Position numbers and translations under genes: made by a program
IMG/VR virus record: IMGVR_UViG_3300047509_000156
Span: 32,001-96,000 of that record
Origin: a virus
DNA length: 64,000 nucleotides
Reading direction: 5' to 3' (one strand)
The notes under the pieces: model-generated
What the model saw: the letters and a program-made list of their open reading frames with translations, nothing else
What the model was told of the DNA's origin: nothing
Databases searched by the model: none
In this document: positions 1 to 64,000 of the stretch, one piece after another
Layout: each line of letters begins with the position of its first letter
How positions within the stretch are numbered: the stretch's first letter is position 1

Positions 1-230
1 TCGTCTACCCAGAAAAGGTGGCTAATGGGCGTGTTTTCTCGACTGTACGTAAGGACGGAATCGACGATACCGTTGCGAACCTCGGCGATTTCTCCCCCCA
101 CGCCGTCGCGGAGGTAGAAGATGCACTTGCCGGCGAAATTGCTGAGGAGTACGGATTGCATACAGCGCGCCCAGAAAATGGAGACTACCCCTAGGCTGGG
201 AGTGCAAAATGCCACATTTTCCTTTGCCAT
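1..230 (-). CDS. GT-A fold glycosyltransferase-like protein, N-terminus only (runs off the window)
   Basis: Manual translation, not in ORF track: MAKENVAFCTPSLG...EIAEVRNGIV...HLFWVD; RN plus FWVD(D) pattern resembles the N-terminal domain of 19913..21751. Confidence 0.65.
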   Translation of the reverse strand, partial: MAKENVAFCTPSLGVVSIFWARCMQSVLLSNFAGKCIFYLRDGVGGEIAEVRNGIVDSVLTYSRENTPISHLFWVD

Positions 231-327
231 CTTGATGATTCCTCATAGAATAAACGGGCCGGCGACGTGTTGATGCACGCCAACCGGCTCTAGCCAAAGA
301 AGATCCTTCTCAAGAAAGGACCCGTCA

Positions 328-1089
328 ATGGATACCCCTCAGTTTCCGGAAAACAACTGGAGAATTCAAGACCTGCGAGGCCACGAGCCGTTCGGCAGAC
401 TCACCGTCATCGCCTTTGCTGGCTTCAGGGGCAAGAGAAACTACTGTATGTGGCTTTGCCGGTGCGAGTGCGGCAACGAAACCGTCTGCATCGGCAGTAA
501 TCTTCTTTCCGGTCATGCACAAAGTTGCGGGTGTCTGTGCAGGGAGAAGATAGTCGCCGCCGTCAGAACGCACGGATACACCAGTATCAAAGGCAAGTCG
601 CGTCGCTACATCAATTGGCAATCCATGCTCGGCAGGTGTTGTAACGAGAAAAACAGGAACTACCCCGGATACGGCGGCAGGGGAATAACCGTTTGCGAGC
701 GCTGGCGCAATTCGTTCCCAGATTTTCTTCATGATCTTGGCGATCCTCCATCTCCAAAGCATACCGTTGATCGCATCGACAACGACGGCGGTTACTGGTG
801 CGGCAAGGCTGAGTGTCCAGAGTGCGGACCACTCAAGAGGATTCCCAACTGTCGCTGGGCCACAAAGAAGGAGCAGAGTCTCAACAGGAGAAACAATCGT
901 CGCCTCACCTACGATGGTTTGACACTAACGGTTTCTGAGTGGGCGGAAAGGACGGGTATTTCAAGGATAACTCTCGCTGGCCGTCTGAAACGCGGATGGT
1001 CTATTGAGAAGACTCTGACGCAACCGGTAACTCGATCTCGTCCTCACAATACCGCCACGGATCGTCAGGTAACCGATCCCCACGGCTAA
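328..1089 (+). CDS. HNH-type homing endonuclease, free-standing, antisense to neighbours
   Basis: WLCRCECG, SCGC, WQSMLGRC, YGGRGITVCERW, DRIDNDGGY, NCRWAT, SEWAE motifs. Confidence 0.85.
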   Translation: MDTPQFPENNWRIQDLRGHEPFGRLTVIAFAGFRGKRNYCMWLCRCECGNETVCIGSNLLSGHAQSCGCLCREKIVAAVRTHGYTSIKGKSRRYINWQSMLGRCCNEKNRNYPGYGGRGITVCERWRNSFPDFLHDLGDPPSPKHTVDRIDNDGGYWCGKAECPECGPLKRIPNCRWATKKEQSLNRRNNRRLTYDGLTLTVSEWAERTGISRITLAGRLKRGWSIEKTLTQPVTRSRPHNTATDRQVTDPHG

Positions 1090-2315
1090 AGCCGGGGGCT
1101 TTCCGGCTGACTACGCACTAATGGTATGCGCCGTAGTCGCCAGTTCTATGGCCAGGTTACAAGTGGCCAGAGCACTCAGATTGAGTGCGGCGTTCCAATC
1201 GGCGTTGCAGGAGAAACCGCAGTGCAGACAGACAAACTGAGCCTGACTCTTGCGGTTGGCCTTCTCGCAGTGTTGGCAAGCGCTGCAAGTGCGGCTGGTG
1301 TTCCGTGGATCGACAGCCATGACGGGCACACCTTCCCTCAACGCCTTGTAGTCGATGAAGCTGCGAAGCTGGTGGAACGCCCAGCCCGACAGCCTGTTGC
1401 GTGCATCACCGCCCCTGGCTCTGATCCGTTCGCGTATACCCTTGAGTTCTTCAAGAGCAATCCCGCGCCCGGTGCGTTTGGCGGATTCGACGATGCGCCG
1501 ACTGATGACGTGGTTTTCATGCCGGCGGAACCTGGCTTCCTTGCTGGCGATCCGCTTCAGCTTCTTCTTCGCCCCCTTCGTGTTCCGGCGCTGAAGGCGT
1601 TCGCGCTGGAGGTTGTGCTTGCGGCGAACCTTCTCCACCGGCTTGCCGGAGTAGGCGTTGCCGTCGCTGTCCGTGGCGATCTGCGCTATTCCCAGATCGA
1701 CGCCAAGGAACTCGGTTGCCTTGATCGGCTCGGGCGCTTCGTCGATCAACTGGACGTGGAGGAAGTAACCGCCATCGCGCCGCTTGACGAGAGTTGCCGA
1801 AGTCGGCTTGCGGCCCTTGAGTGCTGCCTTCTGCCGTTCGCCGAGTTCCGTGGCGATGCGAGCGCGGCCCGAGAGCATGGTCAGGCCGAACGTCCAGTTC
1901 CATTCGTGGAAGGAGAAAATACGAGCATCGTAGTCGATGCTGGTGGGCGCGAAGCCCGAGTGCATCTTCTCCGGCACCTTGAGTGCGTTGCAAGCCCTGG
2001 CAATGGCCCTGATCGCCAGGTTGGCGGACAGTCCGAAGTTCGCCCTGATGGCATGGTAGGCTTCCTTCTGCACCGTCACCTTGTTCGTGGAGTTGATGCG
2101 CCTGGCCGTGTCGGCGGCATACTCGCACCCCTGAGCGAACGCCTGCAAGGTGGCGTCGATGTCGGAAGCCTGCTCTTGCGTCGGGATCAGCTTGCAGACG
2201 ATGGTGCGGATGGTTTCCATAAGGGACATTCTATCACAGGAAGTATTCACAGTGCAAGGTCGGCAGGCGACCGTTCTACCCCATGCCTGAAGGCAGGGGC
2301 TTCCAGGATCGTCAG
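1069..2315 (-). mobile_element. IS200/IS605-family (IS1341-like, tnpB-only) element 1
   Basis: Minus strand: TCAC|...GAAG-CCCCTGCCTTCAGGCATGGGG left-end hairpin; AAAG-CCCCCGGCTTTAGCCGTGGGG...TTAC right end; guide/cleavage tetranucleotides fit IS608 pairing rules; no tnpA. Confidence 0.85.
1111..2220 (-). CDS. tnpB: RNA-guided endonuclease TnpB
   Basis: RuvC motifs GVDLG / ALEEL / NADWNAA, Zn finger CSAC...CLHC; likely start METIRTIVCKL. Confidence 0.92.
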   Translation of the reverse strand: METIRTIVCKLIPTQEQASDIDATLQAFAQGCEYAADTARRINSTNKVTVQKEAYHAIRANFGLSANLAIRAIARACNALKVPEKMHSGFAPTSIDYDARIFSFHEWNWTFGLTMLSGRARIATELGERQKAALKGRKPTSATLVKRRDGGYFLHVQLIDEAPEPIKATEFLGVDLGIAQIATDSDGNAYSGKPVEKVRRKHNLQRERLQRRNTKGAKKKLKRIASKEARFRRHENHVISRRIVESAKRTGRGIALEELKGIRERIRARGGDARNRLSGWAFHQLRSFIDYKALREGVPVMAVDPRNTSRTCSACQHCEKANRKSQAQFVCLHCGFSCNADWNAALNLSALATCNLAIELATTAHTISA

Positions 2316-2511
2316 GTGACTTCCTGCCCCACTGACAGTTGACGTGTCCCTGTATCTTGAGGATCTCTTCTTCGGTGATGATCCAATGTTTCTCGCAAGA
2401 CCAGCACTTGACGGCATCGATATCCGGCTTTGAGCAGTCCTCAACGTCGCCGTCGTTGATCCAGTTCGCCTTGCCGCAGTGTGGGCAGGGGAGTCGATGC
2501 CAGGTGTCCAT
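2316..2511 (-). pseudogene. Small Zn-finger gene interrupted by IS element 1 (3' remainder at about 1002-1068)
   Basis: CPHC...CWSC; removing the element gives ...GRKSPDDPWRYCEDEIELPVASESSQ*. Confidence 0.6.
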
Positions 2512-2658
2512 GTTGATTCCTCCTCTCCTTGTTCCTGCTGGCGAGTATCCTCCTCGCCTTGTTCAGGTAATAGAGAACTCCTATCCAGTAGATGATCTGC
2601 GCAAAGATCATGATGGCGTTAAGCGCGACAGCGATCTTTAACAAGTCGTAGTTTATTC

Positions 2659-3213
2659 TCAGTCTCTTCTGGTTAGCGTAACCTCTAGGTCATCTACCAC
2701 ATTCAGGTAGTGCCGGACACCCTGTAACTTCGTCACATCGTCAGGGAAGTCTACCTCTGGATTGTAGATGTGCCTGTAGGTGTAGTCGAAGTTGCACTTG
2801 ATCGGGTAGTGCCCCAACTTGTTCTCTTGCCGCCACTGCCGGGAGAAGTAGAGGTAGGACTGCTCCACGATGGGCGGGAAGAGATGTGTAGGATCACTAA
2901 CGGCACGCCAACTTGACCAGTAGGGCGTGATGATAACAGCCTTGCCGCCGGGGGCGAGGATTCGCCATAGTTCGTCGAAGAAGGCCATTCTTTCCGTGCC
3001 GTTCAGATGTTCAACGAAGTGGGCACACCGAACAGGCTCGACAGGTTCACCAATAAAATCCAGCCAGGGCCAGGGAGTGATGCGTAGATCCCACACCACA
3101 TCAGCGTCCGTGTCTCGCGATATATCAACGCCGACATGACCAGGCGCTTTCCGCCGGCCGCAAGCCAGATCAAGTTTAATGCCCACGGGTGGAGGACCTA
3201 GATTAATGCCCAT
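2659..3213 (-). CDS. Class I SAM-dependent methyltransferase
   Basis: KLDLACG, VGVDI, DVVWDL, HFVEHL, ELWRILAPGG, DPTH. Confidence 0.85.
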   Translation of the reverse strand: MGINLGPPPVGIKLDLACGRRKAPGHVGVDISRDTDADVVWDLRITPWPWLDFIGEPVEPVRCAHFVEHLNGTERMAFFDELWRILAPGGKAVIITPYWSSWRAVSDPTHLFPPIVEQSYLYFSRQWRQENKLGHYPIKCNFDYTYRHIYNPEVDFPDDVTKLQGVRHYLNVVDDLEVTLTRRD

Positions 3214-3673
3214 AAGTGGGGACCGGGTAAGGTGTCTCGCGGAGGAGCATTTGCAGGCCGACAGAGAGATTTTGGTCCTCGTAGAGCTGGAGCAGTTCCA
3301 CGTCGGAGAGGTAGCGGCCGTATTTCGACAACATCTCGTCTTCGAGTTTGCGGTTGAACTCTTCCTCGCTGCCCACCATGCCGGCAAAGCAAGCGGGGTC
3401 GCGATCGTAGCATTTACGGCAGATCAAGGCGATATGAACCGTCGTATCCTTGGGCACCTTGGAGAGCCACTTGCCGCAACTAACGCAGTAGGCTGGTATC
3501 GCCTCGACACGGACGCGGGTTCCGTCGGCGCATTCCCAAAGGCCTTGCTCCGAGCGGGCGTTTTTATCCGCGAGTCGGCTGTCAGGGAGAACGTTGAACT
3601 TGCTGGCGCCGCCCAAGAGGTGGGCCGTGAAATCGATGATGTGGGAGTTATCCGTCGTGATCTCGTTTTGCAT
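3203..3673 (-). CDS. Hypothetical Zn-binding protein
   Basis: CVSC...CRKC; GGAGG RBS. Confidence 0.6.
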   Translation of the reverse strand: MQNEITTDNSHIIDFTAHLLGGASKFNVLPDSRLADKNARSEQGLWECADGTRVRVEAIPAYCVSCGKWLSKVPKDTTVHIALICRKCYDRDPACFAGMVGSEEEFNRKLEDEMLSKYGRYLSDVELLQLYEDQNLSVGLQMLLRETPYPVPTYGH

Positions 3674-3697
3674 CTGTCACCTCCGCGAGACATTGTA

Positions 3698-4381
3698 TCA
3701 CCAACCGTCTAATGGATTCCACGTCAGCCCCGATTCATCCTCGACCGTTGCCGGCCCCTTGATGGCAATAGACAATCCCACCCAGGGCGAGGACAGGCTG
3801 TTGACGGCCGTCTGGGTATCCCCAGCACCACCGGCTGTCACGGTGAGATGCCGCCAGCCCACGTCGGCGTTGAGTAGGGCGCCGCTGCCCGTTACCTGTC
3901 CCAGATCCGTCTGGGGTGAGTCCACGCTGATAGTCCCGGCCACGACGCCCCAGCCGGCGATGATGAGGTACTGCCCGCCTGCACTCAGCCCCGTATTGCC
4001 GCCATCGTCGAGACGGGTGTTCGTGTTCGTGTCACCTGTCGATAGGACGACAATCGGCCCCGATGCCTGCCCCGTGACTCGACAGACATAGACGATGGAC
4101 TCCGATCCCAAACCGGCGCCGTTGAACGCCTGCGTCGCCCCTTCACCACTGGCAATCTTCGTGTAGATGGCCAGATCACCCACACCGCCGTGCCAGGACT
4201 GCCTGGGTAACTGGAGCGTCCAGCCGGCCGGCGTCGTCGGGTTGGCAACGACTCCATTGGAAAACTCCAGCGCCACCAACAAATTGCCATCCACTGTCCC
4301 TGATGGCGTAGTCGGAGTCATACCTGTGCCGGCGCCGCCGTTGTCGGCTGTGGAGAAACTGGCTAGCGTCGGGAAGGACAT
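3698..4381 (-). CDS. Putative tail-tip/fibre protein
   Basis: Gly/Thr/Ala-rich beta-type composition, TPAGWT motif, distal tail position. Confidence 0.5.
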   Translation of the reverse strand: MSFPTLASFSTADNGGAGTGMTPTTPSGTVDGNLLVALEFSNGVVANPTTPAGWTLQLPRQSWHGGVGDLAIYTKIASGEGATQAFNGAGLGSESIVYVCRVTGQASGPIVVLSTGDTNTNTRLDDGGNTGLSAGGQYLIIAGWGVVAGTISVDSPQTDLGQVTGSGALLNADVGWRHLTVTAGGAGDTQTAVNSLSSPWVGLSIAIKGPATVEDESGLTWNPLDGW

Positions 4382-4394
4382 CAGGGGTCCTTTC

Positions 4395-5942
4395 TCAGGG
4401 ATAGGGGGCGAATCCTACCAGAACGCCCTTGATGTAGGTGGCGATAAAAAATCCATTCAGTCCTTGAAAGACCTGGGCGCCCGTAAAGCCAGGAATAATG
4501 CTGCCGTTATTGATAAAGCCAGCAGAGCAGATGCCGAAGTTAAAGCCTCCAGTCAGCGGGTTGGCACTAATATCGCCACAGGTGACGCTCGGTACCGTGT
4601 TAAAAAAGGAAGTGGTGATGTAGACGCCGTTGGGCGGGTTTTGGATGTCGGCCAGGATGATCCGGTAGCCGCCCAAAAGCGCCTGGTTGGTCGGGTTAGG
4701 AAACGGCCCCACATCCAGAAAGGGAGAGCCAGGAAGCGTTGGACTGCCGAAGTTTGGCTGGCGTATCTGGAAATGCTGGTAGTTGAGCGAATCGACATAG
4801 TAGCGTAGCCCACCAAGAATGGTTGAACTGTTGGGATCGGGGGCGAGCGGCGTCGCCACGTCTACCAGTTCGATAGTAAGTTCCGGCCCCGTCACCTGAT
4901 TGGGCAAGCTCACGCCATACCAGCTTCCACCTACCTCCTGACTCCAGAAAGATCCGGAAACTCGTACTCCGTAATAGCCCTGGGCGGCGTCTGTTCCTGT
5001 AACAAACAGGAGTGTGCCAAGGATATTCTTGTCGCCGTTGAGAGTTTGCGGGCCGACAGTGATGATGCCGTTGTGGGTCGGATCGGCGAGAACCATATCC
5101 ACCGTAACTTCGACGGCCGTGTCCGGCGTGTAGATGTTCTTGTCCTTGCCGATGTCGAAGTACGTCAGGAATGGAGCACTCCACGAGTTTAAAAAGCCGA
5201 TCGCCGTCTGCATAAGAACGGTCGTGCCAGGAGTCGTTGAGAGGGGTAAACCGACGAGATACTCAATACTGTTAAATCCCTGTAACGTCTTGTTGAATTG
5301 CAACTCGCTGGGAGCAGGATAGGTAGGGTCTTTCAGAAGAATTGGCGTGCCGCCAAAGATCGGATAGTTGAGTCCATCGACATCGTTGTCGTCGAGACTT
5401 GTGATGCCTGTATCTTTGAACAGCCAGGTAGCGGGTTGCTGGTACATTGGATCGGGGATGTAGAGTGTCGCTTCCTGTTCGTATCCAGGAGTCAGGTACT
5501 GATAAGAACCAATCCTGACGCTCAGTTTTCCCGTTACTTCGTAGCAAATGCCGTAGCAGCCGCCGTCGAACGTCTGCTGGATAAACGGCTGACTCGGCGT
5601 GGACTGGTTGTAAGGCACATTAGTCGTCGTCATGACGAACTCCTGCGCCATGACCAGATTGCGCGGGTCGCTCACCCGGTAATCGACGATCTGCTGAAAG
5701 TAGTAAAGAGGCGTAACCAGACTGAGGCCGTTGTAGACGGCCACCTGTTGGCCGACGATCTTTACCCACATGGGCTTTTGTGCCACCTGGCGCGCCGATC
5801 TTGGCGGACTCACGTCTCCAGCGTCGCCGCCAAACTGATCCACGTCCCTCTGAACGCGGTCATCCAGACGCGCCAACTCGCTGAGGCGGATCGGCTGCCG
5901 AGAGTCCATCTTCCAGTCGGGGTGGTTCTTTGGATTGTCCAT
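4395..5942 (-). CDS. Putative tail-tip/receptor-binding protein
   Basis: 515 aa, second gene after tape measure; TVGPQTLNGDK fibre-like motif. Confidence 0.55.
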   Translation of the reverse strand: MDNPKNHPDWKMDSRQPIRLSELARLDDRVQRDVDQFGGDAGDVSPPRSARQVAQKPMWVKIVGQQVAVYNGLSLVTPLYYFQQIVDYRVSDPRNLVMAQEFVMTTTNVPYNQSTPSQPFIQQTFDGGCYGICYEVTGKLSVRIGSYQYLTPGYEQEATLYIPDPMYQQPATWLFKDTGITSLDDNDVDGLNYPIFGGTPILLKDPTYPAPSELQFNKTLQGFNSIEYLVGLPLSTTPGTTVLMQTAIGFLNSWSAPFLTYFDIGKDKNIYTPDTAVEVTVDMVLADPTHNGIITVGPQTLNGDKNILGTLLFVTGTDAAQGYYGVRVSGSFWSQEVGGSWYGVSLPNQVTGPELTIELVDVATPLAPDPNSSTILGGLRYYVDSLNYQHFQIRQPNFGSPTLPGSPFLDVGPFPNPTNQALLGGYRIILADIQNPPNGVYITTSFFNTVPSVTCGDISANPLTGGFNFGICSAGFINNGSIIPGFTGAQVFQGLNGFFIATYIKGVLVGFAPYP

Positions 5943-5944
5943 GT

Positions 5945-7162
5945 TTAGCTGAGGATAAAGTCGGGTGCAAAAAGATAGGCCGGGTTTCTAGCCTGAAAGA
6001 ATTCGGTGCCGTTAAATGTCGCCGTCTTGTAGGGAACAATTCCAAAGGGATCGTTTTGTATCGGCGTTGTCGTGCCGCTCGACGAGAAGGGCCACCAGTA
6101 GAACTGACCGTTGTACACCCTGGGAACGGCATTGTGACCGGCAGCCACGCTGGTTCCCGCTGGTACCGTGGCGTCCCAGCCGGCGAGAGTCCAGTTGGGC
6201 TGGAAAAGGAAGTTGTGCGCCACGTTCATGACACGATAACCCAAAGGTGAATAGCCTGGCTCAAACTCGGAGGTAAGATATTTGAGCGTCCCCGGAGGGT
6301 AGCGATCGAAACTGAACTGGTTTACCGTGTTGGCGAGTATGGCAATCGTGTTAAAGGGAATGGCGGAATAGGGAACGTTCATCCACACGTAACGAATATA
6401 GGCACGGAATACTGGGACGATTAATCCAGAAGGTACGAAGGGAGGTTCCAGCGTTGCCGGGTCGCTGGTCAGTCTGTTGTATCGTGGCGGTCCCTGGGGA
6501 ATCTCAACCGTCGTTGGCGCCGGCTTGATGTACTTGGCAATGTAACGGCTGCTTTCCCAGCCGTAGTAGCCCAGAATAAATCCCTCGTGCGGGTTAGCGT
6601 TGTCGAAACTTCCGTAGGCCGGTGGAACGCTGCCCATCAGCGTGGTGGCAAAAGCGTCGTTGTAGATGTAATAGGGTAAGGCGTTGTACTCGACCGTGAA
6701 GCGAACCGCGTCGTAGACCGGAGTTGGACCCCACGTCACAGGAATCGTGGACAGTCCAGTTGGTTCCGCCGCACCCTTACCCATCGGTTCGGCTCTGGGG
6801 ATCGACGTGGCCCACAGAAACGGTACGCCGTTGGGGCTGAAAGGAAGAACGGGCGGATTCGTGTCCGGATCGGGCACGGGAGGATAATAAGCTGGTACGG
6901 CTCGCGAGAGATACTTGGTCGGCCTACCAAGGACGCTGTTGCCGTTCTGGACGTTGGCAAAGCCAAGAAGCGCCTTGGCGGCGGCGTGCCGGCCGCCGTC
7001 GTCGGTGTTGGTGTATTTCGGGTTGGGCGGCGGCGTCTTGTAGGCCAGGCGGGTTTTGAGGGTGCGGATAAATCTGCCGGAGTCGGAGGCATACTGGCTC
7101 TCGGGCGACTTGTGGCCACCAGCCTCGCATTCTTCCTGGAATTCCACACCGTTGATGTTCAT
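5945..7162 (-). CDS. Putative distal tail/hub protein
   Basis: 405 aa directly after tape measure; Pro/Tyr-rich. Confidence 0.55.
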   Translation of the reverse strand: MNINGVEFQEECEAGGHKSPESQYASDSGRFIRTLKTRLAYKTPPPNPKYTNTDDGGRHAAAKALLGFANVQNGNSVLGRPTKYLSRAVPAYYPPVPDPDTNPPVLPFSPNGVPFLWATSIPRAEPMGKGAAEPTGLSTIPVTWGPTPVYDAVRFTVEYNALPYYIYNDAFATTLMGSVPPAYGSFDNANPHEGFILGYYGWESSRYIAKYIKPAPTTVEIPQGPPRYNRLTSDPATLEPPFVPSGLIVPVFRAYIRYVWMNVPYSAIPFNTIAILANTVNQFSFDRYPPGTLKYLTSEFEPGYSPLGYRVMNVAHNFLFQPNWTLAGWDATVPAGTSVAAGHNAVPRVYNGQFYWWPFSSSGTTTPIQNDPFGIVPYKTATFNGTEFFQARNPAYLFAPDFILS

Positions 7163-7165
7163 AAC

Positions 7166-9244
7166 TCACCGAAAGGCTGGGAAGATGTTCTGTGTGTTTC
7201 GGTCGATATTTTCCAGGCTGCCGCCGAGAGCCTTGAGATTTTGCATCTGAAGCTGAAAGAGTCGATTCTCGACGCTGCCGGCACCCATATTGATGGAGCG
7301 GTCCACGAGTCTCTGGTAGGACTCCTCCGCACCCATCATGCCGCCTTTCGGCAAACCCTGCATGGAAAAAAGATCGGTTTTTTCACCCATTATTCTAAGT
7401 CCAAGGTTCGTTGCCGCACGGCGTAAAGCCAGAGAGCCTGTGCTCTCGGCAAGTTTAGCCTTGAATATCTCCCATGCTCCAGCGGCACGGCCGGCTTCCT
7501 GCGGCGATGCGGCAGCGACGATGGAGTCAAACATATGCTTAACGGCGGACATCGCCTCGGCGCCTCCAGCAGCGGCCATGCCGGCATCCTTGCTGGCAAT
7601 ACCACCAGCAAGCCGTCCTGCTCCGCCAGCCAAACGGCCTAAATCGCCGCCGGCACGGCTAACAGCCTCGGCGCCACGCATAAAGGTAGCGGCGGCGCGA
7701 CCGTACTTGTCGTCCATCTGCTGGCGGGCGATCTCCTTCTGGAGGTTAATGAGTTCTTTCTGGTCCTGGGCATCCTGTTGGCGTTGTTCCTTTCCTGCTG
7801 GAGACGACATGGCTGTCAGTTGGTTACGACGCTCCAGGATCTCCTTCTGAAGTTCGACGCCGTGCAGTTGACGCTGATGGAGATACTCCGCTTGCTCGTG
7901 CTGGCGGACTGTTGGGTCTTGCCGCATTGCCAGGTTCGCCCTGGCTTCTGCTATCTCCTGTCTCTGCTGGGAAGGACGAATAACTTCCTGTATCTTGCGC
8001 AGTTCCGCCTGTTCGTTCTGAAGCCTCTGCGCCATCGCCTTGCCTTCATCGCTCATACCGAATCGCAACTCTTGTTTCTGGGCACGAACTTCTTCGATGC
8101 GCGCCTGTGCTGCTCTTTCGGGAGCCTTGAGCATCTCACGACTTCTCGCGTCCCTGGCAATGCGCTCTGCTTCTGCGTCTTCCTTATCGGTAAACGGACG
8201 CAGTTCTGCCTTAATCTGTTCGGCGGCACGCATGGCATCGATACGCGCCAACGATTCGCCCACGGCGGCATCGCGAGCTACGGCGTTTGTCCTGAGCAGT
8301 TCAAGTTGCTTTTCAAGATTGTCTCGATCGTCCCGTGCCGCTCTGAGTCTCTTATCGGCGGCTTCCAGTGCCTTATCCTCTGTCAGTTGTTTTCCTTCCG
8401 GGGAGAACGTCTTGATCTCCCTTTCCTTCTCGGCAATACCCCTCTGGAGTTGCATGGTTCGCGACTCTTCCGCGAACCTCTGTCTCTCCTGTGCTTCTCC
8501 TGCTGGTTTGTTGAGCAGATCCAACCTCTTCTGGAGTTCGTCCGCGTCGCTCTTACGTCCTTCTTCAGCGATACGCTGCTGCTGTTCGTACAACTCGTCG
8601 GCGCGTGGTTTCCCTTGGCCTTGGAGGAAGGCACGACTTTCCTCCATACGATCAGCCTGGGCACGAGCGTCGCTGATGGCTTTATCCAGTGCTGCTGTAC
8701 GGTTTTCGTCGGTTAATGGTTTGCCGACGCCCGTCTCAAAGGATCGCTGTGCCTGCTTCTCCGCTGTCTCGGTGCGCGTCACCTGGAGTGACGCCCTGGC
8801 TTCCTCGATCCGCCGTGCCGTGTCAGCAGGCTGGCTGATTTGTGTTCTCTGCGCCGCTGAAGTGATCTGCTCCTGCATCGCCTGCCGTGTCTGTCTGGCA
8901 ATGGCAAGTTGGGCAATCGCAGCGGCGTTTTGCTCCGTCAGAGGATTGACGCCAGGCTGCAACTGGCCCATGCGGGCTTGCTCGACGCGCCGTGCCATCT
9001 GGAGAACAGACGACTGAGCGTGAATGGCATCCTGAAGGAACTGCTCAATGAGAGGTGGGACAAGCGGGTTGTTTAATCCGCCGCCTGGACCGCCAGGAAG
9101 GCTTTCGATCTGCGACTTTATCCTCTGCCGTGTCAGATCGATAGCGGCGTTCGATTGGATCGTCTGCGTCATCCCTTCCAGAGTGGCAATAAGCCTCTCC
9201 AGAAGGTGTGCCGGCCCCAATCCTTCCAGTGAGCGTTCCGCCAT
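7166..9244 (-). CDS. Tail tape measure protein
   Basis: 692 aa helical A/E/Q/R-rich with Gly/Ala-rich segment; follows frameshifted chaperone pair. Confidence 0.75.
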   Translation of the reverse strand: MAERSLEGLGPAHLLERLIATLEGMTQTIQSNAAIDLTRQRIKSQIESLPGGPGGGLNNPLVPPLIEQFLQDAIHAQSSVLQMARRVEQARMGQLQPGVNPLTEQNAAAIAQLAIARQTRQAMQEQITSAAQRTQISQPADTARRIEEARASLQVTRTETAEKQAQRSFETGVGKPLTDENRTAALDKAISDARAQADRMEESRAFLQGQGKPRADELYEQQQRIAEEGRKSDADELQKRLDLLNKPAGEAQERQRFAEESRTMQLQRGIAEKEREIKTFSPEGKQLTEDKALEAADKRLRAARDDRDNLEKQLELLRTNAVARDAAVGESLARIDAMRAAEQIKAELRPFTDKEDAEAERIARDARSREMLKAPERAAQARIEEVRAQKQELRFGMSDEGKAMAQRLQNEQAELRKIQEVIRPSQQRQEIAEARANLAMRQDPTVRQHEQAEYLHQRQLHGVELQKEILERRNQLTAMSSPAGKEQRQQDAQDQKELINLQKEIARQQMDDKYGRAAATFMRGAEAVSRAGGDLGRLAGGAGRLAGGIASKDAGMAAAGGAEAMSAVKHMFDSIVAAASPQEAGRAAGAWEIFKAKLAESTGSLALRRAATNLGLRIMGEKTDLFSMQGLPKGGMMGAEESYQRLVDRSINMGAGSVENRLFQLQMQNLKALGGSLENIDRNTQNIFPAFR

Positions 9245-9247
9245 AGA

Positions 9248-9646
9248 TCACCTGAACGTCGGTTGTTCCCGTTCCCCTGCTTCCATTCGCCAGCGGTTCT
9301 CCTCTTCCTGTTGCTTCTTCCTGTTTACCGCCTCTGCTGCCCATTGTGTTGACCGTCTCCAGCCAAACCCCTCGTTCAGGTGCTTATTCCTCATCGTCTC
9401 GTAGAAGTTGTCCTCGTACTCGTCCACGAGGATCTGGCCGAACTCATCGGTTGCCGAGCAGAGTAGGCGGAATATTTCCCATCTTGTAAGTGTTCCTACT
9501 TCATCGCGGCTCATACGCCAGGGGGCACGACGGAAGAGGGCGTAGACTCTGCGGTGGAAGGTGTAGGGACGACCGTCGCCAAGAATGGTGAACTTCCAGT
9601 TTCCGTTATCGTTTCCCCGCTCATCGGCGGGGCTTGTCCGTTTCCC
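9248..9646 (-). CDS. Tail assembly chaperone, -1 frameshift extension (gpGT-like)
   Basis: Open -1 frame entered at G GGA AAC (9640-9646). Confidence 0.7.
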   Translation of the reverse strand, partial: GKRTSPADERGNDNGNWKFTILGDGRPYTFHRRVYALFRRAPWRMSRDEVGTLTRWEIFRLLCSATDEFGQILVDEYEDNFYETMRNKHLNEGFGWRRSTQWAAEAVNRKKQQEEENRWRMEAGEREQPTFR

Positions 9647-10089
9647 TCCGATACCGGAAAGTCGTTCTTCAGCACCCTGAGCGTCAAGTCGGCCCAGGAT
9701 TCCTTGTCGTTGTTCTTGATCCACGAGAGTTCATCGGGTTTGATGGGCGTGCTTCCGTACTTCGCCTGGCCCATCTGGAACTTGAGTAGGATGTACTCGA
9801 ATAGGCCGAACTCCGTGAACAGCCACTTGAGCGAGCATGGCGTGCCAAAGGCGTATTCATTGCCGGCCTGTCTCTCAAGGAAAGTGTCCTCGATCCGGTG
9901 AAAATTGTCCGCCGATGAGAATTCCCGCAGCGCCATCATACGGTTGAAGGCCCACTGCTCATGTCGCGTCTGGAATCGCAACTCCATGTCCATGTCGCAC
10001 GGTGCCAGGATATAGCGATTCTTTCTCTCTCCCTGCCCATACCACCACTCGACGGGAGCCTTGAGGAGCAATTGCGCGTCGGACGGCAC
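9511..10089 (-). CDS. Tail assembly chaperone (gpG-like)
   Basis: Between tail tube and tape measure; in-frame slippery heptamer. Confidence 0.7.
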   Translation of the reverse strand: MPSDAQLLLKAPVEWWYGQGERKNRYILAPCDMDMELRFQTRHEQWAFNRMMALREFSSADNFHRIEDTFLERQAGNEYAFGTPCSLKWLFTEFGLFEYILLKFQMGQAKYGSTPIKPDELSWIKNNDKESWADLTLRVLKNDFPVSEGNGQAPPMSGETITETGSSPFLATVVPTPSTAESTPSSVVPPGV

Positions 10090-10127
10090 GATAATTCCTT
10101 TGATAAGATCGGGCGAACCTTATCTTA

Positions 10128-10631
10128 TCACGTAATACCAGGCCCGTATGTGGTCGCGTTCGTCGTCCACGGTTCGTGGTAACCGCCATCGGACTCGCCG
10201 TGGATGGTAACAGGTTGGGCGCCAGGGACTCGGCCGCCATGATCGATCTGGCCGACGCAGACGGCCGGGAAGTTCCAGCCGTTCGTGCCGGTTCCAGAAG
10301 GCTCGATCTTGACGGAATAGAACTCACCGATGGACAGGGAAATGGGAGTGAGGAAGGGGTTGGCGGCGTCGTCGAAGGTCATGTTACGAATCGTGACCCG
10401 CGCCACGGGCACGTCGGCGAGTTTGGCGCTGCTGCCCAGCCAGGTGGCGCCGACGCCAGGGCCTGTCGTCTTGCCGTTGGGAAGGACGAAGTTGGGACCG
10501 GCGATGGAGGTGGGGATGCCCTCGGTGTTGCTCATGTCGAGCAACTGGGCAGTTTCCTGCACGTTCCATTCCTGGGTCGCGTACAGTGTTCCCGCGATGG
10601 TTATGCGGGCATCGACGGCACGGCGGCGCAT
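10128..10631 (-). CDS. Major tail tube protein
   Basis: 167 aa beta-rich; synteny terminator-tube-chaperone-tape measure. Confidence 0.65.
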   Translation of the reverse strand: MRRRAVDARITIAGTLYATQEWNVQETAQLLDMSNTEGIPTSIAGPNFVLPNGKTTGPGVGATWLGSSAKLADVPVARVTIRNMTFDDAANPFLTPISLSIGEFYSVKIEPSGTGTNGWNFPAVCVGQIDHGGRVPGAQPVTIHGESDGGYHEPWTTNATTYGPGIT

Positions 10632-10700
10632 GGGATACCTCTTCTCTGGGGTGTTCCGGCCCCGCGCGAATCCTAGCAGAAGAGGCGTATATGGGAACAG

Positions 10701-11222
10701 TCAGCCCGTTCCCTGACAGGGTTCAACCACCTCGAAGGAGATGTGAAGCGCCGACACGTCGTAGTTCTCGTACCACGCCGGCCTGTCGATGGGAGGGTCC
10801 TCGTCGTAGTTTACCTCGTAGAGTTCGCTGTACTGCCCTGTGACCGTAACCTCCGTTGGAGACCCGGCGACGGCGCGGACGCAGATTTGCTGCCAGGAGA
10901 GGTAATCTGGAAGTCCTGCCGTGTTGTCGAGGTTTCCTGCTGCGATGCGGGTGAGTTCGACGATGTAGGTGTTCAGTTTCGTGTTCAGGCCGTTGGCGCG
11001 GGGATCGGCTGTCGTGTTCCAGACGGAGCGGACTGGACGCCCTGAGCAGGTGACGTAGATGAGGGGAAGATTCTCAGGAACGATGTCGGCCTCTTTTTTC
11101 GGCACTTTTCCAGTTATAACCGTGACCGGCGTGCCATTCGTTGTCGCCAGGCTCAGGCCGCTGACGACGTTGTAGGTGCCAACGAGAAGATCATTCCAAT
11201 TGGATACGGGTGTGGTAGGCAT
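10701..11222 (-). CDS. Tail terminator/completion protein
   Basis: Size, acidic C-terminus, LPLIYV strand, position before tube gene. Confidence 0.5.
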   Translation of the reverse strand: MPTTPVSNWNDLLVGTYNVVSGLSLATTNGTPVTVITGKVPKKEADIVPENLPLIYVTCSGRPVRSVWNTTADPRANGLNTKLNTYIVELTRIAAGNLDNTAGLPDYLSWQQICVRAVAGSPTEVTVTGQYSELYEVNYDEDPPIDRPAWYENYDVSALHISFEVVEPCQGTG

Positions 11223-11226
11223 GCCG

Positions 11227-12003
11227 CTATTCTAGCGGCGGCAGGCCGACAGCGGCGCGGCCATAGGCGATGCAGGCTTTCGACAGATAGGCGTTGGCGT
11301 CGATAATCGAGTTGTACCGGCGGCGAAGAGGCTCTCGAAACCCATCTCTTTCGTCAACTTCTCCTTCCAAGAGGCCAGCAACGCCTTTCACAATCATGCT
11401 TCTGTCTTCAGGACTGACATATGGATACTCGCCAAGGTATTCAAGAATACTGCAATACCAGCGGTAGTATTCCCTTCCCTCGAAAATTGGTACTACTGTT
11501 GACGGCGCACGGTCGCGTAGTACGACCTCCTCGATGGGGTGTTTGCTGAAGATAATGTCGGCGTGCTTGAGGAACCGTTCCTGCGTCAGGGCGATCCGGG
11601 CGATGAATCCACGACGGAAGACGACGCTCATATCGCCGGGACGCATATCGCGATAGAGAGGTTCGCGGTTGTGCAGGCACTGTAGCGGCATGTCGCCTGT
11701 CATCTCTTCCCAGACGAGTGGAAAAAGTTCTAACTCGCGGTAGAGGATATCCCTGGTGTCCATGTCGTCGCAAGCACAAGTGCCGTTTGTGTGCTGCCCA
11801 CCGCCACGCTTGCGGACACAGGAACCACAGGAGCATTTCTGACGCACCGGATCGAGCGTCAACTGGCCACGGATAAAATCGGCCAGGTTGTCGCGGCCGT
11901 TTTCCTCGAACCAGTCGGCCAGTGCCAGACGCGGTAGATCGTCTCGTGGGGATTCGAGGATAGAGTACATCAGGCTGACGCCGGTATCGACGGTCAATCG
12001 CAT
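11227..12003 (-). CDS. TIGR02996 domain-like protein
   Basis: ILESPRDDLPRLALADWFEENG...ADFIRGQL; FRRGF...HPIEEV; AGGAGG RBS. Confidence 0.85.
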   Translation of the reverse strand: MRLTVDTGVSLMYSILESPRDDLPRLALADWFEENGRDNLADFIRGQLTLDPVRQKCSCGSCVRKRGGGQHTNGTCACDDMDTRDILYRELELFPLVWEEMTGDMPLQCLHNREPLYRDMRPGDMSVVFRRGFIARIALTQERFLKHADIIFSKHPIEEVVLRDRAPSTVVPIFEGREYYRWYCSILEYLGEYPYVSPEDRSMIVKGVAGLLEGEVDERDGFREPLRRRYNSIIDANAYLSKACIAYGRAAVGLPPLE

Positions 12004-12145
12004 ATCCTCCTGGCGATCGTGGTCCAGTATGCCAGTTTTTTGCGGAGTATCGGCGCACAGGTGATAACCGTGCCGTCCTTCACGGTAAAGCCGGCACAAA
12101 GATAGGACGTGGTTACTTGATACAGGCCATCAGCAAGGTTTGTTT

Positions 12146-12484
12146 TCACAGCTTAACCACACTGCCGTCGCAAATTTCGTTCAGGAACGGATATTCGGCA
12201 TTCTGCGGGTGATCGTAGTATTTCCTGCCGCAGTCCGAGCAGACGCAATCGCCACCGCAGCGGTCCCGGTCGAGGCGCGCCACGTCCTTACATCGCAGCA
12301 CCTCACGTGTCCTTGACGTGGCTACCTGTCGTCTCTCGACGGCGTGGAGCCAGCACAGATGGGTGAGGCTATCGCCTCACCCAGATGGGTGGGTTACTGG
12401 CAGGCTGGCGTCGGGAACGCTATCGCAATACTCCGTCGCCTCGTCGCAGAAAGCACACGTCAGGGATACTTCGGCTGGTTTCAT
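12146..12484 (-). pseudogene. Cys-rich ORF with one internal TGA (or two short in-frame genes)
   Basis: MKPAEVSLTCAFC...PSG*GDS...CVCSDCGRKYYDHP...ICDGSVVKL*. Confidence 0.4.
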
Positions 12485-12774
12485 CGACTGTCCTCGTAGT
12501 TGTTTCTCGTCAGATTACGGATCTCCGCATCAATTCCCTCGGAGTCGAGGGTAATGTGCGTTCTTGGTTTAGTGGCGAAGAACTCCTCGATCTTCTGCCG
12601 CACTTCACCGGCTGTCATGGTGCCCGGCCAGGTGGTGCGGTATTCCTTGAACTCGCTGTAGCATTCTCCGCAGATGTAGTAGCCGCACAGAAGGCCGCAG
12701 TGGGGGCAGGGGAAGTTCACAACGTCGCACATACAGTTCCCGCAGCCGTACCGGTGGCAGGCAAGTACGCTCAT
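12481..12774 (-). CDS. Hypothetical Cys-rich protein
   Basis: Several CxxC motifs; coupled to neighbours. Confidence 0.6.
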   Translation of the reverse strand: MSVLACHRYGCGNCMCDVVNFPCPHCGLLCGYYICGECYSEFKEYRTTWPGTMTAGEVRQKIEEFFATKPRTHITLDSEGIDAEIRNLTRNNYEDSR

Positions 12775-13211
12775 TTATTCATCTCCTCTTCCATCAACCC
12801 CGTCGCTTCGAGGAAGAACGCCGCGATACCTACGCGAAGCATATCCACGGGAGAAACTCCATTATCCTTGGCTGCCTTTATCGTTGCGGCGGCAACGATG
12901 ATCAGACTGTCGTCTTTCATGGCGCGGTGGATGTCGTTCTCGCTGAACCAGGATTCCCCCATGCACTCCAGTCGCCGCATCCGCCCAGGAGCGGGCGCCT
13001 TGAGTGTACCCTTCTCCACATTGACGCCAATATTAGCTTCGAGTAGTCCCAGAATGCCGACAACGAAGGCGTCCTTGACGAGCCTCTGCACGTCGGTGTC
13101 CTCCGGATCGAACGGATGCCGGCGGATCAGGTCCTCGATGCCTCCTCCACGGCGAAGGTTCTGCCAGAGAGCGTCGGCAACGGCAGCGTGTTCTTCAGGT
13201 ACGTCGGACAT
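12771..13211 (-). CDS. Hypothetical protein
   Basis: AGGAG RBS, downstream of promoter motif. Confidence 0.65.
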   Translation of the reverse strand: MSDVPEEHAAVADALWQNLRRGGGIEDLIRRHPFDPEDTDVQRLVKDAFVVGILGLLEANIGVNVEKGTLKAPAPGRMRRLECMGESWFSENDIHRAMKDDSLIIVAAATIKAAKDNGVSPVDMLRVGIAAFFLEATGLMEEEMNK

Positions 13212-13241
13212 GGGTGTTCTCCTGGGTGGGCGACTCTATCC

Positions 13242-13268
13242 TATACGCGGCCGTCGCTATTGTGTGAC
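13242..13268 (-). promoter_or_regulatory. GTCACA-N15-CGTATA motif copy 1
   Basis: Exact motif, intergenic, oriented to 12771..13211. Confidence 0.8.
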
Positions 13269-13282
13269 AGGAAACCCGGACG

Positions 13283-13468
13283 TTACGGCGTCATCCCCAT
13301 TCGATATGTCTTCTGTAGGCTCATCCGAGACTGCCAGGATTTACCCTTTTCCTGCCTCCAGATCCACAGGTAGCACAGCCTATCGCACCAGACGCAGTAG
13401 ACATCCCACGTCCCCCACGGATCGGCGACGGGGACAGGCTTGCCGCAGTGGGGGCAGGGGAAGTTCAC
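13283..13468 (-). CDS. Small Zn-finger protein
   Basis: GTG start NFPCPHCG...CVWC. Confidence 0.5.
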   Translation of the reverse strand: MNFPCPHCGKPVPVADPWGTWDVYCVWCDRLCYLWIWRQEKGKSWQSRMSLQKTYRMGMTP

Positions 13469-13746
13469 GTCGTCCTCTCGGGGATTGCCGCGATGTCGAA
13501 CTCGATGGGTTCGACTGGTTCTCCCTTGTCGTACCTGCTGATGAAATCCTGCAAGGCATCCGGTGTCAGGTGTCTTCCACCGCCAATACTGACGTGAAAG
13601 GGACTGACACTGACGTAGTTCGTCAGGAGCGGGTCGTACTGCTCGGGCCAGCCGAGTGTCCTGAGAATGCACAGCGACCCGGCGCACTTGCGGGCGTCGC
13701 TCCTGATGCCCCTGTCGATGTCTTCCTGCGTTATCTGGAATTTCAT
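13465..13746 (-). CDS. Hypothetical protein
   Basis: ITQEDIDRG-type N-terminus, AAGGAG RBS. Confidence 0.65.
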   Translation of the reverse strand: MKFQITQEDIDRGIRSDARKCAGSLCILRTLGWPEQYDPLLTNYVSVSPFHVSIGGGRHLTPDALQDFISRYDKGEPVEPIEFDIAAIPERTT

Positions 13747-14108
13747 GGGTCTCTCCTTCCGAATGTCTGCTTGACCGCCTCAATGATGGCAGAAACGTCC
13801 TCTTCCGTGCCGCGTTTCTTCGTGATGGGCAGGAAATACTTACCGCTCGACGGCCACCACTGAAATATCTGCGCCGAGCCTTCGTAGAGACAGACGTGAG
13901 GAACTTTGGCCGGTTGAATCATACTGATGCGGACCTCGATCCCCAGTGGCGTCATGGCGTCTGTTAGTTGTCGTAGAATGTCGGCGTAGTCACCCGTATC
14001 ATCGGTGCCGACGCCAGAGTGTTCGCCACCGCCCATTCCACGTTGGCGTGGTCTCCTTCGCCTGCCTCCTCTTGGCTGTGTCATGTCGTTCTCTGGCTCC
14101 TGTGACAC
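13743..14108 (-). CDS. Hypothetical protein
   Basis: ORF coupled to downstream gene. Confidence 0.5.
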   Translation of the reverse strand: MSQEPENDMTQPRGGRRRRPRQRGMGGGEHSGVGTDDTGDYADILRQLTDAMTPLGIEVRISMIQPAKVPHVCLYEGSAQIFQWWPSSGKYFLPITKKRGTEEDVSAIIEAVKQTFGRRDP

Positions 14109-14186
14109 GTTTTCGCTCGTCCACCACTCCTCTTCGCCCGCCTCGCGGATTCGGCAAGGCAGTGCGTTATCCTCGCAGTACCACTT

Positions 14187-14516
14187 TCACACTGTCTCCA
14201 GCGGTGAAAGAAGCGGCATGTCGAGCGTGACGACGAGTTCTCCTGTTTCTAGAGCGTTCTCGAATCGCGCCGAATCGTACTCGTCGAGTTCGATACCGCA
14301 CACCGTTCGCGCCTCGGCTGTCGGCAGGGGAATGTCTCTCACCTTGTAGCGTTTCTGCGACTCGATCACCTTCTCGCGTCTTCGCCTCAGTTCTCCCGTG
14401 ACGAATCGTCGCAGATCGTCTTCGAGCCAGTCCTGCCGATCCAGCCAGTCTAGGTAGCCAATCGGGATATCACTCCACCGCTTCCCGACGTACTTCCCGA
14501 ACGGCATGACTCGCAT
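14187..14516 (-). CDS. DUF3820-like protein
   Basis: MPFGKYVG...DIPIGYLDWL motif. Confidence 0.7.
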   Translation of the reverse strand: MRVMPFGKYVGKRWSDIPIGYLDWLDRQDWLEDDLRRFVTGELRRRREKVIESQKRYKVRDIPLPTAEARTVCGIELDEYDSARFENALETGELVVTLDMPLLSPLETV

Positions 14517-14559
14517 AATAGTTTCCCTCTGCGCAGACCTTCCCCCGGCACACTCCCTC

Positions 14560-15095
14560 ACTCCCTCCTGGGTCCTGTAAGCCTTCGTGTCCTACCCTGC
14601 GTGGGAACAGCGATCATCTGCGTCGTGGCTTGTGCCGCGATCAGGATGCTCTTGTTCCCACTGCCGGATCGTTTGCGATTTTGACTGGGCGAGTGTCGTT
14701 TCGCGTTGGCTTTCTTACAGTCCCCTATCGGTCGTTCGGTCGTTTCGGTGTGTTCGGCGGCCTGGGCTATTGGCCATAACCGCCTCTCCGACACCGGCCA
14801 CCCCTCGGAACGTCGCTTTCCGCTTGGAACCCGTAGGTCCTCTTCCCTAGCCCGCCAGGAACTACCCCCGGCCTGCTGGACTACCGACTTGCTGGCGGGA
14901 ATCGGCCTTTCGTGGGAAAGTGATCAGCAAGTACCACTTTCGCAGCCGACGCACCGGCGTTTCGTCTCCGGCGCTTCTCTTGTCGATGGGGTTCGTCTTG
15001 CGGCACTTGGAAGGGAATCCTAGAATTGCCTTCATGGTGACGCCGCCAAGCAGACACCATCGTGCCGAACTCGTTCTGGGTTCGGCATCGTTATT
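14560..15095 (-). ncRNA. Candidate large structured non-coding RNA
   Basis: Gene-free gap containing about nine stems with G-U pairs favouring the minus strand and a long-range closing helix. Confidence 0.5.
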
Positions 15096-15114
15096 GATAC
15101 AGTATCTCCCGCTT

Positions 15115-15951
15115 CTACGCAATCAGTCTTCCGAGAGTCAACTTGTCCGACAGGTCGATCTGCCGCTTCCGCCGATCCGCCTGGGCATAGAGTGCCCGCA
15201 TGAATCCTGGGTGCGCACGCAACTTGTCCAACGCCCGCGCCACCAGTTGCCGCACCCTCTCCCTGGTAATTCCCAACTCGTTGCCGATATCCTGTAACGT
15301 CCTATCCTCGAAGACGTGCAGGCAAAGAAGACGGAAATCGCGGTCGCTGTCCACGGTGATTTTGAGCAGCAAGAGCAGTTGCTCTGGTAACTCTTTCTCG
15401 ACTTCCTCGGTTTCCTCTCGGTCGAGAACCTCGAAGATGTGGTTCTCCTCGCGATGTGATGACGGGTTGCCGTGAGAGTCGCTTACTCGCTCCAGTTCGC
15501 TGAAATGGATGGGAATGCGGATTTGGTTCTTGCTTCCACTCCGGTACTGAGGCCCGACACGCAGATCAGCCGATTCGGCTGCGATGCCGATGTATGAGCG
15601 TATCCAGTGGTAGGCAAAAGAGGAAAACTTGGCGCCAGTTTCCTCATCCCACGGCAAATCGCTGTAGGGGTGCCATGCCCACGGAGTAATGTACCGCTGG
15701 GCGGCAACAGATAGTCCTATCCAGCCGGCGTCGATCAGGTCGTCGAAGTATTGATCGGTGATGGCTTTGAAACCAACAACGGCCCAGCCATAGCGCCGAC
15801 GTGCCAGGGCGCAGGCGATCCGCCGCGCCTCCTTCCATACCAGTCCCTGGTTGTCGGTAACGAGTTGTTGCTCCTCGGGAGTCAGTTTTCGCAGGGGTGC
15901 GTACTTGACCCTACCCGAAAGGTGCCCAAGATGATGATTGTCGGCGTCCAT
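15115..15951 (-). CDS. Sigma-70 family RNA polymerase sigma factor
   Basis: NQGLVWKEA, DLIDAGWIGL, KFSSFAYHWIR (region 2); TLQDIGNELGITRERVRQL (region 4). Confidence 0.92.
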   Translation of the reverse strand: MDADNHHLGHLSGRVKYAPLRKLTPEEQQLVTDNQGLVWKEARRIACALARRRYGWAVVGFKAITDQYFDDLIDAGWIGLSVAAQRYITPWAWHPYSDLPWDEETGAKFSSFAYHWIRSYIGIAAESADLRVGPQYRSGSKNQIRIPIHFSELERVSDSHGNPSSHREENHIFEVLDREETEEVEKELPEQLLLLLKITVDSDRDFRLLCLHVFEDRTLQDIGNELGITRERVRQLVARALDKLRAHPGFMRALYAQADRRKRQIDLSDKLTLGRLIA

Positions 15952-16008
15952 GTTTCTCCTTCGCTGACTGGCCACGGATGTTAGAAGCATCGCGTGGCCT
16001 TTCCCTTA

Positions 16009-16035
16009 TATACGCTCAATCGGGCAACTTGTGAC
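16009..16035 (-). promoter_or_regulatory. GTCACA-N15-CGTATA motif copy 2 (upstream of sigma gene)
   Basis: Exact motif about 60 nt before the sigma ATG. Confidence 0.8.
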
Positions 16036-16276
16036 AGACGTGATCGGGTTGCACGTCCTCACCGGCTGCCGGGATACCCAACAGGGCAGCGGGGGCGCCG
16101 AAAGATTCGAGAACACCGTCGCGCATTTTCTCGTAGCCTTCGGCGTACTGTGCCGAACCGCACTCGTCCGTCATGTAGACGGGCAAGCCGCGATCGGGTG
16201 CCATGATCCATTCTTGTTGGGGCAGCATACCAAAGACGCTCCCCAGCGACACGATGATCGAGTCCTTCTCTTCCAT
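16016..16276 (-). CDS. Hypothetical protein
   Basis: ORF in operon. Confidence 0.5.
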   Translation of the reverse strand: MEEKDSIIVSLGSVFGMLPQQEWIMAPDRGLPVYMTDECGSAQYAEGYEKMRDGVLESFGAPAALLGIPAAGEDVQPDHVCHKLPD

Positions 16277-16277
16277 C

Positions 16278-16664
16278 TCACACTCTCTTCTGTACGTAGG
16301 TATTGATCCTCTGATCGTTCAACCCGGTAGCCACCCCACCCATGCGGACGATGTTCCACGTCGTTCCATCGGCTAGAGTCCAGTAGTCGGCAATCTTCGG
16401 TTTCGGACATGGTGATGGAGTCGCGGCGGCAAGGATCTCGGCCCAGACTTCCACCATCTTCGTCGATTTGGCAAGCGTGGCGCCGACGTGGGATACCTCG
16501 ATAGCCGTCAGGGGACGGGATTTCACGAACGGCATTCCGTATTTTACAAACACCCCGTCTGACACCTTGACGTTCAGGGTCACTGTCTGATTGCTTTGTG
16601 CTTCCGGCTCGGTATTCGGTTCAGTCAGCCAATGAAAATCGCCTCCAAGGATGGCGTCGAGCAT
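16278..16664 (-). CDS. Hypothetical protein, possibly head-closure-like
   Basis: 128 aa beta-rich, PKPKIADYWT...TWNI pattern. Confidence 0.4.
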   Translation of the reverse strand: MLDAILGGDFHWLTEPNTEPEAQSNQTVTLNVKVSDGVFVKYGMPFVKSRPLTAIEVSHVGATLAKSTKMVEVWAEILAAATPSPCPKPKIADYWTLADGTTWNIVRMGGVATGLNDQRINTYVQKRV

Positions 16665-16766
16665 TTTCCTCTACCTCTCGTCTGCAAAGACTATAGGATA
16701 GATTGAAAGCCCTGGCGTGGTGTAAACACCCAGGGCACGACACGAACCACCTTCAGGGAGATGGCC

Positions 16767-17381
16767 ATGTCCAGTCAGGATACTCCTTTTCGGCTAGCCA
16801 GGAAATGCCTTTGGTGCGGGACCGGCTTTGTCGCTAGGCTCTGTGACGTTGTCAGGGGAAGGGGGAACTTTTGCAGCCGCACCTGTTCGTCAAGGTACAG
16901 GTGCGCAAACAGTAAATTTTCCACGACTGATCTGTTCTGGTTGAAGGTCGATAAGAATGGACCTGTGCAGGAGCATTGTCCAGAAATAGGACCATGCTGG
17001 GTGTGGACGGCCTGTAAGTTTCCCAACGGATACGGCAAGTTTCGTAGCGGGTCGGCCCACCGTGCCAGTTGGAAGATCAGCAATGGCGACATCCCAGAAG
17101 GCATTAGAGTTCTCCATCGCTGCGACAATCCTCCGTGCGTAAATCCATGCCACCTCTTTCTTGGGACCGACGCTGACAATAAGCAAGACGCGGTTGCCAA
17201 GTGTAGGCATTATTGCGGCGACGGCCACCATCTGGCGGTTCTGAACGAGGAAATCGTTCGCAAGGCGCGAGCGATGTACGAGAATGGTATGAGAGCCTGC
17301 GATGTTGCTCGTAGCCTCGATGCTCCTTATGGGCCGATACTGCAAGCCGTCACTAGGAGAACGTGGAAGCATGTCTCCTAG
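16767..17381 (+). CDS. HNH homing endonuclease (antisense)
   Basis: CWVWT, GYGKF, AHRASW, VLHRCDNPPCVNPCHLFLGT..DN. Confidence 0.9.
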   Translation: MSSQDTPFRLARKCLWCGTGFVARLCDVVRGRGNFCSRTCSSRYRCANSKFSTTDLFWLKVDKNGPVQEHCPEIGPCWVWTACKFPNGYGKFRSGSAHRASWKISNGDIPEGIRVLHRCDNPPCVNPCHLFLGTDADNKQDAVAKCRHYCGDGHHLAVLNEEIVRKARAMYENGMRACDVARSLDAPYGPILQAVTRRTWKHVS

Positions 17382-17689
17382 TCGCAGGTCGGGCAGCGGT
17401 ATCCTTTGAGACGTTCGTGGACCATTATACCGCCGCACTTCGCACAGCGCCCGTCGTCGCGGCACAGCTTACCAATAGCCTCCTCTACGGCGGCGTCACG
17501 CTGTTCATCAGTCGAGCCGTTGAACGCCGACGCCACGAGTTTGTTGAGCGACTTCTTCGTGTCGTCTGGTATCCGCTTGTACCAGCAGGAGGAGCAAATG
17601 CCACGCTCGCCCTCGTGGATCGAGTGCAGAACGCGGTTACAGCCTTCCACGGTACAGCGGTCGTGGACGGTGATTGTTCGGGTGGCCAT
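17378..17689 (-). CDS. Hypothetical Zn-ribbon protein
   Basis: CAKCGG...CPTC. Confidence 0.6.
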   Translation of the reverse strand: MATRTITVHDRCTVEGCNRVLHSIHEGERGICSSCWYKRIPDDTKKSLNKLVASAFNGSTDEQRDAAVEEAIGKLCRDDGRCAKCGGIMVHERLKGYRCPTCD

Positions 17690-17700
17690 TCTCTTCTCCT

Positions 17701-17934
17701 TCAGACTGCCTTCTTTCGCACCTTGACCGTGACGACTCCAGCGACTGGGCCGTCAAACCGCCCCAACTCTTCCAGTTCGGGGAACTTCGCCAGGAGTTTC
17801 CGGACATAGCGATCCGCCTTGCCTGGGTCGATGTCCGTGCAGAAGGCGATCACTCCACCATTCATGGCCTGCTGGCCGATGATCGTGATGCGGTCATCCT
17901 CGGGCAGATCGGCAATGTCGGCGAAGGCGGTCAT
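17701..17934 (-). CDS. Hypothetical protein
   Basis: ATGA overlap with upstream gene. Confidence 0.55.
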   Translation of the reverse strand: MTAFADIADLPEDDRITIIGQQAMNGGVIAFCTDIDPGKADRYVRKLLAKFPELEELGRFDGPVAGVVTVKVRKKAV

Positions 17935-18140
17935 GATTGGCACCCCCGGATGCAGCGATAACCGTACAGACGATAATGGGCCATCTGTCCGCCACATTTG
18001 GGACAACAAAGGCCGGGGCCGTGTTGGACTTCTTCCTCATCCATCTCCTTGAGGATCGCGGCGGCCTTGGCACGGATCTCCTCGACGGTCAACTCGCGGC
18101 CCAGATCGGCGCCGCCGTCGCTTGGGTGGTACGGCCTCAT
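17931..18140 (-). CDS. Small Zn-ribbon protein
   Basis: CPKCGG...GYRC; C-terminus resembles that of 17378..17689. Confidence 0.55.
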   Translation of the reverse strand: MRPYHPSDGGADLGRELTVEEIRAKAAAILKEMDEEEVQHGPGLCCPKCGGQMAHYRLYGYRCIRGCQS

Positions 18141-18586
18141 ATTCCCCCTCCTATGTGCTTCTCTGCTTCCTTACGGCGTTTCTCTTCCCAGAGAGCCTGT
18201 GCTTCTTCCGGCGTCGCGCCGACGGGGATCACGCGGTCGCCGTTCGCCTCGACCCAGTAGAACGCGGCCTGCTTGTGCAGGACCCTACCGCAGGCAATGT
18301 CGGCCGCGTCGAGCGGCGCTTCCACGTAACTGAACAGGTCGAAGTGCGTGCCGCAGTGGACGCACATCGTCCCGCCGTAGAATTTCGGATTTCTGGCGTA
18401 GGTCTCGCACAGGGCGAGCCCCATGTGCGTGTCGCAACCGCACTTCATGTGCCGGTAGGAGCGGTAGACGGGCATGACAAAACCCTTGGCGCGTTCCTCT
18501 TCGGAGAGGACGAGATACGCTACCTGTTGCCCGTCTGGTTGATGTTCTCGCAGTCGCGGGTCTTTCGGATCGGTTGTCAGTCCCAT
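18137..18586 (-). CDS. Phage hypothetical Zn-binding protein
   Basis: YLVLSEEERAKGFV.PV..SY.H..CG, ETYARNPKFYGGTMCVHC. Confidence 0.7.
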   Translation of the reverse strand: MGLTTDPKDPRLREHQPDGQQVAYLVLSEEERAKGFVMPVYRSYRHMKCGCDTHMGLALCETYARNPKFYGGTMCVHCGTHFDLFSYVEAPLDAADIACGRVLHKQAAFYWVEANGDRVIPVGATPEEAQALWEEKRRKEAEKHIGGGI

Positions 18587-18593
18587 CAGTACC

Positions 18594-19493
18594 TCAATTT
18601 GCGTTGACGTATGGCGCCAAGAGGCCCCCAGCTTCAGATGCCGTTATCGAATACTTGATCTGTTGCTGCATCATGGATAGCGCCGCGCCCTCATACGATA
18701 AATTTGAAAGCAGCGATCCAGCTCTTGTCGATGCCCTCAATTGCGCCACCATTCGCTCCGCTGCCAGGGTAATGTCGTAGGGTAGTTTATCCCAACCGGC
18801 ACAGTACGTGACCATCAGGTTGCCCTGGCCGTTGATGGGCACCGTGGAGAGGTTGATCCCTGGCGCGTAATACTTGGTACTCCACGTCTGGTTAATCCGC
18901 CACAGACAACCGCAGCGCGAAGAAGAATCAGGCTGGTCCCTGTCGATCCAGTAGTCGTTGCCGTAGTAGAGTTGCGACGATGGCGAAGAAAACGATCCCG
19001 GCACGCTGCCACCATATGACAGATCGTCCTGCACGATATTCGCCCCGAAGGAGAGCGTCGTCAACCCCGTCAACGCGGCAGCCTGCGACAGGGTGATCGT
19101 CCCCGTCCCCACCGTGGCAATCGTCGTCAGCGGCTGAATGGCAAACGAGCCGATACAGGATACCCCTTGGCCGGCGAAGAGGTACTTGGTACTGCTCATC
19201 CCCGTCACCACGCTCGATCCGGCGACCGTATTGCCCGTGTAGATGGGTGCCTGTACGGGCCGGTCGCGGAGGATAAGTGGCCCCTCCGAAGGTCCCGATC
19301 CCATCCAGGTGATCGGGTTGGCCGGGTTGGAGGCCAGCATTACCGTCCTTCCCAGGTGTTCCTGGATGGCTGCACTCACCTCGGCAATCAACTGGTTGAG
19401 GATGAAGTCGTAGAGCGTCTTGGAAGGCTGGATACCAAGGACGATCTTGACGGCCGGCAGGGAGGTACAGGGGTCTACGTTGGGGATGCTCAT
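18594..19493 (-). CDS. Head-tail connector (gp6-like) with inserted beta domain
   Basis: SLPAVKIVLGI...D.IL.QLI...S.AI.EHLGR; VTYCAGW..LPYDI.LA. Confidence 0.75.
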   Translation of the reverse strand: MSIPNVDPCTSLPAVKIVLGIQPSKTLYDFILNQLIAEVSAAIQEHLGRTVMLASNPANPITWMGSGPSEGPLILRDRPVQAPIYTGNTVAGSSVVTGMSSTKYLFAGQGVSCIGSFAIQPLTTIATVGTGTITLSQAAALTGLTTLSFGANIVQDDLSYGGSVPGSFSSPSSQLYYGNDYWIDRDQPDSSSRCGCLWRINQTWSTKYYAPGINLSTVPINGQGNLMVTYCAGWDKLPYDITLAAERMVAQLRASTRAGSLLSNLSYEGAALSMMQQQIKYSITASEAGGLLAPYVNAN

Positions 19494-19912
19494 CAGGACG
19501 AACCCACTTTATCTTTGAGAATGTTGCCTATGTGCCAGCCTTTACAGTCAGGGCATTCGTAGGCTTGCAGGACAAAGCCGGGTCGCTTGCCCATGTGAGA
19601 GATAGCTTTTTCAGCCTTCTCTTTGGATCGGTAGCAGGTTTTTCGCACACATCGGTGGTAGATATGTTGTAGCCTGCCATTACTTCCTGCTGTTTCTCTG
19701 TGGTTGCCGGACAGGTTCAATATATCTGATGCTTTTTCCACAGAGCCACAGATCGATGTCCCGTTCCAGTTCACGCCGCGAGAACGCCGACGTGGCGAAG
19801 ACCCATTCGCCATTCGCCATCACCCCATCGTCGGATCGGAAAACATACCCAACCCATACTCGCAGTTCCGAGACGAGCGGATGGCGCTGACAGCGGATCT
19901 GGGTGACGTGGC

Positions 19913-21751
19913 TCACACGGTTCTCTCAAAGGACATCGCCGGGCACTTCTCATCCTCTACTGCCATCGTATCGATGACGCCCTCGGGCAGGTCCTGCTTC
20001 CTACGGACAAACCACAGCGAATCAGGGCCGTGGCGCAGGACGCCGTACTTCCTCTGGAACCATGTCGAAGCGTAGCCTTCCGTCAGCGCTTTGTTGACAC
20101 CTTCCGAGTAGGTGTCATGGCCGCACAGAATCCCTCCCGGCTTGACGTTGATCATCCATAAATCGATGTCCCGCTGCGCTGACTCAAAGGCGTGGTCGCC
20201 GTCGATAAAGACGACATCCGCCGAGTCGGCAGCAAAGCGCGCCGCCGCCTGGAGCGACGTTGATAGCCACGATTCGATGGTTAGATCATGACGCAATCGT
20301 CGCAATTCGTCGCTCTGTGTTTGCCATGTCTTCATGGCCTCGGCGGGATCGAACTTTTCATTGTCGCCAATTCCCAGGAAGGGATCGACACAGATCAGTT
20401 TGCAGCCCGCAGGAAGGGCCAGGGCGACCGCCGAGGCGCTACGTCCCATCCAGGTGCCCACTTCAACCCAGACGCCTCCTGGGGCCAATTCTGACGCTCT
20501 CTTGGCCAGCCAGAGGAGTTCAGCGTGCGTCATCCATCCTGATACCGAGATGGCGTAGAGCGCTGCTACCTCGGGCGCGAAGGCGTTATGCTGTGGTTCC
20601 AGGGAAGCGTGCGGCACGACCTCAGTGGATCGCCTGGCGAACTCGTGGTTGGCCACCAGCATCTCGACCGCCTTGCCAGTCATCGTCTTGCCATTGACGT
20701 TCTTCTGGATCTTGTCCAGCAATTCGCCGCCGGAGCGAAGGTTTTCCATTTGCGTTTGCAGGATCGCGCCTGGTGCCCTATCTGTCCGGTCGCGGGGAAC
20801 GCTGGCCTCGTTCCTTCTCAGCAACGGCGTTCCCGTCGCTGGGCACAGTGCGAAGTGCGTCCAATGCCCGGCACGGTCCACGTAGGGCTTGAATTCCATC
20901 TCGCCATGTGAGGACCCGCACGCCTCGCAGTGCGGCACCAGCAGCGACACGATCCCCGCCTGCGACATCTTTGTCTTCCGTGCCGATGTGAGATCCGAGT
21001 GGATCTTCCGCTGGTGCTTGTGGAGATTGTCGAGTTGTTCGGGTGTGACGATGGCCGGCTTGCCAACCCAGTTGCTTTTGTGGTGCTGTGCCCAGTTGTC
21101 CCAGTCCACGTAGAGCGGCACGCCGGCAAAGAACAATTTGCGGTGGAAACAGCACTCCTCAGTCTCCAGAACCTCCGTCCCCTTGGCGTTGTAGGTGTAG
21201 TCGTACCAGGGCGGCTGGATGATATCGAAGCACTTCCCAGAGTAGGCAATACACCCAGTCCCGAGGTTGGCGACCCGCTCGATCCCCGTCCGCCGCGCCG
21301 CATCCTCGCGCCCCACGTTGACGACAAGATGCGTCTGGTCCTGTGTCCACGAGTGGATCAGGTTGTTCTCATCAATCGTTGGGTTCGATGCCGAACCCCA
21401 CTCGAAGACACAGACATTCTCCTGCACCCCACCCATACAGTAGGGCAATCCGATCACAGCCGGTCCCTGATGATTTAGAAGGAAGTCAACCATCCTCTCG
21501 AAGCATCCATCCTGCACCCACATATCGTCGTCGATCATGAAGACAACATCGGGCTTGATCTGTCTGAGCTGATCGGCGGCGAAGTTTCTTGCCACATTGG
21601 TGGGGAATCGCTTGACGGGCATGTAAACGAGTTCGCCCAGGTCCTCGCGGAGCCGGCAGGTGATCTCGGCATCGACGTGAAAGCGCGACACCTCTTCGCG
21701 ATGACTGCCTGAACCCAAGGGTTTGACGAGAGCGATGGTGTACTTGGCCAA
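19913..21751 (-). CDS. Glycosyltransferase (GT-A)/class I methyltransferase fusion
   Basis: FMIDDD, GTGC (GT); VEVGTWMGRS, VFIDGDH, GGILCGHD (MTase). Confidence 0.85.
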   Translation of the reverse strand: MAKYTIALVKPLGSGSHREEVSRFHVDAEITCRLREDLGELVYMPVKRFPTNVARNFAADQLRQIKPDVVFMIDDDMWVQDGCFERMVDFLLNHQGPAVIGLPYCMGGVQENVCVFEWGSASNPTIDENNLIHSWTQDQTHLVVNVGREDAARRTGIERVANLGTGCIAYSGKCFDIIQPPWYDYTYNAKGTEVLETEECCFHRKLFFAGVPLYVDWDNWAQHHKSNWVGKPAIVTPEQLDNLHKHQRKIHSDLTSARKTKMSQAGIVSLLVPHCEACGSSHGEMEFKPYVDRAGHWTHFALCPATGTPLLRRNEASVPRDRTDRAPGAILQTQMENLRSGGELLDKIQKNVNGKTMTGKAVEMLVANHEFARRSTEVVPHASLEPQHNAFAPEVAALYAISVSGWMTHAELLWLAKRASELAPGGVWVEVGTWMGRSASAVALALPAGCKLICVDPFLGIGDNEKFDPAEAMKTWQTQSDELRRLRHDLTIESWLSTSLQAAARFAADSADVVFIDGDHAFESAQRDIDLWMINVKPGGILCGHDTYSEGVNKALTEGYASTWFQRKYGVLRHGPDSLWFVRRKQDLPEGVIDTMAVEDEKCPAMSFERTV

Positions 21752-21753
21752 GA

Positions 21754-22137
21754 CTATTCTCCCTTTGGATACTTCAACCGTTCAATCTTCCACTTCTCCA
21801 TGCGGAATATCGTGCCTTCCTTTTCCATAACGCCTTCGCGTGTTCCCGGCTTGATCTTGATGGTGTGGACGGAGTAGTAGGATTCATCCCTCAGAGGCAT
21901 TATCGCCTCGCGGAACCACAGACGGCCGTTGCTGATGCCCCAGCGTCCGGCGTATCTGGTAGAGAGCCAGGAGGATTCGTAGTAGCCGTCCGCACGAAGA
22001 ATGGCGTCGAACTTGTTTGTCCCCCATGTTATTTGCCAGTGGCCAGCAAACGCCGGAACCGTCAGCGGTACGGCAGGTGCAGGCCGAGGAAACGGCGCCG
22101 GTGCCGCGATGGCCAGGCAGAGGAGGAGATGGTTCAT
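21754..22137 (-). CDS. Secreted planctomycete-type protein
   Basis: Signal peptide followed by APAPFP, then GxW beta strands. Confidence 0.65.
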   Translation of the reverse strand: MNHLLLCLAIAAPAPFPRPAPAVPLTVPAFAGHWQITWGTNKFDAILRADGYYESSWLSTRYAGRWGISNGRLWFREAIMPLRDESYYSVHTIKIKPGTREGVMEKEGTIFRMEKWKIERLKYPKGE

Positions 22138-22138
22138 G

Positions 22139-22438
22139 CTACTCCGGTATGACGATGACTTGTTTCGATGGCACCACGACGCCGCCTTCCGCCCATGCGC
22201 CGGGAAGATAACTGGCAGGCCAGCCGGGGAACTCCTTGATCCTCCAGGCACCGTCAGGATAGAGCGGCGACGGTTCGATATAGGTGGCGCATTCTTTTGG
22301 GATGTGGCAAACTCTCAGCAACCGTCCGAATCCATCCTTGACGTTCCAGAGAAGCAGTTTGCCTGTCTGTTTTTCTTTCTCGGGAAATGCCCATCCAAAG
22401 AGACAGGCGATCGTCGATAGGAATACTCGTCTGATCAT
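22139..22438 (-). CDS. Small protein with twin-arginine-like leader
   Basis: MIRRVFL. Confidence 0.55.
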   Translation of the reverse strand: MIRRVFLSTIACLFGWAFPEKEKQTGKLLLWNVKDGFGRLLRVCHIPKECATYIEPSPLYPDGAWRIKEFPGWPASYLPGAWAEGGVVVPSKQVIVIPE

Positions 22439-22656
22439 GTTGACTCCTGCCAATGTTTGTCGATTGGTTTGAGTTTACGCAGGCGACGTATTTCATTGAT
22501 GGTGAGCGGCCCCGTCTGAAGATCAGGAGCGAAACAGATCATCTTGGCGCATCGTCTGCTTGTTTGTCGTGGTTTCTTTGGCTGTGGCGTCTTCTTGACG
22601 AGGAGCGACAACCCGGTAAGGCCAATAAGAGAAGCAAGAAAGTTTCGCCGGATCAT
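22435..22656 (-). CDS. Small protein with twin-arginine-like leader
   Basis: MIRRNFL plus hydrophobic stretch. Confidence 0.55.
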   Translation of the reverse strand: MIRRNFLASLIGLTGLSLLVKKTPQPKKPRQTSRRCAKMICFAPDLQTGPLTINEIRRLRKLKPIDKHWQEST

Positions 22657-22859
22657 GCGTATTCCTCCACTTCCTGTCCGCCATCGGCGAAAGCGTTACC
22701 AATCTCCTTGACGGCGTCGTACATACCGCCAGTTGGTGGCCCCATGAGGAAACCACCGCCACGGTGAAGGAGTGCCTTGTAGAGATGCACGAAGACCCTG
22801 TCCTGGCATTCCGGTGGCAGTTTGTCGAACTTCTTCCGCAGGTATTCTCCCGTCGTCAT
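22653..22859 (-). CDS. Hypothetical protein
   Basis: GGAGG RBS, coupled. Confidence 0.55.
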   Translation of the reverse strand: MTTGEYLRKKFDKLPPECQDRVFVHLYKALLHRGGGFLMGPPTGGMYDAVKEIGNAFADGGQEVEEYA

Positions 22860-23734
22860 CGCTTCCTCCGTCCGTAACTTAACTCATTGAGTGCCGCTGA
22901 AATCTTCCTTGCCGCCTGACGCTCCGTCTGATCCATCTTGCCCCACGGGTCGCTCTGCGCCTCGTAGAGTCGTTCCATCTCCACCGTCTCGGCAGCATTT
23001 CCATCGGGGTCGATGTCGTTGAGTTGCAGGAGTATCGAGACATACTTGGCGAAGGGACTCACGGTGGTTGCTCCGTGACGGGCTGCACGCCAGCATATAC
23101 ACTCGCCGCGTTCTCCACAATGAGACACGGACACAGGTAGAGCATCCTGTGTCCGTGTGACCAGCGTGGAGAGATTGGCGATGGGAGATTTCTCAGGCCG
23201 GCTTGTCCTGTGTACCCATTTGGGCCGTGAAGAGAGCGGCCATGTAGGCGTCGGCCGCAGCCACGGATTTCAGGCTCTCCGGTTTGCCCTGTGCGTTTGC
23301 CAGAGATGCTGCAAGGATCGAGGTTGCTGCGCCGATAAGTGTGTCATTGGCGGCTACGGTTGGTTTGCTCATTGTTTCTCCTCAGAGTAAGAATCAGATC
23401 GAACCGGAAGAATGCCGCGTGATCGTCAGTTCGCCCCTCTCGTCCACGGCGGCATCCTCAACGAAGTATGGCTCGGCGGCGCAACCTCCTGCAAGGGCGC
23501 TGGTAATCTCGGCCATCATGTCCTTGTCGGGATGCACACAGATGTACGCTTCCAGAATCTTGCCGCACTCGGCCACAAGGACGATTTTCTTGGTTGGCAG
23601 CCTGATGCTCTGTTTGTGACCGATGCCCAGAGCGTTCAGAAAGGCGTCAACGGCGTCGATTCCTCGCATGGCCATGACTTGTCTCCAGAGGCGGGCGGCA
23701 CCGGCAGTATACAGCATGGCGGCGCGAGATCGTC

Positions 23735-24214
23735 TCAGACGGACGGACTTCTACTGAACCCGCCTTCACCAGTACCGAAACCGGGCTGACGTTTCTTCCC
23801 GCTGATCAGGAACCCCGACAGCCCAAACGCCCCAGTCGCGGTCGTCGCCGCGAAGGTATTGGCGTTCATGCGGACGTACCGCTGCGTCCGCAGTCCCATG
23901 ATGGCCTGGAACAAGTTGGCGCCTGCCGTCGTGGCCGTCACCGTGAGGATCATCTGCGTGATCCCGTAGTCCGCCGAATTGACGCCGGAGATCACGGTCC
24001 ACGACCCCGTGCCAGAGGGTGATTCCTCGGCCTGCACGACGAGGTTGGTTACGTTGGCCACTGTGGGTACGGAGGCGATCAGCTGCATGGCGATACTGAA
24101 CTCGCCGTCGCCCGACGTGGCCCAATCAGCCGAAGCACCCTGCGACGTGGCGGCGAGGGTGACGTTGTTGAACTGGAAGGAGCGAAGCGTCTCATTGACG
24201 TAGTCCAGAAGCAT
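23735..24214 (-). CDS. Capsid decoration/cement protein (Bbp16-like)
   Basis: Next minus-strand gene after capsid; VQAEES...SW, QRYVR motifs. Confidence 0.65.
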   Translation of the reverse strand: MLLDYVNETLRSFQFNNVTLAATSQGASADWATSGDGEFSIAMQLIASVPTVANVTNLVVQAEESPSGTGSWTVISGVNSADYGITQMILTVTATTAGANLFQAIMGLRTQRYVRMNANTFAATTATGAFGLSGFLISGKKRQPGFGTGEGGFSRSPSV

Positions 24215-24258
24215 CGGAATCACCTCATGGAAAATGGGTTACGACGAGTGGAATTGAG

Positions 24259-24285
24259 GTCACTCGCGATGGGTTTGGGCGTATA
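24259..24285 (+). promoter_or_regulatory. GTCACT-N15-CGTATA variant motif upstream of HNH gene
   Basis: One mismatch, same spacing; overlaps TATAAT. Confidence 0.55.
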
Positions 24286-24366
24286 ATGAAGGCGGACCCG
24301 GCACCGTCCCTTAACGGTGTCAGGTCCTGACCGATCAAAGCACCCTTGACTAGAAAGGGCACCTCG

Positions 24367-25260
24367 ATGGCTACAGGACAGCGTATCAGGGATCTCGCCG
24401 GGCAGCGCTTCGAGCGGCTTCTCGTTCTCCGCTTCGACTCGATCAACCACAACAGCAAGGTTGTCTGGTGGTGCCGTTGCGACTGCGGGACCGAGAAGGC
24501 GATCCTGGGCGCGCATATGACACGAACCACTGATCCGGTCGTCTCCTGTGGTTGCTGGCGACGGGAGATGCCGAAGATCCGCGACAGTAAACCGGGGCGA
24601 CAGACGGACGGCAAGCGAGCGCCGGAATACACGGCATGGTGTGGCGCCAAGGATCGCTGCTGTCGAAAAGGCGCCAGGAGTTATCCCGATTACGGCGGGC
24701 GAGGCATCGTCATGTGCGACGAGTGGCGCGACAGTTTCGATGCCTTCCTGGCCGACATGGGAACCAAACCGGGTCCGGAATACTCTCTCGAAAGGCAGGA
24801 CGTTAATGGGCCGTATGCGCCATGGAATTGTGTCTGGGCGCTGCCGGTTGAACAGGGCAACAACAAGAGGAACAACGTCCTGCTGACTTTCCAGGGACGG
24901 ACGATGAGCGTTTCGCAGTGGGCGCGAGAGTTGGGGATGAAGGTACTTACGCTTTATCAGAGGATTCGTCGTGGCATGTCGATTGAGGACGCTTTTACCG
25001 CTCCGCTTCGCCAGCAAGGAACACTGACTCCTGAAGAACGAAACAGGAGATACCTGGCTCGTTCCGCTATCAGAGATCGTGTTCGTCGCGGCAAGATGCC
25101 TCACGTTTCAACCCTCAAGTGTGTCTTTTGCGGTAAGCAAGCCGAGCATTACGACCACTACGCGGGCTACGATAGGGCTAATCGGCTTACGGTTCGTCCT
25201 GTTTGCGAGCGGCATCACCTCTGGGAACATGGCTCTCTTTTGGTCGAGCCAAAAGACTGA
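24367..25260 (+). CDS. HNH-type homing endonuclease with additional C-terminal Zn/HNH-like domain (antisense)
   Basis: WCRCDCG, YGGRGI, ERQDVNGPYAPWNCVWA; C-terminal CVFCG..HYDH..VCERHH. Confidence 0.85.
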   Translation: MATGQRIRDLAGQRFERLLVLRFDSINHNSKVVWWCRCDCGTEKAILGAHMTRTTDPVVSCGCWRREMPKIRDSKPGRQTDGKRAPEYTAWCGAKDRCCRKGARSYPDYGGRGIVMCDEWRDSFDAFLADMGTKPGPEYSLERQDVNGPYAPWNCVWALPVEQGNNKRNNVLLTFQGRTMSVSQWARELGMKVLTLYQRIRRGMSIEDAFTAPLRQQGTLTPEERNRRYLARSAIRDRVRRGKMPHVSTLKCVFCGKQAEHYDHYAGYDRANRLTVRPVCERHHLWEHGSLLVEPKD

Positions 25261-25269
25261 CAAATCGCG

Positions 25270-26769
25270 TCATGGGCCGACAGTGGCGCAGGAAATTGAA
25301 TCGCAAAAAGCCACTGTTCCGGGGTGTCTTGGACCTCCGTCGCCCGTGAGCACGCACCTGACCGCGCATTGGTCGCTCGACAGAAGTGTATAGCCCACAT
25401 CGGTTTGTACGAACTCAATTGCGCCGAAGAGGCCCAAGAGGTAGTCCGCCCATCCCGAAAAAAGTACATACGTCGCGTTCGTCACTCCACCCCGATTGTT
25501 GACGACCTGCACCGTCTTCGTCACCGGGTAGCCCGCCAGGTGCGGAATCGCCTTGCCCTTCAAATCGCGCACCAGCTCGTACACGAAGCCGCCCACTTGC
25601 CCGGCCCCGGAGTAAGGCGTCCACCGCGTCTGACTGAACGCATAACTCAACTGCGGCCTCATGATGAAGCCGCCGTTGTCCTGGTCGGGATTGCCATTGT
25701 TTTCCTCGACCACCATCGGGAAGGAGTAGGCGTCCTGCGGCGAGAGTTGGTTCGGTGAACCCGACGCTCCCGTCTGCGTCACTAGCGCCAACCCGTATGG
25801 GTTGCCCGAAGCGCTGCCCATCGTGGCCAGTCCCAGCGGTTGTGTCTGAGAGCCGTTGCCCTGGAGGAGGTAGAAGTCCAACTGCAAGGCGACACTCTTG
25901 AAGATGTCCGCCCTGATCAGGGCCTCGGTAGCCGGCGCCCCGTAGCGCAGCAACTCGTTGGGCAGCACCACCACGGTGATCATCTTGCGGGCGTTGAGGT
26001 TCAGCGCCCCCGTCGTGACCGTGGTTGGGGTTGTCTGGTTATTTTCCAGTTGCCCCTGGCTGGCTGTGGGCGTGATGAGGCGGGGGTAGGTGATTCGGCC
26101 CGAAGGACCCAGCGGCACGACGGTGGCGCCGGCGTTGAGCAATGCCTCGCGATTTCTCAGGAGTTCGATGGGCGGCCCGAAGGTTGGGGGAGGGACAAAG
26201 GTGCCGCCGCCGGCCTGGTCGGTCCAACTCTGCGCGGGTAGCGCGGCTGCCTTGCCGCCGTAGCCGGAAAGATCGTCGCGCAGGCCCTTGTTGTCGTAGG
26301 CTTTCTTGTACCAGTGCTGGATCTCTTCGGGGTCGGCACGATCGACGCCATGCTGAAGGAGCGATTTCATCTCGTAGTAGTCATCGTTGCTCATCATCTC
26401 CGAGTTGAACCCATCGGGCCACAGAGGGGCGAAGCAGTGCCCCGCTCCGGCGAACTTCTGGAAGCCGCCGCCGGCCTGGAAGGTAGCGTTGCGGATCTTT
26501 TCGGAGAGCATTCCCTCGACCTTGCAGAACTCAGGAGGGATGTGGCCGCCCACCATGCCCAGCATCTTGCCGAAGTAGAAGCCGCGCGAGGTCATGATGT
26601 TTTCACCACGCCGGGCATAGGGCGCCGATCCTGCGGGGGCGCCGAGAACTGGCTGCGCCCCCGTGTCGCGGGCGGCGGCGAGGCGGGCGTCGGTCGTCTC
26701 GATCTTGTTGAGCCGGCTTTCCATGTTGGACAGGACCTTGAGGACCTGTTCAGTGGCGGATTCTGGCAT
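25270..26769 (-). CDS. Major capsid protein (HK97 fold)
   Basis: GGTFVPP, IELLR, LNARK, PNELL, LLQGNGS..PLG, LAGYPV, VRCV...DGG motifs. Confidence 0.9.
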   Translation of the reverse strand: MPESATEQVLKVLSNMESRLNKIETTDARLAAARDTGAQPVLGAPAGSAPYARRGENIMTSRGFYFGKMLGMVGGHIPPEFCKVEGMLSEKIRNATFQAGGGFQKFAGAGHCFAPLWPDGFNSEMMSNDDYYEMKSLLQHGVDRADPEEIQHWYKKAYDNKGLRDDLSGYGGKAAALPAQSWTDQAGGGTFVPPPTFGPPIELLRNREALLNAGATVVPLGPSGRITYPRLITPTASQGQLENNQTTPTTVTTGALNLNARKMITVVVLPNELLRYGAPATEALIRADIFKSVALQLDFYLLQGNGSQTQPLGLATMGSASGNPYGLALVTQTGASGSPNQLSPQDAYSFPMVVEENNGNPDQDNGGFIMRPQLSYAFSQTRWTPYSGAGQVGGFVYELVRDLKGKAIPHLAGYPVTKTVQVVNNRGGVTNATYVLFSGWADYLLGLFGAIEFVQTDVGYTLLSSDQCAVRCVLTGDGGPRHPGTVAFCDSISCATVGP

Positions 26770-26793
26770 TGGATACCTCTTCTTGTTTTTGGC

Positions 26794-27612
26794 TCAACTC
26801 GCCGCTGTTCCGGAGCGGCGTGCCTCGATCGAGGCGAGTTTAGAATCGAGTTTCTGGATAAAGGGAACGATCCCCTTCATCTGGTGTTCATCCATCTCTT
26901 CCATCGGCGCCCCTTCGCCTTCCTCTCCTTCGCCCATGTCGTCCTTGGTACACATCTTCTGACAGTAGGCGCGGAGCGATTGGGCGTGCTGCATGTGCAG
27001 ATCGCGCATCATCCTGTCGGGGTGCGTCTTGCCCTGGCTCTCCAGCCAGTCGGCGACGTGATGAATTGGTGAGAGCGTCTCGTTAACCGCATCGCCCGTG
27101 TGCATTCCCTTGCCCGTCATCGCCTTTCCACCCTTGCCGCCCTTCTCCTCCTCTTCCTTGGTGGGCGGCTTCTCTTCCTTCTTGGGCTTTTCCTCGTCCT
27201 TACCTTCCTCGCCGGGCTTCTCCTCGTCGGCCATCGGCTTCTTTTCCCGCTCGCCCTCGGCGGTTTCGGCTTCCTCGATGCGAGTCTCCCCTTCGGGTTT
27301 CTTGGCTGCCGGGTGGACTTCGGGCAACTCCTCGTAACCCCCTTCGATGTCGGGGTATTCCTTCTCGTGGATCGCCCTGGCCTCGTTGCCCGACTTGCCG
27401 AGCATCGTGGTCATCTTGTGGGCAAATTTGCGGACGGGAGGATGTTCGGACTTGTGGCCGCACTCCAGAGCATTCGTGTGCGCCAGTTTGATCGATTCGT
27501 GCAAATTGGCGAGGTGCTGGCAGGAGTAGGGGATCTCCAACTCCTCGTCGCGGTGTTCCGGTGTGGTAGGAGTGTTGGCCGCTGCTGCGTTTGCCTGCTC
27601 TTGTTCGGCCAT
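26794..27612 (-). CDS. Putative capsid scaffolding protein
   Basis: E/K-rich low-complexity protein directly upstream of capsid gene. Confidence 0.5.
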   Translation of the reverse strand: MAEQEQANAAAANTPTTPEHRDEELEIPYSCQHLANLHESIKLAHTNALECGHKSEHPPVRKFAHKMTTMLGKSGNEARAIHEKEYPDIEGGYEELPEVHPAAKKPEGETRIEEAETAEGEREKKPMADEEKPGEEGKDEEKPKKEEKPPTKEEEEKGGKGGKAMTGKGMHTGDAVNETLSPIHHVADWLESQGKTHPDRMMRDLHMQHAQSLRAYCQKMCTKDDMGEGEEGEGAPMEEMDEHQMKGIVPFIQKLDSKLASIEARRSGTAAS

Positions 27613-27891
27613 TGCGGTGTTCCGGGTAGAAATACTGGCTGTATACCCGGTGAATCGGACGGGTTGGATTATCCAGACATAATCGCGGCAGTTGAGGCGT
27701 TCAAGGCAATTCGCGGAATAGGCGTAGACGCCATATACGCCAGGAGTCTAGGATTTTCGGTGGAACAGCGCGCATCCTGGCTTCTCCCCCGGCGAGTGAA
27801 TCCGCCGGGGGAGATTGCTTTTATGGGAGGTGGCTAGTAGAGTTGGTGCCAGTAGGGAACCGCTCGTACCAAATACTTTACGGGGGTGAGG

Positions 27892-27928
27892 CGCCGCCAG
27901 GCAGAGAAATCTGCCGGCGGCGTTTTTC
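27892..27928 (+). terminator. Rho-independent terminator-like hairpin
   Basis: cgccgcc(a)ggcag-agaaat-ctgccggcggcg followed by TTTTT. Confidence 0.6.
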
Positions 27929-27931
27929 CTT

Positions 27932-27958
27932 GTCACACCCAATCAAAACAAGCGTATA
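27932..27958 (+). promoter_or_regulatory. GTCACA-N15-CGTATA motif copy 3
   Basis: Exact motif ahead of isolated plus-strand gene. Confidence 0.8.
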
Positions 27959-27989
27959 TGGACACGGTCGCCCCACTACTAGGGAAACC

Positions 27990-28217
27990 ATGTCCACCAT
28001 ATCGCAGCAGAGAATCGCCTCGATCCGCGTCTGGGCCGCTGATGTTCGTGATCAGGCAGACGATACCAGTGTCAGTGAACTGGCGTCTTCTCTGTGCCAC
28101 CTGATCGATTTACACGGCAGGATCGAGGCGGATAACGTCCGTCTTGGTATCGAGACGAGTATTGCACTTCTGATCGGTAAACTGGCTTTAACCTGGGCCG
28201 GCTGGCCGGGTAAGTGA
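27990..28217 (+). CDS. Hypothetical protein
   Basis: Own promoter motif and RBS. Confidence 0.55.
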   Translation: MSTISQQRIASIRVWAADVRDQADDTSVSELASSLCHLIDLHGRIEADNVRLGIETSIALLIGKLALTWAGWPGK

Positions 28218-28832
28218 TTATGTTGGTTGTTCCATGATGGCGTTACCAATGGCCGTGCCGCCGCCGAATTGTTCCTGCTGCATCTTCCACGCTACCTCGG
28301 CACACCTCTTCCGCTCCATTGTTGTGCCGAAGTTCAGCCCATCGTTGATTCCCTTTTCGCGTCCCTTCTCGAATCCGTGCTGGTACTGGTCGAGCGACCC
28401 GTCCTCCCTGGAGTCGCGGAGCAGGCGGGTCAAAAAGTCGATGTGGGCGAAGAGGTCATTGACGCTGGCGAATACGTATTCTCGGCTCATGCGGATCGAC
28501 CAACCACGGTCATTTTGTACGCGCACGTCGTCCTGCACCTTCTTCCACGCCAGCCGCGCCGATTCGAGCGCCTCGTCGGAAAGAGGATCGCCGGCCACGT
28601 CCAGCGACAGAGCGTCCTGCATACCCGCCTCGCGAGCCTCTTGGAGCAACGGCAGAACTTGACCGATCAGGCTTTCAGCCTCACCTCTGGCAATCGATTC
28701 AACCAGGAATGCCTTGATTTCAATGGCGCCGACGCGGATACCGTAAACATGATCCTGCTCGCCGCCGTTGGCCATACGGTCACGACACTGTACCTTTACC
28801 ATCTCCTGGGCGATCTGCTCGTTCGTCTTCAT
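28218..28832 (-). CDS. Hypothetical protein
   Basis: GGAGG RBS; GFEKGREKG repeat, ERKRCA. Confidence 0.65.
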   Translation of the reverse strand: MKTNEQIAQEMVKVQCRDRMANGGEQDHVYGIRVGAIEIKAFLVESIARGEAESLIGQVLPLLQEAREAGMQDALSLDVAGDPLSDEALESARLAWKKVQDDVRVQNDRGWSIRMSREYVFASVNDLFAHIDFLTRLLRDSREDGSLDQYQHGFEKGREKGINDGLNFGTTMERKRCAEVAWKMQQEQFGGGTAIGNAIMEQPT

Positions 28833-29113
28833 GATCTATCTCCTCCGCTGGCAAGACAGCGGCGTATCGACTGGTACGACGTGTGGTACTTATTACCGAT
28901 CGCCTCCAGCGTGGCACCTTGATCGCGCATAAGACGCATATCAGCCACGTCGGCAGGGGTGAATCGCGAGCGGCTCTTGTTGTTGCCGTCGCGAGCGCAG
29001 GCCGGCATGGTGGCGGCGCGATCGTCGTACTCTGACTGACAGCCGGCACAGATCCGCAGCGGTGCCGGGCAGATGCGTTTGCCGCACCATGTACACCCGT
29101 ACGGTTCGTTCAT
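28829..29113 (-). CDS. Zn-finger/HTH protein
   Basis: CTWC..CAGC; GATLEAIGNKYHTSYQSIRR. Confidence 0.6.
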   Translation of the reverse strand: MNEPYGCTWCGKRICPAPLRICAGCQSEYDDRAATMPACARDGNNKSRSRFTPADVADMRLMRDQGATLEAIGNKYHTSYQSIRRCLASGGDRS

Positions 29114-29310
29114 GGCTTCCTCTCGGCTTTCCTTGAGAGCAGTTCGGACTGACGGAAGCAGCGTTCCGTCAACTCCTCGACGAGTTTCTTGAGGCGGGTG
29201 TTCTCCTCGCAGACAGCAACGATCACCTTGGGCGGTGCGTACTGCCAACTGTGGCCGAGGCGTACTGCCTCTCTAGCGTCGATCAGGAGTTCCTCGGTGG
29301 TACGTGTCAT
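29110..29310 (-). CDS. Hypothetical coiled-coil protein
   Basis: Coupled ORF. Confidence 0.5.
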   Translation of the reverse strand: MTRTTEELLIDAREAVRLGHSWQYAPPKVIVAVCEENTRLKKLVEELTERCFRQSELLSRKAERKP

Positions 29311-29840
29311 AGGTCCGAGAGCCCTTTCTTGCGAAACTCTTCGATCCACCTCTGCCAGTCGTCGGCCAGGGCAAAGAGGCGACGCCGAAGGTAGGAGACG
29401 TACTTTTTGTGGTAGAAGACGACTGTGGTGTCCTTCTCCGGGCGGACGGCGTAGTAGGCATAGGCTCCGATCAATCTTCTCTCTTCGTGGGTCGCTAGAG
29501 AGAATTCCTGTACGCTGGCGCGAAAGCCACCAATCATGACCGTACCAGGACCACTCACCTTCTCCTTATCGACCCGCAGCCACAGGGATTTGGGCGTCCA
29601 CCACGCCAATAGGGACATTCTCCAACCGTCGCCGTACTCTGTGTGGATCACAGTTCCAGGGCGGTGGCTAGTAACACGATCCGCCTTGCAGAACGCGACG
29701 ATGGGCGTGGCGATCCTGGCGCGCCGACGCCAGGATTTCCGTATCTGCACCTCGCCGGGACAGTTCTCCTCCAGCCAGTCGGCAAAGGCCAGCCACGACA
29801 CCGGGTCGAGTCCTCTCTGGAGATGCCGTGGCGGTTTCAC
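29307..29840 (-). CDS. TIGR02996-like N-terminal motif protein
   Basis: DPVSWLAFADWLEEN. Confidence 0.6.
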   Translation of the reverse strand: MKPPRHLQRGLDPVSWLAFADWLEENCPGEVQIRKSWRRRARIATPIVAFCKADRVTSHRPGTVIHTEYGDGWRMSLLAWWTPKSLWLRVDKEKVSGPGTVMIGGFRASVQEFSLATHEERRLIGAYAYYAVRPEKDTTVVFYHKKYVSYLRRRLFALADDWQRWIEEFRKKGLSDL

Positions 29841-30024
29841 GCTTCACCACCGCTTTCCTGCCAGTCGAGCCACCAGGGATGTTCCTCCTCGCACACGCTG
29901 TCGGTGTGAGCGTCATCATTGCGAGGCAGAAATCCGTATCCGTCGCAGTCGTGGCACACCGTATAGTCGTTCGTTGGCACCGGGAACCTATCGACGATTC
30001 CCTTACCGCCGCATCGTGTACAGA

Positions 30025-30246
30025 TCATAGCTTCTCCTTTTCTGCTTCGTGGCTTCTCTGCCGCAACGCCTCTGCCAGCGCACGGGCGGTTTTCGGATCG
30101 AGACGCAAAACGGTGACGGGCTGGGCGAAAGCAACCACGACGCTTCCCTGGTGCGCCATGATGTTGACATCGACGTTGTGCGTCTCGGGCAGCGTCGCAT
30201 CTTGGGGCGGCAAGTTTACTCGCGGCTCGAAGTCGTCGTTGGTCAT
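30025..30246 (-). CDS. Hypothetical protein
   Basis: Coupled ORF, ARALAEAL. Confidence 0.55.
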   Translation of the reverse strand: MTNDDFEPRVNLPPQDATLPETHNVDVNIMAHQGSVVVAFAQPVTVLRLDPKTARALAEALRQRSHEAEKEKL

Positions 30247-30428
30247 CGCTTGCTCCTTTCCTTTTCCTCTTGCGACATCAATTCCTCCCTGAGAACCGTA
30301 ACCGTCCTGGGTGCCTCGACGCCCAGCCGGCAGCGGCCTCGATCCGTGTTGATGAGGGTAATCCAGATCGGCCCATCCGATGTTTCCAGGTAGATCCGTT
30401 CACCCGTTTGTCGTCCCAGTACCAGCAT
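30243..30428 (-). CDS. csrA: Carbon storage regulator CsrA-like RNA-binding protein
   Basis: MLVLGRQTGERI...RLGVEAPRTVTVLREEL. Confidence 0.9.
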   Translation of the reverse strand: MLVLGRQTGERIYLETSDGPIWITLINTDRGRCRLGVEAPRTVTVLREELMSQEEKERSKR

Positions 30429-30664
30429 CCTTCTTCCTCCTTCTGTGAGAACGGCTTTCCGTTTTTACCTTCGGCCTCTTCGGTTGTCCGGCGTCTAGTT
30501 CGTCCAGCACATGAACCAGACACTCGCCGCACACTCTGGTTATCAGCAGCGGCAAAAATCCCTCGTCTTCCCGGTAAACGAGATGATCTCCCACGCTATC
30601 GCAGCGGTAGCACAGGCGATTTGTCTCGATAGTGCGCGTCGAGTAGGGCACGGCAGCCTCCCGC

Positions 30665-30958
30665 TCACGAGACCTGCGGCAAGGGTCGGACGTGCCAGCG
30701 TCCCTTGACCTGGAAGCCCCAGAAGACGTTGGCGTCGTGCCATCCCTTCTGCCACTGCCGGTAACAGTGCCGGTCGTCGGCGTGACTGTAGGGGTTGTCC
30801 GACAGCCCCTTACCGGCGATGCGGTCGCTGGACCCGCGATTGAACGCTGTCGCCATCTGTTCGGTGAGCGTTTCCTTGTACTCCTGTTTCAATCCGCCCC
30901 CCCGGTCATCCGAGGGGGAATTCTCGTCATAGCCTGGCATCTTCTCGTGGTCGATCAT
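30665..30958 (-). CDS. Rmf/CrpP-fold-like protein
   Basis: AFNRG...G.....NPY......RQWQKGW. Confidence 0.55.
   Translation of the reverse strand: MIDHEKMPGYDENSPSDDRGGGLKQEYKETLTEQMATAFNRGSSDRIAGKGLSDNPYSHADDRHCYRQWQKGWHDANVFWGFQVKGRWHVRPLPQVS
30886..30921 (-). CRISPR. Solitary CRISPR-repeat-like unit A
   Basis: ATTCCCCCTCGGATGACCGGGGGGGCGGATTGAAAC; hairpin plus ATTGAAAC handle; same family as unit D. Confidence 0.6.
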
Positions 30959-31221
30959 TCCTCTTCCTCCACTCGCTCCACCTTGAATTCCGGTAGGCTG
31001 TCCACGTCGATCAGCCGCCGCATCGCCGCCCGCGCCTCACCAGCCGTCCACGCTTGGACGATGAAGTCGATCTCCGTTCCGGCCAGGCGCCACAGGGGAG
31101 TTGGTTTCTTGAGGTGGACGACGCGGGCACCTATTTCCTTGTTGATATTGGCAAACGCACGCCTCTTACTCTTGGCAGACTTCAGGGAGGCGATCTGTTC
31201 GCTGATGCTTACCCGGCGCAT
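30955..31221 (-). CDS. Hypothetical protein
   Basis: Coupled ORF with RBS. Confidence 0.55.
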   Translation of the reverse strand: MRRVSISEQIASLKSAKSKRRAFANINKEIGARVVHLKKPTPLWRLAGTEIDFIVQAWTAGEARAAMRRLIDVDSLPEFKVERVEEEE

Positions 31222-31829
31222 ACTTCCTCCTCCGGATACTCGTTACCCCAGCCATCGAAACCCGATCGCCTCTTACGGGAGAATAGTTCCAGTCGCGGTT
31301 CTGGGCTGCACTTCTCGACCATCTCCATGAAGGAGTCTGGTTTGACGCTGTGCGGCAGGCGTTCGGAGAGAAATAGAGTTGGTATCGCCTCCTCGACTTC
31401 CAGACGAAGTTTTCCACGGACGGCGAATAGGCAATGTTCCGTGGCACTGCGGAACCAGTACCCCGTCTTGCACGACGGCTCGAAGGAAGCCTTGTCGGCC
31501 TTTCTTACCTTGCCCCAGGTGATGATCGTCTTGGGTTTGAATCCCCACGCCCTAGCGAGGTCGTGTGCTTCCTCCATGAAGGAGTTTGTCGTCCAAAGAT
31601 AGAGGTGGGCGTCCTCCTGAACGAGAGACTGTACGCCCAGACGGATCAGATCGATCATGCTCATCGTCTCGTAGTGACTGCCAAGATCGGCCTGAATGAT
31701 CTCTGCCGCCCTCCCCTCCTGGCTGCCCCTGCCGCCATTGCCGACGACGGCGCGTGGCGAGTGATAGGGCCACGGCGGGTCAGCCACGATGCAGCGGTAG
31801 TGCTTCGGAAGATCACTCAATTGTCGCAT
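31209..31829 (-). CDS. MT-A70 family adenine methyltransferase
   Basis: IVADPPW, HLYLWTT, AWGF, TEHCLFA, HSVKP, RLELF. Confidence 0.92.
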   Translation of the reverse strand: MRQLSDLPKHYRCIVADPPWPYHSPRAVVGNGGRGSQEGRAAEIIQADLGSHYETMSMIDLIRLGVQSLVQEDAHLYLWTTNSFMEEAHDLARAWGFKPKTIITWGKVRKADKASFEPSCKTGYWFRSATEHCLFAVRGKLRLEVEEAIPTLFLSERLPHSVKPDSFMEMVEKCSPEPRLELFSRKRRSGFDGWGNEYPEEEVCAG

Positions 31830-31841
31830 TTCCGCTCCTTA

Positions 31842-32201
31842 TTAGATTTCCCAGAGAGTAACCACGATCTTGCCGCCCTTGCACACTTCCTTGCGGATGA
31901 CATGTAGATCGTCGATATGTTCATCATCCTGATAAACTCCGGCCTTTTGCAGGGCGTCCAAAGTCGATTTGGCTAAGTTATCGATATCGCGTCCTCGACG
32001 ATCAGGAGGGAACACCTCGATAAGCACGCCGAGCCTGCCGTCCATTGGCTTCAGGCGAGCGATAACGCACATGATGCCGACTGCTTCCCTGAACAGTTTA
32101 CCTTCCTCGCTCACAAGAACCTTGATCCCCTTGGGGCAGGCTACATGGCGCCAGTAGTGGTTGACGCTTGGAGCGAAAGGGAGTTCGATTGTCTGCTTCA
32201 T
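31842..32201 (-). CDS. rusA: RusA-family Holliday junction resolvase
   Basis: PSVNHYW, PPDRRGRDIDNLAKSTLDAL, YQDDEHI. Confidence 0.92.
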   Translation of the reverse strand: MKQTIELPFAPSVNHYWRHVACPKGIKVLVSEEGKLFREAVGIMCVIARLKPMDGRLGVLIEVFPPDRRGRDIDNLAKSTLDALQKAGVYQDDEHIDDLHVIRKEVCKGGKIVVTLWEI

Positions 32202-32542
32202 GTCGTCTCCTTGACCACCTCGTACTTTCTGCCGACCCTCTTGATGTACCCCGTAGCGATCAGCCCTCTGGCGCCGGCCAGACAGGCGTAGACTCGCCGC
32301 GAGCAGGCTGAATCGCTCTCGGCTCCTATGAGTCCGAAATGCGTCTGGCTTTCTTCCCAGCAGGCCAGTATTAGCGTGGTGAGCGAGAAAGGTTGCTGGA
32401 GGTTTTCTGCCACACCGAGAAGCACCTCCACGGCTGATCCGGGTATGAGGATTTTCTTCTTGATGGCGTGTTTCTCGTCGTAGACGCGGTTCCACTCAGC
32501 CTCGTCGTGTGCCGCCAGTGCAGCAGGGGTGTCGTCGTTCAT
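32198..32542 (-). CDS. Hypothetical winged-helix-like protein
   Basis: ACWEE...FGL.G...GLI..GYI. Confidence 0.55.
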   Translation of the reverse strand: MNDDTPAALAAHDEAEWNRVYDEKHAIKKKILIPGSAVEVLLGVAENLQQPFSLTTLILACWEESQTHFGLIGAESDSACSRRVYACLAGARGLIATGYIKRVGRKYEVVKETT

Positions 32543-32717
32543 TTATCTCTCCAAAGTCCCAAACGTCTCAGTTCTTCCTCGGCCTGCCGCGCCAGTTCCT
32601 CGATCCGCTCCTCGTGTCCTGGCGGATCGTGCAGGACGAGATCGCCGTGGTGGCGTCTCTGTCTCGTCTTGGTCATCGTCTCCGATGGCCGGCAGGCGTG
32701 AACGCTATTATTCTCCA

Positions 32718-33134
32718 TCAGAATCCTCCGCCCTGCGAGATGTAACCGGCGACCTTCTCGGGCAACGGTTCCGGCTTCACATCGGCCAAGTCCATGCGTC
32801 CGAGAAACTCGATGGCTAAAGCACGGACGCAAAATGAGTACACGCCCTTACACGTCTTGATCCAGGGATGTCCGCGTACCTGGCCGTCTGGTTTGCTCCA
32901 GGCTTCGAGGAACTTGCACACCAGTTTATCCAGCGGCGTGCCGTACTGGATCGCCGTCGAAAACAGGATGGCCCAGTCGTCGGCCACTAGGCGGATGTCA
33001 CCGTTGCCGACGACGAGGAACACCTCCCCCAACTTGCCGTCCTCATAGAGGCCGCAAGTCAGAAACACGTCCGTGCCTCCGATATCGACGGACCATGTGA
33101 AGGATTTGCGACGGTCGGGGAGTTTACGGTACAC
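32718..33134 (-). CDS. Stand-alone class II ribonucleotide reductase C-terminal (TSCPD-like) domain
   Basis: RKLPDRRKSFT...GLYEDGKLGEVFL...S.AIQYGTPL. Confidence 0.8.
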   Translation of the reverse strand: MYRKLPDRRKSFTWSVDIGGTDVFLTCGLYEDGKLGEVFLVVGNGDIRLVADDWAILFSTAIQYGTPLDKLVCKFLEAWSKPDGQVRGHPWIKTCKGVYSFCVRALAIEFLGRMDLADVKPEPLPEKVAGYISQGGGF

Positions 33135-33426
33135 CTTGCATCTCCTTGGATTCTCTCTGTCTTTGAATCGTCACCGCACGCCACATGGCTTCCAGAGTTT
33201 CGTGGAGATCCTTCATCTGATCGGCCTTGCCGCGAACGCCGGCACAGAGCATCTTCTTGATGGCGTGCTGCCGCGCCGGGCAGGTTATTCCGAACGCCTC
33301 CAGTACGCAGTACACGTCAACGAGGATAGGCTTGCCGTTGTCGTCTGCCGGGTGGATCAGACGGAGATACTTGGAGCCGCTGTGGCTCTGTATTGGCCTC
33401 TCGTAAATAGACGGGTCTTTTTTCAT
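33124..33426 (-). CDS. Phage hypothetical protein (DUF3310-like)
   Basis: DVYCVLEAF...QHAIKKMLCAG.RGK...DL. Confidence 0.7.
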   Translation of the reverse strand: MKKDPSIYERPIQSHSGSKYLRLIHPADDNGKPILVDVYCVLEAFGITCPARQHAIKKMLCAGVRGKADQMKDLHETLEAMWRAVTIQRQRESKEMQGVP

Positions 33427-33472
33427 GGTTGTTTCCCAGGCAGCCGGCGGTTCTCCTTGCCCACTATCTCCA

Positions 33473-33572
33473 GTTTCAATCCACAGCCAGCCCAGCGGCC
33501 GGCTGCACCGTCTCATCAGTCCGATCAGATTGGTGGTTTCAATCCACGCCTAACCCACATGGCCAGGCGCAC
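33473..33572 (-). CRISPR. CRISPR mini-array: two degenerate type I-C-like repeats and one 27-nt spacer
   Basis: GTGCGCCTGGCCATGTGGGTTAGGCGTGGATTGAAAC - CACCAATCTGATCGGACTGATGAGACG - GTGCAGCCGGCCGCTGGGCTGGCTGTGGATTGAAAC; intergenic; flanked by a 14-bp inverted repeat. Confidence 0.75.
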
Positions 33573-33597
33573 GATTCCGCCGGCTGCCTGTTGATCG

Positions 33598-34443
33598 TCA
33601 GTGGTCGCGAACCCACACTGTCTCGACCATGCGCCTCTTGGATTCTCCCGATGCGGCGTTGTTCGGCAGCGTCCATTCCTGCTGCGTTGTGTGCTTGTTC
33701 AGCATCCGGTCGTAGAGGTCGTTGCGGTATCCCGAGAGGATAAACTTCGACTTACCGCGAAGCAACTGCTCCAGAAGCCTCTCGTGCTGTTCGACCGTCA
33801 TCTCGTGCTGGTAGTCGTCCGTGCTGGCGCGGGTCTCGGGCATGTAGCTTGGATCTAGGTACAGGAGCGTGTTCTCGCCGTCCTGCTCGCGGCACACGTC
33901 GATGCCGTCGTGGTTGAGGATGACGACTCTCTTCAAACGGGCGTGGACCTCTGGAAGTCCCTCGATGCACGTCAGCCACGCGGATGCCTGCTCGTTCTGT
34001 CCACGGCGTGTCCTGTTCCGCGACAGTGGGGCGAAGTGTTTCATTCGCCCAGCGAGCGATTGGCGGCAGCAGATAAAGAAACTACAGGCGCGGAGAACAC
34101 AGGCTGCTGTTCCTTGCGTGGTGATTTCGCTGGAATCTGGAACACCTTTCCACCCGATATTCCTCAGAATTCCGGCGGAAACAGTCCACTCGAACTCGCT
34201 AAACGGTGTCGCTTCGATGACACGGAAGAACGCCTCGAACGTATGCGGGTGACGGATAACAGTCCAGAAGTTTGTCAGGTGGCGGTAGAGGTCGTTCGCA
34301 ACCTCGCTGACACCTTCCGGGTTCTTGGCGAGCAGGACAGACAATCCGCCAGCGAACGGCTCGACGTAGTGCAGGTGCGGTATCGAGTCGGTAATCTCGA
34401 CGATCCTGGCGGCAAGGTATGATTTTCCGCCATTCAGTGCCAC
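33598..34443 (-). CDS. D12-class (Dam-like) DNA adenine methyltransferase with disrupted N-terminus
   Basis: GGKSYLA, YVEPFAGG, NDL, YLDPSY, ILSGY. Confidence 0.85.
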   Translation of the reverse strand: MALNGGKSYLAARIVEITDSIPHLHYVEPFAGGLSVLLAKNPEGVSEVANDLYRHLTNFWTVIRHPHTFEAFFRVIEATPFSEFEWTVSAGILRNIGWKGVPDSSEITTQGTAACVLRACSFFICCRQSLAGRMKHFAPLSRNRTRRGQNEQASAWLTCIEGLPEVHARLKRVVILNHDGIDVCREQDGENTLLYLDPSYMPETRASTDDYQHEMTVEQHERLLEQLLRGKSKFILSGYRNDLYDRMLNKHTTQQEWTLPNNAASGESKRRMVETVWVRDH

Positions 34444-34736
34444 TTCAAACAGGACGGCACAGGCCGAAACGTCGAAGCGGCATTCCTCCTTTCACTGGTC
34501 ATCTTGTCCCTCCTTTCCCGGTACTTCTCCAGGCATGGCTTGCACACCAGTCCGTAGCGCCAGATCCACCAAGCATCATCCAGAGGCTCGATCACCTCTT
34601 CGCATGTCCGACATGGGTACGCCTTGGTGACGAGGATCTTCTGGGCGCTACGCCGCGCAGGCAGACGCTCGACGGATGCGAGTTTGCCATGTTCGTCGCG
34701 ATACTCTCTGTATTCAGGAGCCTGTTCCACACTCAT
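34434..34736 (-). CDS. Hypothetical Zn-binding protein ending in the displaced Dam N-terminus
   Basis: CRTC..CKPC; ends PSCLKWH*. Confidence 0.5.
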   Translation of the reverse strand: MSVEQAPEYREYRDEHGKLASVERLPARRSAQKILVTKAYPCRTCEEVIEPLDDAWWIWRYGLVCKPCLEKYRERRDKMTSERRNAASTFRPVPSCLKWH

Positions 34737-35205
34737 CGGAGTTCCCTCCGTCGCGCCACTCGCAGAAAAAGCGCCATAGTTTACGCTGCATCCGCTCGAT
34801 ACTGCTGTCCTCGGCGGTGAAGCAGTGCCCGCAGGGAAGCACCGCCTTGCCCTCATGGCGTTGTTCCGGTGTCGCGTGATAGATCGAGGAGAAGTTCGTT
34901 CCGTCTGGCCATCTGAATGATTCTTCCGGCGCGGGGCGGTTTTGCCGCTCGACGAGCATCTTGGCCTTCCGCGCCTCAGCACGCGCCTTGCGCTTCTCCT
35001 GCCGGCAACTGCCGCAATCCTCCTGGGCATAGGAGGCGACCGGGCGAACATGACCGCACTTGAATGCCACGTTCTCCGTCAGTTTGACGTGACACTTCGG
35101 CACCGGCAGGTCGTTGGAGATCTGCGGCTTGTCGGCCACGATGAGTCCCTTGGCCGCTTGTTTACTTCGCATTCGTTCGAGTCGATCCCCCATCATTTCC
35201 TCCAC
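34714..35205 (-). CDS. Hypothetical Zn-binding protein
   Basis: CGH...CGSC, LPCGHC. Confidence 0.6.
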   Translation of the reverse strand: MEEMMGDRLERMRSKQAAKGLIVADKPQISNDLPVPKCHVKLTENVAFKCGHVRPVASYAQEDCGSCRQEKRKARAEARKAKMLVERQNRPAPEESFRWPDGTNFSSIYHATPEQRHEGKAVLPCGHCFTAEDSSIERMQRKLWRFFCEWRDGGNSDECGTGS

Positions 35206-35343
35206 CAGAGTAGTTCGTGCCAGTCAGGAAACTGAGCGGCCTTCGTCCCCGACTTTGAAGCCTTCCAGAACCGCCTCGGCGCGCCGCCAGAGAAAGACCA
35301 CCAACCATAAGGCAATCCGTTGCAACATCGTAAACCTCCATGA

Positions 35344-35380
35344 GTTTCAATCCACAGCCAATATTGCGACCGGACGCATC
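35344..35380 (-). CRISPR. Solitary CRISPR-repeat-like unit C (degenerate)
   Basis: GATGCGTCCGGTCGCAATATTGGCTGTGGATTGAAAC; last 17 nt identical to the mini-array repeat at 33473. Confidence 0.6.
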
Positions 35381-35667
35381 GGAAAAATCGCCCGCCGCCG
35401 GGTTGGACTGCAAACGACAAAGGTCTGGCGCCTCTCCAACGAGGATCGGCACTCCCAGCGGCGGGCGAAGTCACGTCTTAGGCTTATAAGTCTTCAGAGT
35501 GCCGTACACTCCACATCACCTAGCCTTTCCTTGTTTTGTGCTCGCCGGAGCATAGAAGAGAACCCCCAACCACGAGCGTCCTTTACCACCCTCCGGCGAG
35601 CCTGGCCTCTCGGGTGGCCTCGCGATGACCCGCGCCGGCAACGAGCCGGATAGTCTCCCGAGAAGGA

Positions 35668-35967
35668 TCACGCTGTCCGCATCGCTTCCGGTTTGCAGAC
35701 GATAAGTTGCAGGACGGGCTGGATCGTAGCCACTTCTCTGTCCTCGAAGGAGATGACGCCCAGACGCCGTAATTTCCTGACGATGTGGTGGACGTGATTG
35801 CTCGCCTTGAATCCGCATCTCTTGGCGACCGTGCGAATGGAGATCGGTTTGCGCTCCCGGTAGAGGTCGTAGATGGCGGCGATCACCTTGACGTGACCTG
35901 GAGGCAGAACGTCGGAGCGGATGGATCGCGGCATGGTGTGGTAGATACTCGGTACTCTGAGAGACAT
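35668..35967 (-). CDS. LexA-like winged-HTH DNA-binding protein
   Basis: PISIRTVAKRCGFKASNHVHHIVRKLRRLGVI. Confidence 0.7.
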   Translation of the reverse strand: MSLRVPSIYHTMPRSIRSDVLPPGHVKVIAAIYDLYRERKPISIRTVAKRCGFKASNHVHHIVRKLRRLGVISFEDREVATIQPVLQLIVCKPEAMRTA

Positions 35968-36004
35968 GGTCCGTTCTCCGTTGTTTATGTCTTCCTCTGC
36001 ACTA

Positions 36005-36031
36005 TATACGCTCCTGTCTCTTGCGTGTGAC
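36005..36031 (-). promoter_or_regulatory. GTCACA-N15-CGTATA motif copy 4
   Basis: Exact motif, intergenic. Confidence 0.8.
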
Positions 36032-36039
36032 AGGGAGAG

Positions 36040-36357
36040 TTATTTTTTCTGGCCATTGCCGTTGGTGTGCGTGCCATTCGTGCCGGCGGCGACGGCTATC
36101 TTGGGCTTTTCGGCAGGCTTTTCCTGGGGTCGCTCGGCGTCGAGGTGTTTCTGGTACTCGTCGATGATGAGACCGATCAATCGGTCGGCCTCGCTCTTGG
36201 CCACGGCGGTGGTGACGTTTCCCAGCGTCTCGCGGTCTTCCATGTTCCCCGAGTGACAGGCACTCATCGTGGCGGCGCGGAAGGAAACCGTCCCCGAGAG
36301 GATAACACCCACGGTCAGGCCGTGGAGGCGTGCGATGGTGCGTTCGCGTGCGGTCAT
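36040..36357 (-). CDS. Hypothetical protein
   Basis: ORF after helicase. Confidence 0.55.
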   Translation of the reverse strand: MTARERTIARLHGLTVGVILSGTVSFRAATMSACHSGNMEDRETLGNVTTAVAKSEADRLIGLIIDEYQKHLDAERPQEKPAEKPKIAVAAGTNGTHTNGNGQKK

Positions 36358-36375
36358 GGGTGACGCCTTTCGTGG

Positions 36376-38679
36376 CTAATCGGGGATTGGTTCGTCCGAG
36401 ACGACGTAAACGTCTTCGTGTTGCGTTGGCGTACTGACCATTGACTGCGCCGCTCCCATAAGCGCCTTTTTGCGCTTGCCCTGCTGGGCAAGATGGTCCC
36501 AGCGCTCGCGGGGTAGGATGTTGTAGACGAGGGACAAATCAAGTCCGACAGCGTGCAGTTCATCCCTGTTTCTTGACTCGTTGATCCTTTTGAGACAATC
36601 GGCTTCAAAGACGGCAGGTTCCTTCCTGGCACCGATGACCAGGGAGGCGAGAAAACGCGACGATGCCTTGCTGGTGGCGATGCCGAGATAGGCCATCAAT
36701 TTGCATTGGCCGGGCGAAGGACCGCTCGCCTGCCAGGCATCCTCCTGAATGCCGCAGAGTGCAGCCACTCTGGCGGGGTCTGTCCGCAACCGCAAAAGTC
36801 CGATCATCCGGCCTGCCAATTTTCTGCTGGGCCGTGCCTCTAGTTTCATACCCAGCGAGTCGATGAATTTCATCTGACCATCAGAGGCCAGGTTTGCCGG
36901 TGTTTCAAAAGGAGTGCTGTAGCCGATTTCGTTGACCGAGTAGCTGACCTCGGCGCCGGCACGGCTGCGCCGTTCAAACTCCTCGCGAGCCGCCTGTTCG
37001 GCTTCTTCGCGCTCAATACGGATACGCTCCTTGTCGACAGCATCCTGTCTCTTGGCCTCCTCGATGATTTCTTGAACGTCCACAGAATCGTCCACGCCGG
37101 CAGCGGCGAGCAGCTTTTCCGCTTTCTCCTTGACCTCGTCCGGCAATCCCTCGGCGTAGATTTCAATGGTCGAAGCACAGTCGGCCAGGCCGGTTATGCC
37201 GACCAGATCGACGATGAGGGCGTTGGGCTTTTCGCTTGCCGCGATAGCCGCGCGCCGAGAGGTAGCGTCCGGGTACGTGTGTAGCTTCTTGGCGAGTGAC
37301 CGCGCAGGTCGGCAGGCTCGTCCTTTCATTTGCTCGGCAAGAGAGGAGGCTTTTTTGCTGACGGGCCTGAGAACGGCGACACAGGACACATCGGGGTCGT
37401 TGTAGCCCTCGCGACAAAGGCCGCAGACAGAGAGGAACTGAAACTGGCCGTTCTGGTGGCCTTCATAAACTTGCTTCCTCTCGTGGGGCGGCGAGGAGCC
37501 GTCGAGTTGTCGGGCGTTATCTCCCGACTTGGTGATACTTTCCTTTTCGATCATCTCGCCACACTTACAGACGGCGCCATCGCCGATCATGGCGGAGGGA
37601 TACCATCGCGTCAGGCCACAGTCACAGCGAGCCTGGACGCGGGCGTTGATGTAGCGGGCGACGTTCTTCGACATTTCCACACCGGGAGAAAAGATGAGCG
37701 TGCGCCGGTCTTCGACCAGATCGAGCAGCGGTTCCACCATTGCCGCCAGGTGTTCCTCCAGCGCTCTTTCCAGTGCCGCATCGTCGTAGTCGCCATCAGT
37801 GCCAAAGAGTTCCGGGTTGCGAAAATCGACGCCGTCCACCTCGATGTAGCGCTGGATATAGGGCACAGCGTAGCCGTCCTTGACGGCACATCGTTTGACC
37901 GTACTGAAGAGGGGAAAGTCGATGGCGATGCCTGGGAATTGCTTGTGGCCGATGGACACTTGATCGAAGCGTTTGGGCGTTGCCGTCATGCCGAGGCGGC
38001 GATGGGAGGGGTTCTGGCTGAACCAGTCGGTAATGTGCCCCACCGAGGGTAATTTGTAGGCGTGCCGGTGTGCCTCGTCCCAGATGACCAGCCAGTCGAG
38101 TCGCCAGTCGAACTTATGCAGGCGGCTGACGATGTTGCCGCTCACTTCGGGCCGCTGCATCTTTTGCGTCATGTCTTCGAGGACGGCGGCGGTATCTCCT
38201 GCTTGCTCGATGTGCCGCAGATAGGTCTTGGCCATGCGTTTAGTCATGGCGCCAACCGAGGTGATGCCATACTTCGCCAACTTGTCGAGTTGCTCTGGAG
38301 TGGGCGGTGATTCTCGCAAGAGGCTGGCGCGGCTGGCGACCACAATGCGCGGAACGTCGTCGTGGGGAACCTTTTCCGCCTCCATCTCGATGCCCGGCTC
38401 GATGCCGAGAAAGTCACGGATCTCCTGGGAAAACTGCCAGACAAGCTGTTTCTCGTAGGTGACGACGAAGATATGCGCCTTGTTGCTGCGGCGCATCCAG
38501 GTATCGCCAATGAGACAGGCGACGGGTGTTTTACCCGTGCCCGTGGCCATCCGCAACAGTACGCCTTCGATACCGCTGTCCCAGTGACGAAAAGCCACGT
38601 CGTGCGCTTCGGTCTGGTAGTCGCGCGGCGAGAGGCGAGTCGATTTGATGGACTTCTCAAACAGGTCTTGCTGTATCAC
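36376..38679 (-). CDS. SF2 DEAH-box helicase
   Basis: PRDYQ, ATGTGKT, DEAH, GMTATP, EGYNDP, QMKGRACR. Confidence 0.92.
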   Translation of the reverse strand: MIQQDLFEKSIKSTRLSPRDYQTEAHDVAFRHWDSGIEGVLLRMATGTGKTPVACLIGDTWMRRSNKAHIFVVTYEKQLVWQFSQEIRDFLGIEPGIEMEAEKVPHDDVPRIVVASRASLLRESPPTPEQLDKLAKYGITSVGAMTKRMAKTYLRHIEQAGDTAAVLEDMTQKMQRPEVSGNIVSRLHKFDWRLDWLVIWDEAHRHAYKLPSVGHITDWFSQNPSHRRLGMTATPKRFDQVSIGHKQFPGIAIDFPLFSTVKRCAVKDGYAVPYIQRYIEVDGVDFRNPELFGTDGDYDDAALERALEEHLAAMVEPLLDLVEDRRTLIFSPGVEMSKNVARYINARVQARCDCGLTRWYPSAMIGDGAVCKCGEMIEKESITKSGDNARQLDGSSPPHERKQVYEGHQNGQFQFLSVCGLCREGYNDPDVSCVAVLRPVSKKASSLAEQMKGRACRPARSLAKKLHTYPDATSRRAAIAASEKPNALIVDLVGITGLADCASTIEIYAEGLPDEVKEKAEKLLAAAGVDDSVDVQEIIEEAKRQDAVDKERIRIEREEAEQAAREEFERRSRAGAEVSYSVNEIGYSTPFETPANLASDGQMKFIDSLGMKLEARPSRKLAGRMIGLLRLRTDPARVAALCGIQEDAWQASGPSPGQCKLMAYLGIATSKASSRFLASLVIGARKEPAVFEADCLKRINESRNRDELHAVGLDLSLVYNILPRERWDHLAQQGKRKKALMGAAQSMVSTPTQHEDVYVVSDEPIPD

Positions 38680-39719
38680 TATTTGACCCCCATCTGATCG
38701 TAGGCGTAGCGCGTGACGCGGCCCGTCTTGTGGCATTGCTTGCAGCCTTCTCCCCGGCAGAGAGGACAGGCACAGTGGCACTTGGCCGAGCGCACTGTCT
38801 CACAGACCGACTTGAGTTTGTTGATGGCGCTCTTGCGGCGGTCCATGTCAAGGAGCCAGGGATCGTCCGGCATCGTCTCGGTGAACTTCATGAGTTGCCG
38901 GCACCACGACTCCAGTTTACTGTTGAGCCGCTTGATCTGTTGTTCGGTCGTTTCATCTTCGGGCGCTTCCGGCTCCTGGTTCAAGTCTTCATCAGTCTGC
39001 TCGGATAGCGTCTTGCTCTTTTTTTTGCCGCTGCCCTTGCCGAGATTGCGCTTCCTTGCCTTTTTACGCTTGTCTTCACAGGAGGCACAACCGACCACGA
39101 CGCCGTTCTTCTTACACTGCGGGCAGAGGATCGGTTTCCCACCACCGGAAATCTGAGCAATCGTCTGCCCTGACTGGCCGTTGAGGATGACGGAACGGGC
39201 GCCATCGCCTTGCTCGGCAGCGGCAGCATCGACGCCGGCAGCGAACTGAGTGGCGTTCTTGACTGTGCGCTCAGAAACGCCGTGCTCTGAGGCCAGTTCT
39301 GCCGCCGTTTTATTTCCTCCCTGTTGGGGAGGAATCGGGCAAAATTTGCCCGATTCCTCCCCAACAGGTGCGCTATTGCTACTGCGCGTAAGTTCTCTCT
39401 CCTTACCGAGATAGTACAATTTTTGCTCTGGAGTCGCGTTTCGCCTTCCGAACTGGTTTTGGATAATCCAGAGCAATGCCGCTTCGCGTGAAGGTAGCTC
39501 GATTTTCCTTGTAGGAATTTTGAGATGCTTTTCCTCTGCAATATCGAACCGCGTGTGCCCGTCGCCAAGAATCGGTTCGTCTTCTCCTGGCAGTTGAAGG
39601 AGGACAAGCGGGTCGATGTGCTGGCTCTTTTCGATCTCAGCTTCCAGGGTGCTGCGCTCCTCTTTGGTCAGGGCGGGGAGATAGGACTTGAACTCCTGAT
39701 CGATCTTGAAGGATTGCAT
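38679..39719 (-). CDS. ParB-like N-terminal domain protein
   Basis: IDQEFKSYLPAL, ILGDGHTR, NQFGRRN, LASEHGVSERTV. Confidence 0.75.
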   Translation of the reverse strand: MQSFKIDQEFKSYLPALTKEERSTLEAEIEKSQHIDPLVLLQLPGEDEPILGDGHTRFDIAEEKHLKIPTRKIELPSREAALLWIIQNQFGRRNATPEQKLYYLGKERELTRSSNSAPVGEESGKFCPIPPQQGGNKTAAELASEHGVSERTVKNATQFAAGVDAAAAEQGDGARSVILNGQSGQTIAQISGGGKPILCPQCKKNGVVVGCASCEDKRKKARKRNLGKGSGKKKSKTLSEQTDEDLNQEPEAPEDETTEQQIKRLNSKLESWCRQLMKFTETMPDDPWLLDMDRRKSAINKLKSVCETVRSAKCHCACPLCRGEGCKQCHKTGRVTRYAYDQMGVK

Positions 39720-39740
39720 GTCTTGCCCTCGACTATATAA

Positions 39741-39845
39741 GCACGCTATCCTCCGGAAAATCCCCTGGTCCGGCTGAAGATGGCCGGGGAATAGCGTGTG
39801 GCTCAAGTTGTTCGGTTAGTGGCCCGGACCAGGGGTCACTGAGAA
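39741..39845 (-). promoter_or_regulatory. Structured leader copy 1 (behind TTGACG-N17-TAAACT)
   Basis: Similar to 40885..40996; alternative pairings. Confidence 0.6.
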
Positions 39846-39890
39846 AGCAGTTTATCCAGAGGCGATGTATCCGTCAACGAGAAAATCACG

Positions 39891-40877
39891 CTATTTCCCG
39901 GCCAGTGCAGGTACGCCAAGAATCTTTGTCTGCCAGGTTTCCCAGCACGTCATGAAGTGCGACAGATGATCGAGGCATGTGCGGTGTTCGAGGCTATTCT
40001 TCTCGTGCGGATAGGAGATAGTCAGTCCGTCTACCATGCCGACGAACTTGTCATACTCGGCCTTGACCGCCTTGAAATCGAATAGGGGCTTGCCGTTGCG
40101 CTGGTGGCTTTCCTTATTGTCTTCAGGTTCGGAGTGGCCGTTCGTGGTGCCGTTGCGGGACGCCTTTCGCTTCTCGGCAGCGGCCTTCTTACGTGCTTCT
40201 TTGCACTTCTCGCAGTCCTTCACCTTGCCGACGCGCGTACATCGCTCGCAGTAGATCGTCGGTGTCTTGGTGGCGGACTGTGACCTGCCATCCCTGCCAG
40301 CGCGTGTCCTTGTGCCGCCTCCGGTGCCACGCTTTTTTCTGCCGCCGGGACCAGTATTTTTCTTTGAATCATCAGAATGTTCATCATCTTGTTCATGTTG
40401 AGTGGGAGAACTCCCACCTGACATCTCGGTGCGCTCTTTGCGCATCTCTCCAACAAGATGATTACTGACGCGGCATTGATCTGCGATCCATCGATCAGCC
40501 TTGCCGGACCACTCCGTATCGTCCAAAAGCGTGGCGACGGCGTTGCGGCGATCATCATAGGTTCGCCGCTTGCCGTGGGAGTCGTTGGCACCGCAGGCGT
40601 ACAGGATCGCGTCCCTTACCGTTCCTTTCTTCACCGTGGCGTTGATTTTCTCCTTGCCGGCCCTCTTCGCGGCTGCCAGGCGAAAGTGCCCATCGGCGAG
40701 ATATCGGCCTCCGTTGACGCCATCGCTCTCGAAAACGACGATGTCCGGCATGTCCTTGTCCATATTGGTGCGGTAGATTTCCGCGTACTCCTCGATGGTC
40801 GCCTCGTCCAGTTCGACGCGGATCTGCGTCCCCGCGTCGGTGATGATTGTGCTTACGTCAATAAATTCAGTTGCCAT
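39891..40877 (-). CDS. ParB-like N-terminal domain protein
   Basis: TQIRVEL, YLADGHFRL.A, ANDSHG, DRWIADQCRVS. Confidence 0.8.
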   Translation of the reverse strand: MATEFIDVSTIITDAGTQIRVELDEATIEEYAEIYRTNMDKDMPDIVVFESDGVNGGRYLADGHFRLAAAKRAGKEKINATVKKGTVRDAILYACGANDSHGKRRTYDDRRNAVATLLDDTEWSGKADRWIADQCRVSNHLVGEMRKERTEMSGGSSPTQHEQDDEHSDDSKKNTGPGGRKKRGTGGGTRTRAGRDGRSQSATKTPTIYCERCTRVGKVKDCEKCKEARKKAAAEKRKASRNGTTNGHSEPEDNKESHQRNGKPLFDFKAVKAEYDKFVGMVDGLTISYPHEKNSLEHRTCLDHLSHFMTCWETWQTKILGVPALAGK

Positions 40878-40884
40878 CCTGCCC

Positions 40885-40996
40885 TACGGAAAAAGGCGCG
40901 CCATCCCCGGAATTCACCTGGCTCGGCAAAAGAGTTGCCGGGGATCTGGTGCGTGGTTCGAGTTGATTCGGTAGTGGCCCGGTCCAGGTGTCACTG
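40885..40996 (-). promoter_or_regulatory. Structured leader copy 2 (behind TTGACT-N16-TATGAT)
   Basis: Similar to 39741..39845 with compensatory changes. Confidence 0.6.
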
Positions 40997-41046
40997 GTGC
41001 TGATCATAACCCTTGTTCGGTGGGAGTCAAGAAGATTTCTTCTCAT

Positions 41047-42306
41047 CGAATTGTCTCCAGGAAACCCCTAGCTTCAGCTATGGGGAGGAATGGAGACGCC
41101 TTCGCCCCCATTCCCGACCTACCAACCTTGTTTCGGACGTTTTTCTTCCGTACAATAGGAGCATGAAACTGACCATTCAACTCCAGTTGCTCCCGACACC
41201 CGAGCAAGCGGCCCTCTTGCTCGACACGATGGAGCGCGTCAACGAAGCCGCCACCTTCGCCGCCAGGCAGGGATTCGAGGCTGGAGTCTTTTCCCAACCC
41301 TCGATTCACAAACTGGCGTATCGCTCCATCAGGGATCGCTTCGGCCTGTCCGCCCAATTGGCCGTCCGCGCTATCGGCAAGGCGGTTGAGACGTTCCATC
41401 GCGACAAGACCATTTGCCCCGTCTTCAGGCCGCATGGGGCCATCACCTACGATCAGCGGAACCTGTCGTTCAAGGGACTCGACAAGGTGAGCCTGGCAAC
41501 GCTCACCGGCCGCGAGGTTGTCGCGCTGGTCTACGGCGAGTATCAGGCGGAGCGCTTTGACCGGATCAAGGGCCAGTGTGATCTCGTCTACCGTGACGGC
41601 AAGTTTTTCCTGATGGCCACGGTGGAGTTGCCCGAGCCGCCGCCCGGCGAAGTCAAGGAGTTCCTGGGGATCGACCTTGGCATCGTCAACATCGCCACCA
41701 CGAGCGAGGGCGAGACGTTCAGCGGCGCGAACATCGACCGCAACCGCAAGCGCCGGGCCACCGCCCGCAAGCAGTATCAGCGAAAGGGGACGAAGAGCGC
41801 GAAGCGCAGATTGAAACGACTCGCGAAGTGCCAGGGGCGCTTTCAGAGGCATACCAACCACGAGATCAGTAAGCGACTCGTGGCAACGGCCAAGGCACTC
41901 GGTCTGGGGATCGCGATGGAGGACCTCACCCACATTCGCGGCAGAATCGAGCCAACAGTTTCGCGCCGGTTTCGACGAAGATTCGGCAACTGGAGTTTCT
42001 CTCAACTCCGGGAATTTGTGAAGTATAAGGCATGTCTGGCAGGCGTACCGTTCGTGCTGGTGGACCCGCGCAACACCAGTCGGACTTGCTCGCAATGCGG
42101 ATACTGCGACAAGGCCAACCGCAAGACTCAGGCTGAGTTCGTCTGCCTGCATTGCTCGTACTCCGCGAATGCCGACCGAAACGCCGCCGAGAACATCTCT
42201 CGGCTTGGGCAAACCAGTAGACTTGCCCCAAAAGTAGCAGTCCTTGCGTCTTCTCTCAACGAAGGCTAGCTGCAAAGCCCCCGGCTTTAGCCGTGGGGAT
42301 GTTTAC
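41047..42306 (+). mobile_element. IS200/IS605-family (IS1341-like, tnpB-only) element 2
   Basis: TCAT|...GAAA-CCCCTAGCTTCAGCTATGGGG left end; AAAG-CCCCCGGCTTTAGCCGTGGGG...TTAC right end, hairpin identical to element 1. Confidence 0.85.
41163..42269 (+). CDS. tnpB: RNA-guided endonuclease TnpB
   Basis: GIDLG / AMEDL / NADRNAA; CSQC..CLHC. Confidence 0.92.
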   Translation: MKLTIQLQLLPTPEQAALLLDTMERVNEAATFAARQGFEAGVFSQPSIHKLAYRSIRDRFGLSAQLAVRAIGKAVETFHRDKTICPVFRPHGAITYDQRNLSFKGLDKVSLATLTGREVVALVYGEYQAERFDRIKGQCDLVYRDGKFFLMATVELPEPPPGEVKEFLGIDLGIVNIATTSEGETFSGANIDRNRKRRATARKQYQRKGTKSAKRRLKRLAKCQGRFQRHTNHEISKRLVATAKALGLGIAMEDLTHIRGRIEPTVSRRFRRRFGNWSFSQLREFVKYKACLAGVPFVLVDPRNTSRTCSQCGYCDKANRKTQAEFVCLHCSYSANADRNAAENISRLGQTSRLAPKVAVLASSLNEG

Positions 42307-42638
42307 CCACTCTCTTCCTCCCTCCTCTGTTCCTTCGTCTGCCGCTGGAGTCGCTTCACCTCTGCCTCCAGTACCTCGGGCGTCTGCTTCTCGCGGGCGG
42401 CGACGATGGCCCACAGTTGCTCGATGTGGACCTCGCCATTATGGATCAGGCGATGACACTGGCAGGCCCAGTCGGCGCCTAACGCCATGAGGTTCCAGGG
42501 GTGGTCAATTCGCATCGCCCCGCCAGCGCCACGGCCCCTAACATGGTGCGGTTCGCGTTTCTTGCAGAAACGACGGCACAGCTCGCAAAATCCAGGCGTG
42601 CGAAAAAGTTCGAGCGTTGGCTCATCGATCAGTTTCAT
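42303..42638 (-). CDS. HNH-like nuclease (DUF968-like)
   Basis: CELC...EPHHVRGRGAGG...NLMAL....CHRLIH. Confidence 0.75.
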   Translation of the reverse strand: MKLIDEPTLELFRTPGFCELCRRFCKKREPHHVRGRGAGGAMRIDHPWNLMALGADWACQCHRLIHNGEVHIEQLWAIVAAREKQTPEVLEAEVKRLQRQTKEQRREEESG

Positions 42639-42840
42639 GCCTTTGCCTTGGCCCGCGCCAGCAGTTCGTTCTCCAGTGCCCGCTGTGCCTGGATGATACA
42701 GGTGTAAGCCTTGCACAGATTGCAGGTGCAGTCGGTGGCGTGCTTTTCAGTACCGATCCGCTTATCTTCGTGTATCCAGCCGCTCGCTGACTGGAGACAC
42801 TCCCTGGCGTCATTAAGAGTAATGGCAGTAATCTTCACGC

Positions 42841-43482
42841 TTATCCCCCATACGTCTTGTTCGTCTCGTTAAAGACCCAACCCTGGTTGGCGGCGTACTC
42901 GTTGATCATCTTCCAGACGATCTTCTTATCTTCCTTGGCCATGCCGGATAGCTGCTCCAGCTTGTCGTTGAAGTCGTCGCGCTTCGGTCCCAGGTGCAGA
43001 TACTGCTCCCAATCGCGTACAGTTTGGCTGCGCGGGCAGGCCCAGTCCGGCAATGCTGGTTTTTTGACGAACTGGCGTTTCTGCGTGTCGTAGTCGCACC
43101 ATTGCTTGGGCAGGTCGTACAAGTACCTGCCGATTCCCCACTTAACAGCCGTTCGCTTGATCGCGTCGGATACCGCTGCCTTCATCTTGTCGCCGCTATC
43201 TGGCTGTTCGCTTGGTCCGCCAACGTCCTGCTTGGGAATCCACTCGTCGCCGATCCGCAATGACAGGATACACTGTACGTTGCCATCGGAAAGAGCGGCG
43301 TACTCGTCCTTCCAGCCGTCGATCCCCATAACTTCGTCAAGTCTCTCCATGACGCATCTCGCGTCGATGTACGCGATGGCGAGGGCGCGGTTGCCGCTGA
43401 CAGCCTGCGGCTTGAACGACACCTCGTCGATGGCGAACGGTTCTCGCAATTGACGAGCGATTAAGTCCGTTGGCTTGCTCAT
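42841..43482 (-). CDS. Rad52/Rad22-family single-strand annealing protein (Sak-like)
   Basis: AYIDARCVMERLDEV.G...W, KQDVG, K.AVSDAIKR.AV.WGIGRYLY. Confidence 0.92.
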   Translation of the reverse strand: MSKPTDLIARQLREPFAIDEVSFKPQAVSGNRALAIAYIDARCVMERLDEVMGIDGWKDEYAALSDGNVQCILSLRIGDEWIPKQDVGGPSEQPDSGDKMKAAVSDAIKRTAVKWGIGRYLYDLPKQWCDYDTQKRQFVKKPALPDWACPRSQTVRDWEQYLHLGPKRDDFNDKLEQLSGMAKEDKKIVWKMINEYAANQGWVFNETNKTYGG

Positions 43483-43982
43483 GTCTTCTCCTTATTTGGC
43501 AAAGGTAATTGTTTCTTCGCTTGCTCTGTCTCGATACGCAGGGCGGCTTGCTCTAGGGCGTCCAGAACTTCAGGCGGAACTTCGCCCGACCGATCCCATC
43601 CATGATTGGCGGTAAAGGTCCATCGTGGCAGGGTGAGTGCATCAACCTCTAGGCTGCGACTGGTTAGCGCCATGTTCCACGATGGGCATTCAATCGTTAT
43701 GAACGTATCAGTGGTATGCTCGCCCTTGTACTTGTGGACCTTGACCGCGCTCGACCGGCATTTTCTATAGCGCCGGAAGAACTCGCTCGGGTTCACCCTG
43801 CCGTCCAGCAGCAAGCCGCGCATTCGCTCTGACACGAGCGCCTGCCGCCGCCGCTTGACCGCCTCGCTCAACTTGCCGTCCTCCTCAAAGAGATCGGCCA
43901 GCGCCAGACAGTAGAGCGGATCGGGCAGTTCTCCCTGAACCAGTATCGTCAGCCGGACGTAGAGGTCGCCGCGTTCGCTCAT
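43479..43982 (-). CDS. TIGR02996-like N-terminal motif protein
   Basis: PDPLYCLALADLFEEDG. Confidence 0.55.
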   Translation of the reverse strand: MSERGDLYVRLTILVQGELPDPLYCLALADLFEEDGKLSEAVKRRRQALVSERMRGLLLDGRVNPSEFFRRYRKCRSSAVKVHKYKGEHTTDTFITIECPSWNMALTSRSLEVDALTLPRWTFTANHGWDRSGEVPPEVLDALEQAALRIETEQAKKQLPLPNKEKT

Positions 43983-44001
43983 GATTCCTCCTTCGCCCTA
44001 A

Positions 44002-44028
44002 TATACGCATCTTTCTCCTCGTTGTGAC
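44002..44028 (-). promoter_or_regulatory. GTCACA-N15-CGTATA motif copy 5 (heads the recombination operon)
   Basis: Exact motif before AAGGAGG RBS. Confidence 0.8.
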
Positions 44029-44088
44029 AGGTTAGTTGCGGAATTCTTCGTCTTGCCACGTTCTCCGGCGTGTGATAGTCTCTTCCTT

Positions 44089-44337
44089 GTGAACGACGAG
44101 AAACCAGTTACCGACGAGTTTCTGCGGAAGCGTCTGGCTGCCCTCGTGCAGACATACGCGGGCGAGTACAACCGTGGCATCTCGGCCTTCGCCCGCGAGC
44201 ATGGATTCCAGCCCAGTTTCATCAACGAGGTCCTTTCCGCGAAAAAACCTGTCTCCGAACGTCTGGCGCGTCTCGTCGGCTATGTCAGAGAATCGAAGTG
44301 GGTCCGAATCAACGAGAAGAAAGAGGAAACACCGTGA
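44089..44337 (+). CDS. XRE/Cro-like HTH regulator
   Basis: ISAFAREHGFQPSFINEVLS.KK; divergent orientation. Confidence 0.7.
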   Translation: MNDEKPVTDEFLRKRLAALVQTYAGEYNRGISAFAREHGFQPSFINEVLSAKKPVSERLARLVGYVRESKWVRINEKKEETP

Positions 44338-45617
44338 CCTGTACCATCAAGTCTCACCGTCTCATCCATCCATCCTTGCCGCTACCGGTGCCGCGATCAC
44401 TGCCGGCAGTTGCCGCTGGAGGCATCCAGTGGCCATCCTTCACCGGGCAGGCGACGTTGGTGGGCACGTCTGCTGACGGTGGGACTACCGTCTACTACGA
44501 CAGCAGCCTCGGTGCCGCTGGTCTGGCAAATGCGCAGGCGTTGGTGAGCGATGCGGCTCGCATCAACGCTCTCGATGATGGGTTCTTCGGCGTGAAGGGC
44601 GGACCAACAAACGTCATCATCTTCGCGCTGGGCGGCGCCACGGATGGAACTGGCGGCGCTGACCATGCTTCCTGTTCCTTTTCCACGGGTGCGAACATCG
44701 AGGTGTGTGCCGCGTTCGGTAAGGACGCGCGCTGCTCCGCACTGTACGAGGCAGAGCGCAGCGAGTGCCAGATGCGGAACAACCTCTGTGGACTGTCCAC
44801 GGGAGAGGCCCTGTCCCGTCTCTGTGCCGAGTACGGTATCTTTCCTTCTGGCCCCAATCCGCTCGCAGATTTTGCCAGTACGCCGAGTTGGGTACAGGCT
44901 GGCTATCCCAACTGGGTGGATAAGACCCAGCCCAGCGACGGCGACTATCCGAGCATCGGTGCCGGAATGGCCTTCCTCTCATGGCTGCGGGCGCAGAAGT
45001 TCACTATTGCCCAGATCGCGCAGGCGATGGTGTCTCTGGGAGATTCCGGCACGCTGTCGCAGCTTTACAGCAAACTCACCGGACACGTCGGCAGTCCCTG
45101 GAGCACCTTCCTCGCTGCTGCCAAGGCGCTGCCGGCAATCAAGGACGACGACCCATTCGCTGGGGCGACACCTCTTCCGGGTGGCAACACCGGCACGCTT
45201 ACCGTCGGTACCGCCTTGCCCGCCGGCACGCTGCCGGTGAACGGTAACGCTGCCGCCCTGTCCATACCGCAAGGGCTGGCGACGGGCACCTATCCTGTTG
45301 GCGGTACGGCTACGCCACCTCCGGGTGGACCAACTCTTGCCGCCGCCCAGAAGGCCGCCGCTGGTGCTGTGGACGCCTACGCGGCACATTACCCGCGATA
45401 TTTTCGCCCCTACATCACCAATTGTGAACCAGGAGTCAAGGCAGCGCTGGCACAACTGTGGTCCAGCCCGCAGACCAGTTTCTCCCTGTCGCCACCCGCC
45501 GCACTGGCTCTGCCGGGATGGGCGAGTTATCTCGAACAGATCCTCCTGAAGTACGGCGAGCAGGCCCTGGAGCAGATCCTTCAGGATATCCTCGCTGGCA
45601 AGGTTCCGAAACCGTGA
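44334..45617 (+). CDS. Possible atypical zincin-like protein with extra C-terminal domains
   Basis: GADH..C, EAERSE, GEALSR pattern; no canonical HExxH. Confidence 0.45.
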   Translation: MTCTIKSHRLIHPSLPLPVPRSLPAVAAGGIQWPSFTGQATLVGTSADGGTTVYYDSSLGAAGLANAQALVSDAARINALDDGFFGVKGGPTNVIIFALGGATDGTGGADHASCSFSTGANIEVCAAFGKDARCSALYEAERSECQMRNNLCGLSTGEALSRLCAEYGIFPSGPNPLADFASTPSWVQAGYPNWVDKTQPSDGDYPSIGAGMAFLSWLRAQKFTIAQIAQAMVSLGDSGTLSQLYSKLTGHVGSPWSTFLAAAKALPAIKDDDPFAGATPLPGGNTGTLTVGTALPAGTLPVNGNAAALSIPQGLATGTYPVGGTATPPPGGPTLAAAQKAAAGAVDAYAAHYPRYFRPYITNCEPGVKAALAQLWSSPQTSFSLSPPAALALPGWASYLEQILLKYGEQALEQILQDILAGKVPKP

Positions 45618-45722
45618 TCACTGGAGTGAAGAGATGAACCGCGACCTTGTTGGTTTGTGTGAGGCGATCCTTGCCGGCGATCTGACGGCTATTACATCCC
45701 GCACCCCGACGAGGCCAAAAGA

Positions 45723-47303
45723 GTGCGATCGTACCTGCTGATCACTCTGATCCTCCTCTTCGCCTCCTTTCTCCCTGCCGTCGATGCGGTGCCACAGCCA
45801 AGTCTACAACTGGCTGTGGCACTTGCTAAACTGGACGCCTCGCGCCTTCCTGAGAAGGTCCGCCTCACCTGCCGCTACTACTACACGGAGAAACAGGGTA
45901 AGGACCTCGAAGAGATCCGCGTCGCGGCACGCTACCACTTCAACCTGCACAGCCACGTCAAGGAACCTGTCGATGTAGTCGAGATCACCCCCTGGTTGTG
46001 GCGCTTCGACTGGGCTGATGCACGCAGAAGGGGCGATCTTCAGATTCTGGCAACCCTGGAGACGGCGGCGACGCTCGATCACTTCTTCCACGAACACACA
46101 CCCACGAAGGTTGATGTGGTCGTTAATACCCTCTGGCCTGGAGGGGTCTTTGCCGGCGACGGAAAGTTCTACGAACGCGGAGAATCGCCTGTCAGGGTCC
46201 GCGCTGGCGGCATCGTCCATACGAGCGCTGCCTGGCCCCCTCTGAGTGATATCAAGGAACTGCGAGAGTTGCTCCAAAGCGAGGTGCCGATACTTCACTT
46301 CGGCTGGTTCATGGCGCAGACTTCCCGCCAGCGTCCCTACGGCCGCGCCAAACAGAACGGTCTAGGTTACTACAACCTCCACGGATTAAAATCCAGGGAC
46401 GATTATTTTAAGTTGATCAAACTGAATATAAAGGACTCCGAGGATATCGACGAGCATATCCGTGCTGCTCTGGAGAAGTCGGGCATCAACCCCAACGATG
46501 GGGCACGACAGATCGCTCGCTTCCAGGCGCTGACGGGCGGATCGTGGGGCACCTTCGACACGGACGACACGAGCAATGGCAACAACGCCCTGGACAAGCC
46601 AGTCGTCGGCACTTTCAAGCACAACGCTGAGGAATGGTTTTCCCACCTGCCCAACAAGACACCCGTCACTCTGGCCTGTAACGACAAGGGGGTGTTGCAG
46701 GAGTTCGCACCAACGGACAGTCACGGTTTCAACGACAGTTCGACTCTCAACGCCAGCCAGGACCCCCGCGTCCACGTCAACCTGGCCTGCCTCCGCTGTC
46801 ACTCGGCAGATATTTTGCAACCTATTCGCGATAGTTTTCGTGAGTCCTTCAAAGCGGGCGATTGGTTAGGATTAAGCGCCTACAAGGATAGCGTGCGACG
46901 AGAACTAACTAGGCAATACCTCGGGAAAATCAACCCGCAAATAGAAGCAGACAATGCTGTTTATGCCGAGGGCATAAGACAGGCATCGATTACTTCTGCT
47001 TACCCGAAAGGATTGACCGTTACGCGCGCGGCTGCGTTGTACGCGCGAAGTTTTCACAATTACGTCGATACGCCTGTTACTCTTGAGCGTGCCGCAGCCG
47101 AACTGGGTTGCGCTCCGGTTGAGTTCCTTGATTCCTTGCGGTTCGCAGCGTCGCCACCTCCTGGCACTGTCGCTATTATTGACCTGCCTTTGAGCAGGTT
47201 CCTCACGAGAAAGCCGCTGACAATTGGCAGACAGACGTGGGAAGGCCGCTTCGCAGCAGCAAACCAGGCGCTTGCGACTTGGAGGCTGTCGAGGAAGAGG
47301 TAG
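45723..47303 (+). CDS. Secreted protein with one CxxCH heme-binding motif
   Basis: Signal peptide; ACLRCH. Confidence 0.7.
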   Translation: MRSYLLITLILLFASFLPAVDAVPQPSLQLAVALAKLDASRLPEKVRLTCRYYYTEKQGKDLEEIRVAARYHFNLHSHVKEPVDVVEITPWLWRFDWADARRRGDLQILATLETAATLDHFFHEHTPTKVDVVVNTLWPGGVFAGDGKFYERGESPVRVRAGGIVHTSAAWPPLSDIKELRELLQSEVPILHFGWFMAQTSRQRPYGRAKQNGLGYYNLHGLKSRDDYFKLIKLNIKDSEDIDEHIRAALEKSGINPNDGARQIARFQALTGGSWGTFDTDDTSNGNNALDKPVVGTFKHNAEEWFSHLPNKTPVTLACNDKGVLQEFAPTDSHGFNDSSTLNASQDPRVHVNLACLRCHSADILQPIRDSFRESFKAGDWLGLSAYKDSVRRELTRQYLGKINPQIEADNAVYAEGIRQASITSAYPKGLTVTRAAALYARSFHNYVDTPVTLERAAAELGCAPVEFLDSLRFAASPPPGTVAIIDLPLSRFLTRKPLTIGRQTWEGRFAAANQALATWRLSRKR

Positions 47304-47525
47304 AATAGAACCATGGTACTCCTCGGTGGCAGGCGCCTACGCGGCTGCGAACAACGACTACAATCTCGGCTTGTGGGATGCCTGTTACAACACCTGCGGA
47401 GAGGGAGACGCCGCCGACGCCAAGTTCACCGCTTGCTCGAAGGACTTCTCGCTCCAGGTAGGCATCATCATCGACACGCTGGGTTACATCGACGACATCC
47501 TGGCCAACTACTGAAAAGGTGACGC

Positions 47526-48239
47526 ATGGTTCGCTATCTCGCTTTTGCCTCCCTGTCCGTGCTTCTCTGGCCTCTGCCACTGCTGGCTACCTGTCGCGCC
47601 CGCCGCGTCGTGGCGGTCAAGGAAGTGGTCGTCGTGAAGAAGAAGGTCGTTCCGGCAATCGTTTTGACGCCTCTGGCTGCCTACGTCCCAGGCTACCTCG
47701 TCGTCGGCAGCGTCTACACCGGCCCGGCTCCCGGTGTCTACGCACCGACTCCTGCACCTGTTCCTGTACCAACGCCAGCGGCCACGCCGGTACCGCGAAC
47801 GACTACCAGTACGGAAACCAGTACGACAACCACGGTCTTCACCGAGGCACAAAAGGCGTGGCTGAGGAAGGAGATCCGCGCCGCCGTGGGCGATGCTGTC
47901 GGCAAGCCTTCGGTGAGGGAAGTTACTCCTGGTGCCACTGCCACTCCAGCGACACCAAAAGAGGAATCGCGGACGACGGACGCGCCGGCTATATTCGCCA
48001 AGAATTGTGCAAAATGCCATACCGCTGGTCCCAGCCTGAACGCCAAGACGAGTTTCGAGATGTTCTCGGCGGACGGCAAGATGAAGGATCTACCCGACAA
48101 GCAGTGGGCCAAGGTGGGGGCACGAGTCGCACTGGCGGAAATGCCGCCGCCGATCAAGGATGCTGCCGGTAAGGAATCTCCGGCGATGTCAGACGAGGAC
48201 GCCGCCATCGTGGCGAACTACATCAAGAACCGCAAGTAA
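47526..48239 (+). CDS. Secreted monoheme cytochrome c (planctomycete type)
   Basis: Signal peptide, Pro/Thr linker, IFAKNCAKCH, distal EMPP. Confidence 0.85.
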   Translation: MVRYLAFASLSVLLWPLPLLATCRARRVVAVKEVVVVKKKVVPAIVLTPLAAYVPGYLVVGSVYTGPAPGVYAPTPAPVPVPTPAATPVPRTTTSTETSTTTTVFTEAQKAWLRKEIRAAVGDAVGKPSVREVTPGATATPATPKEESRTTDAPAIFAKNCAKCHTAGPSLNAKTSFEMFSADGKMKDLPDKQWAKVGARVALAEMPPPIKDAAGKESPAMSDEDAAIVANYIKNRK

Positions 48240-48292
48240 CGCCAGTTACCGCGTTACAATAGATACTGGGGAATCCAACAGAGGAGAGAATC

Positions 48293-48997
48293 ATGAAGAA
48301 ACTGATCGTACTCGCCATCGTGGCAACCACCTTGGTCTGGACCTACGAAGCCTCAGCACAGCGCGGCGGGCGCGGGGGTGGTCGTGGTGTCGCCGGCCGA
48401 GGCGGGCGTATCGGCGGCGCCGGGCGTGGCGTGGCCCGTGCCGGTCGTGGTATCGCTCGTGGCGGGAGACTGGCCGGTCGAGCCGGGCGTGGCGTGGCCC
48501 GTGCCGGTCGTGGTATCGCTCGTGGCGGGAGACTGGCCGGTCGAGCCGGTCGCGGCGCTGTTCGGAATGGAGGCCGAGCGGCAATTGCTTCGGCCCGTCT
48601 GGCTCGCGCCGGCTTCCGTGGCAATGCTTTTCGCGGCAACTTCCGTGGGGCGAACTTCATCCGTAACCGCTTCGTGGGCAATGCCTCTTTCCGCAACCGT
48701 GCGTTCTTCCTGAATAACTTCAACCGCTTCGGTTACGGCAACGCGGCCTTCCTTGGTCGTATCGGCTACGGTAGCGCCGGATTCGTCTACCCGTCGCTGG
48801 TTGCCGGCTACACGGCACCGCTGGGATTTTCCGCAGCGTCTGGTTACTCCGGATATGCCGCCCCGCCTCTGCCGCCTCTGGCTCCAGCGGTTTCCGAGGC
48901 TGCACCGCCCTGCACGGGATTGCGTGCCGAAGCGGCAGCCACGTCATCGGTGACAACCACGGTAACGACCGTGACCACGACAACCACGAATCAGTGA
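48293..48997 (+). CDS. Secreted Gly/Arg-rich low-complexity protein
   Basis: MKKL...ASAQ signal; RGG/AGRG repeats; FRN repeats. Confidence 0.75.
   Translation: MKKLIVLAIVATTLVWTYEASAQRGGRGGGRGVAGRGGRIGGAGRGVARAGRGIARGGRLAGRAGRGVARAGRGIARGGRLAGRAGRGAVRNGGRAAIASARLARAGFRGNAFRGNFRGANFIRNRFVGNASFRNRAFFLNNFNRFGYGNAAFLGRIGYGSAGFVYPSLVAGYTAPLGFSAASGYSGYAAPPLPPLAPAVSEAAPPCTGLRAEAAATSSVTTTVTTVTTTTTNQ
48419..48549 (+). repeat. Exact 63-bp tandem duplication (21 aa)
   Basis: cgggcgtggc at 48421 and 48484; AGRGVARAGRGIARGGRLAGR x2. Confidence 0.9.
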
Positions 48998-49021
48998 GAG
49001 TAGTACCTTGGCGGGTACTTT

Positions 49022-49061
49022 GGCCACGGAGGTGAAGTCATAGCCATCTCCGTGGCCGTTT
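49022..49061 (+). terminator. Terminator-like hairpin
   Basis: ggccacggaggtg...catctccgtggcc followed by gtttt. Confidence 0.6.
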
Positions 49062-49080
49062 TACTTTAGGAGGGCGAATC

Positions 49081-49269
49081 ATGCCGTTTTGGATGCTCGT
49101 TTTGGTCCTGGTTACGCTCATCGCCCTGTGTTGGGGTGGTGGGTATGGTTTCTATCGTAGCGCCCCCGACCGGCCGTTCGTCGGCGGACTTCTGGGCGTC
49201 CTGGGCCTGATCCTGTTCATCGTCCTAGTGATGGTGTTCATGCAGGGGCAACAGTTGCCTGGAAGGTGA
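49081..49269 (+). CDS. Small two-TM membrane protein
   Basis: Two hydrophobic helices; AGGAGG RBS. Confidence 0.7.
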   Translation: MPFWMLVLVLVTLIALCWGGGYGFYRSAPDRPFVGGLLGVLGLILFIVLVMVFMQGQQLPGR

Positions 49270-49365
49270 CATGGATCTCTACAACGTCTTCTGCCTTGTC
49301 CTGATCACCCTTGTTAGCCTCGATGCCGTGGTACACGACGGGAGAACCTAGCCCCAAAGGACCAA

Positions 49366-49854
49366 ATGGACCACTTAGCCGCCCTCGTCTCGGCAATAAC
49401 TGCCCTGGTCATTGCTGTAACCGGCCTGCTGGCAATGATCATCCGACTGTGGTTTCTCATGAAGAGAGGAGACGCCAAGACCGACAAGCGCGTGGACCTC
49501 ATCTGGTCGCGGGATATATCCCGTGGCGAGATGGCAGTCCAGAAGATCGACACGAGGTCGCTGGAGGCAGCCTTCGCCCCGATTGCCCCGGCACTCAGGC
49601 GGATCAAGTACGACCTACCCGACGCCACTGCGGGAGAACTGGCCGAGGCCATCGAGGACCGGATGGGGGAATGGATTACCCGGCATATATGCGGACCCCT
49701 CCATGTGAAGGACTATATGTGTCTTGCCATCGCTCTCCAGGTGGCCAGCAGCGAGGGGCCAAGCGTCCGCAACCATAACTCACCCTGGCGGCGAGTCAAG
49801 CCGGCGCCCATGACGGATATCGCGACACCGGCCAAAGAAGATACCGCGAAGTAA
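49366..49854 (+). CDS. Membrane-anchored protein
   Basis: N-terminal TM helix. Confidence 0.65.
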   Translation: MDHLAALVSAITALVIAVTGLLAMIIRLWFLMKRGDAKTDKRVDLIWSRDISRGEMAVQKIDTRSLEAAFAPIAPALRRIKYDLPDATAGELAEAIEDRMGEWITRHICGPLHVKDYMCLAIALQVASSEGPSVRNHNSPWRRVKPAPMTDIATPAKEDTAK

Positions 49855-49868
49855 CGTAGAGGTTCGCC

Positions 49869-50567
49869 ATGCCTACGGCTGACAGGAGCGAACAACGGGA
49901 GCATCGGTTCGAGGGGGACATCCGTCCCATCCCCGATCCGACCGTGCTGACCACGCAGCAACTCGCCACTGCGATGACGAGCCTCAAGGAACTGATCGAC
50001 GTGCGGTTCAACCAGGCGCACGATGAGGCGATACTGAGGAACGAGATCCTTGAGACTCGCCTGAAAGCGATGGACATGGCCATCGCTCTCGTTCAGACCG
50101 CAGCCGACCGCATACCGGGCTACGTGGACGAGAAGATAAACTCCCTGCGTTCCGTCCATGAGGAGAGGTTCAACAGCATCCAGGTTCAGTTCAAGGAGCG
50201 AGACGTGCGTACGGAGCAGACCAGCAAGGACAGCAAAGTGGCCGTTGACGCGGCGCTTCAGGCCGCGAAGGAGGCGGTCACAGAGCAAAATCGTTCGGCG
50301 GCGTTGGCGATTTCCAAGAGTGAGGCATCCACTATCAAGCAGATCGACCAGATGGGACTTCAGATCCAGACAGGGAACAAGTCAATGGACGACAAGTTCG
50401 GTGACATCAAAGAACGACTAACCCGAATCGAGGGCAAGGACGTGGGCCATACTGCCACCGTGGCGCAGCAGTCAACAGCGAGCAGTTTCATCCTCGCCAT
50501 CGTGGTAGGCATCGCCGGCATTGTCATTGGCCTAGGGGCAATAGCCGTTTCCGTTCTGAAGCGCTGA
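49869..50567 (+). CDS. Coiled-coil protein with C-terminal TM helix (possible lysis accessory)
   Basis: Heptad-rich; RLTRIEG; hydrophobic tail. Confidence 0.65.
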   Translation: MPTADRSEQREHRFEGDIRPIPDPTVLTTQQLATAMTSLKELIDVRFNQAHDEAILRNEILETRLKAMDMAIALVQTAADRIPGYVDEKINSLRSVHEERFNSIQVQFKERDVRTEQTSKDSKVAVDAALQAAKEAVTEQNRSAALAISKSEASTIKQIDQMGLQIQTGNKSMDDKFGDIKERLTRIEGKDVGHTATVAQQSTASSFILAIVVGIAGIVIGLGAIAVSVLKR

Positions 50568-50585
50568 GGAGGACAGAACAAAGCC

Positions 50586-51302
50586 ATGTCCGATGCTTTG
50601 CCAGTCAAGGTCTACATCTACGGGCTGTATGACGACACCGGCATTCGGTACGTCGGACAGGGCGCGGACCCAGACAAACGCCTCCGCGATCACATGCGGA
50701 GCAAAAAGAAGAACCACAAGACGAACTGGATTCAGAAACTGAAATCGGAAGAAAAGGCTCCGAAGGTGTGCATCCTAGAGGAAACCGACGAGGAGAACTT
50801 TGAAGAACGGGAACGGTTCTGGATCGCTTTCGGCCGCGAGAACGGCTGGAAGCTGACGAACGCAACGAACGGTGGTATCGGCACTCGCGGCTACAAGCAC
50901 AGCAAGGAAGCCCGCCAAAAGATGGCGGACGCGAAGATCGGCAACACCTGGAATATCGGGCGCCTTGCCGGCAAGCCGAAGAGTGAAGAACAGAAACGGA
51001 AGATAGCCGCCACTCTGACAGGGAGGACTTTGAGCGACGAACACAAGCGAAAGATAAGTGAAGCCGGGAAAGGTAGAGTGCAGTCCACAGAGACACGAAA
51101 GAAGCTGTCGGATTTCCATCGTGGCAAAGTCGTGTCTGCCGAATCGCGGCGAAGGATGTCTGAAGCAAGGAAAGGCCGTGCGCCTTGGAACAAGGGACAA
51201 AAGTGCAACCCACCATCCGAAAGCACGCGAAAGTTGCTTTCAGAGGCGATGCGCGAGTACCGCCGCCGGAAGAAAGAGGCCGTCGCACTCATGAAGCGTT
51301 GA
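50586..51302 (+). CDS. GIY-YIG homing endonuclease with NUMOD3 repeats
   Basis: YIYGL...RYVGQ, RLRDH, E.FWI, LTN; repeated S.E.(K/R)RK(I/M)S. Confidence 0.9.
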   Translation: MSDALPVKVYIYGLYDDTGIRYVGQGADPDKRLRDHMRSKKKNHKTNWIQKLKSEEKAPKVCILEETDEENFEERERFWIAFGRENGWKLTNATNGGIGTRGYKHSKEARQKMADAKIGNTWNIGRLAGKPKSEEQKRKIAATLTGRTLSDEHKRKISEAGKGRVQSTETRKKLSDFHRGKVVSAESRRRMSEARKGRAPWNKGQKCNPPSESTRKLLSEAMREYRRRKKEAVALMKR

Positions 51303-51482
51303 GGAGATCGAGATGCCCGTAGACAAGGCGGAACTGGAACTGGCGGTAGAAAAGGTAAGAGAGGAACTCTCGCGTCAGATGGCGCAGGAGATCAGTGACA
51401 TTCATCTCAGGATGGACGCCGCTCTTATGTACATGGATGAACGCCTGAAACGCCTCGAAGGCAAAGAAGCGCCGAGGTAGGT

Positions 51483-51734
51483 ATGGACTGGAAAACAATT
51501 TTCGCTTCGTTCTTCGCAGCCCTGATAGCCGCCCTGCCTGGTATCTTGGGTGCCATCAAGAACTGGCAGGACAACAAGGCGCTCAAGAAGGACCTAGAGA
51601 AGAACACCGAGTTGACGAGTACCACGCTGATGCAGGCCGTTGATACCGGCGACAAGGTAGCCGAGATCCACACCGCCACGGGCGCCCGATCATCCCCTCC
51701 ACCTATTCCTGGCGATCCAAGGAGCCATCTATGA
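51483..51734 (+). CDS. Small membrane protein (holin-like)
   Basis: N-terminal TM followed by charged helix. Confidence 0.5.
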   Translation: MDWKTIFASFFAALIAALPGILGAIKNWQDNKALKKDLEKNTELTSTTLMQAVDTGDKVAEIHTATGARSSPPPIPGDPRSHL

Positions 51735-52001
51735 AACTTCCTGTGAAGATCAAGGCTCTAGTAGTCCCCACGGTGGACATTCTGGCCGCAATGGCTCAGA
51801 GTGACAAGTTGACCGAGGAGGTTCGGGCGACTATCGCCGACCTGTACAGTAAGTGGCTGAAGGAGTACCCCGAACTGGCAAGGGGCCACCAGATGGAGGA
51901 AGGGCCTTGAGTCTGCGGGGGGACTGGCTCTTTACCCTTCTCGTCGTCTGCCTCTTCCTGGCTGTCGCACTGATCGCTCTGGCTGAGTACCTGCGGAGAG
52001 G

Positions 52002-52220
52002 TTAGTGGCCCTCCAGTTCCGCCAGCTTGTCGATCGAGGGCGGGTCGCGTACTTCCAGAATCGTGCCTTCTTTATCGGCCAGATGGACAAGAGCAGCGGC
52101 CGGCTCCCATGATGCCTCTGGGTTGTTCGGGCGGAAATGAATGCCGACTATCTGTGCTGGGTTGACGAGCCAGTCTTGTGGCTTGTTGTCTATCCAACTA
52201 TGGGCAAGCAGCCGTATCAT
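52002..52220 (-). CDS. Hypothetical protein
   Basis: LVNPAQIV; GGAGG RBS. Confidence 0.55.
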   Translation of the reverse strand: MIRLLAHSWIDNKPQDWLVNPAQIVGIHFRPNNPEASWEPAAALVHLADKEGTILEVRDPPSIDKLAELEGH

Positions 52221-52223
52221 CTC

Positions 52224-52856
52224 TCATCCTCCCACTTGTGGCGGTTTGATCGGCGGCAAGCCAACGAGTTCTCTGCCCCAGGCGACACAGGCGACCGATA
52301 GCGCCCAGAAGGCAGCTTCCTCGCTGTCATGGCGCGGCTCTTTGTGGGCGCCGCGTTCGTTGAAACGAAGTCCAGGCAGTTTCATGCCGATATAGAGCGG
52401 TAAGATATCGCCAGTCCAGTAATGCCTTTGATTACCGCCGATCAGCCATCGCCAGACTTCTTTGCCTCTGGTTCTCCTGTTCTGAAGCCTCATCGGCTTC
52501 TTATCAGTCAGCCTAACTTCAGTGATCGGCTGCTCAGAGAACAGCGTTTCGGCGTGTTTGAGGAAGTCTTCACAACTCATCTCGACGCCAACCACAAAAC
52601 CTCGATGGACGGTCCCCGAGGCGTTGAGGAACCTTCTCTTCTCCGGCGAGCGCCAAGACTCTGCTATACCGATAGCGCCGTCGAGTGTGCAGTGCAGTTG
52701 CCCGTATGGTTCCAGGACTCTCTCGCGGATGTACGCTGCACGCTCGATCTCGCCGGCCTCGTCGATGGCGTCGGCGTAGACGAGACGAACGTCGTCCCTG
52801 TCTGGTTCTTCGAGGATGGCCCACAGGAGGCTATCGATGGTGGGCTGGGTGATCAT
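52224..52856 (-). CDS. TIGR02996 domain-like protein
   Basis: LLWAILEEPDRDDVRLVYADAIDEAGEIERAAYIR; RGFV; paralogous to 11227..12003. Confidence 0.85.
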   Translation of the reverse strand: MITQPTIDSLLWAILEEPDRDDVRLVYADAIDEAGEIERAAYIRERVLEPYGQLHCTLDGAIGIAESWRSPEKRRFLNASGTVHRGFVVGVEMSCEDFLKHAETLFSEQPITEVRLTDKKPMRLQNRRTRGKEVWRWLIGGNQRHYWTGDILPLYIGMKLPGLRFNERGAHKEPRHDSEEAAFWALSVACVAWGRELVGLPPIKPPQVGG

Positions 52857-53131
52857 GCTTCCTTCTCCAGTTGCGCTACCACATCCAGTACCTGTTCGCG
52901 AGACAATTCCCAGCGGTCCTTGGGCAAGCCGTAGACTACCTTGAACTTGAACTCCTGGTAGAGCGCACAGGCTCGCTCGTCATCGTTGAGGGCGTCGGCC
53001 AGGATCGCTAGGGCCAATTGAGAGGGGCCGCTCCCGGCGTAGCCCCATTCGTAGCCGGTTTGGCTGTGGTTGCGTAGATCGAGACGCGGCAGCAAGGCGT
53101 ATCTGCGGTAAGCGTCCTCCACATCTATCAT
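52853..53131 (-). CDS. DUF6166-like protein (start uncertain)
   Basis: LRNHSQTGYEWGYAGSGPSQLALAIL. Confidence 0.75.
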   Translation of the reverse strand: MIDVEDAYRRYALLPRLDLRNHSQTGYEWGYAGSGPSQLALAILADALNDDERACALYQEFKFKVVYGLPKDRWELSREQVLDVVAQLEKEA

Positions 53132-53138
53132 CACTCCA

Positions 53139-53711
53139 TTACCGACGCGCAGGCCGTGGTAGCGTTCGGCTATGCGTACATCCCACCACGCCAGACTGCC
53201 GGCCACGCTGATGTACTTTCCGTAGCCGGGCGAGAGGAGCATCTTGAAGATCGCATAGATAGCCGAGTAACCGAACAGCGTGATCGGCCGGCAGATTTCG
53301 CCGCGACGATTGGTCGTCAGTCTCTTCCGCGTACCTCTCTGGAGCGTGTGGCTTTCGTAGTCCGGCGTCCATCCAGGCACAGTGCGCCAGGATGGAGCGG
53401 TCAAAGCCAGGGGGGATGGGCGGCCATTCCGTGTAGGAGAGGGTGAACGCCGGTTTGCACTCGGGTTCCTCCAGCACCGCCAACCCCTGGGCATGGACCT
53501 TCTCCAGCCAGTCGCTGGCGATGACCAGATGAAGACGCTCGTGTGGCTCATACCTCTTCTCGCGGAAGTGATTCTGCCTCAACTTGCTGGGTGAGCCGAA
53601 GAATAGCTCGATCTTCCAGTGCGGCGGGAAGAAGTGCAAGCCCTCGATCACCGTGAGGGTGTCGCGGTAGCGCTGGGCGAGGACGGATTGCTTGGCGGCG
53701 CGGGTGCTCAC
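53139..53711 (-). CDS. Hypothetical protein
   Basis: DWLEKVHAQGLAV resembles DWWQTVEKEGLSI in 54445..54930. Confidence 0.5.
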   Translation of the reverse strand: MSTRAAKQSVLAQRYRDTLTVIEGLHFFPPHWKIELFFGSPSKLRQNHFREKRYEPHERLHLVIASDWLEKVHAQGLAVLEEPECKPAFTLSYTEWPPIPPGFDRSILAHCAWMDAGLRKPHAPERYAEETDDQSSRRNLPADHAVRLLGYLCDLQDAPLARLRKVHQRGRQSGVVGCTHSRTLPRPARR

Positions 53712-54172
53712 GACGTTCGCCCTCCGAAGTCCCATTGGGTGAGCCGAGACTTGTTCGTCGGGCTGGCTAGCTCGGGCAGGTTCAGCGCCACAATCGCCTG
53801 CTGGTGTAACTCCTTGAGCGCCAACTCCGCACTCGACATGATACACTGCATCCCGCCCCAGCGCACGAGGCAGCTCGATGCTTTCTTGAAGGTCCCATCC
53901 GCCGAGCGGTGCGGGCCGCGAACGCACCTTGCGTGGAGGATTCGGTAAGCCGCATCGGCGCCGGGGCAGGGGACCGGATCGGCGTAGAGGACAAAGAGGT
54001 CCTCGCGCAGGGGAACTTGCCTGACCCGGGTGCGCAGGTCGGCGCCCTCAACGCCCCGGTCTACCTCATGGACGCCGCCGAAGAAGTGTCCGCGCATACT
54101 CGCCGTGCTTGAGGCGTACCGTGCGAAACGTTGGCCTGTCTCGCACGTCCCATTCGTGCATGTCAGTGATTC

Positions 54173-54448
54173 TCATGGTTCCTCTGGAATTGGATCGTAA
54201 GCGTGTTTGGCATACCCGCTTTCGTGGTAGTACGCTTCCGTATGACGCCACAACGTGAGAAGTTCGTCGGACCAGTGCGCGTTGCCGTGCGACAGCATTT
54301 GTGATACGTGTCTGCAAGCATTCGCCAGGTCTTCAGCGGTGTGCCAAGGACGTTTGTTCGTGCGGATCGCTTCTTCAAGTTCCGCTCGCTTCGTGCGCAG
54401 GAGCGTTTTCAACCGCTCCTCTTCACCCTTCAGGGAATCTTCGCTCAT
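54173..54448 (-). CDS. Hypothetical protein
   Basis: GAGG RBS. Confidence 0.5.
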   Translation of the reverse strand: MSEDSLKGEEERLKTLLRTKRAELEEAIRTNKRPWHTAEDLANACRHVSQMLSHGNAHWSDELLTLWRHTEAYYHESGYAKHAYDPIPEEP

Positions 54449-54930
54449 GATGTCCTCACAATACCCACAAGCAAGGAATAGCCCGCGTTCGTCTGGAGGG
54501 AATTGCACCCTCTGGCCTTGACGTTCGCCAGTACGCATGAGTAGCGAACAACCTTGCTCGTAGGTGTCTCATCGCCGGCCCCGTCGCCGGCCCTTCTTGT
54601 GGTTGATCTTCTTGTACGAATGGCGGGGGCGGGGTGCTGGGCGGTCGATGCGGAGAAACGGCCCTGCGCCGACTGCCAGAATCGGTGGATGATCGAGAGC
54701 CCCTCCTTCTCCACGGTCTGCCACCAGTCCTCGGGGAGGACAGCCTGGACGTGGAGGGTGTGTTCCCCGCACGACAGGATCATGTCGGGAGAGCCCACGC
54801 TCACCTGGACACGCGCTTTCCAACTCGGGCCGCGCAAGGGCGCATCGATACCCACGAGTGCCGGCAGGCAGCTTTCCGCCCAGGTCTGGACCAGGCGGGT
54901 GGCCAGGGTGAGGTCGTGTTGCGAGGGCAT
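54445..54930 (-). CDS. Hypothetical protein
   Basis: ORF in operon. Confidence 0.5.
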   Translation of the reverse strand: MPSQHDLTLATRLVQTWAESCLPALVGIDAPLRGPSWKARVQVSVGSPDMILSCGEHTLHVQAVLPEDWWQTVEKEGLSIIHRFWQSAQGRFSASTAQHPAPAIRTRRSTTRRAGDGAGDETPTSKVVRYSCVLANVKARGCNSLQTNAGYSLLVGIVRTS

Positions 54931-54933
54931 GTG

Positions 54934-55149
54934 TCACTTTCCTGTCGTCTTGCGGCGGTATGCCTCTCTTTTCCAGGCGTTCACCCGGCGACGTCCTCTG
55001 GGCGTCTGCCGCAGTCGGGCGCTGTAGTCATTCATACAAGCCTTGCACCAGCTACGCGCCCTGCCGTTTTGGCGGTAGAAGTCGTCGAGTGGAAGGACTC
55101 GGAGGCAGTGCTTGCACTCCTTGGTCAGCGTCAATGTGTCGTCCCTCAT
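54934..55149 (-). CDS. Zn-ribbon protein
   Basis: KECKHC...DFY....SWCKAC. Confidence 0.65.
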   Translation of the reverse strand: MRDDTLTLTKECKHCLRVLPLDDFYRQNGRARSWCKACMNDYSARLRQTPRGRRRVNAWKREAYRRKTTGK

Positions 55150-55165
55150 TGCTGTTTCTCCTTGG

Positions 55166-55396
55166 TTAGCGTCCGCGAATCTGGTCGCACAACTCGATCA
55201 ATTCCTTCAGGCATGGCGTCTGAGCGGCATCTGAGCGCCGCAGAAAGTCGGCCACGGCACATGCCTTCTCGAAGAGGTCGTCGCGTTGGCTACTGGCGAA
55301 ACTGATCGACACCTCGCGCAACTCCTTAGCCAACTTGTCGGCTCGGCTCGACAGAGAGGCCAGGTAGGTACAGGCGTTGCTGTAGGGGTTCTTCAC
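55166..55396 (-). CDS. Hypothetical protein
   Basis: GGAG RBS plus GTG start. Confidence 0.5.
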   Translation of the reverse strand: MKNPYSNACTYLASLSSRADKLAKELREVSISFASSQRDDLFEKACAVADFLRRSDAAQTPCLKELIELCDQIRGR

Positions 55397-55433
55397 GGGG
55401 TACTCCAGGGGGGGGGGGATGGGTGATGGTTTG

Positions 55434-56252
55434 CTACGCCGTGGCGATAGAGAGCGGCTTCTCTTCACCGGGAATCGGGAACAGTTCCTGGTCGGTCGTC
55501 ACCAGTTTGGTGAGCCTCTTCTGCTCCAGAAAAGCGACGAGTGCCGCCTCAGCCTGGCGGTAAAGTTCTCGCCGCGACCCTGATTGTTCTGGTAGGACTT
55601 CAAGGACGAAGTTTCTCAGGAGGATCGCCGCCTCGTCACCGGGGACCATCATGCCACTCTGGAGAACTTCGCCGAAGCGTTCCAGCATCTTCTTCTTGGC
55701 CTTGCCGATGGCAGCGCGGACCACGACGGCGCGAATCGAAGAAGAAACGAACTTGCCGCTGGGAAGAATCTTGTGCGCCAGTGATACCTGCTCGCCGTAA
55801 GTCTGCATGAACTCGTCCACTTCCTTGTCTGAGATCGCACAGAATCCCTTCATGGCCGGGCCGTAGAGGAGTCTGCGAACAGTGGGGCCACAGCCGCGCG
55901 GCCAGTCCTTGTCGGCGATGCGGAAGTTGTCGTCCGTCGAACGTCTCTGGCAGCCGTCGAGAACGAGGAAAGAATCCTTGGGCAGGCCGTGCATGACGAC
56001 CGAGTCGAAGGAGACGCCAGCTCGGGAGCAGGCAGTCAGTCGTTTCTTGCCGTTGATCAGGTTGTGGTCCACGCCGAAGGAGATGGCCTGGTCGGACAAC
56101 TCCCATCGGCCGTTCTCCATGTCGGACTGGTACTGCGCCACCTTGCCCTCGTTGAGCCGGCGGTTGCGCGGATGGTCCCGCGTCAGCCAGTTCTCGGCCA
56201 TCTGTGGGGTGATGGTCATGATCTCTACCGTTGGTTGCTGCCGTCGCGTCAT
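55434..56252 (-). CDS. ParB/DndB-like domain protein
   Basis: ITPQMAENWL, NRRL, DM..GRW, INGKKRL (DGQHRL variant). Confidence 0.7.
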   Translation of the reverse strand: MTRRQQPTVEIMTITPQMAENWLTRDHPRNRRLNEGKVAQYQSDMENGRWELSDQAISFGVDHNLINGKKRLTACSRAGVSFDSVVMHGLPKDSFLVLDGCQRRSTDDNFRIADKDWPRGCGPTVRRLLYGPAMKGFCAISDKEVDEFMQTYGEQVSLAHKILPSGKFVSSSIRAVVVRAAIGKAKKKMLERFGEVLQSGMMVPGDEAAILLRNFVLEVLPEQSGSRRELYRQAEAALVAFLEQKRLTKLVTTDQELFPIPGEEKPLSIATA

Positions 56253-56303
56253 AGCGGGTTCTCCTGGGAAAAACGGTTGCCTTGTTCTCTCTCGACGTTA
56301 TAC

Positions 56304-56387
56304 TATACGCAGTTGTCTCCTTCTTGTGACAGAGAGATCGGTAGAATCCAGAGAATATCGGTCACAGTCCGGATGAATCGGCGTATA
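56304..56387. promoter_or_regulatory. Divergent pair of GTCACA-N15-CGTATA motifs (56304-56330 minus; 56361-56387 plus)
   Basis: Two exact copies at the strand switch. Confidence 0.85.
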
Positions 56388-56399
56388 TCAAGTGTCGCC

Positions 56400-56436
56400 A
56401 TTTTCCCCCGGCCAAAATCCGGGGGCGGATTGAAAC
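56400..56436 (+). CRISPR. Solitary CRISPR-repeat-like unit D
   Basis: ATTTTCCCCCGGCCAAAATCCGGGGGCGGATTGAAAC, perfect 7-bp stem, 37 nt, in 5' UTR. Confidence 0.7.
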
Positions 56437-56458
56437 AAGAGAGAAAGGACGGTGAAAC

Positions 56459-57065
56459 GTGGAGACGGCAGAACCCAAGGAATCCTGGCGGATTGTCTGG
56501 CGAGCGGCGGCGGATTTGATCTCTCTGGAGGAACTGCAATTTATTCAGGTGACATTGGCGAGCGATGATCCGAGATGGGTCCAGGGCGCCACGACCAGTC
56601 CTCCCCCCTTTGCAGGCTGTGGCAGATTGGCCCGTGGAAGCCGCCTGTCTGTTCGGCCTATGTGGAGTGTTCAGCGGCGGCGGTTGGGGAGAGGCAATCG
56701 TCTCGGACACTGAGGATCGGTTTGCGAGACTCTGTTTCGACGTGGACCAGAAACTAGGCGAGCCTGCCGGCGTGAGATTTTTGCTCAACTGGCATGATGA
56801 GGCGCCCCGTGAGGAGGTCCGCCAGTCCTTACTCACAGAGATTACGGACGCCATCTCCTCCCGACTGTCCTCCCTCCGCGACCGTCTCGCCAATCTGGGC
56901 GGGCAGCGTATCCTCGCCGAGGTGGAGTTGCAGGACTTCCTCGCGGAAGGTGACACGGGACTCTCGCCGGACCCGTCCCGTGGCAAGGCGGCACAGGAAC
57001 GCCTCGACACCATCAACGCCGAGTACGCACAGGTGCGCGAGGAATACGCTAGGGCTACGGCGTGA
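56459..57065 (+). pseudogene. Gemmataceae-type conserved protein split by a +1 frameshift
   Basis: ESWRIVWR...QGATTSPPP | LQAVADWPVEAAC...LGEPA..RFLLNW. Confidence 0.6.
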
Positions 57066-57071
57066 ATTGTT

Positions 57072-57098
57072 GTCACAACTACGAGAATATGCCGTATA
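57072..57098 (+). promoter_or_regulatory. GTCACA-N15-CGTATA motif
   Basis: Exact motif. Confidence 0.8.
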
Positions 57099-57133
57099 TC
57101 AGGGTGTCGCCCGGAAGCGTAAGGAGAAGAACC

Positions 57134-57406
57134 GTGAGCAAGAAGACAGCGAAAGGTGTTCGCTCAAAGGTAACTCTCTACATCGACAGCGGCGCCGTGC
57201 AGGTCTTTGCTGGACAGTTGCATCCCGCCGTGTTCACCGAGGAGGAAGCCTGCCGCATTCTCCTAGCGCATAAGGATCTCCTTGCCGCGTGTCGCAGCGC
57301 CCTGACACTCGTTGCCACAATGCAGAGTATGCCGCCGTCTGTGGATTGCATTGAGAGCGTTCTCGAGCAACTCGAATCCGCCATCGCCAAGGGAGAATCG
57401 CCGTGA
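57134..57406 (+). CDS. Hypothetical protein
   Basis: AAGGAG RBS; DLLAAC...AIAK. Confidence 0.6.
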   Translation: MSKKTAKGVRSKVTLYIDSGAVQVFAGQLHPAVFTEEEACRILLAHKDLLAACRSALTLVATMQSMPPSVDCIESVLEQLESAIAKGESP

Positions 57407-57627
57407 TCCAGACTGTGAATAAACTTGTCGGCAAGATCGCCGCCCGTGCCGCCGAGTTGGCCAACATGAAAATCAACCGGCTCCGTCTGGAGGCACCAGC
57501 CTACGAGGAGAGCGTCGCTGCTCATTTGAGGATCGCCAAGTTGGATTTCCCTGACCGAGGAAGACTCATCGAGGCGATTCTTCTGGAGGAGTTCAGCGAG
57601 GAGTTTGATCGGAGTATTGATCCATGA
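57403..57627 (+). CDS. Hypothetical protein
   Basis: Coupled ORF. Confidence 0.55.
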   Translation: MIQTVNKLVGKIAARAAELANMKINRLRLEAPAYEESVAAHLRIAKLDFPDRGRLIEAILLEEFSEEFDRSIDP

Positions 57628-57935
57628 CACCCACCACCCCCATCCGTGGCCTCCACGATGTCACGCGAATCGCCAGTGGCTACGGCATCCCCTGGCAGGT
57701 CGCCCTGACGCCCGAATGTTTCGAGAGGTGTATTCGCGTCGGCGTCTTCTGGAGCAAAGAAGAGGACCGCCTCGCCGACGTGATTTACGCCCTTGCCGTC
57801 GCCCTGAGAAGCTGCCGCTGGTGCTGGCGTATCTACGTACCCTCGGGGACACGAGTTCCCGACGTGGTTAAACTGCGGGCACGGCGGGAGGAGAATAACG
57901 AGGAAGTACGAATTATCGTGGACCTGGAGGAGTGA
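57624..57935 (+). CDS. Hypothetical protein (DUF6573-like)
   Basis: DVT..A..YGI...VALT....ERCI...RL.DV. Confidence 0.55.
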   Translation: MTPTTPIRGLHDVTRIASGYGIPWQVALTPECFERCIRVGVFWSKEEDRLADVIYALAVALRSCRWCWRIYVPSGTRVPDVVKLRARREENNEEVRIIVDLEE

Positions 57936-58133
57936 TGAACAAATACGAACTGGCAGCCAAGATCGGCGATCTGGCTGAAGAGGCTGGAGAATCCTACGCC
58001 GCCGTTGTCCTGCTCGCCCTGGCCGGAGCGGTAATGATTGGACTGGAGAGAGAGTTGGCCGATGTTTGTGTTCTCGTCTCGCAGAGACAGAAGGATTTCT
58101 GCGACAGAAGTCTCAAGGCAAAGGATAACTAGC

Positions 58134-58622
58134 ATGGGAGACCGTAGCCGCTTCCGACTGTTCGCTCAACTGATCGCCGAGAGGTTCCCTGACCGCAAGG
58201 CGCGAATCGCCGACGTGGCCTGTGGCAAGGGGCAACTGCACAGTGAGTTGCACCTCCTGGGTTATCGCAACGTCGTCTCCTGGGACAAGCGGAAGAGGAA
58301 CCTGCGGCGACTTTCAGTGGGATTCCGCTACGAGTGGTTCGACTACCGAAACGCTCCCAGGGGTTACGATCTGGTGGTTGGGATGCACCCCGACGAGGGC
58401 ACGGACCACATAATCCTGTACGCCGCCAAGCACAAGGTTCCTTTCCTCGTCTGCCCCTGCTGTGTGCTTCCAAGTGCTGCGGAGTACGGCGGGCAGCGTG
58501 CCTGCTACACGGACTGGATGCGTCATCTCGTCGGTTTGGCACGTTCCCGAAGGATGACGACCGACACCGTATCTTTGCCGATGGATGGACGAAAACAGGT
58601 AATCGTGGGAGGCTGTCGATGA
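58134..58622 (+). CDS. Class I SAM-dependent methyltransferase
   Basis: IADVACGKG, VVGMHPDEGT, VCPCC. Confidence 0.8.
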   Translation: MGDRSRFRLFAQLIAERFPDRKARIADVACGKGQLHSELHLLGYRNVVSWDKRKRNLRRLSVGFRYEWFDYRNAPRGYDLVVGMHPDEGTDHIILYAAKHKVPFLVCPCCVLPSAAEYGGQRACYTDWMRHLVGLARSRRMTTDTVSLPMDGRKQVIVGGCR

Positions 58623-58954
58623 GCGTCATGAACCTGCGCTGGCGTTCCGATTCCAAGGTGGAACTGACCCTGTGCTGGCCGGACGGTCGCAGTTTCGTTA
58701 CCGTTGCCACGAGAAACGGTGATCACATTGACATCGACACGCCTTATTTCCCCGACAAAGGCGACATCGATTCAGTCGAGGCGATACGCGACGTGACGCA
58801 GTGGTTGGCGCTGGGAGCCTGCTGTGCCCAGATGCTTGTCGGGTTCGACCACGCCACACTGGAAGATCTCGTCGCCGGCAGGAAGATGCTCCAGATTCCC
58901 AACCCGATCATCTCCATCACAATCGGGGTGGTGGACGCTGTGGAGGATAAGTAA
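58619..58954 (+). CDS. Hypothetical protein
   Basis: Coupled ORF. Confidence 0.55.
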   Translation: MSVMNLRWRSDSKVELTLCWPDGRSFVTVATRNGDHIDIDTPYFPDKGDIDSVEAIRDVTQWLALGACCAQMLVGFDHATLEDLVAGRKMLQIPNPIISITIGVVDAVEDK

Positions 58955-59454
58955 TGTCAGAACGATTCATGACGCCCGAGAACGGGCTTTGCTCCTTTTT
59001 GCCGAAACGAAACGATTTGAGGTATTTAAGAGTAAAAAAGGAGCAAAGCCCCGAGAACGCCGACGCCTTCGTGGATTTTCCGCCCGCCCGCAAGGAATGC
59101 CCGAATCATCTTCCCGATGGGAGGCTTTGTGCCCGCTGCCACGGTTTCGGCGGCTGGAACCTGGAATTGAACGCCTACCCGAAAACGAAGGAGCAAGAAG
59201 ATGCGATCCGCGACAACCTTCGCAGGTGTCCGGTGACGAACCTGCCCGGTCCCGACATGACGAACGCCGAGTTCCGGCATCACTATGTCCACTTCCGCGC
59301 CAGTTGCTCCAACTGCAACGGCTGGGGTTGGGTCAAGAAGGAACAGGGCGATCATGTCCACGAGTGGGTGGAGAGCCGCAATGTGGGGAAATGCCTGAAC
59401 GAGTACACCTGTAAGACGTGCGGTGAAAGGCAGACGGTGGATTCGTCGGACTAG
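58954..59454 (+). CDS. Zn-finger protein
   Basis: CARCHGFGGW, CSNCNGWGWV, CKTCG..VDSSD. Confidence 0.7.
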   Translation: MSERFMTPENGLCSFLPKRNDLRYLRVKKEQSPENADAFVDFPPARKECPNHLPDGRLCARCHGFGGWNLELNAYPKTKEQEDAIRDNLRRCPVTNLPGPDMTNAEFRHHYVHFRASCSNCNGWGWVKKEQGDHVHEWVESRNVGKCLNEYTCKTCGERQTVDSSD

Positions 59455-59837
59455 CGGATGGTATTGCGCCCGGCCTGCTGGTCGGGTGTGGATTGAAACG
59501 CCTGAAGCGCCATGATCTCCTGTTGCTTCCTCTCGATCTCCCTGGCCTTCTCCTCGCTCTTGCGGAGTTCCGCTGCCTCGATGGCGGCGGCCAGGTCATC
59601 GGCACAGTGCCCGATCAGTGCCTTGGCCTGGTCGATCGACAGGGTGATCTCTTCGTGGGTCGCCGTGGGTGTCGGTCCGGAGTGGTGCATAAGAGGAGGA
59701 AGGGGCCGGCGGATCTTGATGGACGTACCGGAGGCGAGGATCAAGATGGCGTCGGGAGGGAGGGCTTTCTTGGCCATGTGGGACAACCTTACGGGTGGGG
59801 GCGGAATCGGCTCTGGGAGGCGGTAAACGTGGTTCAT
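59451..59837 (-). CDS. Hypothetical protein
   Basis: Coupled ORF. Confidence 0.55.
   Translation of the reverse strand: MNHVYRLPEPIPPPPVRLSHMAKKALPPDAILILASGTSIKIRRPLPPLMHHSGPTPTATHEEITLSIDQAKALIGHCADDLAAAIEAAELRKSEEKAREIERKQQEIMALQAFQSTPDQQAGRNTIR
59463..59499 (+). CRISPR. Solitary CRISPR-repeat-like unit E (type I-C-like)
   Basis: ATTGCGCCCGGCCTGCTGGTCGGGTGTGGATTGAAAC, 10-bp stem with G-U pairs, 8 nt after a stop codon. Confidence 0.75.
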
Positions 59838-60034
59838 TCCTTCGGCTTCATGATGTCGGCGTACATGGACTTGGCGTCCTCGTTGAGGGAGTCGGCCAGT
59901 GACTTACCGCCCTCGGCGCGACGCTGCTCGGAGTATCCAATTGCAACTGCTTGTGCTTCTGGTTTTCCCGCCCGGCGTTCCGTGGCGATGTTCTCGGATC
60001 GTGCTTCGTCCGAAGGGGAATGGTTAAGCGGCAT
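59834..60034 (-). CDS. Small phage protein (MPL...SENI...GKP..QAVAI type)
   Basis: Motif I recognise from phage head-gene neighbourhoods. Confidence 0.6.
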   Translation of the reverse strand: MPLNHSPSDEARSENIATERRAGKPEAQAVAIGYSEQRRAEGGKSLADSLNEDAKSMYADIMKPKE

Positions 60035-60383
60035 GGCTGGCTCCCTCTTTCTCTGGGGCGACGACGGCGAGCAGGTGGCTCTCCGGCATGATAACCAATG
60101 TTTTGCCGTTATGCTCAACCTCGGAGCCCTGGTAGCGCGGGTAAAGGACGGTGTCGCCGACCTTAACCGTCAGAGGGTAGCGGCCTTCCGTCGCGTATCG
60201 CGTCTGGGTCTTGGCGGAGAGCATCTCGGGCACTACGAGTCCTGGCCCAACAGCAACCACGGTGCCGCGCTGCGGCTTATCCTTGGCCGTATCAGGGATG
60301 TACAGACCGCTCTTGGTCCGGTCGGGTGCCTCCAGAGGATCGATGACAACGCGGTCGTTCAGAGGAGAGATCGGGTAACTCAT
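60024..60383 (-). CDS. groES: Co-chaperonin GroES
   Basis: PLNDRVV, TKSGLYIPDTAKDKPQRGTVVAVGPG, VKVGD.VLY..Y.G.E. Confidence 0.95.
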   Translation of the reverse strand: MSYPISPLNDRVVIDPLEAPDRTKSGLYIPDTAKDKPQRGTVVAVGPGLVVPEMLSAKTQTRYATEGRYPLTVKVGDTVLYPRYQGSEVEHNGKTLVIMPESHLLAVVAPEKEGASHAA

Positions 60384-60404
60384 GGAATTACTCCTGGTTT
60401 CGTG

Positions 60405-60431
60405 GTCACAGGTTACTACGAGTAGCGTATA
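60405..60431 (+). promoter_or_regulatory. GTCACA-N15-CGTATA motif
   Basis: Exact motif at strand switch. Confidence 0.8.
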
Positions 60432-60465
60432 TGACTCGTCGCCCGTCAGCAACACGGAGAGAAAG

Positions 60466-60851
60466 ATGAATCACATTGAAGCCTTGCGGAATCTCCAGCA
60501 GGAGACTGGGCACCCCGGTCACGAACTGGGTACGTTCCTGCTCCAGAACAGCAACTCGCTGCCTTACCTCGCGGAGCAGTTGAAGTTTCAATCCCCTCCT
60601 TCGCGGGGCACTTCTGCGGACTCAAGGAGAAGAACGATCTGGACGCACACCGCTGGCGCGATTACGAATTGGTGGAAGTCGGATGGATTAACGGCGTGAA
60701 TCCGAAGACGGCCCGCTCGCTTGTTGAGGCCGGCGTTCTGGTCGAGGACATGCCTTTCGATATGGACGCGAACACCAACTCCCATGTTCGCCTACCACGG
60801 CTGGAAGAGGTGTATCCGAGAATCGGCAAGCCGCTGATCGATGTTCTTTGA
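60466..60851 (+). pseudogene. Hypothetical gene apparently frameshifted at a CRISPR-repeat-like insert
   Basis: Two ORFs join in frame if 41 nt containing unit F are removed. Confidence 0.4.
60585..60621 (-). CRISPR. Solitary CRISPR-repeat-like unit F (type III/I-D-like)
   Basis: GTCCGCAGAAGTGCCCCGCGAAGGAGGGGATTGAAAC, 37 nt, GT start, CCCC/GGGG stem next to handle. Confidence 0.7.
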
Positions 60852-61157
60852 CTACGGCAGACGAATCTGCCCGCCCAGTAATCGCCTCAAGGCGTGAATA
60901 ATCTCTGCCCGCCGGGAACGCCGGTTCTCGGCAGCCCTGGCGTCCACCCGCGATAAGAAAGCGAGGCTTATACTTCTGAACGTGCATCCCAGCAGTCCCT
61001 CATTCTCCTCGCTGTCGAGGTCCACGACGGACAGCGGCGGCCGGTCGAGGTGGGACGCGACGGCAGCGAGGACGACGGCCTTGCGGGTTCTTCCCAGCCG
61101 GGCCGCTTCCCGATCAAGGCCGGCGACGATCCAGGAGGGGATCTCGACATAGAGCAT
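60852..61157 (-). CDS. Tandem ribbon-helix-helix regulator
   Basis: LDREAARLGRTRKAVV and VDARAAENRRSRRAEI. Confidence 0.65.
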   Translation of the reverse strand: MLYVEIPSWIVAGLDREAARLGRTRKAVVLAAVASHLDRPPLSVVDLDSEENEGLLGCTFRSISLAFLSRVDARAAENRRSRRAEIIHALRRLLGGQIRLP

Positions 61158-61292
61158 CTTCAGGCAGGCTTCGCGTTGCATGAGTCCAGCATATACAAAG
61201 CGCCCGAACCCAAGAAGGAGAAATACCAATGACAGCGACTCAGAAGATCCAGCGATTTCGCTCAAGATTGCCCTCAAAGAAGCCAAATAGCC

Positions 61293-61670
61293 ATGACCAT
61301 TACTGACCTGGAAAACCTGCTCGCCCTGGTCCTAGCGGACGGACCCGGCGCCGACGTGCAATTGATCGCTGCCGACGCGGCAGAGGACGCCGACCGTCCC
61401 TTCCTGGCTGAATGTCTGCGCTGGATGCACGCCGGCAAGAAGTGGCCAGATCATGGTGAACATTTGCCAGATGGAGCAACGTGGAGGTGGTATGAAAGCA
61501 GCGATCACCCCGAATCGTCGCGTCTCCCACAATGCGAGGGAGAGTTTGTTAAGTTCTGGCGTTCTTGGAAATGGCATGATTCGGTTGCTACTGCTATCCG
61601 TACCTTGTGGAGCGATTGGGAGACTGCCCGCAGGAGCGGATGGCAGCCGGAAAACCTGTCACAACCCTGA
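61293..61670 (+). CDS. TIGR02996-like N-terminal motif protein
   Basis: LLALVLADGPGADVQLIAADAAEDADRPFLAECLRW. Confidence 0.6.
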   Translation: MTITDLENLLALVLADGPGADVQLIAADAAEDADRPFLAECLRWMHAGKKWPDHGEHLPDGATWRWYESSDHPESSRLPQCEGEFVKFWRSWKWHDSVATAIRTLWSDWETARRSGWQPENLSQP

Positions 61671-61684
61671 CCTTACGACGTATC
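61658..61684 (+). promoter_or_regulatory. GTCACA-N15-CGTATC motif
   Basis: One mismatch, same spacing. Confidence 0.7.
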
Positions 61685-61725
61685 TCTAATATCGCCCCTA
61701 ACCCGCCAAGAGGAGGGATGAGACG

Positions 61726-62025
61726 ATGACACCCACAGTTACGCGACAGACGATCCTGATTCGGCCGGTCGGCGGTAGTGACGACACCGGCACCTGGGAC
61801 GAGTTCCCGCTGGACGACCAGGCCGAGGCTCGCGTGTTGGATCGCTGGCCGGATGCCGAGATCCGGGGACAGGTCGCCATCAGCCGCGCGACCTACAAAC
61901 AGGCTCCTTCGGTGATCGGTGCAGACCTGACACCGATCTGCCGCCAGCAGGTGGAGGGAGAGATCCGGTCGCGCATGAGTCAGCATCCGGTACAGGTCGC
62001 GTCGATCCGTAGCTACTACGTCTGA
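61726..62025 (+). CDS. Hypothetical protein
   Basis: GGAGG RBS. Confidence 0.6.
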   Translation: MTPTVTRQTILIRPVGGSDDTGTWDEFPLDDQAEARVLDRWPDAEIRGQVAISRATYKQAPSVIGADLTPICRQQVEGEIRSRMSQHPVQVASIRSYYV

Positions 62026-62089
62026 CCCCCACCCCCTCCGGCCAGCGGCACCGGCGGGGATAACGAGGCCGCTGAGGGAGGGGTGGGAG

Positions 62090-62329
62090 ATGGAAAAGTC
62101 AACGCAGTGTATGCACGGCCGTGCATATTGGTCACAGGGAGGGTGCGTAGTTCGCTCAATGCACTCTGAATCGAAAAGCGTGTACGAGTTCACCTTCGCT
62201 TCGGAAGCGGAGGCTCAACAGGCTGTCGAATCCAGGGGCCCCTATTCGACCTGGGGTGCATCGGCATTCACTGATGCACACGACGGAGGCAGGGGGCCGC
62301 GTCCGCTTCGCGTCGAAAAGGTCAGCTAA
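62090..62329 (+). CDS. Hypothetical protein
   Basis: ORF in plus-strand run. Confidence 0.5.
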   Translation: MEKSTQCMHGRAYWSQGGCVVRSMHSESKSVYEFTFASEAEAQQAVESRGPYSTWGASAFTDAHDGGRGPRPLRVEKVS

Positions 62330-62376
62330 CCCCGCCCCTCGCCCCCGTGCGGCCTGGCCGCTGAGGAGGATCACCC

Positions 62377-62574
62377 GTGAAACTCACCATGCGACTCTTG
62401 GAGGCGATCATCGAAATGGCGACTTGTGTCGAGGCCGGTAGCGTCGATGACTACCGTGGTGGTTCGGAGTCCGTGGCTGACCGCAAGGCATACGAGGACG
62501 CAATCGACGCCGGTCTGTGGGCACGGCAGGAGAAGCGTCGGCGCGGGCAGCGAAGGATGGAGGCTCACCGATGA
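62377..62574 (+). CDS. Hypothetical protein
   Basis: GAGGAGG RBS. Confidence 0.55.
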   Translation: MKLTMRLLEAIIEMATCVEAGSVDDYRGGSESVADRKAYEDAIDAGLWARQEKRRRGQRRMEAHR

Positions 62575-62831
62575 AGGAACTCAGTCTCAGACAGGCCCAG
62601 CGCTGCGAGGAAGCCCGCGAGCCGGTATGCAAGTGCCGGTGCGGTGGGAGACTGCACGGCGCCAAGAGGAACGGCGGCAGCGCGTCCTTCTTTGGCGAAC
62701 TGCCCGAGGACGACCCGCACCATGTTGACACGCCCGCGCAAAAGCGCGAGAAGCGTAATGCGAAGAAGCGAGCGGAGACGGAAGCGCGATTTGAGGCGCG
62801 CATGAAGTACCTGGGAGGACTGACCAGTTAA
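62571..62831 (+). CDS. Small Cys-rich protein
   Basis: CEEA....CKCRCGG.LHG. Confidence 0.65.
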   Translation: MKELSLRQAQRCEEAREPVCKCRCGGRLHGAKRNGGSASFFGELPEDDPHHVDTPAQKREKRNAKKRAETEARFEARMKYLGGLTS

Positions 62832-63123
62832 GGAGCTGCTTGACCTTGCCTCGTGGATCTCCCGCCACCCGCGATTCAGGAGCCTCTTGCGGTTCCTGCC
62901 GGGTGGGGGATTTGTGCGGATCACCGCCGGCCGTAATTGGCTGGACGTGGCAGATGCGGCCGGGGTGTTGCGGAGTGTGCTGATAAGCCGTACAGCCCGA
63001 TCGCGCATCGCCCGCCTCTTCGAGAGCGAAGACTTGGGACCATCAACCCTCGCCGCCGCCACCCACGCCCTTCGCCAGCGTGCGGCACAGCTGCGACGTA
63101 GGTATCCCGAGGGGTAATTTTCT

Positions 63124-63150
63124 GTCACAACGGCAGCGTTCGACCGTATA
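63124..63150 (+). promoter_or_regulatory. GTCACA-N15-CGTATA motif
   Basis: Exact motif. Confidence 0.8.
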
Positions 63151-63186
63151 TCTGATCGTCGCCCTACCCGCCAAGGAGATAGAACA

Positions 63187-63414
63187 GTGGAGAATCACAG
63201 CAAATTCCTCGCCCGTGCCCTGTACTGGAGCGAGGGAAACAAGGAATTCCGCCGGCAGAATCAGTTCTGGGACTGGCGCCTTTCCGCCTGCCCGTATCCT
63301 GTCCTCTCGGAAGCCTGGGAGTGCTGGCGTACCGGCTGGCTCGCAGGGATGGAGGAAGCCAGGGGTGAGCGGTATAGCGATACACCGGATGGGGACGGCG
63401 ACGTTCCTTTTTGA
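63187..63414 (+). CDS. Rmf/CrpP-fold-like protein
   Basis: W.EG...ACPY......CWRTGW. Confidence 0.5.
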   Translation: MENHSKFLARALYWSEGNKEFRRQNQFWDWRLSACPYPVLSEAWECWRTGWLAGMEEARGERYSDTPDGDGDVPF

Positions 63415-63417
63415 TCG

Positions 63418-63444
63418 GTCACAATCGCCCGATGGTTGCGTATA
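63418..63444 (+). promoter_or_regulatory. GTCACA-N15-CGTATA motif
   Basis: Exact motif. Confidence 0.8.
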
Positions 63445-63480
63445 TAAGTTGTTCGCCTCAAACAGCCAAGGGAGAGAAAC

Positions 63481-64000
63481 ATGACGACTGCACAAGAGAT
63501 TGAAACACTGGCCGCGCAGATGGGGTTGAGCCTAAAGACGGAATTCGTGCCCTTCTCGCGGTCCCGTAACAAGGGCGAGAAATCGCCTTCGCTCAACTGG
63601 AAGGTGACGCTATGGAAGGGACTGGCTGGGCCGGCTGTCCCGTTGCCTTCAATCGAAGCGCACGCCATCTTGACGACCGACTACAGCGCCGGTTGCGCCC
63701 ACTGTCCGAGTTACGAGCAGGGAAATAATAACGCCCCTCGCGCCGTGGCGGTCGATGCCGAGTGCGAGACCGGGTACGCTCATAGCATCATGGGCATGAA
63801 TACAAGGAAAACCGGCAAGCGGATTGCGCCGTCCTTCGCGGACGTGCTGTATTCGCTGGTGATGGATGCGGGCGTGATCGACTACGGCAACTTTGAGGAG
63901 TGGGCCAGCGCTTTCGGCTGCGACATCGACAGTCGCACAGCGGAGCATACTTACCGCTCCTGCCTGGAAATCGCGCTCAAACTGCGAAACGGCATCGGTG
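63481..64000 (+). CDS. Phage hypothetical protein (3' truncated by window)
   Basis: FVPFSRSRN, DVLYSLVMDA, FEEWASAFG..DSR. Confidence 0.65.
   Translation, partial: MTTAQEIETLAAQMGLSLKTEFVPFSRSRNKGEKSPSLNWKVTLWKGLAGPAVPLPSIEAHAILTTDYSAGCAHCPSYEQGNNNAPRAVAVDAECETGYAHSIMGMNTRKTGKRIAPSFADVLYSLVMDAGVIDYGNFEEWASAFGCDIDSRTAEHTYRSCLEIALKLRNGIG

Follow-up and report, generated by a model that had tools for sequence, protein, structure and literature searches.

This locus raises the question of why a phage should carry a series of small genes that keep a domain of bacterial LRR proteins and dispense with the repeats. Its source is an uncultured phage of 106,481 bp, whose IMG/VR record is complete, has direct terminal repeats, and includes an HK97-type capsid gene, which upholds the phage origin assigned to it in an initial annotation. 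About nine small genes of this phage carry a TIGR02996-type head. Five of them (T1-T5) are located in the 64-kb stretch of DNA analyzed here (the window, whose positions are used below unless genome positions are stated), where all five reading frames listed by the initial annotation are open; four further copies (T6-T9) are located beyond it, elsewhere in the genome.

T1, 11227..12003, minus strand: 258-aa N-M-C protein (defined below) with head, Cys-rich insert, junction, and C-terminal LSKACIAYGR domain
T2, 29307..29840, minus strand: 177-aa protein, head degenerate (WLAFADWLEEN), body unique
T3, 43479..43982, minus strand: 167-aa protein, head divergent (LALADLFEEDG), body unique
T4, 52224..52856, minus strand: 210-aa N-M-C protein, the cleanest member
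T5, 61293..61670, plus strand: 125-aa borderline member, head-like LLALVLAD...LIAADAAED followed by a W-rich segment
Further copy, genome 1558-2133, minus strand: outside the window
Further copy, genome 97464-98009, plus strand: outside the window
Further copy, genome 100716-101222, plus strand: outside the window, weak
Further copy, genome 103600-104061, minus strand: outside the window

All nine frames are intact. At the chosen starts the head lies within residues 8-60 of every copy, that is, at the N-terminus, and pairwise comparison restricted the similarity between copies to the first ~50 residues, save for the pairs T1-T4 and T5-T9. The bodies of T2, T3, T6, T7, and T8 are unique orphans.

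The head is the ~45-aa TIGR02996 domain, with the conserved core RL(V/A)xADWLEE.G. Against the NCBIfam model, which has a curated cut-off of 29.05 bits, T1 (P0001) and T4 (P0004) scored 41.7 and 41.5 bits, respectively, and 45 bits each in a genome-wide TIGR02996 search. T2 (P0002) reached 14 bits (E 0.032), below the cut-off, and neither T3 (P0003) nor T5 (P0005) matched the HMM. A second head profile was made independently from 79 database relatives, excluding the copies of this phage; searched against the 1623 six-frame ORFs of the genome, it returned E-values of 9e-18 for T1, 5e-15 for T4, 0.012 for T2, 0.44 for T5, and 2.3 for T3. T3 was recovered at E 4e-6 by a profile made from the phage's five significant copies, and T5 at E 0.0063 with a combined head profile; T5 and T7 are statistically weak family members. 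The core motif [LIVMFYA][ASG]D[WFALY][LIVMFAY][EDQ][ED] was present 8 times in the six-frame ORFs, whereas 200 shuffles averaged 0.6 and never exceeded 4, a ~13-fold over-representation. The five TIGR02996-like heads of the initial annotation are therefore of unequal standing: T1 and T4 pass the HMM check, T2 is sub-threshold, T3 is reached only through the phage's own profile, and T5 is borderline. T3 and T5 are best termed divergent TIGR02996-like heads and not members under the curated rule. A 36-aa frame at 45634-45741, which had been put forward as a possible head remnant, was also without a match to the TIGR02996 HMM, gave E > 70 with every profile, and was rejected.

Searches with LRR Pfam families gave no match to any of the nine copies at E ≤ 1e-3 and none to the five window copies at E ≤ 10, and LRR_6 had no match anywhere in the 106,481-bp phage in a search whose positive control in G006 worked. 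The missing LRR partner reported by the initial annotation is thus confirmed for every copy. In T1 and T4 the head (N) is followed by an RGF...PITEVxL junction (M) and by a W...ALSxACVxxGR alpha/beta domain (C), an N-M-C architecture defined here from alignment A2. All three sub-profiles were significant in both proteins, in order and with the whole protein covered (E-values for N, M, and C of 4e-20, 4e-20, and 3e-15 in T1 and of 2e-17, 2e-22, and 3e-17 in T4). The other copies (T2, T3, T5-T9) failed the M and C sub-profiles, except for a significant C-domain match in T9. T5 is a paralog of T9 (35% identity over 66 aa, pairwise E 7e-8), and the bodies of this pair contain a C-like segment without M. 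The Cys-rich insert of T1 reads CSCGSC...CAC and its junction RGF/FLKHA/PIEEV; the two blocks that had been noticed in both T1 and T4, RGF...FLKHA...PI.EV.L.D and LS.AC.A.GR..VGLPP, are indeed common to them and conserved family-wide. T1 and T4 share 35% identity over 130 aa (BLASTP, E 2e-15) and in an exhaustive search align end to end with a 242-position profile; the N-M-C profile matched 169 clusters at E ≤ 1e-30 and 23,047 at E ≤ 1e-3. By these scores T1 and T4 belong to a large family that has no name and whose members span about 210-330 aa. At the level of sequence they are not bare heads, in that the host-type junction is kept and a conserved C-terminal domain is found where the LRRs would sit.

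Among the matches listed, LRR Pfam matches were present in 1 of 65 viral versus 48 of 80 bacterial TIGR02996 proteins (Fisher p 1e-15), and the C domain in 33 of 65 versus 1 of 80; because the viral and bacterial samples were pattern scans with different patterns and the C-domain candidates were partly scored, these host/virus ratios are only approximate. The family found in the 48 of 80 bacterial proteins listed is LRR_6 (median 372 aa), and the M profile matched 56 of the 80, mostly LRR ones, in which M precedes the LRRs. Within the Gemmataceae family the head occurs in 108 of 121 genomes (~1350 matches), as tens of paralogs per genome ahead of LRR solenoids, and the C domain in at least 14 of 121 (at least 31 matches, from the part of the candidates that was scored). 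In five further records of large phages, which share hardly any genes, the head was matched 2-16 times each, and four of the five gave no LRR_6 match. By these counts, viral TIGR02996 proteins in general lack LRRs, and the N-M-C architecture is widespread and virus-enriched and no peculiarity of the 106,481-bp phage. Giant metagenomic proteins of 3119 and 3504 aa (P0012, P0038) contain 8-9 heads interleaved with other domains, among them HTH and sub-threshold Acb1/2H-like domains, and show that independent modules begin with the head. The probable hosts of the phage, judged solely from where the family occurs, are Gemmataceae-like planctomycetes and possibly myxobacteria; no link to the sampled Gemmataceae via a CRISPR-like repeat or TnpB was found, and no mention of the TIGR02996 family was found in the literature searched.

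The full-length AF2 model of T4 has a pLDDT of 87 and a pTM of 0.84, and M+C alone a pLDDT of 90.3 and a pTM of 0.86. Three short helices, arranged much as in a TPR, are predicted for the head; its likeness to TPR units is weak, both in structure (model residues 1-52, Z 3.5-4.9, VIA-align) and against Pfam TPR_15/TPR_7 (11-14 bits, far under the thresholds of 26-28). The best PDB match of the M+C model had a Foldseek E of 1.0, where a missing match is no proof of a new fold, and its best Z among 48,161 chains was 3.0 (VIA-align); the full-length T4 model reached a best Foldseek E of 0.89 against BFVD. In the ESM Atlas most of the nearest clusters are viral, and the nearest structural neighbors of the Atlas's own T4 model are planctomycete LRR_6 clusters (TM about 0.5). 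These neighbors speak for a reading in which host TIGR02996-LRR proteins would be sensors or signaling proteins that work through head-head or head-hub contacts, and in which the LRR-less phage copies would poison the network as decoys or dominant negatives, the idea put forward in the initial annotation. Viral pyrin-only or DED-only proteins block host adaptor signaling and provide the analogy. The viral copies are systematically without LRRs yet keep the head, together with the host junction segment in T1 and T4, and unrelated phages have expanded the family independently to several copies per genome, as an arms race would predict. However, nothing shows an immune or signaling role of the host LRR proteins, those sampled are mostly LRR proteins with no evident effector domain, and the conserved C domain and diverse bodies suggest that the phage proteins do more than fill a site. 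We regard decoy action as quite unlikely. Less probable still is that TIGR02996-LRR proteins would constitute an intracellular sensor family signaling via the head, and that phages of these hosts would repeatedly have evolved LRR-less proteins, either head-only or with a new domain added, to block or redirect it, in analogy to viral adaptor-domain-only inhibitors of animal innate immunity; the virus-enriched C domain would in that case be a new counter-defense fold.

Expression signals and neighboring genes within the window include the following.

Rad52/22-family annealing protein gene, 42841..43482, minus strand: PF04098, 59.5 bits
Promoter-like site GTCACA-N15-CGTAT, 44003..44028, minus strand: 21 nt upstream of T3
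DUF6166 gene, 52853..53551, minus strand: PF19663, 93 bits over residues 131-226; true start probably internal to this ORF

The GTCACA-N15-CGTAT sequence had 12 exact matches in the window and a thirteenth with a mismatch, as compared with 0.56 expected, and has 25 exact copies genome-wide; it is also located directly upstream of T6 and, with 1 mismatch each, of T7 and T8. AGGAGG precedes the ATG of T1 and GGAGG the start of T3. The TGA stop of the DUF6166 gene overlaps the T4 ATG (ATGA), and the ATG of the Rad52/22-family gene overlaps the T3 stop (ATGA). Most of the nine intact T genes thus have a Shine-Dalgarno-like sequence, a promoter-like site of their own, or ATGA coupling, which argues against neutral passengers, that is, strong copies that were picked up from hosts by chance and weak copies that are chance motif matches or functionless decaying remnants. 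T2 had no homolog among 5.8e9 clusters, and homologs of T3 were sought elsewhere and none found, so there is no evidence of selection on the T2 and T3 bodies; these orphans and the weak statistics of T5 and T7 are what passengers would look like. N-M-C copies of hosts and viruses are intermixed in the tree, which means that transfer does happen, and the regions around host copies also hold relaxase, RepA, integrase, and IS66 genes. A metagenomic relative of T4 (P0007) is 76% identical. No close host homolog was found: the relatives fetched from hosts and viruses show about 30-40% identity to T1 and T4, whose terminal branches in the tree measure 2.26 and 1.8 substitutions per site, respectively, so that neither is a recent host capture. 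The initial annotation had allowed for weak copies that miss the HMM together with strong copies that are recent captures; the weak ones do miss the curated HMM, whereas the strong ones do not fit that description. Since, in addition, the architecture is conserved, virus-enriched, and recurrent in unrelated phages and the core motif exceeds its frequency in shuffles, neutral carriage is highly improbable.

Gene position bears on a further possibility, that the head recruits proteins to the procapsid or portal region and the bodies are injected with the DNA as virion cargo. The model for this would be the internal proteins of bacteriophage T4, which carry a capsid-targeting sequence, or phage polyvalent proteins. 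In at least 24 of 65 loci of other viral contigs a head gene is located ≤ 3 kb from a large terminase or portal gene, and the terminases concerned belong to four different TerL families; the gene order is often TerL-T-portal. T2 precedes the capsid gene by ~2.5 kb and shares its strand, the complete phage G003 has copies at both genome termini, and the giants with their 8-9 heads recall polyvalent proteins. Closeness to terminase may, however, merely mean a common insertion site for accessory genes, and by our estimate chance alone would place ~20% this close in genomes of 40-60 kb. Most copies in the present phage are scattered among small-gene promoter cassettes, with one coupled to a recombinase, and form no structural module, and in host chromosomes the ~1350 occurrences of the same head are on LRR proteins, for which a role as virion cargo is impossible. 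Packaging of the T proteins is unlikely.

The reading we favor, to which we would give about an even chance, is that of a shared docking head on swappable bodies, in accessory host-interaction proteins; family membership, domain make-up, enrichment in viruses, the missing LRRs, the old divergence, and the expression signals are what the data show, and the docking and accessory roles are those that we infer. Each family protein would consist of the common head and an exchangeable body, with the head acting as a handle for protein-protein docking onto a conserved partner in the cell, to which the phage would bring its own payloads or at which it would compete. The LRRs of the host proteins are replaced by the conserved C domain in T1 and T4, by the C-like segment in T5 and T9, and by orphan bodies in T2, T3, and T6-T8. 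The T genes, read from promoter cassettes that belong to the phage itself or coupled in translation to the DUF6166 and Rad52-like annealase genes, may act as accessory host-interaction factors in takeover or counter-defense.

TIGR02996 is among the largest paralogous expansions in Gemmata-like planctomycetes (~1350 matches in 121 sampled genomes), and phages of these hosts retain the head, in some cases with the junction, while nearly always substituting something else for the LRRs, in independent expansions in unrelated lineages. The phage copies offer a handle on the family: a partner of the head should be recoverable by using it as bait, and in the phage bodies nature has already carried out swap experiments. 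The C domain, confidently modeled and without a solved relative, is a reasonable target for structure determination. Should the function prove ordinary, a clean annotation of a widespread gene family in poorly studied viruses would still be gained.

The host TIGR02996 ('rpt_mate_G_obs', repeat-companion domain) LRR proteins of Gemmataceae, Fimbriiglobus, and Myxococcota have in common with T1 and T4 the ~45-aa head and an RRGF...P(I/V)xx(V/L)xL junction; they continue into LRR_6-type repeats, whereas the phage proteins have a C-terminal alpha/beta domain or orphan bodies instead. The unnamed N-M-C short form (P0007-P0155, viral loci such as L001-L011; JGI label 'uncharacterized protein (TIGR02996 family)') has the conserved positions R..RGF, F..HA..LF...P, W, and A.AALS.ACVAYGR, all also found in T1 and T4. 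Between head and junction, T1 and many short-form members have a Cys-containing insert that is missing from T4, and T2, T3, and T5-T9 are outside this form. The first ~47 profile positions of PHROG 18306, which carries no annotation, match the head of the viral N-M-C protein L004 (E 2e-7), so that a phage family with this head is already catalogued; T4 itself had no match to PHROGs at E ≤ 1e-3.

Two better-known arrangements resemble the T family by analogy. Polyvalent proteins and the internal proteins of bacteriophage T4 likewise place a repeated N-terminal element ahead of diverse payloads, and, as with polyvalent proteins, giant fused head forms exist (P0012, P0038) and packaging genes are close by in other phages. 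In the 106,481-bp phage, however, the T genes sit outside the packaging module. The second arrangement involves host docking domains. No relationship in sequence or fold emerged here: among the matches listed for the head there was no F-box or death-fold chain, the best being TPR units (Z ≤ 4.9), and we know of no ubiquitin-like or inflammasome-like pathway in planctomycete or myxobacterial hosts. The parallel would be one of design: pyrin-only and DED-only inhibitors and viral F-box proteins keep the short N-terminal helical docking domain of a large host family with LRR-type recognition domains and alter or drop the rest, as the T proteins appear to do.

All five open reading frames of the window to which the initial annotation assigned a TIGR02996-like domain (T1-T5) proved to be open over their full coordinates. 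The DNA is a phage genome rather than a prophage flank. The IMG/VR record of 106,481 bp, of which the window covers positions 32001-96000, carries direct terminal repeats (exact over 126 bp), is graded complete and has a GC content of 56-62%; the window encodes a major capsid protein, a helicase and a DNA methyltransferase and contains no tRNA genes. The features discussed here are as follows.

Features of the window, with TIGR02996 scores (NCBIfam) and E-values from an independent profile of the TIGR02996 domain (the head)
1111-2511, minus strand: TnpB-like gene inside the phage genome (OrfB_IS605 and Cas12f1-like TNB domain)
11227-12003, minus strand: T1; 41.7 bits; E 9e-18
25270-26769, minus strand: HK97-type major capsid protein
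29307-29840, minus strand: T2; 14 bits, under the cut-off; E 0.012
36376-38781, minus strand: superfamily-2 helicase
42841-43482, minus strand: Rad52/22-family single-strand annealing protein gene, start overlapping the T3 stop (ATGA)
43479-43982, minus strand: T3; no TIGR02996 match; E 2.3
52224-52856, minus strand: T4; 41.5 bits; E 5e-15
52853-53551, minus strand: DUF6166 gene (PF19663, 93 bits), stop overlapping the T4 start (ATGA)
61293-61670, plus strand: T5; no TIGR02996 match; E 0.44

With the NCBIfam cut-off of 29.05 bits, the assignment to TIGR02996 held for T1 and T4; T2 scored below it, and T3, T5 and a possible remnant at 45634-45741 gave no match. Pfam returned nothing on the copies except TPR below threshold, and PHROGs had no match. 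A search of the whole genome with the TIGR02996 model recovered T1, T4 and T2 together with two genes that lie beyond the window on its right side, T6 (E 4.3e-5) and T8 (E 1e-3). The independent head profile, built from 79 database relatives with the phage's own sequences excluded and run against the 1623 six-frame ORFs of the genome, gave E-values of 6.5e-6 for T6, 0.0085 for T8 and 0.46 for a further gene, T7, in addition to those listed for T1-T5. T3 reached E 4e-6 with a second-round profile made solely of the five significant phage heads, and a combined profile placed T5 at E 0.0063 and T7 at E 0.19. A ninth copy, T9 (genome positions 1558-2133, minus strand), surfaced through a match in its C-terminal (C) domain; its head is degenerate (LLLLADDALDRGDEMRA), and over 66 residues it shares 35% identity with T5. 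Shuffled sequences would give 0.6 occurrences of the core motif; the six-frame ORFs contain eight. The 36-aa remnant was discarded as a copy, with E > 70 for every profile. T1, T4 and T6 are certain copies of the family and T2, T3 and T8 probable ones; T5 and T9 count as plausible, and T7 as a weak candidate. Neither T2 nor T3 has homologues among 5.8e9 clusters.

The sequence blocks said to be common to T1 and T4 (RGF...FLKHA...PI.EV.L.D and LS.AC.A.GR) were confirmed as part of an alignment with 35% identity over 130 aa. A profile of four sequences, run in an exhaustive HMMER search, matched 23,047 proteins at E ≤ 1e-3, and 169 cluster representatives reached E ≤ 1e-30. Nearly all of the best 150 matches measure 200-330 aa and align end to end, so these proteins constitute a large family built on one fixed plan of three parts, N-M-C, in which N is the head, M is an RRGF-helix-P(I/V)TxVxL junction and C is a tryptophan-containing segment with A.AALS.ACVAYGR at its end. 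No Pfam family covers it, JGI labels its members just "TIGR02996 family", and TIGR02996 itself found no mention in the literature searched. T4 had no tblastn match among GenBank phages (INPHARED), and its neighbours in the ESM Atlas are clusters of mostly viral taxonomy.

Viral and bacterial proteins with this head were collected by pattern scans followed by ORF extraction, from IMG/VR (at least 66 loci, with 65 viral proteins compared) and from one genome per prokaryote species (at least 80 loci), so the ratios given here hold among the matches listed. The bacterial loci among these matches are almost all from Gemmataceae, Fimbriiglobus, other Planctomycetia, Archangium and other Myxococcota. 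Median length among the matches listed is 236 aa for the viral proteins and 372 aa for the bacterial ones. Leucine-rich repeats (LRRs) were matched by Pfam in 1 of the 65 viral proteins, whereas 48 of the 80 bacterial proteins listed matched LRR_6 (Fisher p 1e-15); conversely, the C domain was present in 33 of 65 viral and 1 of 80 bacterial proteins among the same matches (Fisher p 2e-13). The M junction is present in the majority of both. In the architecture enriched in viruses, the LRRs have been replaced. The claim that the phage copies lack the LRR partner stood: neither this genome nor four of the five other phage records described below gave an LRR_6 match in a search with a working positive control.

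The head is widespread in Gemmataceae-family genomes (108 of 121, with at least about 1350 matches and up to at least 53 per genome). The C domain was found in at least 14 of the 121, with at least 31 matches, two genomes holding 10 and 6, a count that is too low because part of the candidates was scored. In one Gemmataceae genome (G013), three N-M-C or N-C genes lie in tandem (C1:3829499-3831562; locus L161, 10464-12923); this genome has 10 C-domain copies and almost no LRR_6 matches. Three 20-kb regions around host copies, pooled, contain genes for a TrwC relaxase, a RepA-type initiator, an integrase and IS66 transposases, which hints at mobile elements.

The best Gemmataceae relatives of the phage's TnpB are 34-38% identical to it, with at most 38% reached in 2 of 121 genomes. 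At 33437-33590 (minus strand) lie two CRISPR-like repeats, each with a terminal GTGGATTGAAAC, flanked by a 14-bp inverted repeat; the repeat has no match at ≤3 mismatches in the 121 Gemmataceae-family genomes. Neither TnpB nor this repeat ties the phage to a sampled Gemmataceae genome; judging by the distribution of the family, its probable hosts are Gemmataceae-like planctomycetes, possibly myxobacteria.

Head matches number 2, 3, 9, 10 and 16 in five further IMG/VR records, each of 100-116 kb. Three of these were compared closely; their GC contents are 54%, 65.6% and 73.5%, and their copies are a mix of N-M-C, N-C, N-M and N-only forms, as in this phage. They have almost no genes in common with this phage, whole-proteome BLAST returning scattered shared ones, and the capsid protein of this phage has no relatives in IMG/VR and no capsid match in the five other TIGR02996-rich records. 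The family has expanded independently in several phage lineages. One of these phages, G003 (L164-L169), is a complete genome of 109,753 bp with terminal repeats and 16 TIGR02996 matches, three of them in its first 2.7 kb and one in its last 350 bp. Genome ends are positions typical of first-injected genes.

In a tree of 45 N-M-C proteins that was built quickly and is poorly resolved, with weak support, host and viral members are intermixed, requiring 6-8 label changes, and the terminal branches of T1 and T4 are long (2.26 and 1.8 substitutions per site). T1 and T4 are not sisters in this poorly resolved tree, and their origin by a recent tandem-type duplication was set aside. Their identity to 81 aligned database relatives does not exceed about 40%, except for the metagenomic protein P0007, which is 76% identical to T4. 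Given this divergence and the long branches, the strong copies are not recent host captures, an origin that the initial annotation had named as counting against its own reading.

The AlphaFold2 model of T4 (82-sequence alignment; pLDDT 87, pTM 0.84) predicts an alpha/beta unit preceded by three helices at the N-terminus, and the M+C domain (residues 74-210 of T4) modelled alone is more confident than the full-length protein (pLDDT 90.3, pTM 0.86). Foldseek found no convincing match for either model in the PDB, or for full-length T4 in BFVD (best E about 1). VIA-align against 48,161 chains gave weak TPR-like matches for the head (Z ≤ 4.9), while Z for M+C was at most 3.0; no F-box or death-fold chains were among the fold matches listed. 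As modelled, the M+C unit appears to match no known fold, and an absent match is no proof of a new one.

The copies carry signals of expression. Most have a Shine-Dalgarno-like sequence ahead of the start codon, and a promoter-like GTCACA-N15-CGTAT site lies directly 5' of T3, T6, T7 and T8. Where 0.56 matches would be expected in the window, this site has 12 exact ones and one with a mismatch (13 in all), including those at 13243, 16010, 27932, 36006, 44003 and 56305-63443; the genome as a whole contains 25 exact copies. The right arm has the highest density, with many small genes there each having a copy to themselves. The phage has an ECF-type sigma factor of its own. That the copies are neutral passengers of the genome is very improbable.

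T3 and the annealing protein gene, coupled by their ATGA overlap, form a pair downstream of the site at 44003-44028, and homologues of the latter with 50-57% identity occur in G003 and G004, which are unrelated phages. The capsid gene lies ∼2.5 kb downstream of T2, and T1 is the first gene of a leftward operon whose large proteins have no family match. The copies are thus dispersed across several functional regions. The DUF6166 gene, translationally coupled to T4, has a counterpart near one host N-M-C copy, at a distance of ∼1 kb (locus L162); as a general partner of the family it was rejected, being absent by phmmer from four other TIGR02996-rich phages and the viral loci.

Neighbour clustering showed a large terminase or portal gene no more than 3 kb away from at least 24 of the 65 viral head genes (L003, L016, L034, L035, L042, L053, L054, L062, L064-L066 and others), across four TerL families and often in the order TerL-T-portal. 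Since about 20% would be expected by chance in a 40-60 kb genome (an estimate), this is a modest enrichment, yet it is notable that the genes repeatedly lie immediately next to each other. This synteny suggests that the proteins could be virion cargo, which we consider unlikely. The possible decoy function against a host LRR-based network that the initial annotation proposed is likewise unlikely. The two possibilities each fit part of the data and can both hold.

A 1687-aa phage protein (L172:11166-16229) contains four heads and no other Pfam match, and the metagenomic giants P0012 (3119 aa) and P0038 (3504 aa) contain nine heads with an HTH/sigma-70 region 4 and eight heads with a sub-threshold Acb1/2H-phosphoesterase-like segment, respectively. 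All three look like head-plus-payload modules fused in series; the head therefore behaves like the opening part of an independent module, whether that module has its own gene or is joined to others in one chain. Taken together, we conclude that the family is real, old and modular. Because no part but the head is common to both the phage proteins, with their diverse bodies, and the ∼1350 LRR proteins of the host, we infer that it may be a docking handle for a conserved cellular partner. The phage proteins would then be accessory host-interaction factors that dock through the head, a reading whose chances we judge to be evenly balanced.

What the first reader, a model, noticed from the sequence alone, without database searches (positions are those of the whole stretch)
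30886..60621. Seven dispersed CRISPR-repeat mimics from three repeat families in a cas-less phage region: candidate multi-system RNA anti-CRISPR arsenal
Seen: the 10-mer GGATTGAAAC occurs seven times (30886-, 33473-, 33536-, 35344-, 56400+, 59463+, 60585-); well under one chance hit is expected in 64 kb on both strands. Each hit ends a 36-37-nt unit with a hairpin (weak in unit C). There are three families: GC-stem..GTGGATTGAAAC (four copies), TTCCCCC..GGGGGCGGATTGAAAC (two copies) and GTCCGCAGAAGTG-CCCC..GGGGATTGAAAC (one copy). Most lie on the locally transcribed strand. Known: ATTGAAAC is the 8-nt crRNA 5' handle released by Cas5d/Cas6 in type I and III systems, and phage solitary repeat units can act as RNA anti-CRISPRs (Racrs). 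Inference: this phage decoys several different host CRISPR-Cas subtypes at once, or uses host Cas5d/Cas6 to cut its own mRNAs. I know of no such repertoire described for a planctomycete phage.
Basis: partly seen in the sequence, partly recalled or inferred. Interest (0 to 1): 0.92.

Follow-up and report, generated by a model that had tools for sequence, protein, structure and literature searches.

The report
Scattered CRISPR-repeat copies in a phage
A complete 106-kb phage without cas genes carries seven scattered copies of CRISPR repeats, six of them of the type I-C kind used by Gemmata-like planctomycetes; they most likely act as RNA decoys against host CRISPR immunity, a trick already described in other phages.

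Summary
GGATTGAAAC occurs seven times (0.11 expected) and nowhere else in the 106,481-bp DTR phage. Each copy ends a 37-nt unit.

All seven units align end to end with Rfam CRISPR-repeat models, though below the gathering scores. Six match CRISPR-DR9 and one matches CRISPR-DR10.

Real arrays of this kind lie beside Cas5c-Cas8c-Cas7c-Cas4-Cas1-Cas2 operons, including in Gemmataceae genomes. U5 shares both stem arms and the tail with an abundant metagenomic I-C repeat.

- Four units form 9-10-bp hairpins with nine G.U pairs and no A.C, so the structure exists only in RNA of the named strand.
- Six of seven units are co-oriented with local genes, and U5 starts 14 nt after a phage promoter motif.
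- U4 has lost its hairpin.
- U7 is antisense to the local transcript and lies in a stretch that interrupts a conserved small gene.
- U3-26 nt-U2 is a degenerate mini-array with no target found.

The phage has no Cas5d, Cas6 or I-C cas homologue.

Best reading (0.55): solitary repeat units acting as RNA anti-CRISPRs (Racr), mostly against one subtype rather than many. This is a new member of a known kind. Function, host and expression are untested.

The parts
30886..30922 (-). U1. Type I-C-like repeat unit with a 9-bp stem and the tail CGGATTGAAAC. It lies between the stop of gene 30955-31221 and the RMF-like domain of ORF 30665-30958, so it is either in a leader or in the N-terminal extension of that ORF.
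   Evidence: DR9, 23.7 bits; -18.5 kcal/mol, z -2.7; the RMF domain starts at residue 33 of the 97-aa ORF
33473..33509 (-). U2. Type I-C-like repeat unit and second repeat of the mini-array. It has a 10-bp stem with 2 G.U pairs.
   Evidence: DR9, 32.3 bits, E 1.5e-4; -20.7 kcal/mol, z -4.7
33510..33535 (-). The 26-nt 'spacer' between U3 and U2. It is shorter than the 33-39 nt seen in real arrays of this repeat kind.
   Evidence: No target was found in IMG/VR by exact match, in the phage itself, or in 151 Gemmataceae genomes at up to 3 mismatches.
33536..33572 (-). U3. Type I-C-like repeat unit and first repeat of the mini-array. It has a 10-bp stem with 3 G.U pairs.
   Evidence: DR9, 26.9 bits; -17.0 kcal/mol, z -3.6
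33437..33590 (-). A perfect 14-bp inverted repeat (arms 33437-33450 and 33577-33590) encloses U3-spacer-U2 in the Dam / DUF3310-like intergenic region. The predicted long-range stem could mark a processing site or the ends of an inserted element.
   Evidence: I4, 100% complementary; 176-nt fold -85.4 kcal/mol, z -5.96; the arms occur nowhere else in the genome
35344..35380 (-). U4. A degenerate I-C-like unit that keeps the tail GTGGATTGAAAC but has lost the hairpin. It follows a terminator-like 15-bp inverted repeat (35388-35402 / 35454-35468) plus a T-run.
   Evidence: DR9, 22.2 bits, with non-standard pairs flagged; z +0.24; I5
56361..56386 (+). Phage promoter motif GTCACA-N15-CGTAT, 14 nt upstream of U5.
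   Evidence: 13 copies in the window at up to 1 mismatch, 0.56 expected
56400..56436 (+). U5. Type I-C-like unit at the predicted 5' end of the rightward transcript, followed 22 nt later by a GTG start with AAGGA before it (ORF 56459-56713). Both stem arms and the tail match Gemmataceae-type and metagenomic I-C repeats.
   Evidence: DR9, 21.0 bits; 30/37 to the G089 repeat; metagenomic I-C repeat differs only at the 5' end and in the loop
59461..59499 (+). U6. The best-preserved I-C-like unit, starting 6 nt after the stop of gene 58954-59454 at a convergent gene junction. The tail of the opposite-strand ORF 59451-59837 reads through its complement.
   Evidence: DR9, 34.0 bits, E 4.6e-5; -19.5 kcal/mol, z -4.0; 30/37 to the Thiobacillus/Chromatiaceae I-C repeats
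60585..60621 (-). U7. A CRISPR-DR10-like unit with a CCCC/GGGG stem and the tail ATTGAAAC. It is antisense to the transcript expected from the promoter motif at 60405-60430(+). It lies inside ORF 60466-60699, in a stretch absent from homologues of the downstream small gene.
   Evidence: (DR10, 32.4 bits, E 1.2e-4)

Best explanation
**What the units are.** They are solitary CRISPR repeat units carried by a phage that has no cas genes. Six copy the 37-nt form of the type I-C repeat: a hairpin followed by an 11-nt tail (U/C)GGAUUGAAAC. One copies a different, Cas6-type repeat.

**Proposed mechanism (inferred).**
1. The units are transcribed as parts of phage mRNAs: U5 in a leader, U6 in a 3' end, and U1-U4 in intergenic stretches of the leftward operon.
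2. Host Cas5c recognises them as it recognises pre-crRNA. [quoted passage not shown]
3. Cas7c, and perhaps Cas8c, then load onto RNA that carries no useful guide. This draws type I-C proteins away from crRNAs that target the phage. That is the Racr mechanism.
4. Several copies in different transcripts raise the dose.
5. The diverged stems may reflect neutral drift under a structural constraint, or different repeat variants among host strains.

**Units that are probably decayed or inactive.** U4 has no hairpin. U7 is on the wrong strand and inside an ORF. The U3-26 nt-U2 pair behaves more like two decoys than like a guide.

**Shown versus inferred.** Shown: likeness in sequence and fold, strand, position, absence of cas genes, and the existence of matching I-C arrays in Gemmataceae. 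Inferred: transcription, Cas5c binding and cleavage, inhibition, and the host.
For: **Repeat likeness.**
- Seven exact 10-mers against 0.11 expected.
- Full-length matches to Rfam CRISPR-DR9 and CRISPR-DR10.
- Arrays with near-identical 37-nt repeats sit next to type I-C cas genes in Imhoffiella and Thiohalocapsa.
- The same holds in five Gemmataceae-family genomes with Cas5d-family genes just upstream of Cas8c, and in metagenomic contigs.
- U5 shares both arms and the tail with the metagenomic I-C repeat.
- Units are 26-30/37 identical to the nearest repeats held.

**RNA-level constraint.**
- 9 G.U pairs and no A.C among 39 stem pairs of U1, U2, U3 and U6. The sense strand folds 3-10 kcal/mol better than the antisense strand.
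- Across 19 distinct solitary units, 87% of cells pair and 7 of 10 pairs change on both sides. The covariation score is 0.471 against 0.186 shuffled and at most 0.127 slid.
- The invariant part is the tail, which is what Cas5c reads (PMC8524198).

**Context.**
- 6 of 7 units are co-oriented with local genes, and U2-U5 are clearly intergenic. About 12% of the genome is non-coding by my crude calls.
- U5 starts 14 nt after a phage promoter motif. SRUs are reported to sit often just after promoters.
- U6 starts 6 nt after a stop codon. RacrIC1 lies 11 nt after acrIC5.
- U1-U4 lie among Dam and MT-A70 methyltransferase genes.
- There is no Cas5d, Cas6 or I-C homologue in the phage.
- Other IMG/VR contigs carry 2-3 dispersed units of the same kind.
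- Tested SRUs of types I-F, I-C, I-E and V-A inhibit CRISPR.
- Link to Gemmata-like hosts: two phage proteins carry TIGR02996 above its cut-off.
Against: - No array with a repeat identical to any unit was found; the best is 30/37.
- Four units carry GTGG tails. No GTGG-type 37-nt array was found in the 251 Planctomycetota genomes sampled. The 151 Gemmataceae-family genomes were searched only for the shorter GGATTGAAAC ending, and none of the matches listed there ends in GTGGATTGAAAC (207 matches were not listed).
- None of about 1,150 spacers from the arrays held matches the phage. The host, and any CRISPR pressure on this phage, are therefore unproven.
- All Rfam scores are below the gathering thresholds.
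- Only U5 has a recognisable promoter directly upstream.
- No known acr gene was recognised next to any unit.
- U4 does not fold. U7 is antisense and inside an ORF. U1 may be coding.
- Nothing about RNA, processing or inhibition could be measured.
Confidence: 0.55

Rival explanations
1. The units are processing or regulatory sites, not decoys. The phage places I-C repeats in leaders and between cistrons so that host Cas5c cuts its polycistronic mRNAs, or Cas5c/Cas7c binding masks the ribosome-binding site just downstream. Expression of the following genes would then depend on whether the host has an active I-C system.
For: - Units sit 15-46 nt before start codons (U2, U4, U5), and U5 forms the 5' end of an mRNA.
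- In other viral contigs start codons follow the unit by 0-11 nt in about 4 of 8 distinct cases.
- Cleavage would leave the Cas5c-bound 11-nt handle directly in front of the ribosome-binding site (PMC8524198).
Against: - No precedent was found in the papers read.
- U6 has no co-oriented downstream gene.
- The distances to start codons are biased by my crude ORF calls, and the TGA inside the tail closes one reading frame.
- The apparent support from metagenomic 'solitary' units upstream of housekeeping genes collapsed. Those units are a CRISPR leader plus a single repeat, that is, collapsed arrays.
Confidence: 0.15
2. The units are relics. Repeats were picked up by recombination with, or insertion from, host CRISPR loci. 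They are decaying and now have little or no function.
For: - U4 has lost its stem.
- U7 lies antisense in a stretch of about 119 nt that separates the two parts of a small gene. Homologues P0002-P0006 of that gene have a conserved N-terminus that is missing here.
- The opposite-strand ORFs at U6 and U7 both run through the complement of the unit.
- The mini-array is bounded by a perfect 14-bp inverted repeat, as an inserted element would be.
- No close relative with syntenic units was found.
Against: - The 10-nt tail is identical in all seven units although the stems differ at many positions.
- Stems keep pairing through G.U pairs and two-sided changes, on the transcribed strand only.
- The units are enriched in non-coding DNA and co-oriented with genes.
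Confidence: 0.15
3. The units work as guides. U3-26 nt-U2, and possibly other units together with their downstream sequence, are processed into crRNA-like RNAs. These would load host Cascade to attack a competing phage or to repress a host or phage promoter, as viral mini-arrays and crRNA-like regulators do.
For: - The repeat-spacer-repeat layout has both hairpins intact.
- The layout is embedded in a strongly folding 154-nt module.
- Viral mini-arrays are a known class (named in PMC10651486).
Against: - The spacer is 26 nt, against 33-39 nt in real arrays of this repeat kind.
- The two repeats differ from each other at many positions.
- No match to the spacer was found in IMG/VR (exact), in the phage itself (no better than shuffles), or in 151 Gemmataceae genomes at up to 3 mismatches.
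Confidence: 0.07
4. The units have nothing to do with CRISPR. They would be a phage-specific hairpin-plus-tail signal, such as a terminator or the binding site of a phage RNA-binding protein, that only happens to look like a repeat.
For: - All Rfam scores are below the gathering thresholds.
- Units are placed at gene boundaries.
Against: - All seven align end to end with CRISPR repeat models of exactly the same length.
- The tail equals the invariant tail of four repeat families in Gemmataceae arrays.
- The stem arms of U5 and U1 match real I-C repeats.
- No T-run follows the hairpins.
Confidence: 0.05

Closest known systems
RNA anti-CRISPRs (Racr), i.e. viral solitary repeat units; RacrIC1 in particular (Camara-Wilpert et al. 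2023, PMC10651486)
   Same: - Single CRISPR-repeat copies on a cas-less mobile element.
- Repeat-like sequence and hairpin, mostly intergenic, one directly after a promoter.
- One unit (U6) starts 6 nt after a gene, as racrIC1 lies 11 nt after acrIC5.
- Type I-C repeat kind ending in GGATTGAAAC. About 390 entries with that motif, counting both strands, are listed in the paper's SRU table.
   Different: - There are seven units in one genome, six of them diverged versions of one subtype with different stems.
- Two units are only 26 nt apart, so that paper's SRUFinder rules, which set aside repeats within 100 bp of each other, would exclude them as solitary.
- No acr homologue was recognised nearby.
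- None of the seven sequences is in the part of the supplement that is held (the file is cut).
- The probable host phylum, Planctomycetota, is not named in that supplement.
- Activity is untested.
Type I-C CRISPR repeats processed by Cas5c/Cas5d (PMC8524198)
   Same: - A hairpin followed by an 11-nt single-stranded tail ending in GGAUUGAAAC.
- The loop and the 5' flank are free to vary, and the tail is conserved.
   Different: - These are the 37-nt form with a 9-10-bp stem, not the 32-nt form with a 7-bp stem studied biochemically.
- The first tail base is U in four units and C in two.
- The units are not in an array and not next to cas genes.
Virus-borne CRISPR arrays and mini-arrays without cas genes (for example Nostoc cyanophage N-1, PMC4916379)
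   Same: - A phage carries host-like repeats ending in GGATTGAAAC without cas genes.
- U3-spacer-U2 has the repeat-spacer-repeat form.
   Different: - Here the repeats are dispersed and unlike each other.
- The single 'spacer' is short (26 nt) and has no target in any collection searched.
Host crRNA-like regulators (CreA of CreTA, crlRNAs; bioRxiv 10.1101/2024.01.05.574328 and 10.1101/2024.12.27.630466, abstracts only)
   Same: Stand-alone repeat-like RNAs that load Cas proteins for a purpose other than cleaving invaders.
   Different: - Those are host-encoded and carry a partly matching pseudo-spacer aimed at a promoter.
- No such target was found here.

Membership tests
Solitary repeat unit / Racr candidate | Sequence and secondary structure similar to a genuine CRISPR repeat | tested here: met
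   - Full-length Rfam DR9/DR10 alignments.
- 26-30/37 identity to repeats of real arrays.
- U5 shares arms and tail with a metagenomic I-C repeat.
- Hairpins in U1, U2, U3, U5 and U6. U4 fails on structure.
Solitary repeat unit / Racr candidate | Solitary: no other repeat within about 100 bp and no cas genes on the element | tested here: met
   - U1, U4, U5, U6 and U7 stand alone.
- No Cas5d, Cas6 or I-C homologue in the phage.
- Exception: U2 and U3 are 26 nt apart. Under SRUFinder's rules repeats within 100 bp of each other are not kept as solitary units.
Solitary repeat unit / Racr candidate | Intergenic position, transcribed, often right after a promoter | tested here: inconclusive
   - U2-U5 are intergenic and co-oriented with genes.
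- U5 starts 14 nt after a phage promoter motif.
- U1 and U6 are borderline. U7 is inside an ORF and antisense.
Solitary repeat unit / Racr candidate | The host carries a CRISPR-Cas system of the matching subtype | tested here: inconclusive
   - The host is unknown.
- Gemmataceae-family genomes have I-C operons with GCGG-type repeats like U1 and U5, and the phage carries TIGR02996 domains.
- There are no spacer hits.
- No GTGG-type array was found in the 251 planctomycete genomes sampled.
Solitary repeat unit / Racr candidate | Binds Cas proteins and inhibits interference | not testable with these tools
   This needs biochemistry and infection assays.
Type I-C repeat (Cas5c substrate) | A hairpin with an 11-nt 3' tail of the type NGGAUUGAAAC, and the same repeat kind found next to I-C cas operons | tested here: met
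   - Folds.
- I-C operons next to arrays of this repeat kind.
- Tail length and recognition from PMC8524198.
Type I-C repeat (Cas5c substrate) | [quoted passage not shown] | not testable with these tools
   No experiment was possible.
Rfam CRISPR-DR9 (RF01322) / CRISPR-DR10 (RF01323) | Score at or above the curated gathering threshold | tested here: not met
   - DR9: 21.0-34.0 bits against a threshold of 45.
- DR10: 32.4 bits against a threshold of 39.
- The alignments are full length, but the units are more diverged than the seed members.
CRISPR (mini-)array | Near-identical repeats separated by a spacer of normal length that matches a target | tested here: not met
   - U3 and U2 differ at many positions.
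- The spacer is 26 nt, against 33-39 nt in real arrays.
- No target was found.

The most novel reading that the evidence does not exclude
The I-C repeat copies are not mere decoys but built-in Cas sensors and switches. Cas5c would cut phage leaders and intercistronic sites, and Cas7c would then polymerise from the retained 11-nt handle over the adjacent ribosome-binding sites. Each phage mRNA would soak up many Cas7 subunits, and expression of the downstream genes would become conditional on host type I-C activity. This may be a habit shared by a group of planctomycete phages that each carry two to seven such units.
Probability: 0.15. Interest if true: 0.8.

Novelty: new member of a known kind. 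Interest (0 to 1): 0.5.

Why it matters
- If the units work as Racrs, this phage would show that RNA anti-CRISPRs can be used in multiple diverged copies spread over early and middle transcripts. Only the Cas5c-read tail is held constant. That pattern points to which nucleotides matter for decoy function in type I-C.
- It would extend Racr candidates to phages of Planctomycetota, for which hardly any phage-host biology is known.
- It gives concrete RNAs to test against Gemmataceae type I-C systems.
- The practical value is modest. The principle is already published, and hundreds of viral solitary repeats with the same tail are already catalogued.

Tried and rejected
**Relatives of the phage.**
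- A Dam-based search gave only distant contigs (at most 45% identity) without units.
- Searches with the gene before U6 and with the small gene after U7 found nothing.

**Target of the mini-array spacer.** None was found in IMG/VR, in the phage itself or in 151 Gemmataceae genomes.

**Spacers against the phage.** 607 + 539 spacers from the arrays held gave only short chance matches. One search likewise gave nothing for the array of planctomycete genome G006.

**Host arrays of the GTGG kind.** Not found in the 251 Planctomycetota genomes sampled.

**Wasted scan.** One viral scan used a DR10 pattern with one N too many. It was repeated correctly.

**Idea dropped: solitary I-C repeats are common leaders of housekeeping genes in host chromosomes.**
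- One search showed 30 of 35 units intergenic and 22 of 25 co-oriented. mnmA and an arginyl-transferase gene lie just downstream in some cases.
- Many of these 'solitary' hits carry the CRISPR leader itself or part of it. They are arrays collapsed to one repeat.
- The statistics should therefore not be used.

**No anti-CRISPR family recognised near the units.** Pfam and PHROGs gave nothing.

**Supplement check.** The seven unit sequences are not in the held part of the Racr paper's SRU table, which is cut.

Full report
**Observation**

Shuffles give a mean of 0.11, and none of 100 reaches seven. The window is bases 32001-96000 of a complete 106,481-bp virus record with direct terminal repeats, and the rest of the genome holds no further copy.

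Read on its own strand, each copy ends a 37-nt unit. I call these:

| Unit | Coordinates | Strand |
|---|---|---|
| U1 | 30886-30922 | - |
| U2 | 33473-33509 | - |
| U3 | 33536-33572 | - |
| U4 | 35344-35380 | - |
| U5 | 56400-36 | + |
| U6 | 59461-99 | + |
| U7 | 60585-60621 | - |

**Are they CRISPR-repeat-like?**

Yes. No Rfam family reaches its gathering score. With permissive thresholds, however, all seven units align over positions 1-37 of 37-nt CRISPR repeat models.
- Six match CRISPR-DR9 with 34.0 to 21.0 bits (E 4.6e-5 to 0.34 per 4.6 kb).
- U7 matches CRISPR-DR10 with 32.4 bits (E 1.2e-4).
- A whole-genome search with DR9 finds these units and nothing else of note.

U1, U2, U3 and U6 fold into 9-10-bp stems with 4-5-nt loops and a free 10-11-nt tail. 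U5 has a 7-bp stem and U7 a 4-bp CCCC/GGGG stem. U4 does not fold better than shuffles.

**Which CRISPR systems use such repeats?**

- A scan of one genome per species, using a pattern that fits U2 and U6, found 21 loci. Most are arrays with 37-nt repeats and a period of about 72 nt, in Thiobacillus, Chromatiaceae, Elusimicrobia and others.
- In Imhoffiella and Thiohalocapsa these arrays follow Cas8c, Cas7c, Cas4 and Cas1c genes.
- In 151 genomes of the Gemmataceae family, 19 have arrays whose repeats end in GGATTGAAAC. The commonest repeat kind there, GTTTCCCC..GGGGCGGATTGAAAC, is the kind that U1 and U5 copy.
- In five of those genomes the array follows Cas8c-Cas7c-Cas4-Cas1c, with Cas2 and a Cas5d-family gene just upstream of Cas8c.
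- A metagenome scan found about 25 arrays with the repeat GTTTCCCCCGGCCTCACCGCCGGGGGCGGATTGAAAC, again beside I-C genes. U5 has the same 5' arm, 3' arm and tail, and differs only at the first bases and in the loop.

Only U7 is different. Its nearest Gemmataceae array (26/37) lies beside cas1, a CRISPR-associated primase-polymerase and a TIGR02221 gene. From general knowledge that is a type III-like neighbourhood, but I did not establish the subtype.

[quoted passage not shown] It reads mainly the bases just after the cut and the tail, not the loop or the 5' flank (PMC8524198). That is the conservation pattern seen here: an invariant tail with variable stems and loops.

**Evidence for constraint at the RNA level**

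- In U1, U2, U3 and U6, 9 of 39 stem pairs are G.U and none is A.C. The sense strand therefore folds 3-10 kcal/mol better than its complement.
- I built a covariance model from the six I-C-like units. It finds 22 units (19 distinct) in the window, in other viral contigs and in two planctomycete genomes.
- On that alignment 87% of cells pair and 7 of 10 pairs change on both sides. The covariation score is 0.471, against 0.186 for shuffles and at most 0.127 for slid partners.
- The alignment is fitted to the model, so this leans towards the structure.

**Context in the phage**

By my crude gene calls, about 88% of the genome is coding.

- **U2, U3, U4, U5.** These lie in clear non-coding gaps.
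- **U1-U4.** They lie on the minus strand inside the long leftward operon, among a Dam-type and an MT-A70 methyltransferase gene. An RMF-like small gene follows U1.
- **U1.** It lies either in a leader or in the N-terminal extension of that RMF-like ORF.
- **U3 and U2.** They are 26 nt apart and are enclosed by a perfect 14-bp inverted repeat. The 176-nt stretch folds with z -5.96.
- **U4.** It follows a terminator-like hairpin with a T-run.
- **U5.** It starts 14 nt after one of 13 copies of the phage promoter motif GTCACA-N15-CGTAT. A ribosome-binding site and a GTG start follow it 22 nt later.
- **U6.** It starts 6 nt after the stop of a plus-strand gene at a convergent junction. The opposite ORF reads on through its complement.
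- **U7.** It is antisense to the transcript expected from the promoter motif at 60405-60430(+) and lies inside ORF 60466-60699. No minus-strand promoter was seen upstream of it. Homologues of the small gene just downstream (P0002-P0006, 52-78% identical) share a 22-residue N-terminus that our copy lacks. In its place stand U7 and about 80 nt more. U7 thus seems to have arrived with an insertion that broke a gene.

The phage has no Cas5d or Cas6 match and no homologue of Cas8c, Cas7c, Cas4 or Cas1c. It does encode a TnpB/Cas12f-like protein, which is unrelated to these repeats.

**Host**

The host is unknown.
- Two phage proteins carry the TIGR02996 domain above its cut-off. From my own knowledge, this is a Gemmata family.
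- The GCGG repeat kind is the one found in Gemmataceae arrays.
- None of about 1,150 spacers from the arrays I held matches the phage.
- No array has a repeat identical to a unit; the best is 30/37.
- Arrays with GTGG tails and 37-nt repeats were not found in the 251 Planctomycetota genomes sampled. Two solitary GTGG units do exist in planctomycete chromosomes, in ordinary gene contexts.

**Other phages**

- Eight stretches of IMG/VR contigs carry GCGG-type units outside arrays. By the DR9 model, records G161, G162, G164 and G165 hold two to three dispersed units each, although three of the four are only 17-28% complete. They are at most distantly related to this phage.
- DR10-like solitary units also occur in viral contigs.
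- The published SRU table lists about 390 entries with this tail, counting both strands, some of them two per contig.

**A lead that failed**

- Many metagenomic single hits looked like solitary repeats placed 0-30 nt before co-oriented genes, among them mnmA.
- The 85-90 nt upstream of these repeats is the CRISPR leader itself, or part of it. They are arrays reduced to one repeat in bacterial chromosomes.
- That set therefore says nothing about phage units.

**Interpretation**

The closest known thing is the solitary repeat unit acting as an RNA anti-CRISPR. Such units mimic host repeats, often sit just after promoters or next to acr genes, are bound and processed by the host's repeat-binding Cas protein, and divert Cas subunits into useless complexes. 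RacrIC1, 11 nt after acrIC5, works against type I-C (PMC10651486).

The present units fit this kind in sequence, fold, strand and position, and in the lack of cas genes. I put 0.55 on that reading. It applies chiefly to U1, U2, U3, U5 and U6. U4 and U7 are probably decayed or inactive.

Rival readings:

| Reading | Confidence |
|---|---|
| Cas5c-dependent mRNA processing or control | 0.15 |
| Decaying relics of insertions from CRISPR loci | 0.15 |
| Guide function of the mini-array (no target found) | 0.07 |
| A signal unrelated to CRISPR | 0.05 |

The 'multi-system arsenal' claim is overstated: six units address one subtype, and the seventh is on the wrong strand. The 8-nt handle is wrong for type I-C.

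**Novelty**

This is a new member of a known kind. It is notable for the number of units (seven in 30 kb), for the divergence among copies with an invariant Cas5c-read tail, and for the probable planctomycete host.

Nothing about expression, processing or inhibition could be tested.

Noticed in passing
window 41163-42269 (+): A TnpB/Cas12f-like gene (OrfB_IS605 plus the Cas12f1-like TNB domain) sits on the opposite strand inside the leftward replication/recombination operon. The phage therefore has no CRISPR cas genes but does carry an RNA-guided-nuclease relative. No omega-RNA or transposon ends were looked for.
   Followed up: no
window 33437-33450 and 33577-33590: A perfect 14-bp inverted repeat brackets the two-repeat mini-array, and its arms occur nowhere else in the genome. 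It could be an RNase III-type processing stem or the ends of a small inserted element.
   Followed up: partly
window 60466-60851 (+): A small conserved gene seems to be interrupted. Homologues (64-91 aa) have a shared 22-residue N-terminus. Here that place is taken by the complement of U7 plus about 80 nt, and the two halves are in different frames.
   Followed up: partly
window 13243-63443, 13 sites: The phage-specific promoter-like motif GTCACA-N15-CGTAT occurs 13 times at up to 1 mismatch (0.56 expected). Divergent pairs lie at 56305-56330(-) / 56361-56386(+).
   Followed up: partly
window 31209-31829 (-), 33598-34443 (-), 30665-30958 (-), 60024-60383 (-), 42841-43482 (-): The genes found are an MT-A70 methyltransferase, a Dam-type (D12) methyltransferase, an RMF-like small protein, a GroES (Cpn10) and a Rad52/22-family annealing protein. 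The two methyltransferases flank U1-U3, which may mark a counter-defence neighbourhood.
   Followed up: no
window 11854-11973 (-) and 52719-52835 (-): Two phage proteins carry the TIGR02996 repeat-companion domain at 45 bits each (cut-off 29). From my own knowledge this domain is a Gemmata paralogous family. It is the main non-CRISPR hint to the host.
   Followed up: partly
loci L115, L121, L134, L135, L157 (leader + one repeat); L124, L145, L146, L163 (before mnmA): Metagenomic bacterial contigs hold type I-C CRISPR loci reduced to the leader, or part of it, plus a single repeat. In four contigs the repeat lies directly upstream of mnmA. These mimic 'solitary repeats' in pattern searches.
   Followed up: yes
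loci L147, L157, L132, L159, L160 (just after the repeat): In several metagenomic loci the 9-nt GATTGAAAC of the repeat tail is duplicated in tandem one to three times immediately after the repeat.
   Followed up: no
L036:6863-6897 and L037:816-852: Solitary hairpin units with GTGGATTGAAAC tails lie in two planctomycete chromosomes, next to ordinary genes (TatD, DUF1549/DUF1553 and others). No array of that repeat kind was found in the phylum sample.
   Followed up: partly
window 30814-30830 and 31012-31028: A 17-nt, 88% complementary inverted repeat spans U1. Both arms lie in predicted coding sequence, so this may be chance.
   Followed up: no

Follow-up and report, generated by a model that had tools for sequence, protein, structure and literature searches.

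A soil phage carries, inside one of its operons, a compact repeat-spacer-repeat cassette with two type I-C-like hairpin repeats, framed by a perfect 14-bp inverted repeat. On balance we regard it as probably an anti-CRISPR crRNA mimic of the Racr/Cracr kind that acts on host type I-C proteins, either a decoy alone or a regulatory guide, two forms that we hold to be roughly equally likely. The window analysed here is a stretch of 64,000 nucleotides, bases 32001-96000 of a complete virus record of 106,481 bp with direct terminal repeats and 58.7% G+C. The cassette occupies 33590-33437 on the minus strand and reads, from 5' to 3', a 14-nt arm, AATC, repeat 1, spacer, repeat 2, a 22-nt linker and the complementary arm (Table 1). 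Every part of the one-spacer mini-array that a preliminary description had placed inside a perfect 14-bp inverted repeat was recovered in its place on this strand. The spacer is 26 nt long instead of 27 nt if the G at 33509 is assigned to repeat 2, as in the Rfam alignment.

Table 1 Features of the cassette, its operon and the solitary repeat mimics, in window coordinates
Feature	Position	Strand	Evidence
5' arm of perfect 14-bp inverted repeat, CAGGCAGCCGGCGG	33577-33590	-	sequence; outer stem in minimum-energy fold
Repeat 1, 37 nt: 9-10-bp stem, 5-nt loop, then UGGAUUGAAAC	33536-33572	-	Rfam CRISPR-DR9, 26.9 bits
Spacer, 27 nt, CACCAATCTGATCGGACTGATGAGACG	33509-33535	-	sequence
Repeat 2, 36-37 nt: 9-10-bp stem, 4-nt loop, then UGGAUUGAAAC	33473-33508/9	-	Rfam CRISPR-DR9, 32.3 bits
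Linker past repeat 2, 22 nt, includes AAGGAG	33451-33472	-	sequence
3' arm, CCGCCGGCTGCCTG	33437-33450	-	sequence, minimum-energy fold; end 10 nt before ATG 33426
Dam (D12-class DNA adenine methyltransferase) gene	33598-34443	-	PF02086, E 3.5e-17; phrog_56
Gene downstream of cassette, 100 aa, function unknown	33124-33426, ATG 33426	-	phrog_2452
Promoter-like motif GTCACA-N15-CGTAT, head of the cassette's operon	36006-36031	-	motif count
U1, C-rich stem, CGGAUUGAAAC, 5' end of RMF-like ORF	30886-30923	-	PF04957 match for ORF
U4, intact handle, degenerate hairpin	35344-35380	-	fold
U5, 15 nt downstream of phage promoter motif	56401-56436	+	motif
U6, closest to natural type I-C repeats	59461-59499	+	31/37 alignment; 30/33 BLAST
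U7, CRISPR-DR10-like	60585-60621	-	Rfam

The cassette sits within a minus-strand operon together with genes for a winged-helix protein, Dam, a RusA-like protein and an MT-A70 methyltransferase. The operon is headed by a phage-specific promoter-like motif that occurs 13 times in the window against 0.56 expected, and it looks like an early, partly anti-defence module. The cassette begins 7 nt past the stop codon (TGA) of the Dam gene, whose earlier label "Dam-like" was borne out by its Pfam match, while "DUF3310-like", the label given to the downstream gene, found no Pfam support and was replaced by the PHROG assignment. A longer frame starting at ATG 33516 and reading through repeat 2 was rejected as coding, as it had no homology support and the homology of the downstream protein starts well after ATG 33426. 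Two neighbouring proteins of 138 and 163 aa, considered as Acr candidates, could be assigned to neither a Pfam nor a PHROG family, and a meaningful sequence match in PDB was likewise absent. The Gemmata-type TIGR02996 domain is present in two phage proteins, which, together with repeat families occurring in that phylum, suggests a planctomycete host. No matches to Cas5c, Cas7c or Cas8c models were found in the complete phage genome, and the cassette would therefore depend on host proteins. Among the listed public sequencing runs holding the phage DNA, none is recorded as an RNA run. Annotation of the window also gave a GroES-like Cpn10 (60024-60455), an MT-A70 methyltransferase (31209-31829) and a RusA-like resolvase with a 100-aa N-terminal extension (31842-32495), all on the minus strand, as well as a long perfect palindrome or hairpin at 39320-39368 that forms a run of perfect 14-mer inverted repeats and draws spurious Rfam microRNA matches on both strands.

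Folding of the sense RNA of the cassette gave -85.4 kcal/mol (z -6.0), with the outer stem enclosing both repeat hairpins, which by themselves reached -17 kcal/mol (z -3.6) for repeat 1 and -20.7 kcal/mol (z -4.7) for repeat 2. The antisense RNA folded more weakly (-66.4 kcal/mol) because several G-U pairs turn into mismatches, so that the cassette is far more strongly structured as sense RNA. Of 20 shuffled genomes, one contained a perfect 14-bp inverted repeat whose loop is at most 200 nt, and a flanking-arm score of 14 was reached at 0.25% of random genome sites. Flanking arms of 11 other viral two-repeat units scored 5-9, which lies within the background. A search of IMG/VR for both arms at a distance of 110-140 nt returned no second copy of the outer stem, and the stem of repeat 2 likewise had no matches there. 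The outer stem is particular to this phage and non-random, and it may have the insulating role considered with the mechanism below.

Both repeats matched Rfam CRISPR-DR9 over the full 37 positions (local E 3e-5 and 1e-3), with bit scores that stay below the Rfam gathering threshold of 45 bits. Each consists of a stem of about 9 bp closed by a 4-5-nt loop, with UGGAUUGAAAC following at a fixed distance. A scan of metagenomes for this stem-and-handle shape yielded many true arrays with 37-nt repeats, for example GCATCGCCCGGCC-NNNN-GGTCGGGCGTGGATTGAAAC. In one of the recovered loci (L193), natural repeats with the same 9-bp stem and handle form an array directly after a complete cas3-cas5c-cas8c-cas7c-cas4-cas1c-cas2 operon, therefore the repeat family is type I-C. 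The hairpin shape, the handle, the DR9 alignment and this cas operon context together uphold the initial reading as a type I-C-like one-spacer mini-array. The 106-kb genome contains seven copies of the 10-mer GGATTGAAAC, where about 0.2 would be expected, and all seven sites match CRISPR-DR9 or DR10 over the full length. Besides the two units of the cassette, the window holds five solitary repeat mimics (Table 1), and these represent at least three repeat families, which are found in planctomycete genomes as well. In line with a crRNA mimic, six of the seven units lie on the coding strand of the adjoining genes, and U7 follows a minus-strand ORF with a weak coding signal.

The two repeats of the cassette are identical at only 27 of 38 positions (71%), and the nearest natural repeats recovered are 76-78% identical to them. 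For the stems, we aligned the three phage units of the cassette's repeat family with 13 distinct natural repeats. All 144 cells of this alignment are standard pairs, including the nine of each cassette repeat (18/18), and four pairs change on both sides; neither 500 shuffles nor any slid register matched this pairing. Repeat 2 has A-U and G-C in place of the natural G-C and C-G, and repeat 1 has U-A in place of a natural C-G. Both 11-nt handles are perfect, and the fixed parts are the stem base, UGG and the handle. These compensatory changes, made despite the low identity of the repeats, indicate that the stem is under selection, in agreement with the earlier suggestion that the repeats differ in sequence while structure and handle are kept. 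[quoted passage not shown] The phage repeats hold constant what Cas5c reportedly reads and vary in the loop and the 5' overhang. Given the sub-threshold scores and the 76-78% identity, recognition of the cassette repeats by real Cas5c is not assured.

If the cassette acts as a crRNA mimic, host Cas5c would bind both repeats and cut at the 3' base of each stem, at 33547/33546 and 33484/33483. The two cuts would free a crRNA-like RNA of 63 nt with an 11-nt handle, a guide of 26-27 nt and a 3' hairpin of 25-26 nt. Loaded with Cas5c, Cas7 and Cas8c, this RNA would form an undersized complex and so act as a decoy of the Racr type, in competition with host crRNAs. The complex may also be directed, without cleaving, to a host cas or toxin promoter that matches in part, in the manner of Cracr/crlRNA. 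The 14-bp outer stem would let the cassette fold independently inside a long mRNA, and it might keep the upstream and downstream halves of the mRNA paired after both cuts.

The cassette was further compared with natural arrays. It shares with canonical type I-C arrays of 37-nt repeats, such as that of L193, the 9-bp GC-rich stem, the 4-5-nt loop and the same spacing of UGGAUUGAAAC, but it has only two repeats, 71% alike, with a period of 63 nt, and it is embedded in a phage operon without leader or cas genes. In the natural family, 96% of 673 intervals measure 70-75 nt (mode 72), and only two measure 63 nt. The spacers of arrays in this family are about 33-38 nt long compared with 26-27 nt here, which agrees with the first impression of a spacer shorter than usual for type I-C, and repeats within the recovered arrays are nearly identical, unlike the two of the cassette. 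With its divergent repeats, its 63-nt period, and neither a leader nor Cas5c, Cas7c or Cas8c encoded by the phage, the cassette is not a working adaptive array.

The same comparison bears on an offensive use, in which the 63-nt RNA would guide host type I-C Cascade and Cas3 against a competing phage or mobile element. Virus-borne mini-CRISPR arrays are said to take part in interviral conflict (Medvedeva et al. 2019, reportedly surveyed by Faure et al. 2019), and the cassette resembles them in being carried by a virus, in having a single spacer and in its reliance on Cas proteins of the host. A true repeat-spacer-repeat architecture with intact handles speaks for such a use, and the assembly graph of the source run branches at the 5' edge of repeat 2, for which a second context or a spacer variant is one explanation. 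We nevertheless consider an offensive mini-array unlikely, since the spacer is too short and the period too rare by the measures given above, repeats that differ this much are not those of spacer-acquiring arrays, and no protospacer was found in IMG/VR or INPHARED. In IMG/VR the spacer pattern had four matches at 18-21 of 27 positions, without a TTC PAM and at about chance level; in INPHARED, partial stretches of 16-19 nt only were obtained (E >=3).

Further searches for a target were carried out. Within the phage genome, the best match to the spacer covered 18 of 27 positions, the level reached in shuffled genomes (18-19), so that the earlier statement that the spacer has no match elsewhere in the window holds; a 12/13 match at 33215-33227 was discarded as expected by chance. 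The handle with the seed (ATTGAAACCACCANTCTGA) had 43 matches in 185,579 species genomes, none with a hairpin, which leaves no CreR-like twin in this collection, and the matches in Pirellulales and Sedimentisphaerales, tried as such twins, all proved to be one conserved coding sequence. In viruses, ATTGAAACCACCANTCTGA had four unrelated matches. PAM plus seed occurred zero times in 774 kb of recovered CRISPR loci (0.7 expected), the recovered type I-C loci held no crlRNA-like unit, and no spacer from any recovered array matched the phage above chance. These empty results are blanks and not refutations. The roles proposed at the outset, namely repression without cleavage, a Cascade sponge and targeting of a rival phage, fit published viral crlRNAs, Racr and virus-borne mini-arrays, but no cas promoter, rival-phage or self target was found, and therefore they cannot be told apart. 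None of the collections searched contains a close relative of the phage: a 7-kb blastn query had no match in INPHARED, and protein searches with Dam and the helicase returned only proteins of 45-49% identity, whose loci do not carry GGATTGAAAC. In a protein collection of about 5.8 billion clusters, the best Dam homologue was 61% identical, and the Dam protein itself was present on one contig.

The public contigs of what is likely the source soil run are interrupted inside repeat 2, with one ending at 33509 and the next starting at 33480. A third contig shares the 30-mer 33480-33509, diverges precisely at the 5' boundary of repeat 2 and continues with 255 unlike letters. This repeat is therefore also present on some further DNA of the sample, for which a host array, a different phage and a spacer variant are candidates. 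With low probability, the phage population contains alternative sequences upstream of repeat 2, which would make the cassette a mini-array whose spacer is exchanged by way of a repeat that it has in common with another locus of the soil sample. Contigs of two other soil runs contain short scattered parts of the region, none of them shown over the cassette.

Among known systems, solitary repeats of phages work as RNA anti-CRISPRs (Camara-Wilpert et al. 2023, PMC10651486). RacrIC1, which inhibits type I-C, lies 11 nt past acrIC5 on one transcript, and SRUFinder accepts a repeat as solitary when no second full or partial repeat lies within 100 bp, with an identity cut-off of 90% (PMC10651486). 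The cassette resembles Racr as a phage repeat mimic without linked cas genes, located 7 nt past a protein gene compared with 11 nt for RacrIC1, and by analogy its expected action would be the capture of the repeat-binding Cas protein and Cas7. It departs from Racr in having two units 63 nt apart, a pair that breaks the solitary rule and that SRUFinder discards, in the 76-78% identity of its repeats to natural ones, under the 90% cut-off, and in a defined crRNA-sized product being expected.

Similar in architecture are the Cracr or viral crlRNA mini-arrays, type I-C ones among them, which have degenerate repeats and short spacers, repress cas or toxin promoters by steering Cas proteins there and also act as competitors of crRNAs (Liu et al., bioRxiv 10.1101/2024.10.29.618823). 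A Cracr is defined by at least 9 PAM-proximal nt that match either the promoter of a host cas or creT gene or the spacer of a host CreA/CreR (10.1101/2024.10.29.618823); CreA and CreR, the bacterial models of Cracr, typically have spacers of 23-27 nt (10.1101/2024.10.29.618823; bioRxiv 10.1101/2023.03.10.532045). The cassette is likewise a phage mini-array outside a CRISPR-Cas locus, with unlike, degenerate repeats and a 26-27-nt spacer that falls within the CreA/CreR range. In contrast to Cracrs, no match of its spacer to a host cas/creT promoter or CreA/CreR was found among the species genomes, the recovered type I-C loci and the phage itself, and its likely host phylum (Planctomycetota) lies outside the three phyla reported for Cracrs. 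It also stands inside an operon and within a 14-bp perfect stem, a feature without mention in the main text of the preprint (10.1101/2024.10.29.618823). The cassette is less novel than first supposed, as mini-arrays of phages that combine degenerate repeats with short spacers, type I-C included, have already been described. It fits a known kind and is set apart by the outer stem, by repeat divergence with kept structure, and by the likely host phylum.

The positions of all seven repeat units raise another explanation, in which the hairpins of the cassette and the five solitary sites are mRNA cleavage or stability signals, cut by borrowed Cas5c or another RNase, with the ribosome-binding region clamped or switched by the 14-bp stem. 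At least three of the seven closely precede a start codon or a ribosome-binding site and one lies 15 nt past a promoter, which would suit such signals, as would the 3' arm ending 10 nt short of the ATG and the strong structure of the whole cassette (z -6.0). But both the 10-mer and the geometry of the stem match real type I-C repeats, a likeness for which a phage-private signal would have no need, and the units copy at least three host repeat families, a pattern that fits mimicry of several CRISPR systems better. We judge an RNA-processing or expression element to be quite improbable as the explanation.

Apart from these alternatives, the crRNA mimic might have a second function. With low probability, we consider that the cassette is a sensor of host Cas activity as well as a decoy, tying downstream expression to the CRISPR state: active Cas5c would cut the operon mRNA twice, and the 14-bp stem would join the halves and alter access to the start region 10 nt downstream. 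That the cassette is a decaying, functionless fragment of a host array gained by recombination is very improbable, since its diverged repeats, sub-threshold Rfam scores and lack of a leader or cas genes nearby would suit decay, but decay would break stems and handles, whereas 18 of 18 pairs are standard with compensatory changes, the 11-nt handles are perfect, the exact 10-mer is common to seven units and a perfect 14-bp stem frames the whole.

If the reading as an anti-CRISPR crRNA mimic is true, RNA-based anti-CRISPR mimicry reaches a large soil phage with a probably planctomycete host, outside the three Cracr phyla, and the cassette is a compact natural design that combines two unlike, recombination-resisting repeats, a short guide and an insulating stem within an mRNA. 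By itself the cassette opens no new class of mechanism. The outer stem and the repeat divergence are easily tested by mutation, and the five further mimics of at least three repeat families make the phage a good system for studying how one phage jams several CRISPR systems.

Several observations concern the solitary units. U7 is, by eye, identical at 29 of 37 positions to a 37-nt repeat ending in GAGGGGATTGAAAC (arrays G367:C74 and G218:C12/C27) from two planctomycete genomes of 7.6-8.0 Mb, a likeness that may point to the lineage of the host and to mimicry of a second CRISPR system. U1 occupies the first ~24 codons of an ORF with an RMF domain (PF04957, ribosome modulation factor; 30665-30958, minus strand), and a TTG in GGATTGAAAC lies in frame just before this domain, which makes the true start of the ORF ambiguous. 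The same unit is enclosed by an inverted repeat (30814-30830/31012-31028; 11 perfect, 15/17 overall, p ~0.005 against random sites) of which both arms are coding, and U5 by a 10/10 arm pair (56330-56339/56518-56527, p ~0.025) with its left arm upstream of the promoter. U4 lies in a stretch of about 460 nt without a convincing ORF (35206-35667), between the winged-helix gene and the next gene, and is followed by GGAGG and a short hydrophobic ORF from 35328.

Other two-repeat I-C-like units in IMG/VR also combine unlike repeats with short spacers. Two IMG/VR contigs of 126 and 188 kb (L085 and L087) carry arrays of several I-C-like units, with repeats that differ from one another, short spacers and 17 handle copies in each locus, and these look like the "Cracr arrays" of the preprint (10.1101/2024.10.29.618823). 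Three metagenome contigs (L163, L183 and L187) have in common two unlike I-C-like units 110 nt apart, the second of which abuts the ATG of a small membrane-like ORF, which resembles the placement of the solitary units in this phage; by protein, these contigs are unrelated to the phage. On another contig (L143:1640-1960), a repeat mimic lies directly past the 3' end of an apparent tRNA gene (GTTCGAATC...), and 237 nt further on there is a second mimic, of a 32-nt I-C family, giving two repeat families per contig as in this phage.

Follow-up and report, generated by a model that had tools for sequence, protein, structure and literature searches.

A solitary type I-C CRISPR-repeat mimic in a phage mRNA leader, one of a set of seven repeat units, is a candidate RNA anti-CRISPR

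A single CRISPR-like repeat (unit D, or U5) lies between a phage promoter and the ribosome-binding site (RBS) of a protein-coding gene, which raises the question of what such a repeat does at the very start of a phage mRNA. The window, i.e., the whole stretch of 64,000 nucleotides analyzed here, comprises bases 32001-96000 of a virus record that is complete (106,481 bp, with direct terminal repeats). [quoted passage not shown] The order that it had described, with GTCACA-N15-CGTATA followed after 12 nt by unit D and then by AAAGGA, was reproduced at all coordinates, and the locus is composed as follows.

56304-56330, minus strand: divergent copy of the same promoter, predicted to drive the 272-aa gene 55434-56252
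56361-56387, plus strand: phage cassette promoter GTCACA-N15-CGTATA, an exact match (GTCACA 56361-56366, 15 nt, CGTATA 56382-56387)
56388-56399, plus strand: 12-nt gap between promoter and unit D, containing GTCGCC
56394-56399, plus strand: GTCGCC, conserved start of the cassette leader
56400-56436, plus strand: unit D (U5), 37-nt solitary mimic of a type I-C repeat, 12 nt after the promoter, made up of ATTTT, a stem strand CCCCCGG (56405-56411), a 7-nt loop (56412-56418), a stem strand CCGGGGG (56419-56425) and the handle
56426-56436, plus strand: 11-nt handle of unit D, CGGATTGAAAC
56444-56449, plus strand: Shine-Dalgarno-like AAAGGA, at +8 to +13 counted from the end of the handle, not base-paired in predicted folds
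56459-57065, plus strand: downstream gene of ~200 aa from an orphan all-alpha family, whose homologues are single ORFs starting ME.WR.VWR

The motif upstream of unit D is a real and recurrent phage promoter, as predicted from sequence. Fourteen exact copies of GTCACA-N15-CGTATA occur genome-wide, each oriented to a gene start and all followed by an RBS and a start codon, and up to two mismatches gave 15 matches vs. 2.2 ± 1.5 in shuffled sequences. The CGTATA box and the exact spacing of 15 nt look like those of an ECF-type promoter. Since the phage encodes two sigma-like proteins, the cassette promoter is probably read by a phage-encoded sigma factor, the choice between the two being a matter of inference. 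The sequence (G)TCGCC(C) recurs at the same distance after 9 of the 14 exact copies, and in the unit D cassette GTCGCC (56394-56399) probably marks the transcription start region, as placed from this recurrence. We also considered GTCGCC as the 5' end of the repeat and rejected it: it follows most promoter copies that have no repeat, and natural repeats of the unit D family begin with GTTT. Because it is shared by most promoter copies at equal spacing, it is to be counted as cassette leader rather than as repeat. The same GTCGCC(C) forms the first bases of a common 32-nt type I-C repeat of Planctomycetota (GTCGCCCCCC...), a likeness that is probably coincidental because natural repeats of the unit D family begin with GTTT.

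The leader of the unit D cassette is 71 nt long, as counted to the GTG at 56459, which is the first possible start in the frame conserved by the homologues and lies at +23 after the handle. Leaders of the cassettes with the same promoter have a median of 35 nt (range 18-51 nt), so that the unit D leader is longer by ~36 nt, or about one unit. Homologues of the 56459 gene are encoded in 17 viral loci, and among these 6-kb loci only L081 has a unit, located ~530 nt downstream of the homologous gene rather than in the leader; inspection of 13 homologue leaders revealed nothing repeat-like. Based on the excess leader length and on these 13 leaders, unit D looks like an insertion into a cassette leader. 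As the leaders of the homologues carry no unit, it is not a conserved regulator of its gene.

The downstream gene spans two frames in the assembly (56459-56713 and 56565-57065), which the alignment of homologues joins into one gene, with the shift in a C6T3 run at 56603-56611; either a genuine slippery site or a fault of the assembly could account for the frame change. Its product, modeled by AF2 as all-alpha with a pLDDT of 88, had been a candidate for a Cas11-like mimic, and this was not supported. Foldseek against the PDB returned hits of E > 5 only, a sequence search of the PDB gave no match, a wide VIA search reached a best Z of 4.2 with several Cas11- or Cas10-D4-like helical rows at noise level, and hhalign against two Cas8c proteins gave a probability below 1%. 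The protein is thus neither a known anti-CRISPR nor demonstrably Cas-like. Among the neighbouring proteins, searches of Pfam, PHROGs and NCBIfam produced no anti-CRISPR or Aca-type match, and no known acr gene lies beside unit D; the 272-aa gene 55434-56252 matches phrog_5931.

The repeat itself is best matched in Rfam by the family CRISPR-DR9, with 21 bits, below the gathering score of 45 bits. Metagenome contigs were scanned with the stem-plus-tail of unit D, and 27 true arrays with a 37-nt repeat were found in soil and peat metagenomes. Their consensus, GTTTCCCCCGGCCTCACCGCCGGGGGCGGATTGAAAC, is 82-84% identical to unit D and differs from it essentially in the loop only. Two of the 27 arrays adjoin Cas3, Cas5d, Csd1/Cas8c, Cas7, Cas4 and Cas1, i.e., a type I-C operon. 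Unit D also scored 39.5 bits (E = 4e-9) against a covariance model, R1. On this comparison of sequences, unit D is a genuine mimic of a type I-C CRISPR repeat, diverged by 16-18% from the nearest natural repeat. The part of the first-pass annotation that recognized a CRISPR-like repeat consequently stands, and the enzyme is to be corrected from Cas6 to Cas5c, as type I-C repeats are processed by Cas5c and not by Cas6 (PMC8524198).

Unit D is solitary: the nearest other unit is 3 kb away, no cas genes adjoin it, and neither Cas5d nor Cas7 genes are detectable in the complete phage genome. A model scan of the phage found no second repeat after unit D, even a degenerate one, which places it outside arrays and mini-arrays, here taken as at least two repeats with spacers of ~33-36 nt. 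In terms of the definition of solitary repeat units (SRUs) given in PMC10651486, it stands alone on an element without cas genes, resembles a particular subtype in sequence and structure, and is intergenic with a predicted promoter within 250 bp upstream.

Unit D has six relatives in the same phage. The exact 10-mer GGATTGAAAC occurs seven times, always within the window, vs. 0.12 occurrences expected in the whole 106-kb genome. Besides unit D, the occurrences belong to the following features.

30886-30923, minus strand: U1, I-C-like, of the unit D subfamily (CGG handle)
33473-33572, minus strand: one-spacer mini-array with unlike stems, composed of U3 (33536-33572), a spacer-like stretch of 26-27 nt and U2 (33473-33509)
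35344-35380, minus strand: unit C (U4), I-C-like, 40.9 bits with R1
59461-59499, plus strand: U6, the best-scoring I-C-like unit (34 bits in Rfam, 47 bits with R1)
60585-60621, minus strand: U7, of a different repeat family linked to type III (Rfam CRISPR-DR10, 32.4 bits, gathering score 39)

Six of the units are I-C-like, with CRISPR-DR9 as their best Rfam family (21-34 bits; gathering score 45), and they come in two flavours, with a handle CGG... in U1 and U5 and UGG... in U2, U3, U4 and U6. The repeat of a Planctomycetota array adjoining Cas10/Cmr2 and RAMP genes shares 86% identity with U7. Judged by sequence, the repeat set of the phage thus consists of six units that mimic type I-C repeats, in two flavours, and one that mimics a type III-type repeat. 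We aligned the six I-C-like units with one unit of another phage and one natural repeat. In the 9-bp stem of this alignment 94% of the cells are paired and 7 of the 9 pairs have changed on both sides, a result reached by none of 500 shuffles and approached by no slid register. At the tail of the units there is no variation in the last ten bases, and the base before them is C, U or A. The covariance model derived from the alignment detected only these seven sites in the phage. The units have hence been under selection for their structure, with a variable loop and 5' tail, a structurally kept stem and an invariant tail that abuts the stem.

The surroundings of the other units differ. Unit C is followed by tcatGGAGGtttacgATG; the GGAGG of a 34-codon ORF (35328-35224) comes 4 nt after the unit and the ATG 15 nt after it, which agrees with its earlier description as directly preceding this RBS. 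With 7 of 9 pairs formed, of which three are G-U, the stem of unit C is weak (fold z = +0.7). U1 is located just upstream of, or within the 5' end of, an RMF-like gene. The ORF 30665-30958 (minus strand), which contains or follows U1, matches Pfam RMF with 2e-7 over residues 32-75, and if the true start of the gene is the ATG at MATAF..., then U1 is in its leader. The U3-U2 mini-array is found between a Dam-type methyltransferase gene and a 100-aa gene (33437-33590, minus strand). A perfect inverted repeat of 14 bp (CAGGCAGCCGGCGG ... CCGCCGGCTGCCTG) flanks it on both sides, the element as a whole folds with z = -2.7, and its spacer, at 26-27 nt, is shorter than those of arrays as taken here; no target of this spacer was found. 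A hammerhead-like string, CUGAUGAG...GAAAC, within the spacer was treated as a coincidence, Rfam reporting no ribozyme. A Cys-rich 166-aa gene (58954-59454) precedes U6, with 7 nt from its stop codon to the start of the unit. This layout recalls acrIC5-RacrIC1, in which the Racr lies 11 nt downstream; the 166-aa protein belongs to an unknown family and would be a candidate anti-CRISPR by position only. U7 is antisense inside a plus-strand ORF that follows the promoter at 60405, and is located ~200 nt upstream of a minus-strand GroES (Cpn10) gene (60024-60383).

As for the origin of the phage, its window sequence is contained identically in a soil metagenome run, and a search of sequencing runs for the window DNA returned two soil-metagenome DNA runs only, one of which is probably the source, and no RNA run; the contigs of these two runs added nothing on the unit D region. 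The genome encodes a major head protein, a helicase, methyltransferases and a transposase of the TnpB type besides the two sigma-like proteins.

41163-42269, plus strand: TnpB-type transposase gene (phrog_506)

A pair of 64-nt direct repeats, at 39778 and 40933, flanks this transposase gene. Since the phage TnpB has its closest genomic relative in a MAG of Planctomycetota, with 73% identity across the 193 residues compared, and since one phage protein has a Gemmata-type TIGR02996 domain, a Planctomycetota host is suggested, and the phage probably belongs to the poorly studied group of Planctomycetota phages. IMG/VR yielded no relatives of the phage, whether the promoter-plus-leader pattern, the major head protein or the 272-aa neighbour was used as the query. 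The repeat of the unit D type was not found in the 401 Planctomycetota genomes searched. Type I-C arrays with the GGATTGAAAC handle do occur in Planctomycetota, and in one such genome a 37-nt DR9-type array adjoins a type I-C operon. None of 870 array spacers (278 from Planctomycetota and 592 from metagenomic type I-C arrays) matched the phage, the longest agreements being only 17-20 nt, and thus there is no direct sign of type I-C systems targeting it.

In a second virus lineage (G407-G410, known from IMG/VR fragments; loci L207-L223), each fragment of 12-18 kb gave three strong hits of the unit model, which share a strand and differ in their loops. A terS-like gene directly follows one of these units.

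We consider it rather probable that unit D is an SRU acting as a Racr decoy against type I-C systems, carried on an mRNA leader; its sequence makes it a candidate for this role. Of the two answers of the first-pass annotation, the one in which the mRNA 5' end doubles as a Racr is the best supported; the mimic does lie between a recurrent promoter and an RBS. Viral SRUs, or Racrs, are a known class, for which a position just after promoters and type I-C examples have been described (PMC10651486). The strongest argument for selection on Cas5c recognition comes from the requirements reported for Cas5c, whose recognition needs the cut site or stem base and the downstream nucleotides and tolerates changes in the loop and the 5' overhang (PMC8524198). 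Because the conservation pattern of the phage units fits these requirements, the units appear to be under selection for recognition by Cas5c.

The steps of transcription, cleavage, Cas binding and inhibition that we infer would be the following. The unit, inserted in a cassette leader of ~35 nt, would be transcribed within the first ~45 nt of the mRNA. In a cognate type I-C host, Cas5c would recognize the base of the stem together with the CGG... tail, and the cut, predicted by analogy with PMC8524198, would fall between G56425 and 56426. [quoted passage not shown] The phage DNA would be spared, as the matching site is flanked by repeat sequence and has no PAM. The other six units would act alike from other transcripts, and their diversified stems would cover several variants of the repeat (I-C in two flavours, plus a type III family) and avoid long identical repeats in the genome. 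In Cascade, Cas5c occupies the 5' handle of the crRNA (PMC8524198), so that of the two cleavage products it is the RBS-bearing one on which Cas proteins would be loaded. Recognition of unit D by Cas5c is not assured, given its divergence of 16-18% from the nearest natural repeat. Furthermore, RacrIF1 (type I-F), the only Racr with an in-depth study, inhibits through the RNA upstream of its cut site (PMC10651486). As the RNA upstream of the predicted cut in unit D measures only ~32 nt, its mechanism would have to differ from that of RacrIF1.

The position of the unit suggests another role, close to the other answer of the first-pass annotation, in which a Cas5c cut and Cas5c/Cas7 loading alter translation or mRNA stability and the control of the downstream gene is the main function. 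We judge this unlikely. If it were true, the 56459 gene and the ORFs after U4 and U1 would report an active type I-C system of the host. We know of no precedent for such Cas-dependent control of a downstream gene from its leader. The distances would permit it: the RBS and the start of the 56459 gene lie inside the ~35-nt footprint of Cas7 on a crRNA, and in unit C the GGAGG is at +5 to +9 and the ATG at +16 after the handle. The location of Cas5c at the 5' handle within Cascade (PMC8524198) and the greater stability of the 5'-OH ends left by Cas processing (PMC10651486) point the same way. Several of the G407-G410 units, moreover, end 0-3 nt before an ATG or GTG, and on bacterial-looking contigs single repeat copies end 0-15 nt before bpt-, lpdA- and mnmA-like starts, the GGA of the handle being in some of these cases the only Shine-Dalgarno-like element. 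However, intergenic gaps are short, so that any intergenic unit comes near a start codon, and U6 and U3 have no gene start after them. The hairpin of unit D does not pair with the RBS in predicted folds, and the unit is missing from the leaders of the 13 homologues.

It is in our view equally improbable, on its own terms, that solitary type I-C repeats before translation starts (unit D, unit C, those of G407-G410 and those before the bpt-, lpdA- and mnmA-like genes) are natural Cas5c-operated mRNA leaders, in which the handle GGA can serve as a Shine-Dalgarno sequence and occupancy by Cas5c/Cas7 sets translation or stability. Phage expression, and perhaps that of the host, would then be wired to the CRISPR state, beyond any decoy effect. 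The single-copy I-C repeats of the unit D type on metagenome contigs (L142, L141 and L101/L114/L146/L148/L172, before bpt (ATE), lpdA-like and mnmA-like genes) could be collapsed arrays or could represent a wider use of the repeat in leaders, and some are collapsed arrays, consisting of a leader plus one repeat. At the loci with a leader plus one repeat (L094, L120, L149, L155, L162 and others), the final nine bases of the repeat, GATTGAAAC, recur in tandem one to three more times behind it.

To each of two further explanations we give only a slight chance. Unit D might be a one-guide, crRNA-like gene, its handle plus ~35 nt of leader guiding against siblings without the insert, or a Cracr that represses cas or toxin promoters. 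Cracr RNAs, including type I-C ones, have been documented (preprint 10.1101/2024.10.29.618823), as have viral mini-arrays (PMC11656645), and U3-U2, which may have a guide-like role, does form a one-spacer mini-array. On the other hand, unit D lacks a second repeat, the 38 nt after each of the seven units match only themselves among the phage, the 17 related viral loci and the host-like loci compared, and no sibling genomes were found in IMG/VR. The junction without the insert would read GCC, which is not the usual I-C PAM, TTC. The unit might also be a neutral relic, such as the remnant of a captured host array or a site of recombination with host arrays, or else a generic hairpin serving as stabilizer or insulator. 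The decaying stem of unit C and the antisense position of U7 relative to its local gene would agree with a relic. A relic would, however, not keep an 11-nt single-stranded tail invariant in seven copies while the stems covary; seven dispersed copies on both strands do not suit a single attachment site, and a generic hairpin has no need for the GGATTGAAAC tail.

With the decoy as the preferred reading, the locus is in our opinion of moderate interest, for the size and diversity of the set in one phage and for a leader placement by which the Cas-bound product would contain a translation start. Provided that they are active, the units would constitute an unusually large RNA-only anti-CRISPR set, six of them mimicking type I-C repeats (in two flavours) and one a type III repeat. 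They would also offer a clean natural example of decoys diversified by compensatory changes in the stem, with the protein-recognized tail kept fixed.

The closest known system is RacrIC1, which acts as an inhibitor of a type I-C system and shares a bicistronic transcript with the protein-coding gene acrIC5 (Camara-Wilpert et al. 2023, PMC10651486). Like RacrIC1, unit D is solitary and intergenic, lies in a phage without cas genes directly behind a promoter, is I-C-like and would stand on an RNA that also encodes a protein. Unlike RacrIC1, which is located downstream of its gene, unit D is upstream, in the 5' leader and 7 nt before the RBS. It has no known acr gene beside it and is one of seven diversified units, and its Racr activity is that of a candidate. 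RacrIF1 is bound and cut by Cas6f and inhibits interference via aberrant subcomplexes (PMC10651486). Its inhibitor is the upstream fragment, whereas in type I-C the Cas proteins should be bound to the fragment downstream of the cut, which bears the mRNA.

Cracr RNAs share with the proposed role of unit D that a phage-borne, repeat-derived RNA hijacks the Cas proteins of the host, and they include type I-C and multi-unit examples (preprint 10.1101/2024.10.29.618823). They differ in that a second, degenerate repeat is present and that the PAM-proximal part of the pseudo-spacer matches a cas or toxin promoter of the host, whereas unit D has neither a second repeat nor a detectable target. Virus-borne mini-CRISPR arrays are likewise without cas genes and dependent on host Cas proteins (PMC11656645), a layout seen here in U3-U2. 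Unlike them, unit D is single; the repeats of mini-arrays are identical to host repeats and their spacers match related viruses, whereas the phage units differ from one another and no target was found.

Engineered Csy4 (Cas6f) sites between a promoter and an RBS function as RNA-processing insulators, cleavage giving a defined mRNA 5' end. Unit D has the same order of promoter, repeat hairpin and RBS; the Csy4 device is artificial and its nuclease is co-expressed. To our knowledge, no natural phage case of a leader insulator of the Csy4 type has been shown. Overall, the decoy set would extend known biology, and the new point raised by the position in a leader is whether a Racr can also gate the translation of its own message. 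Because the type I-C nuclease stays on the downstream product, this leader is a test case for that question.
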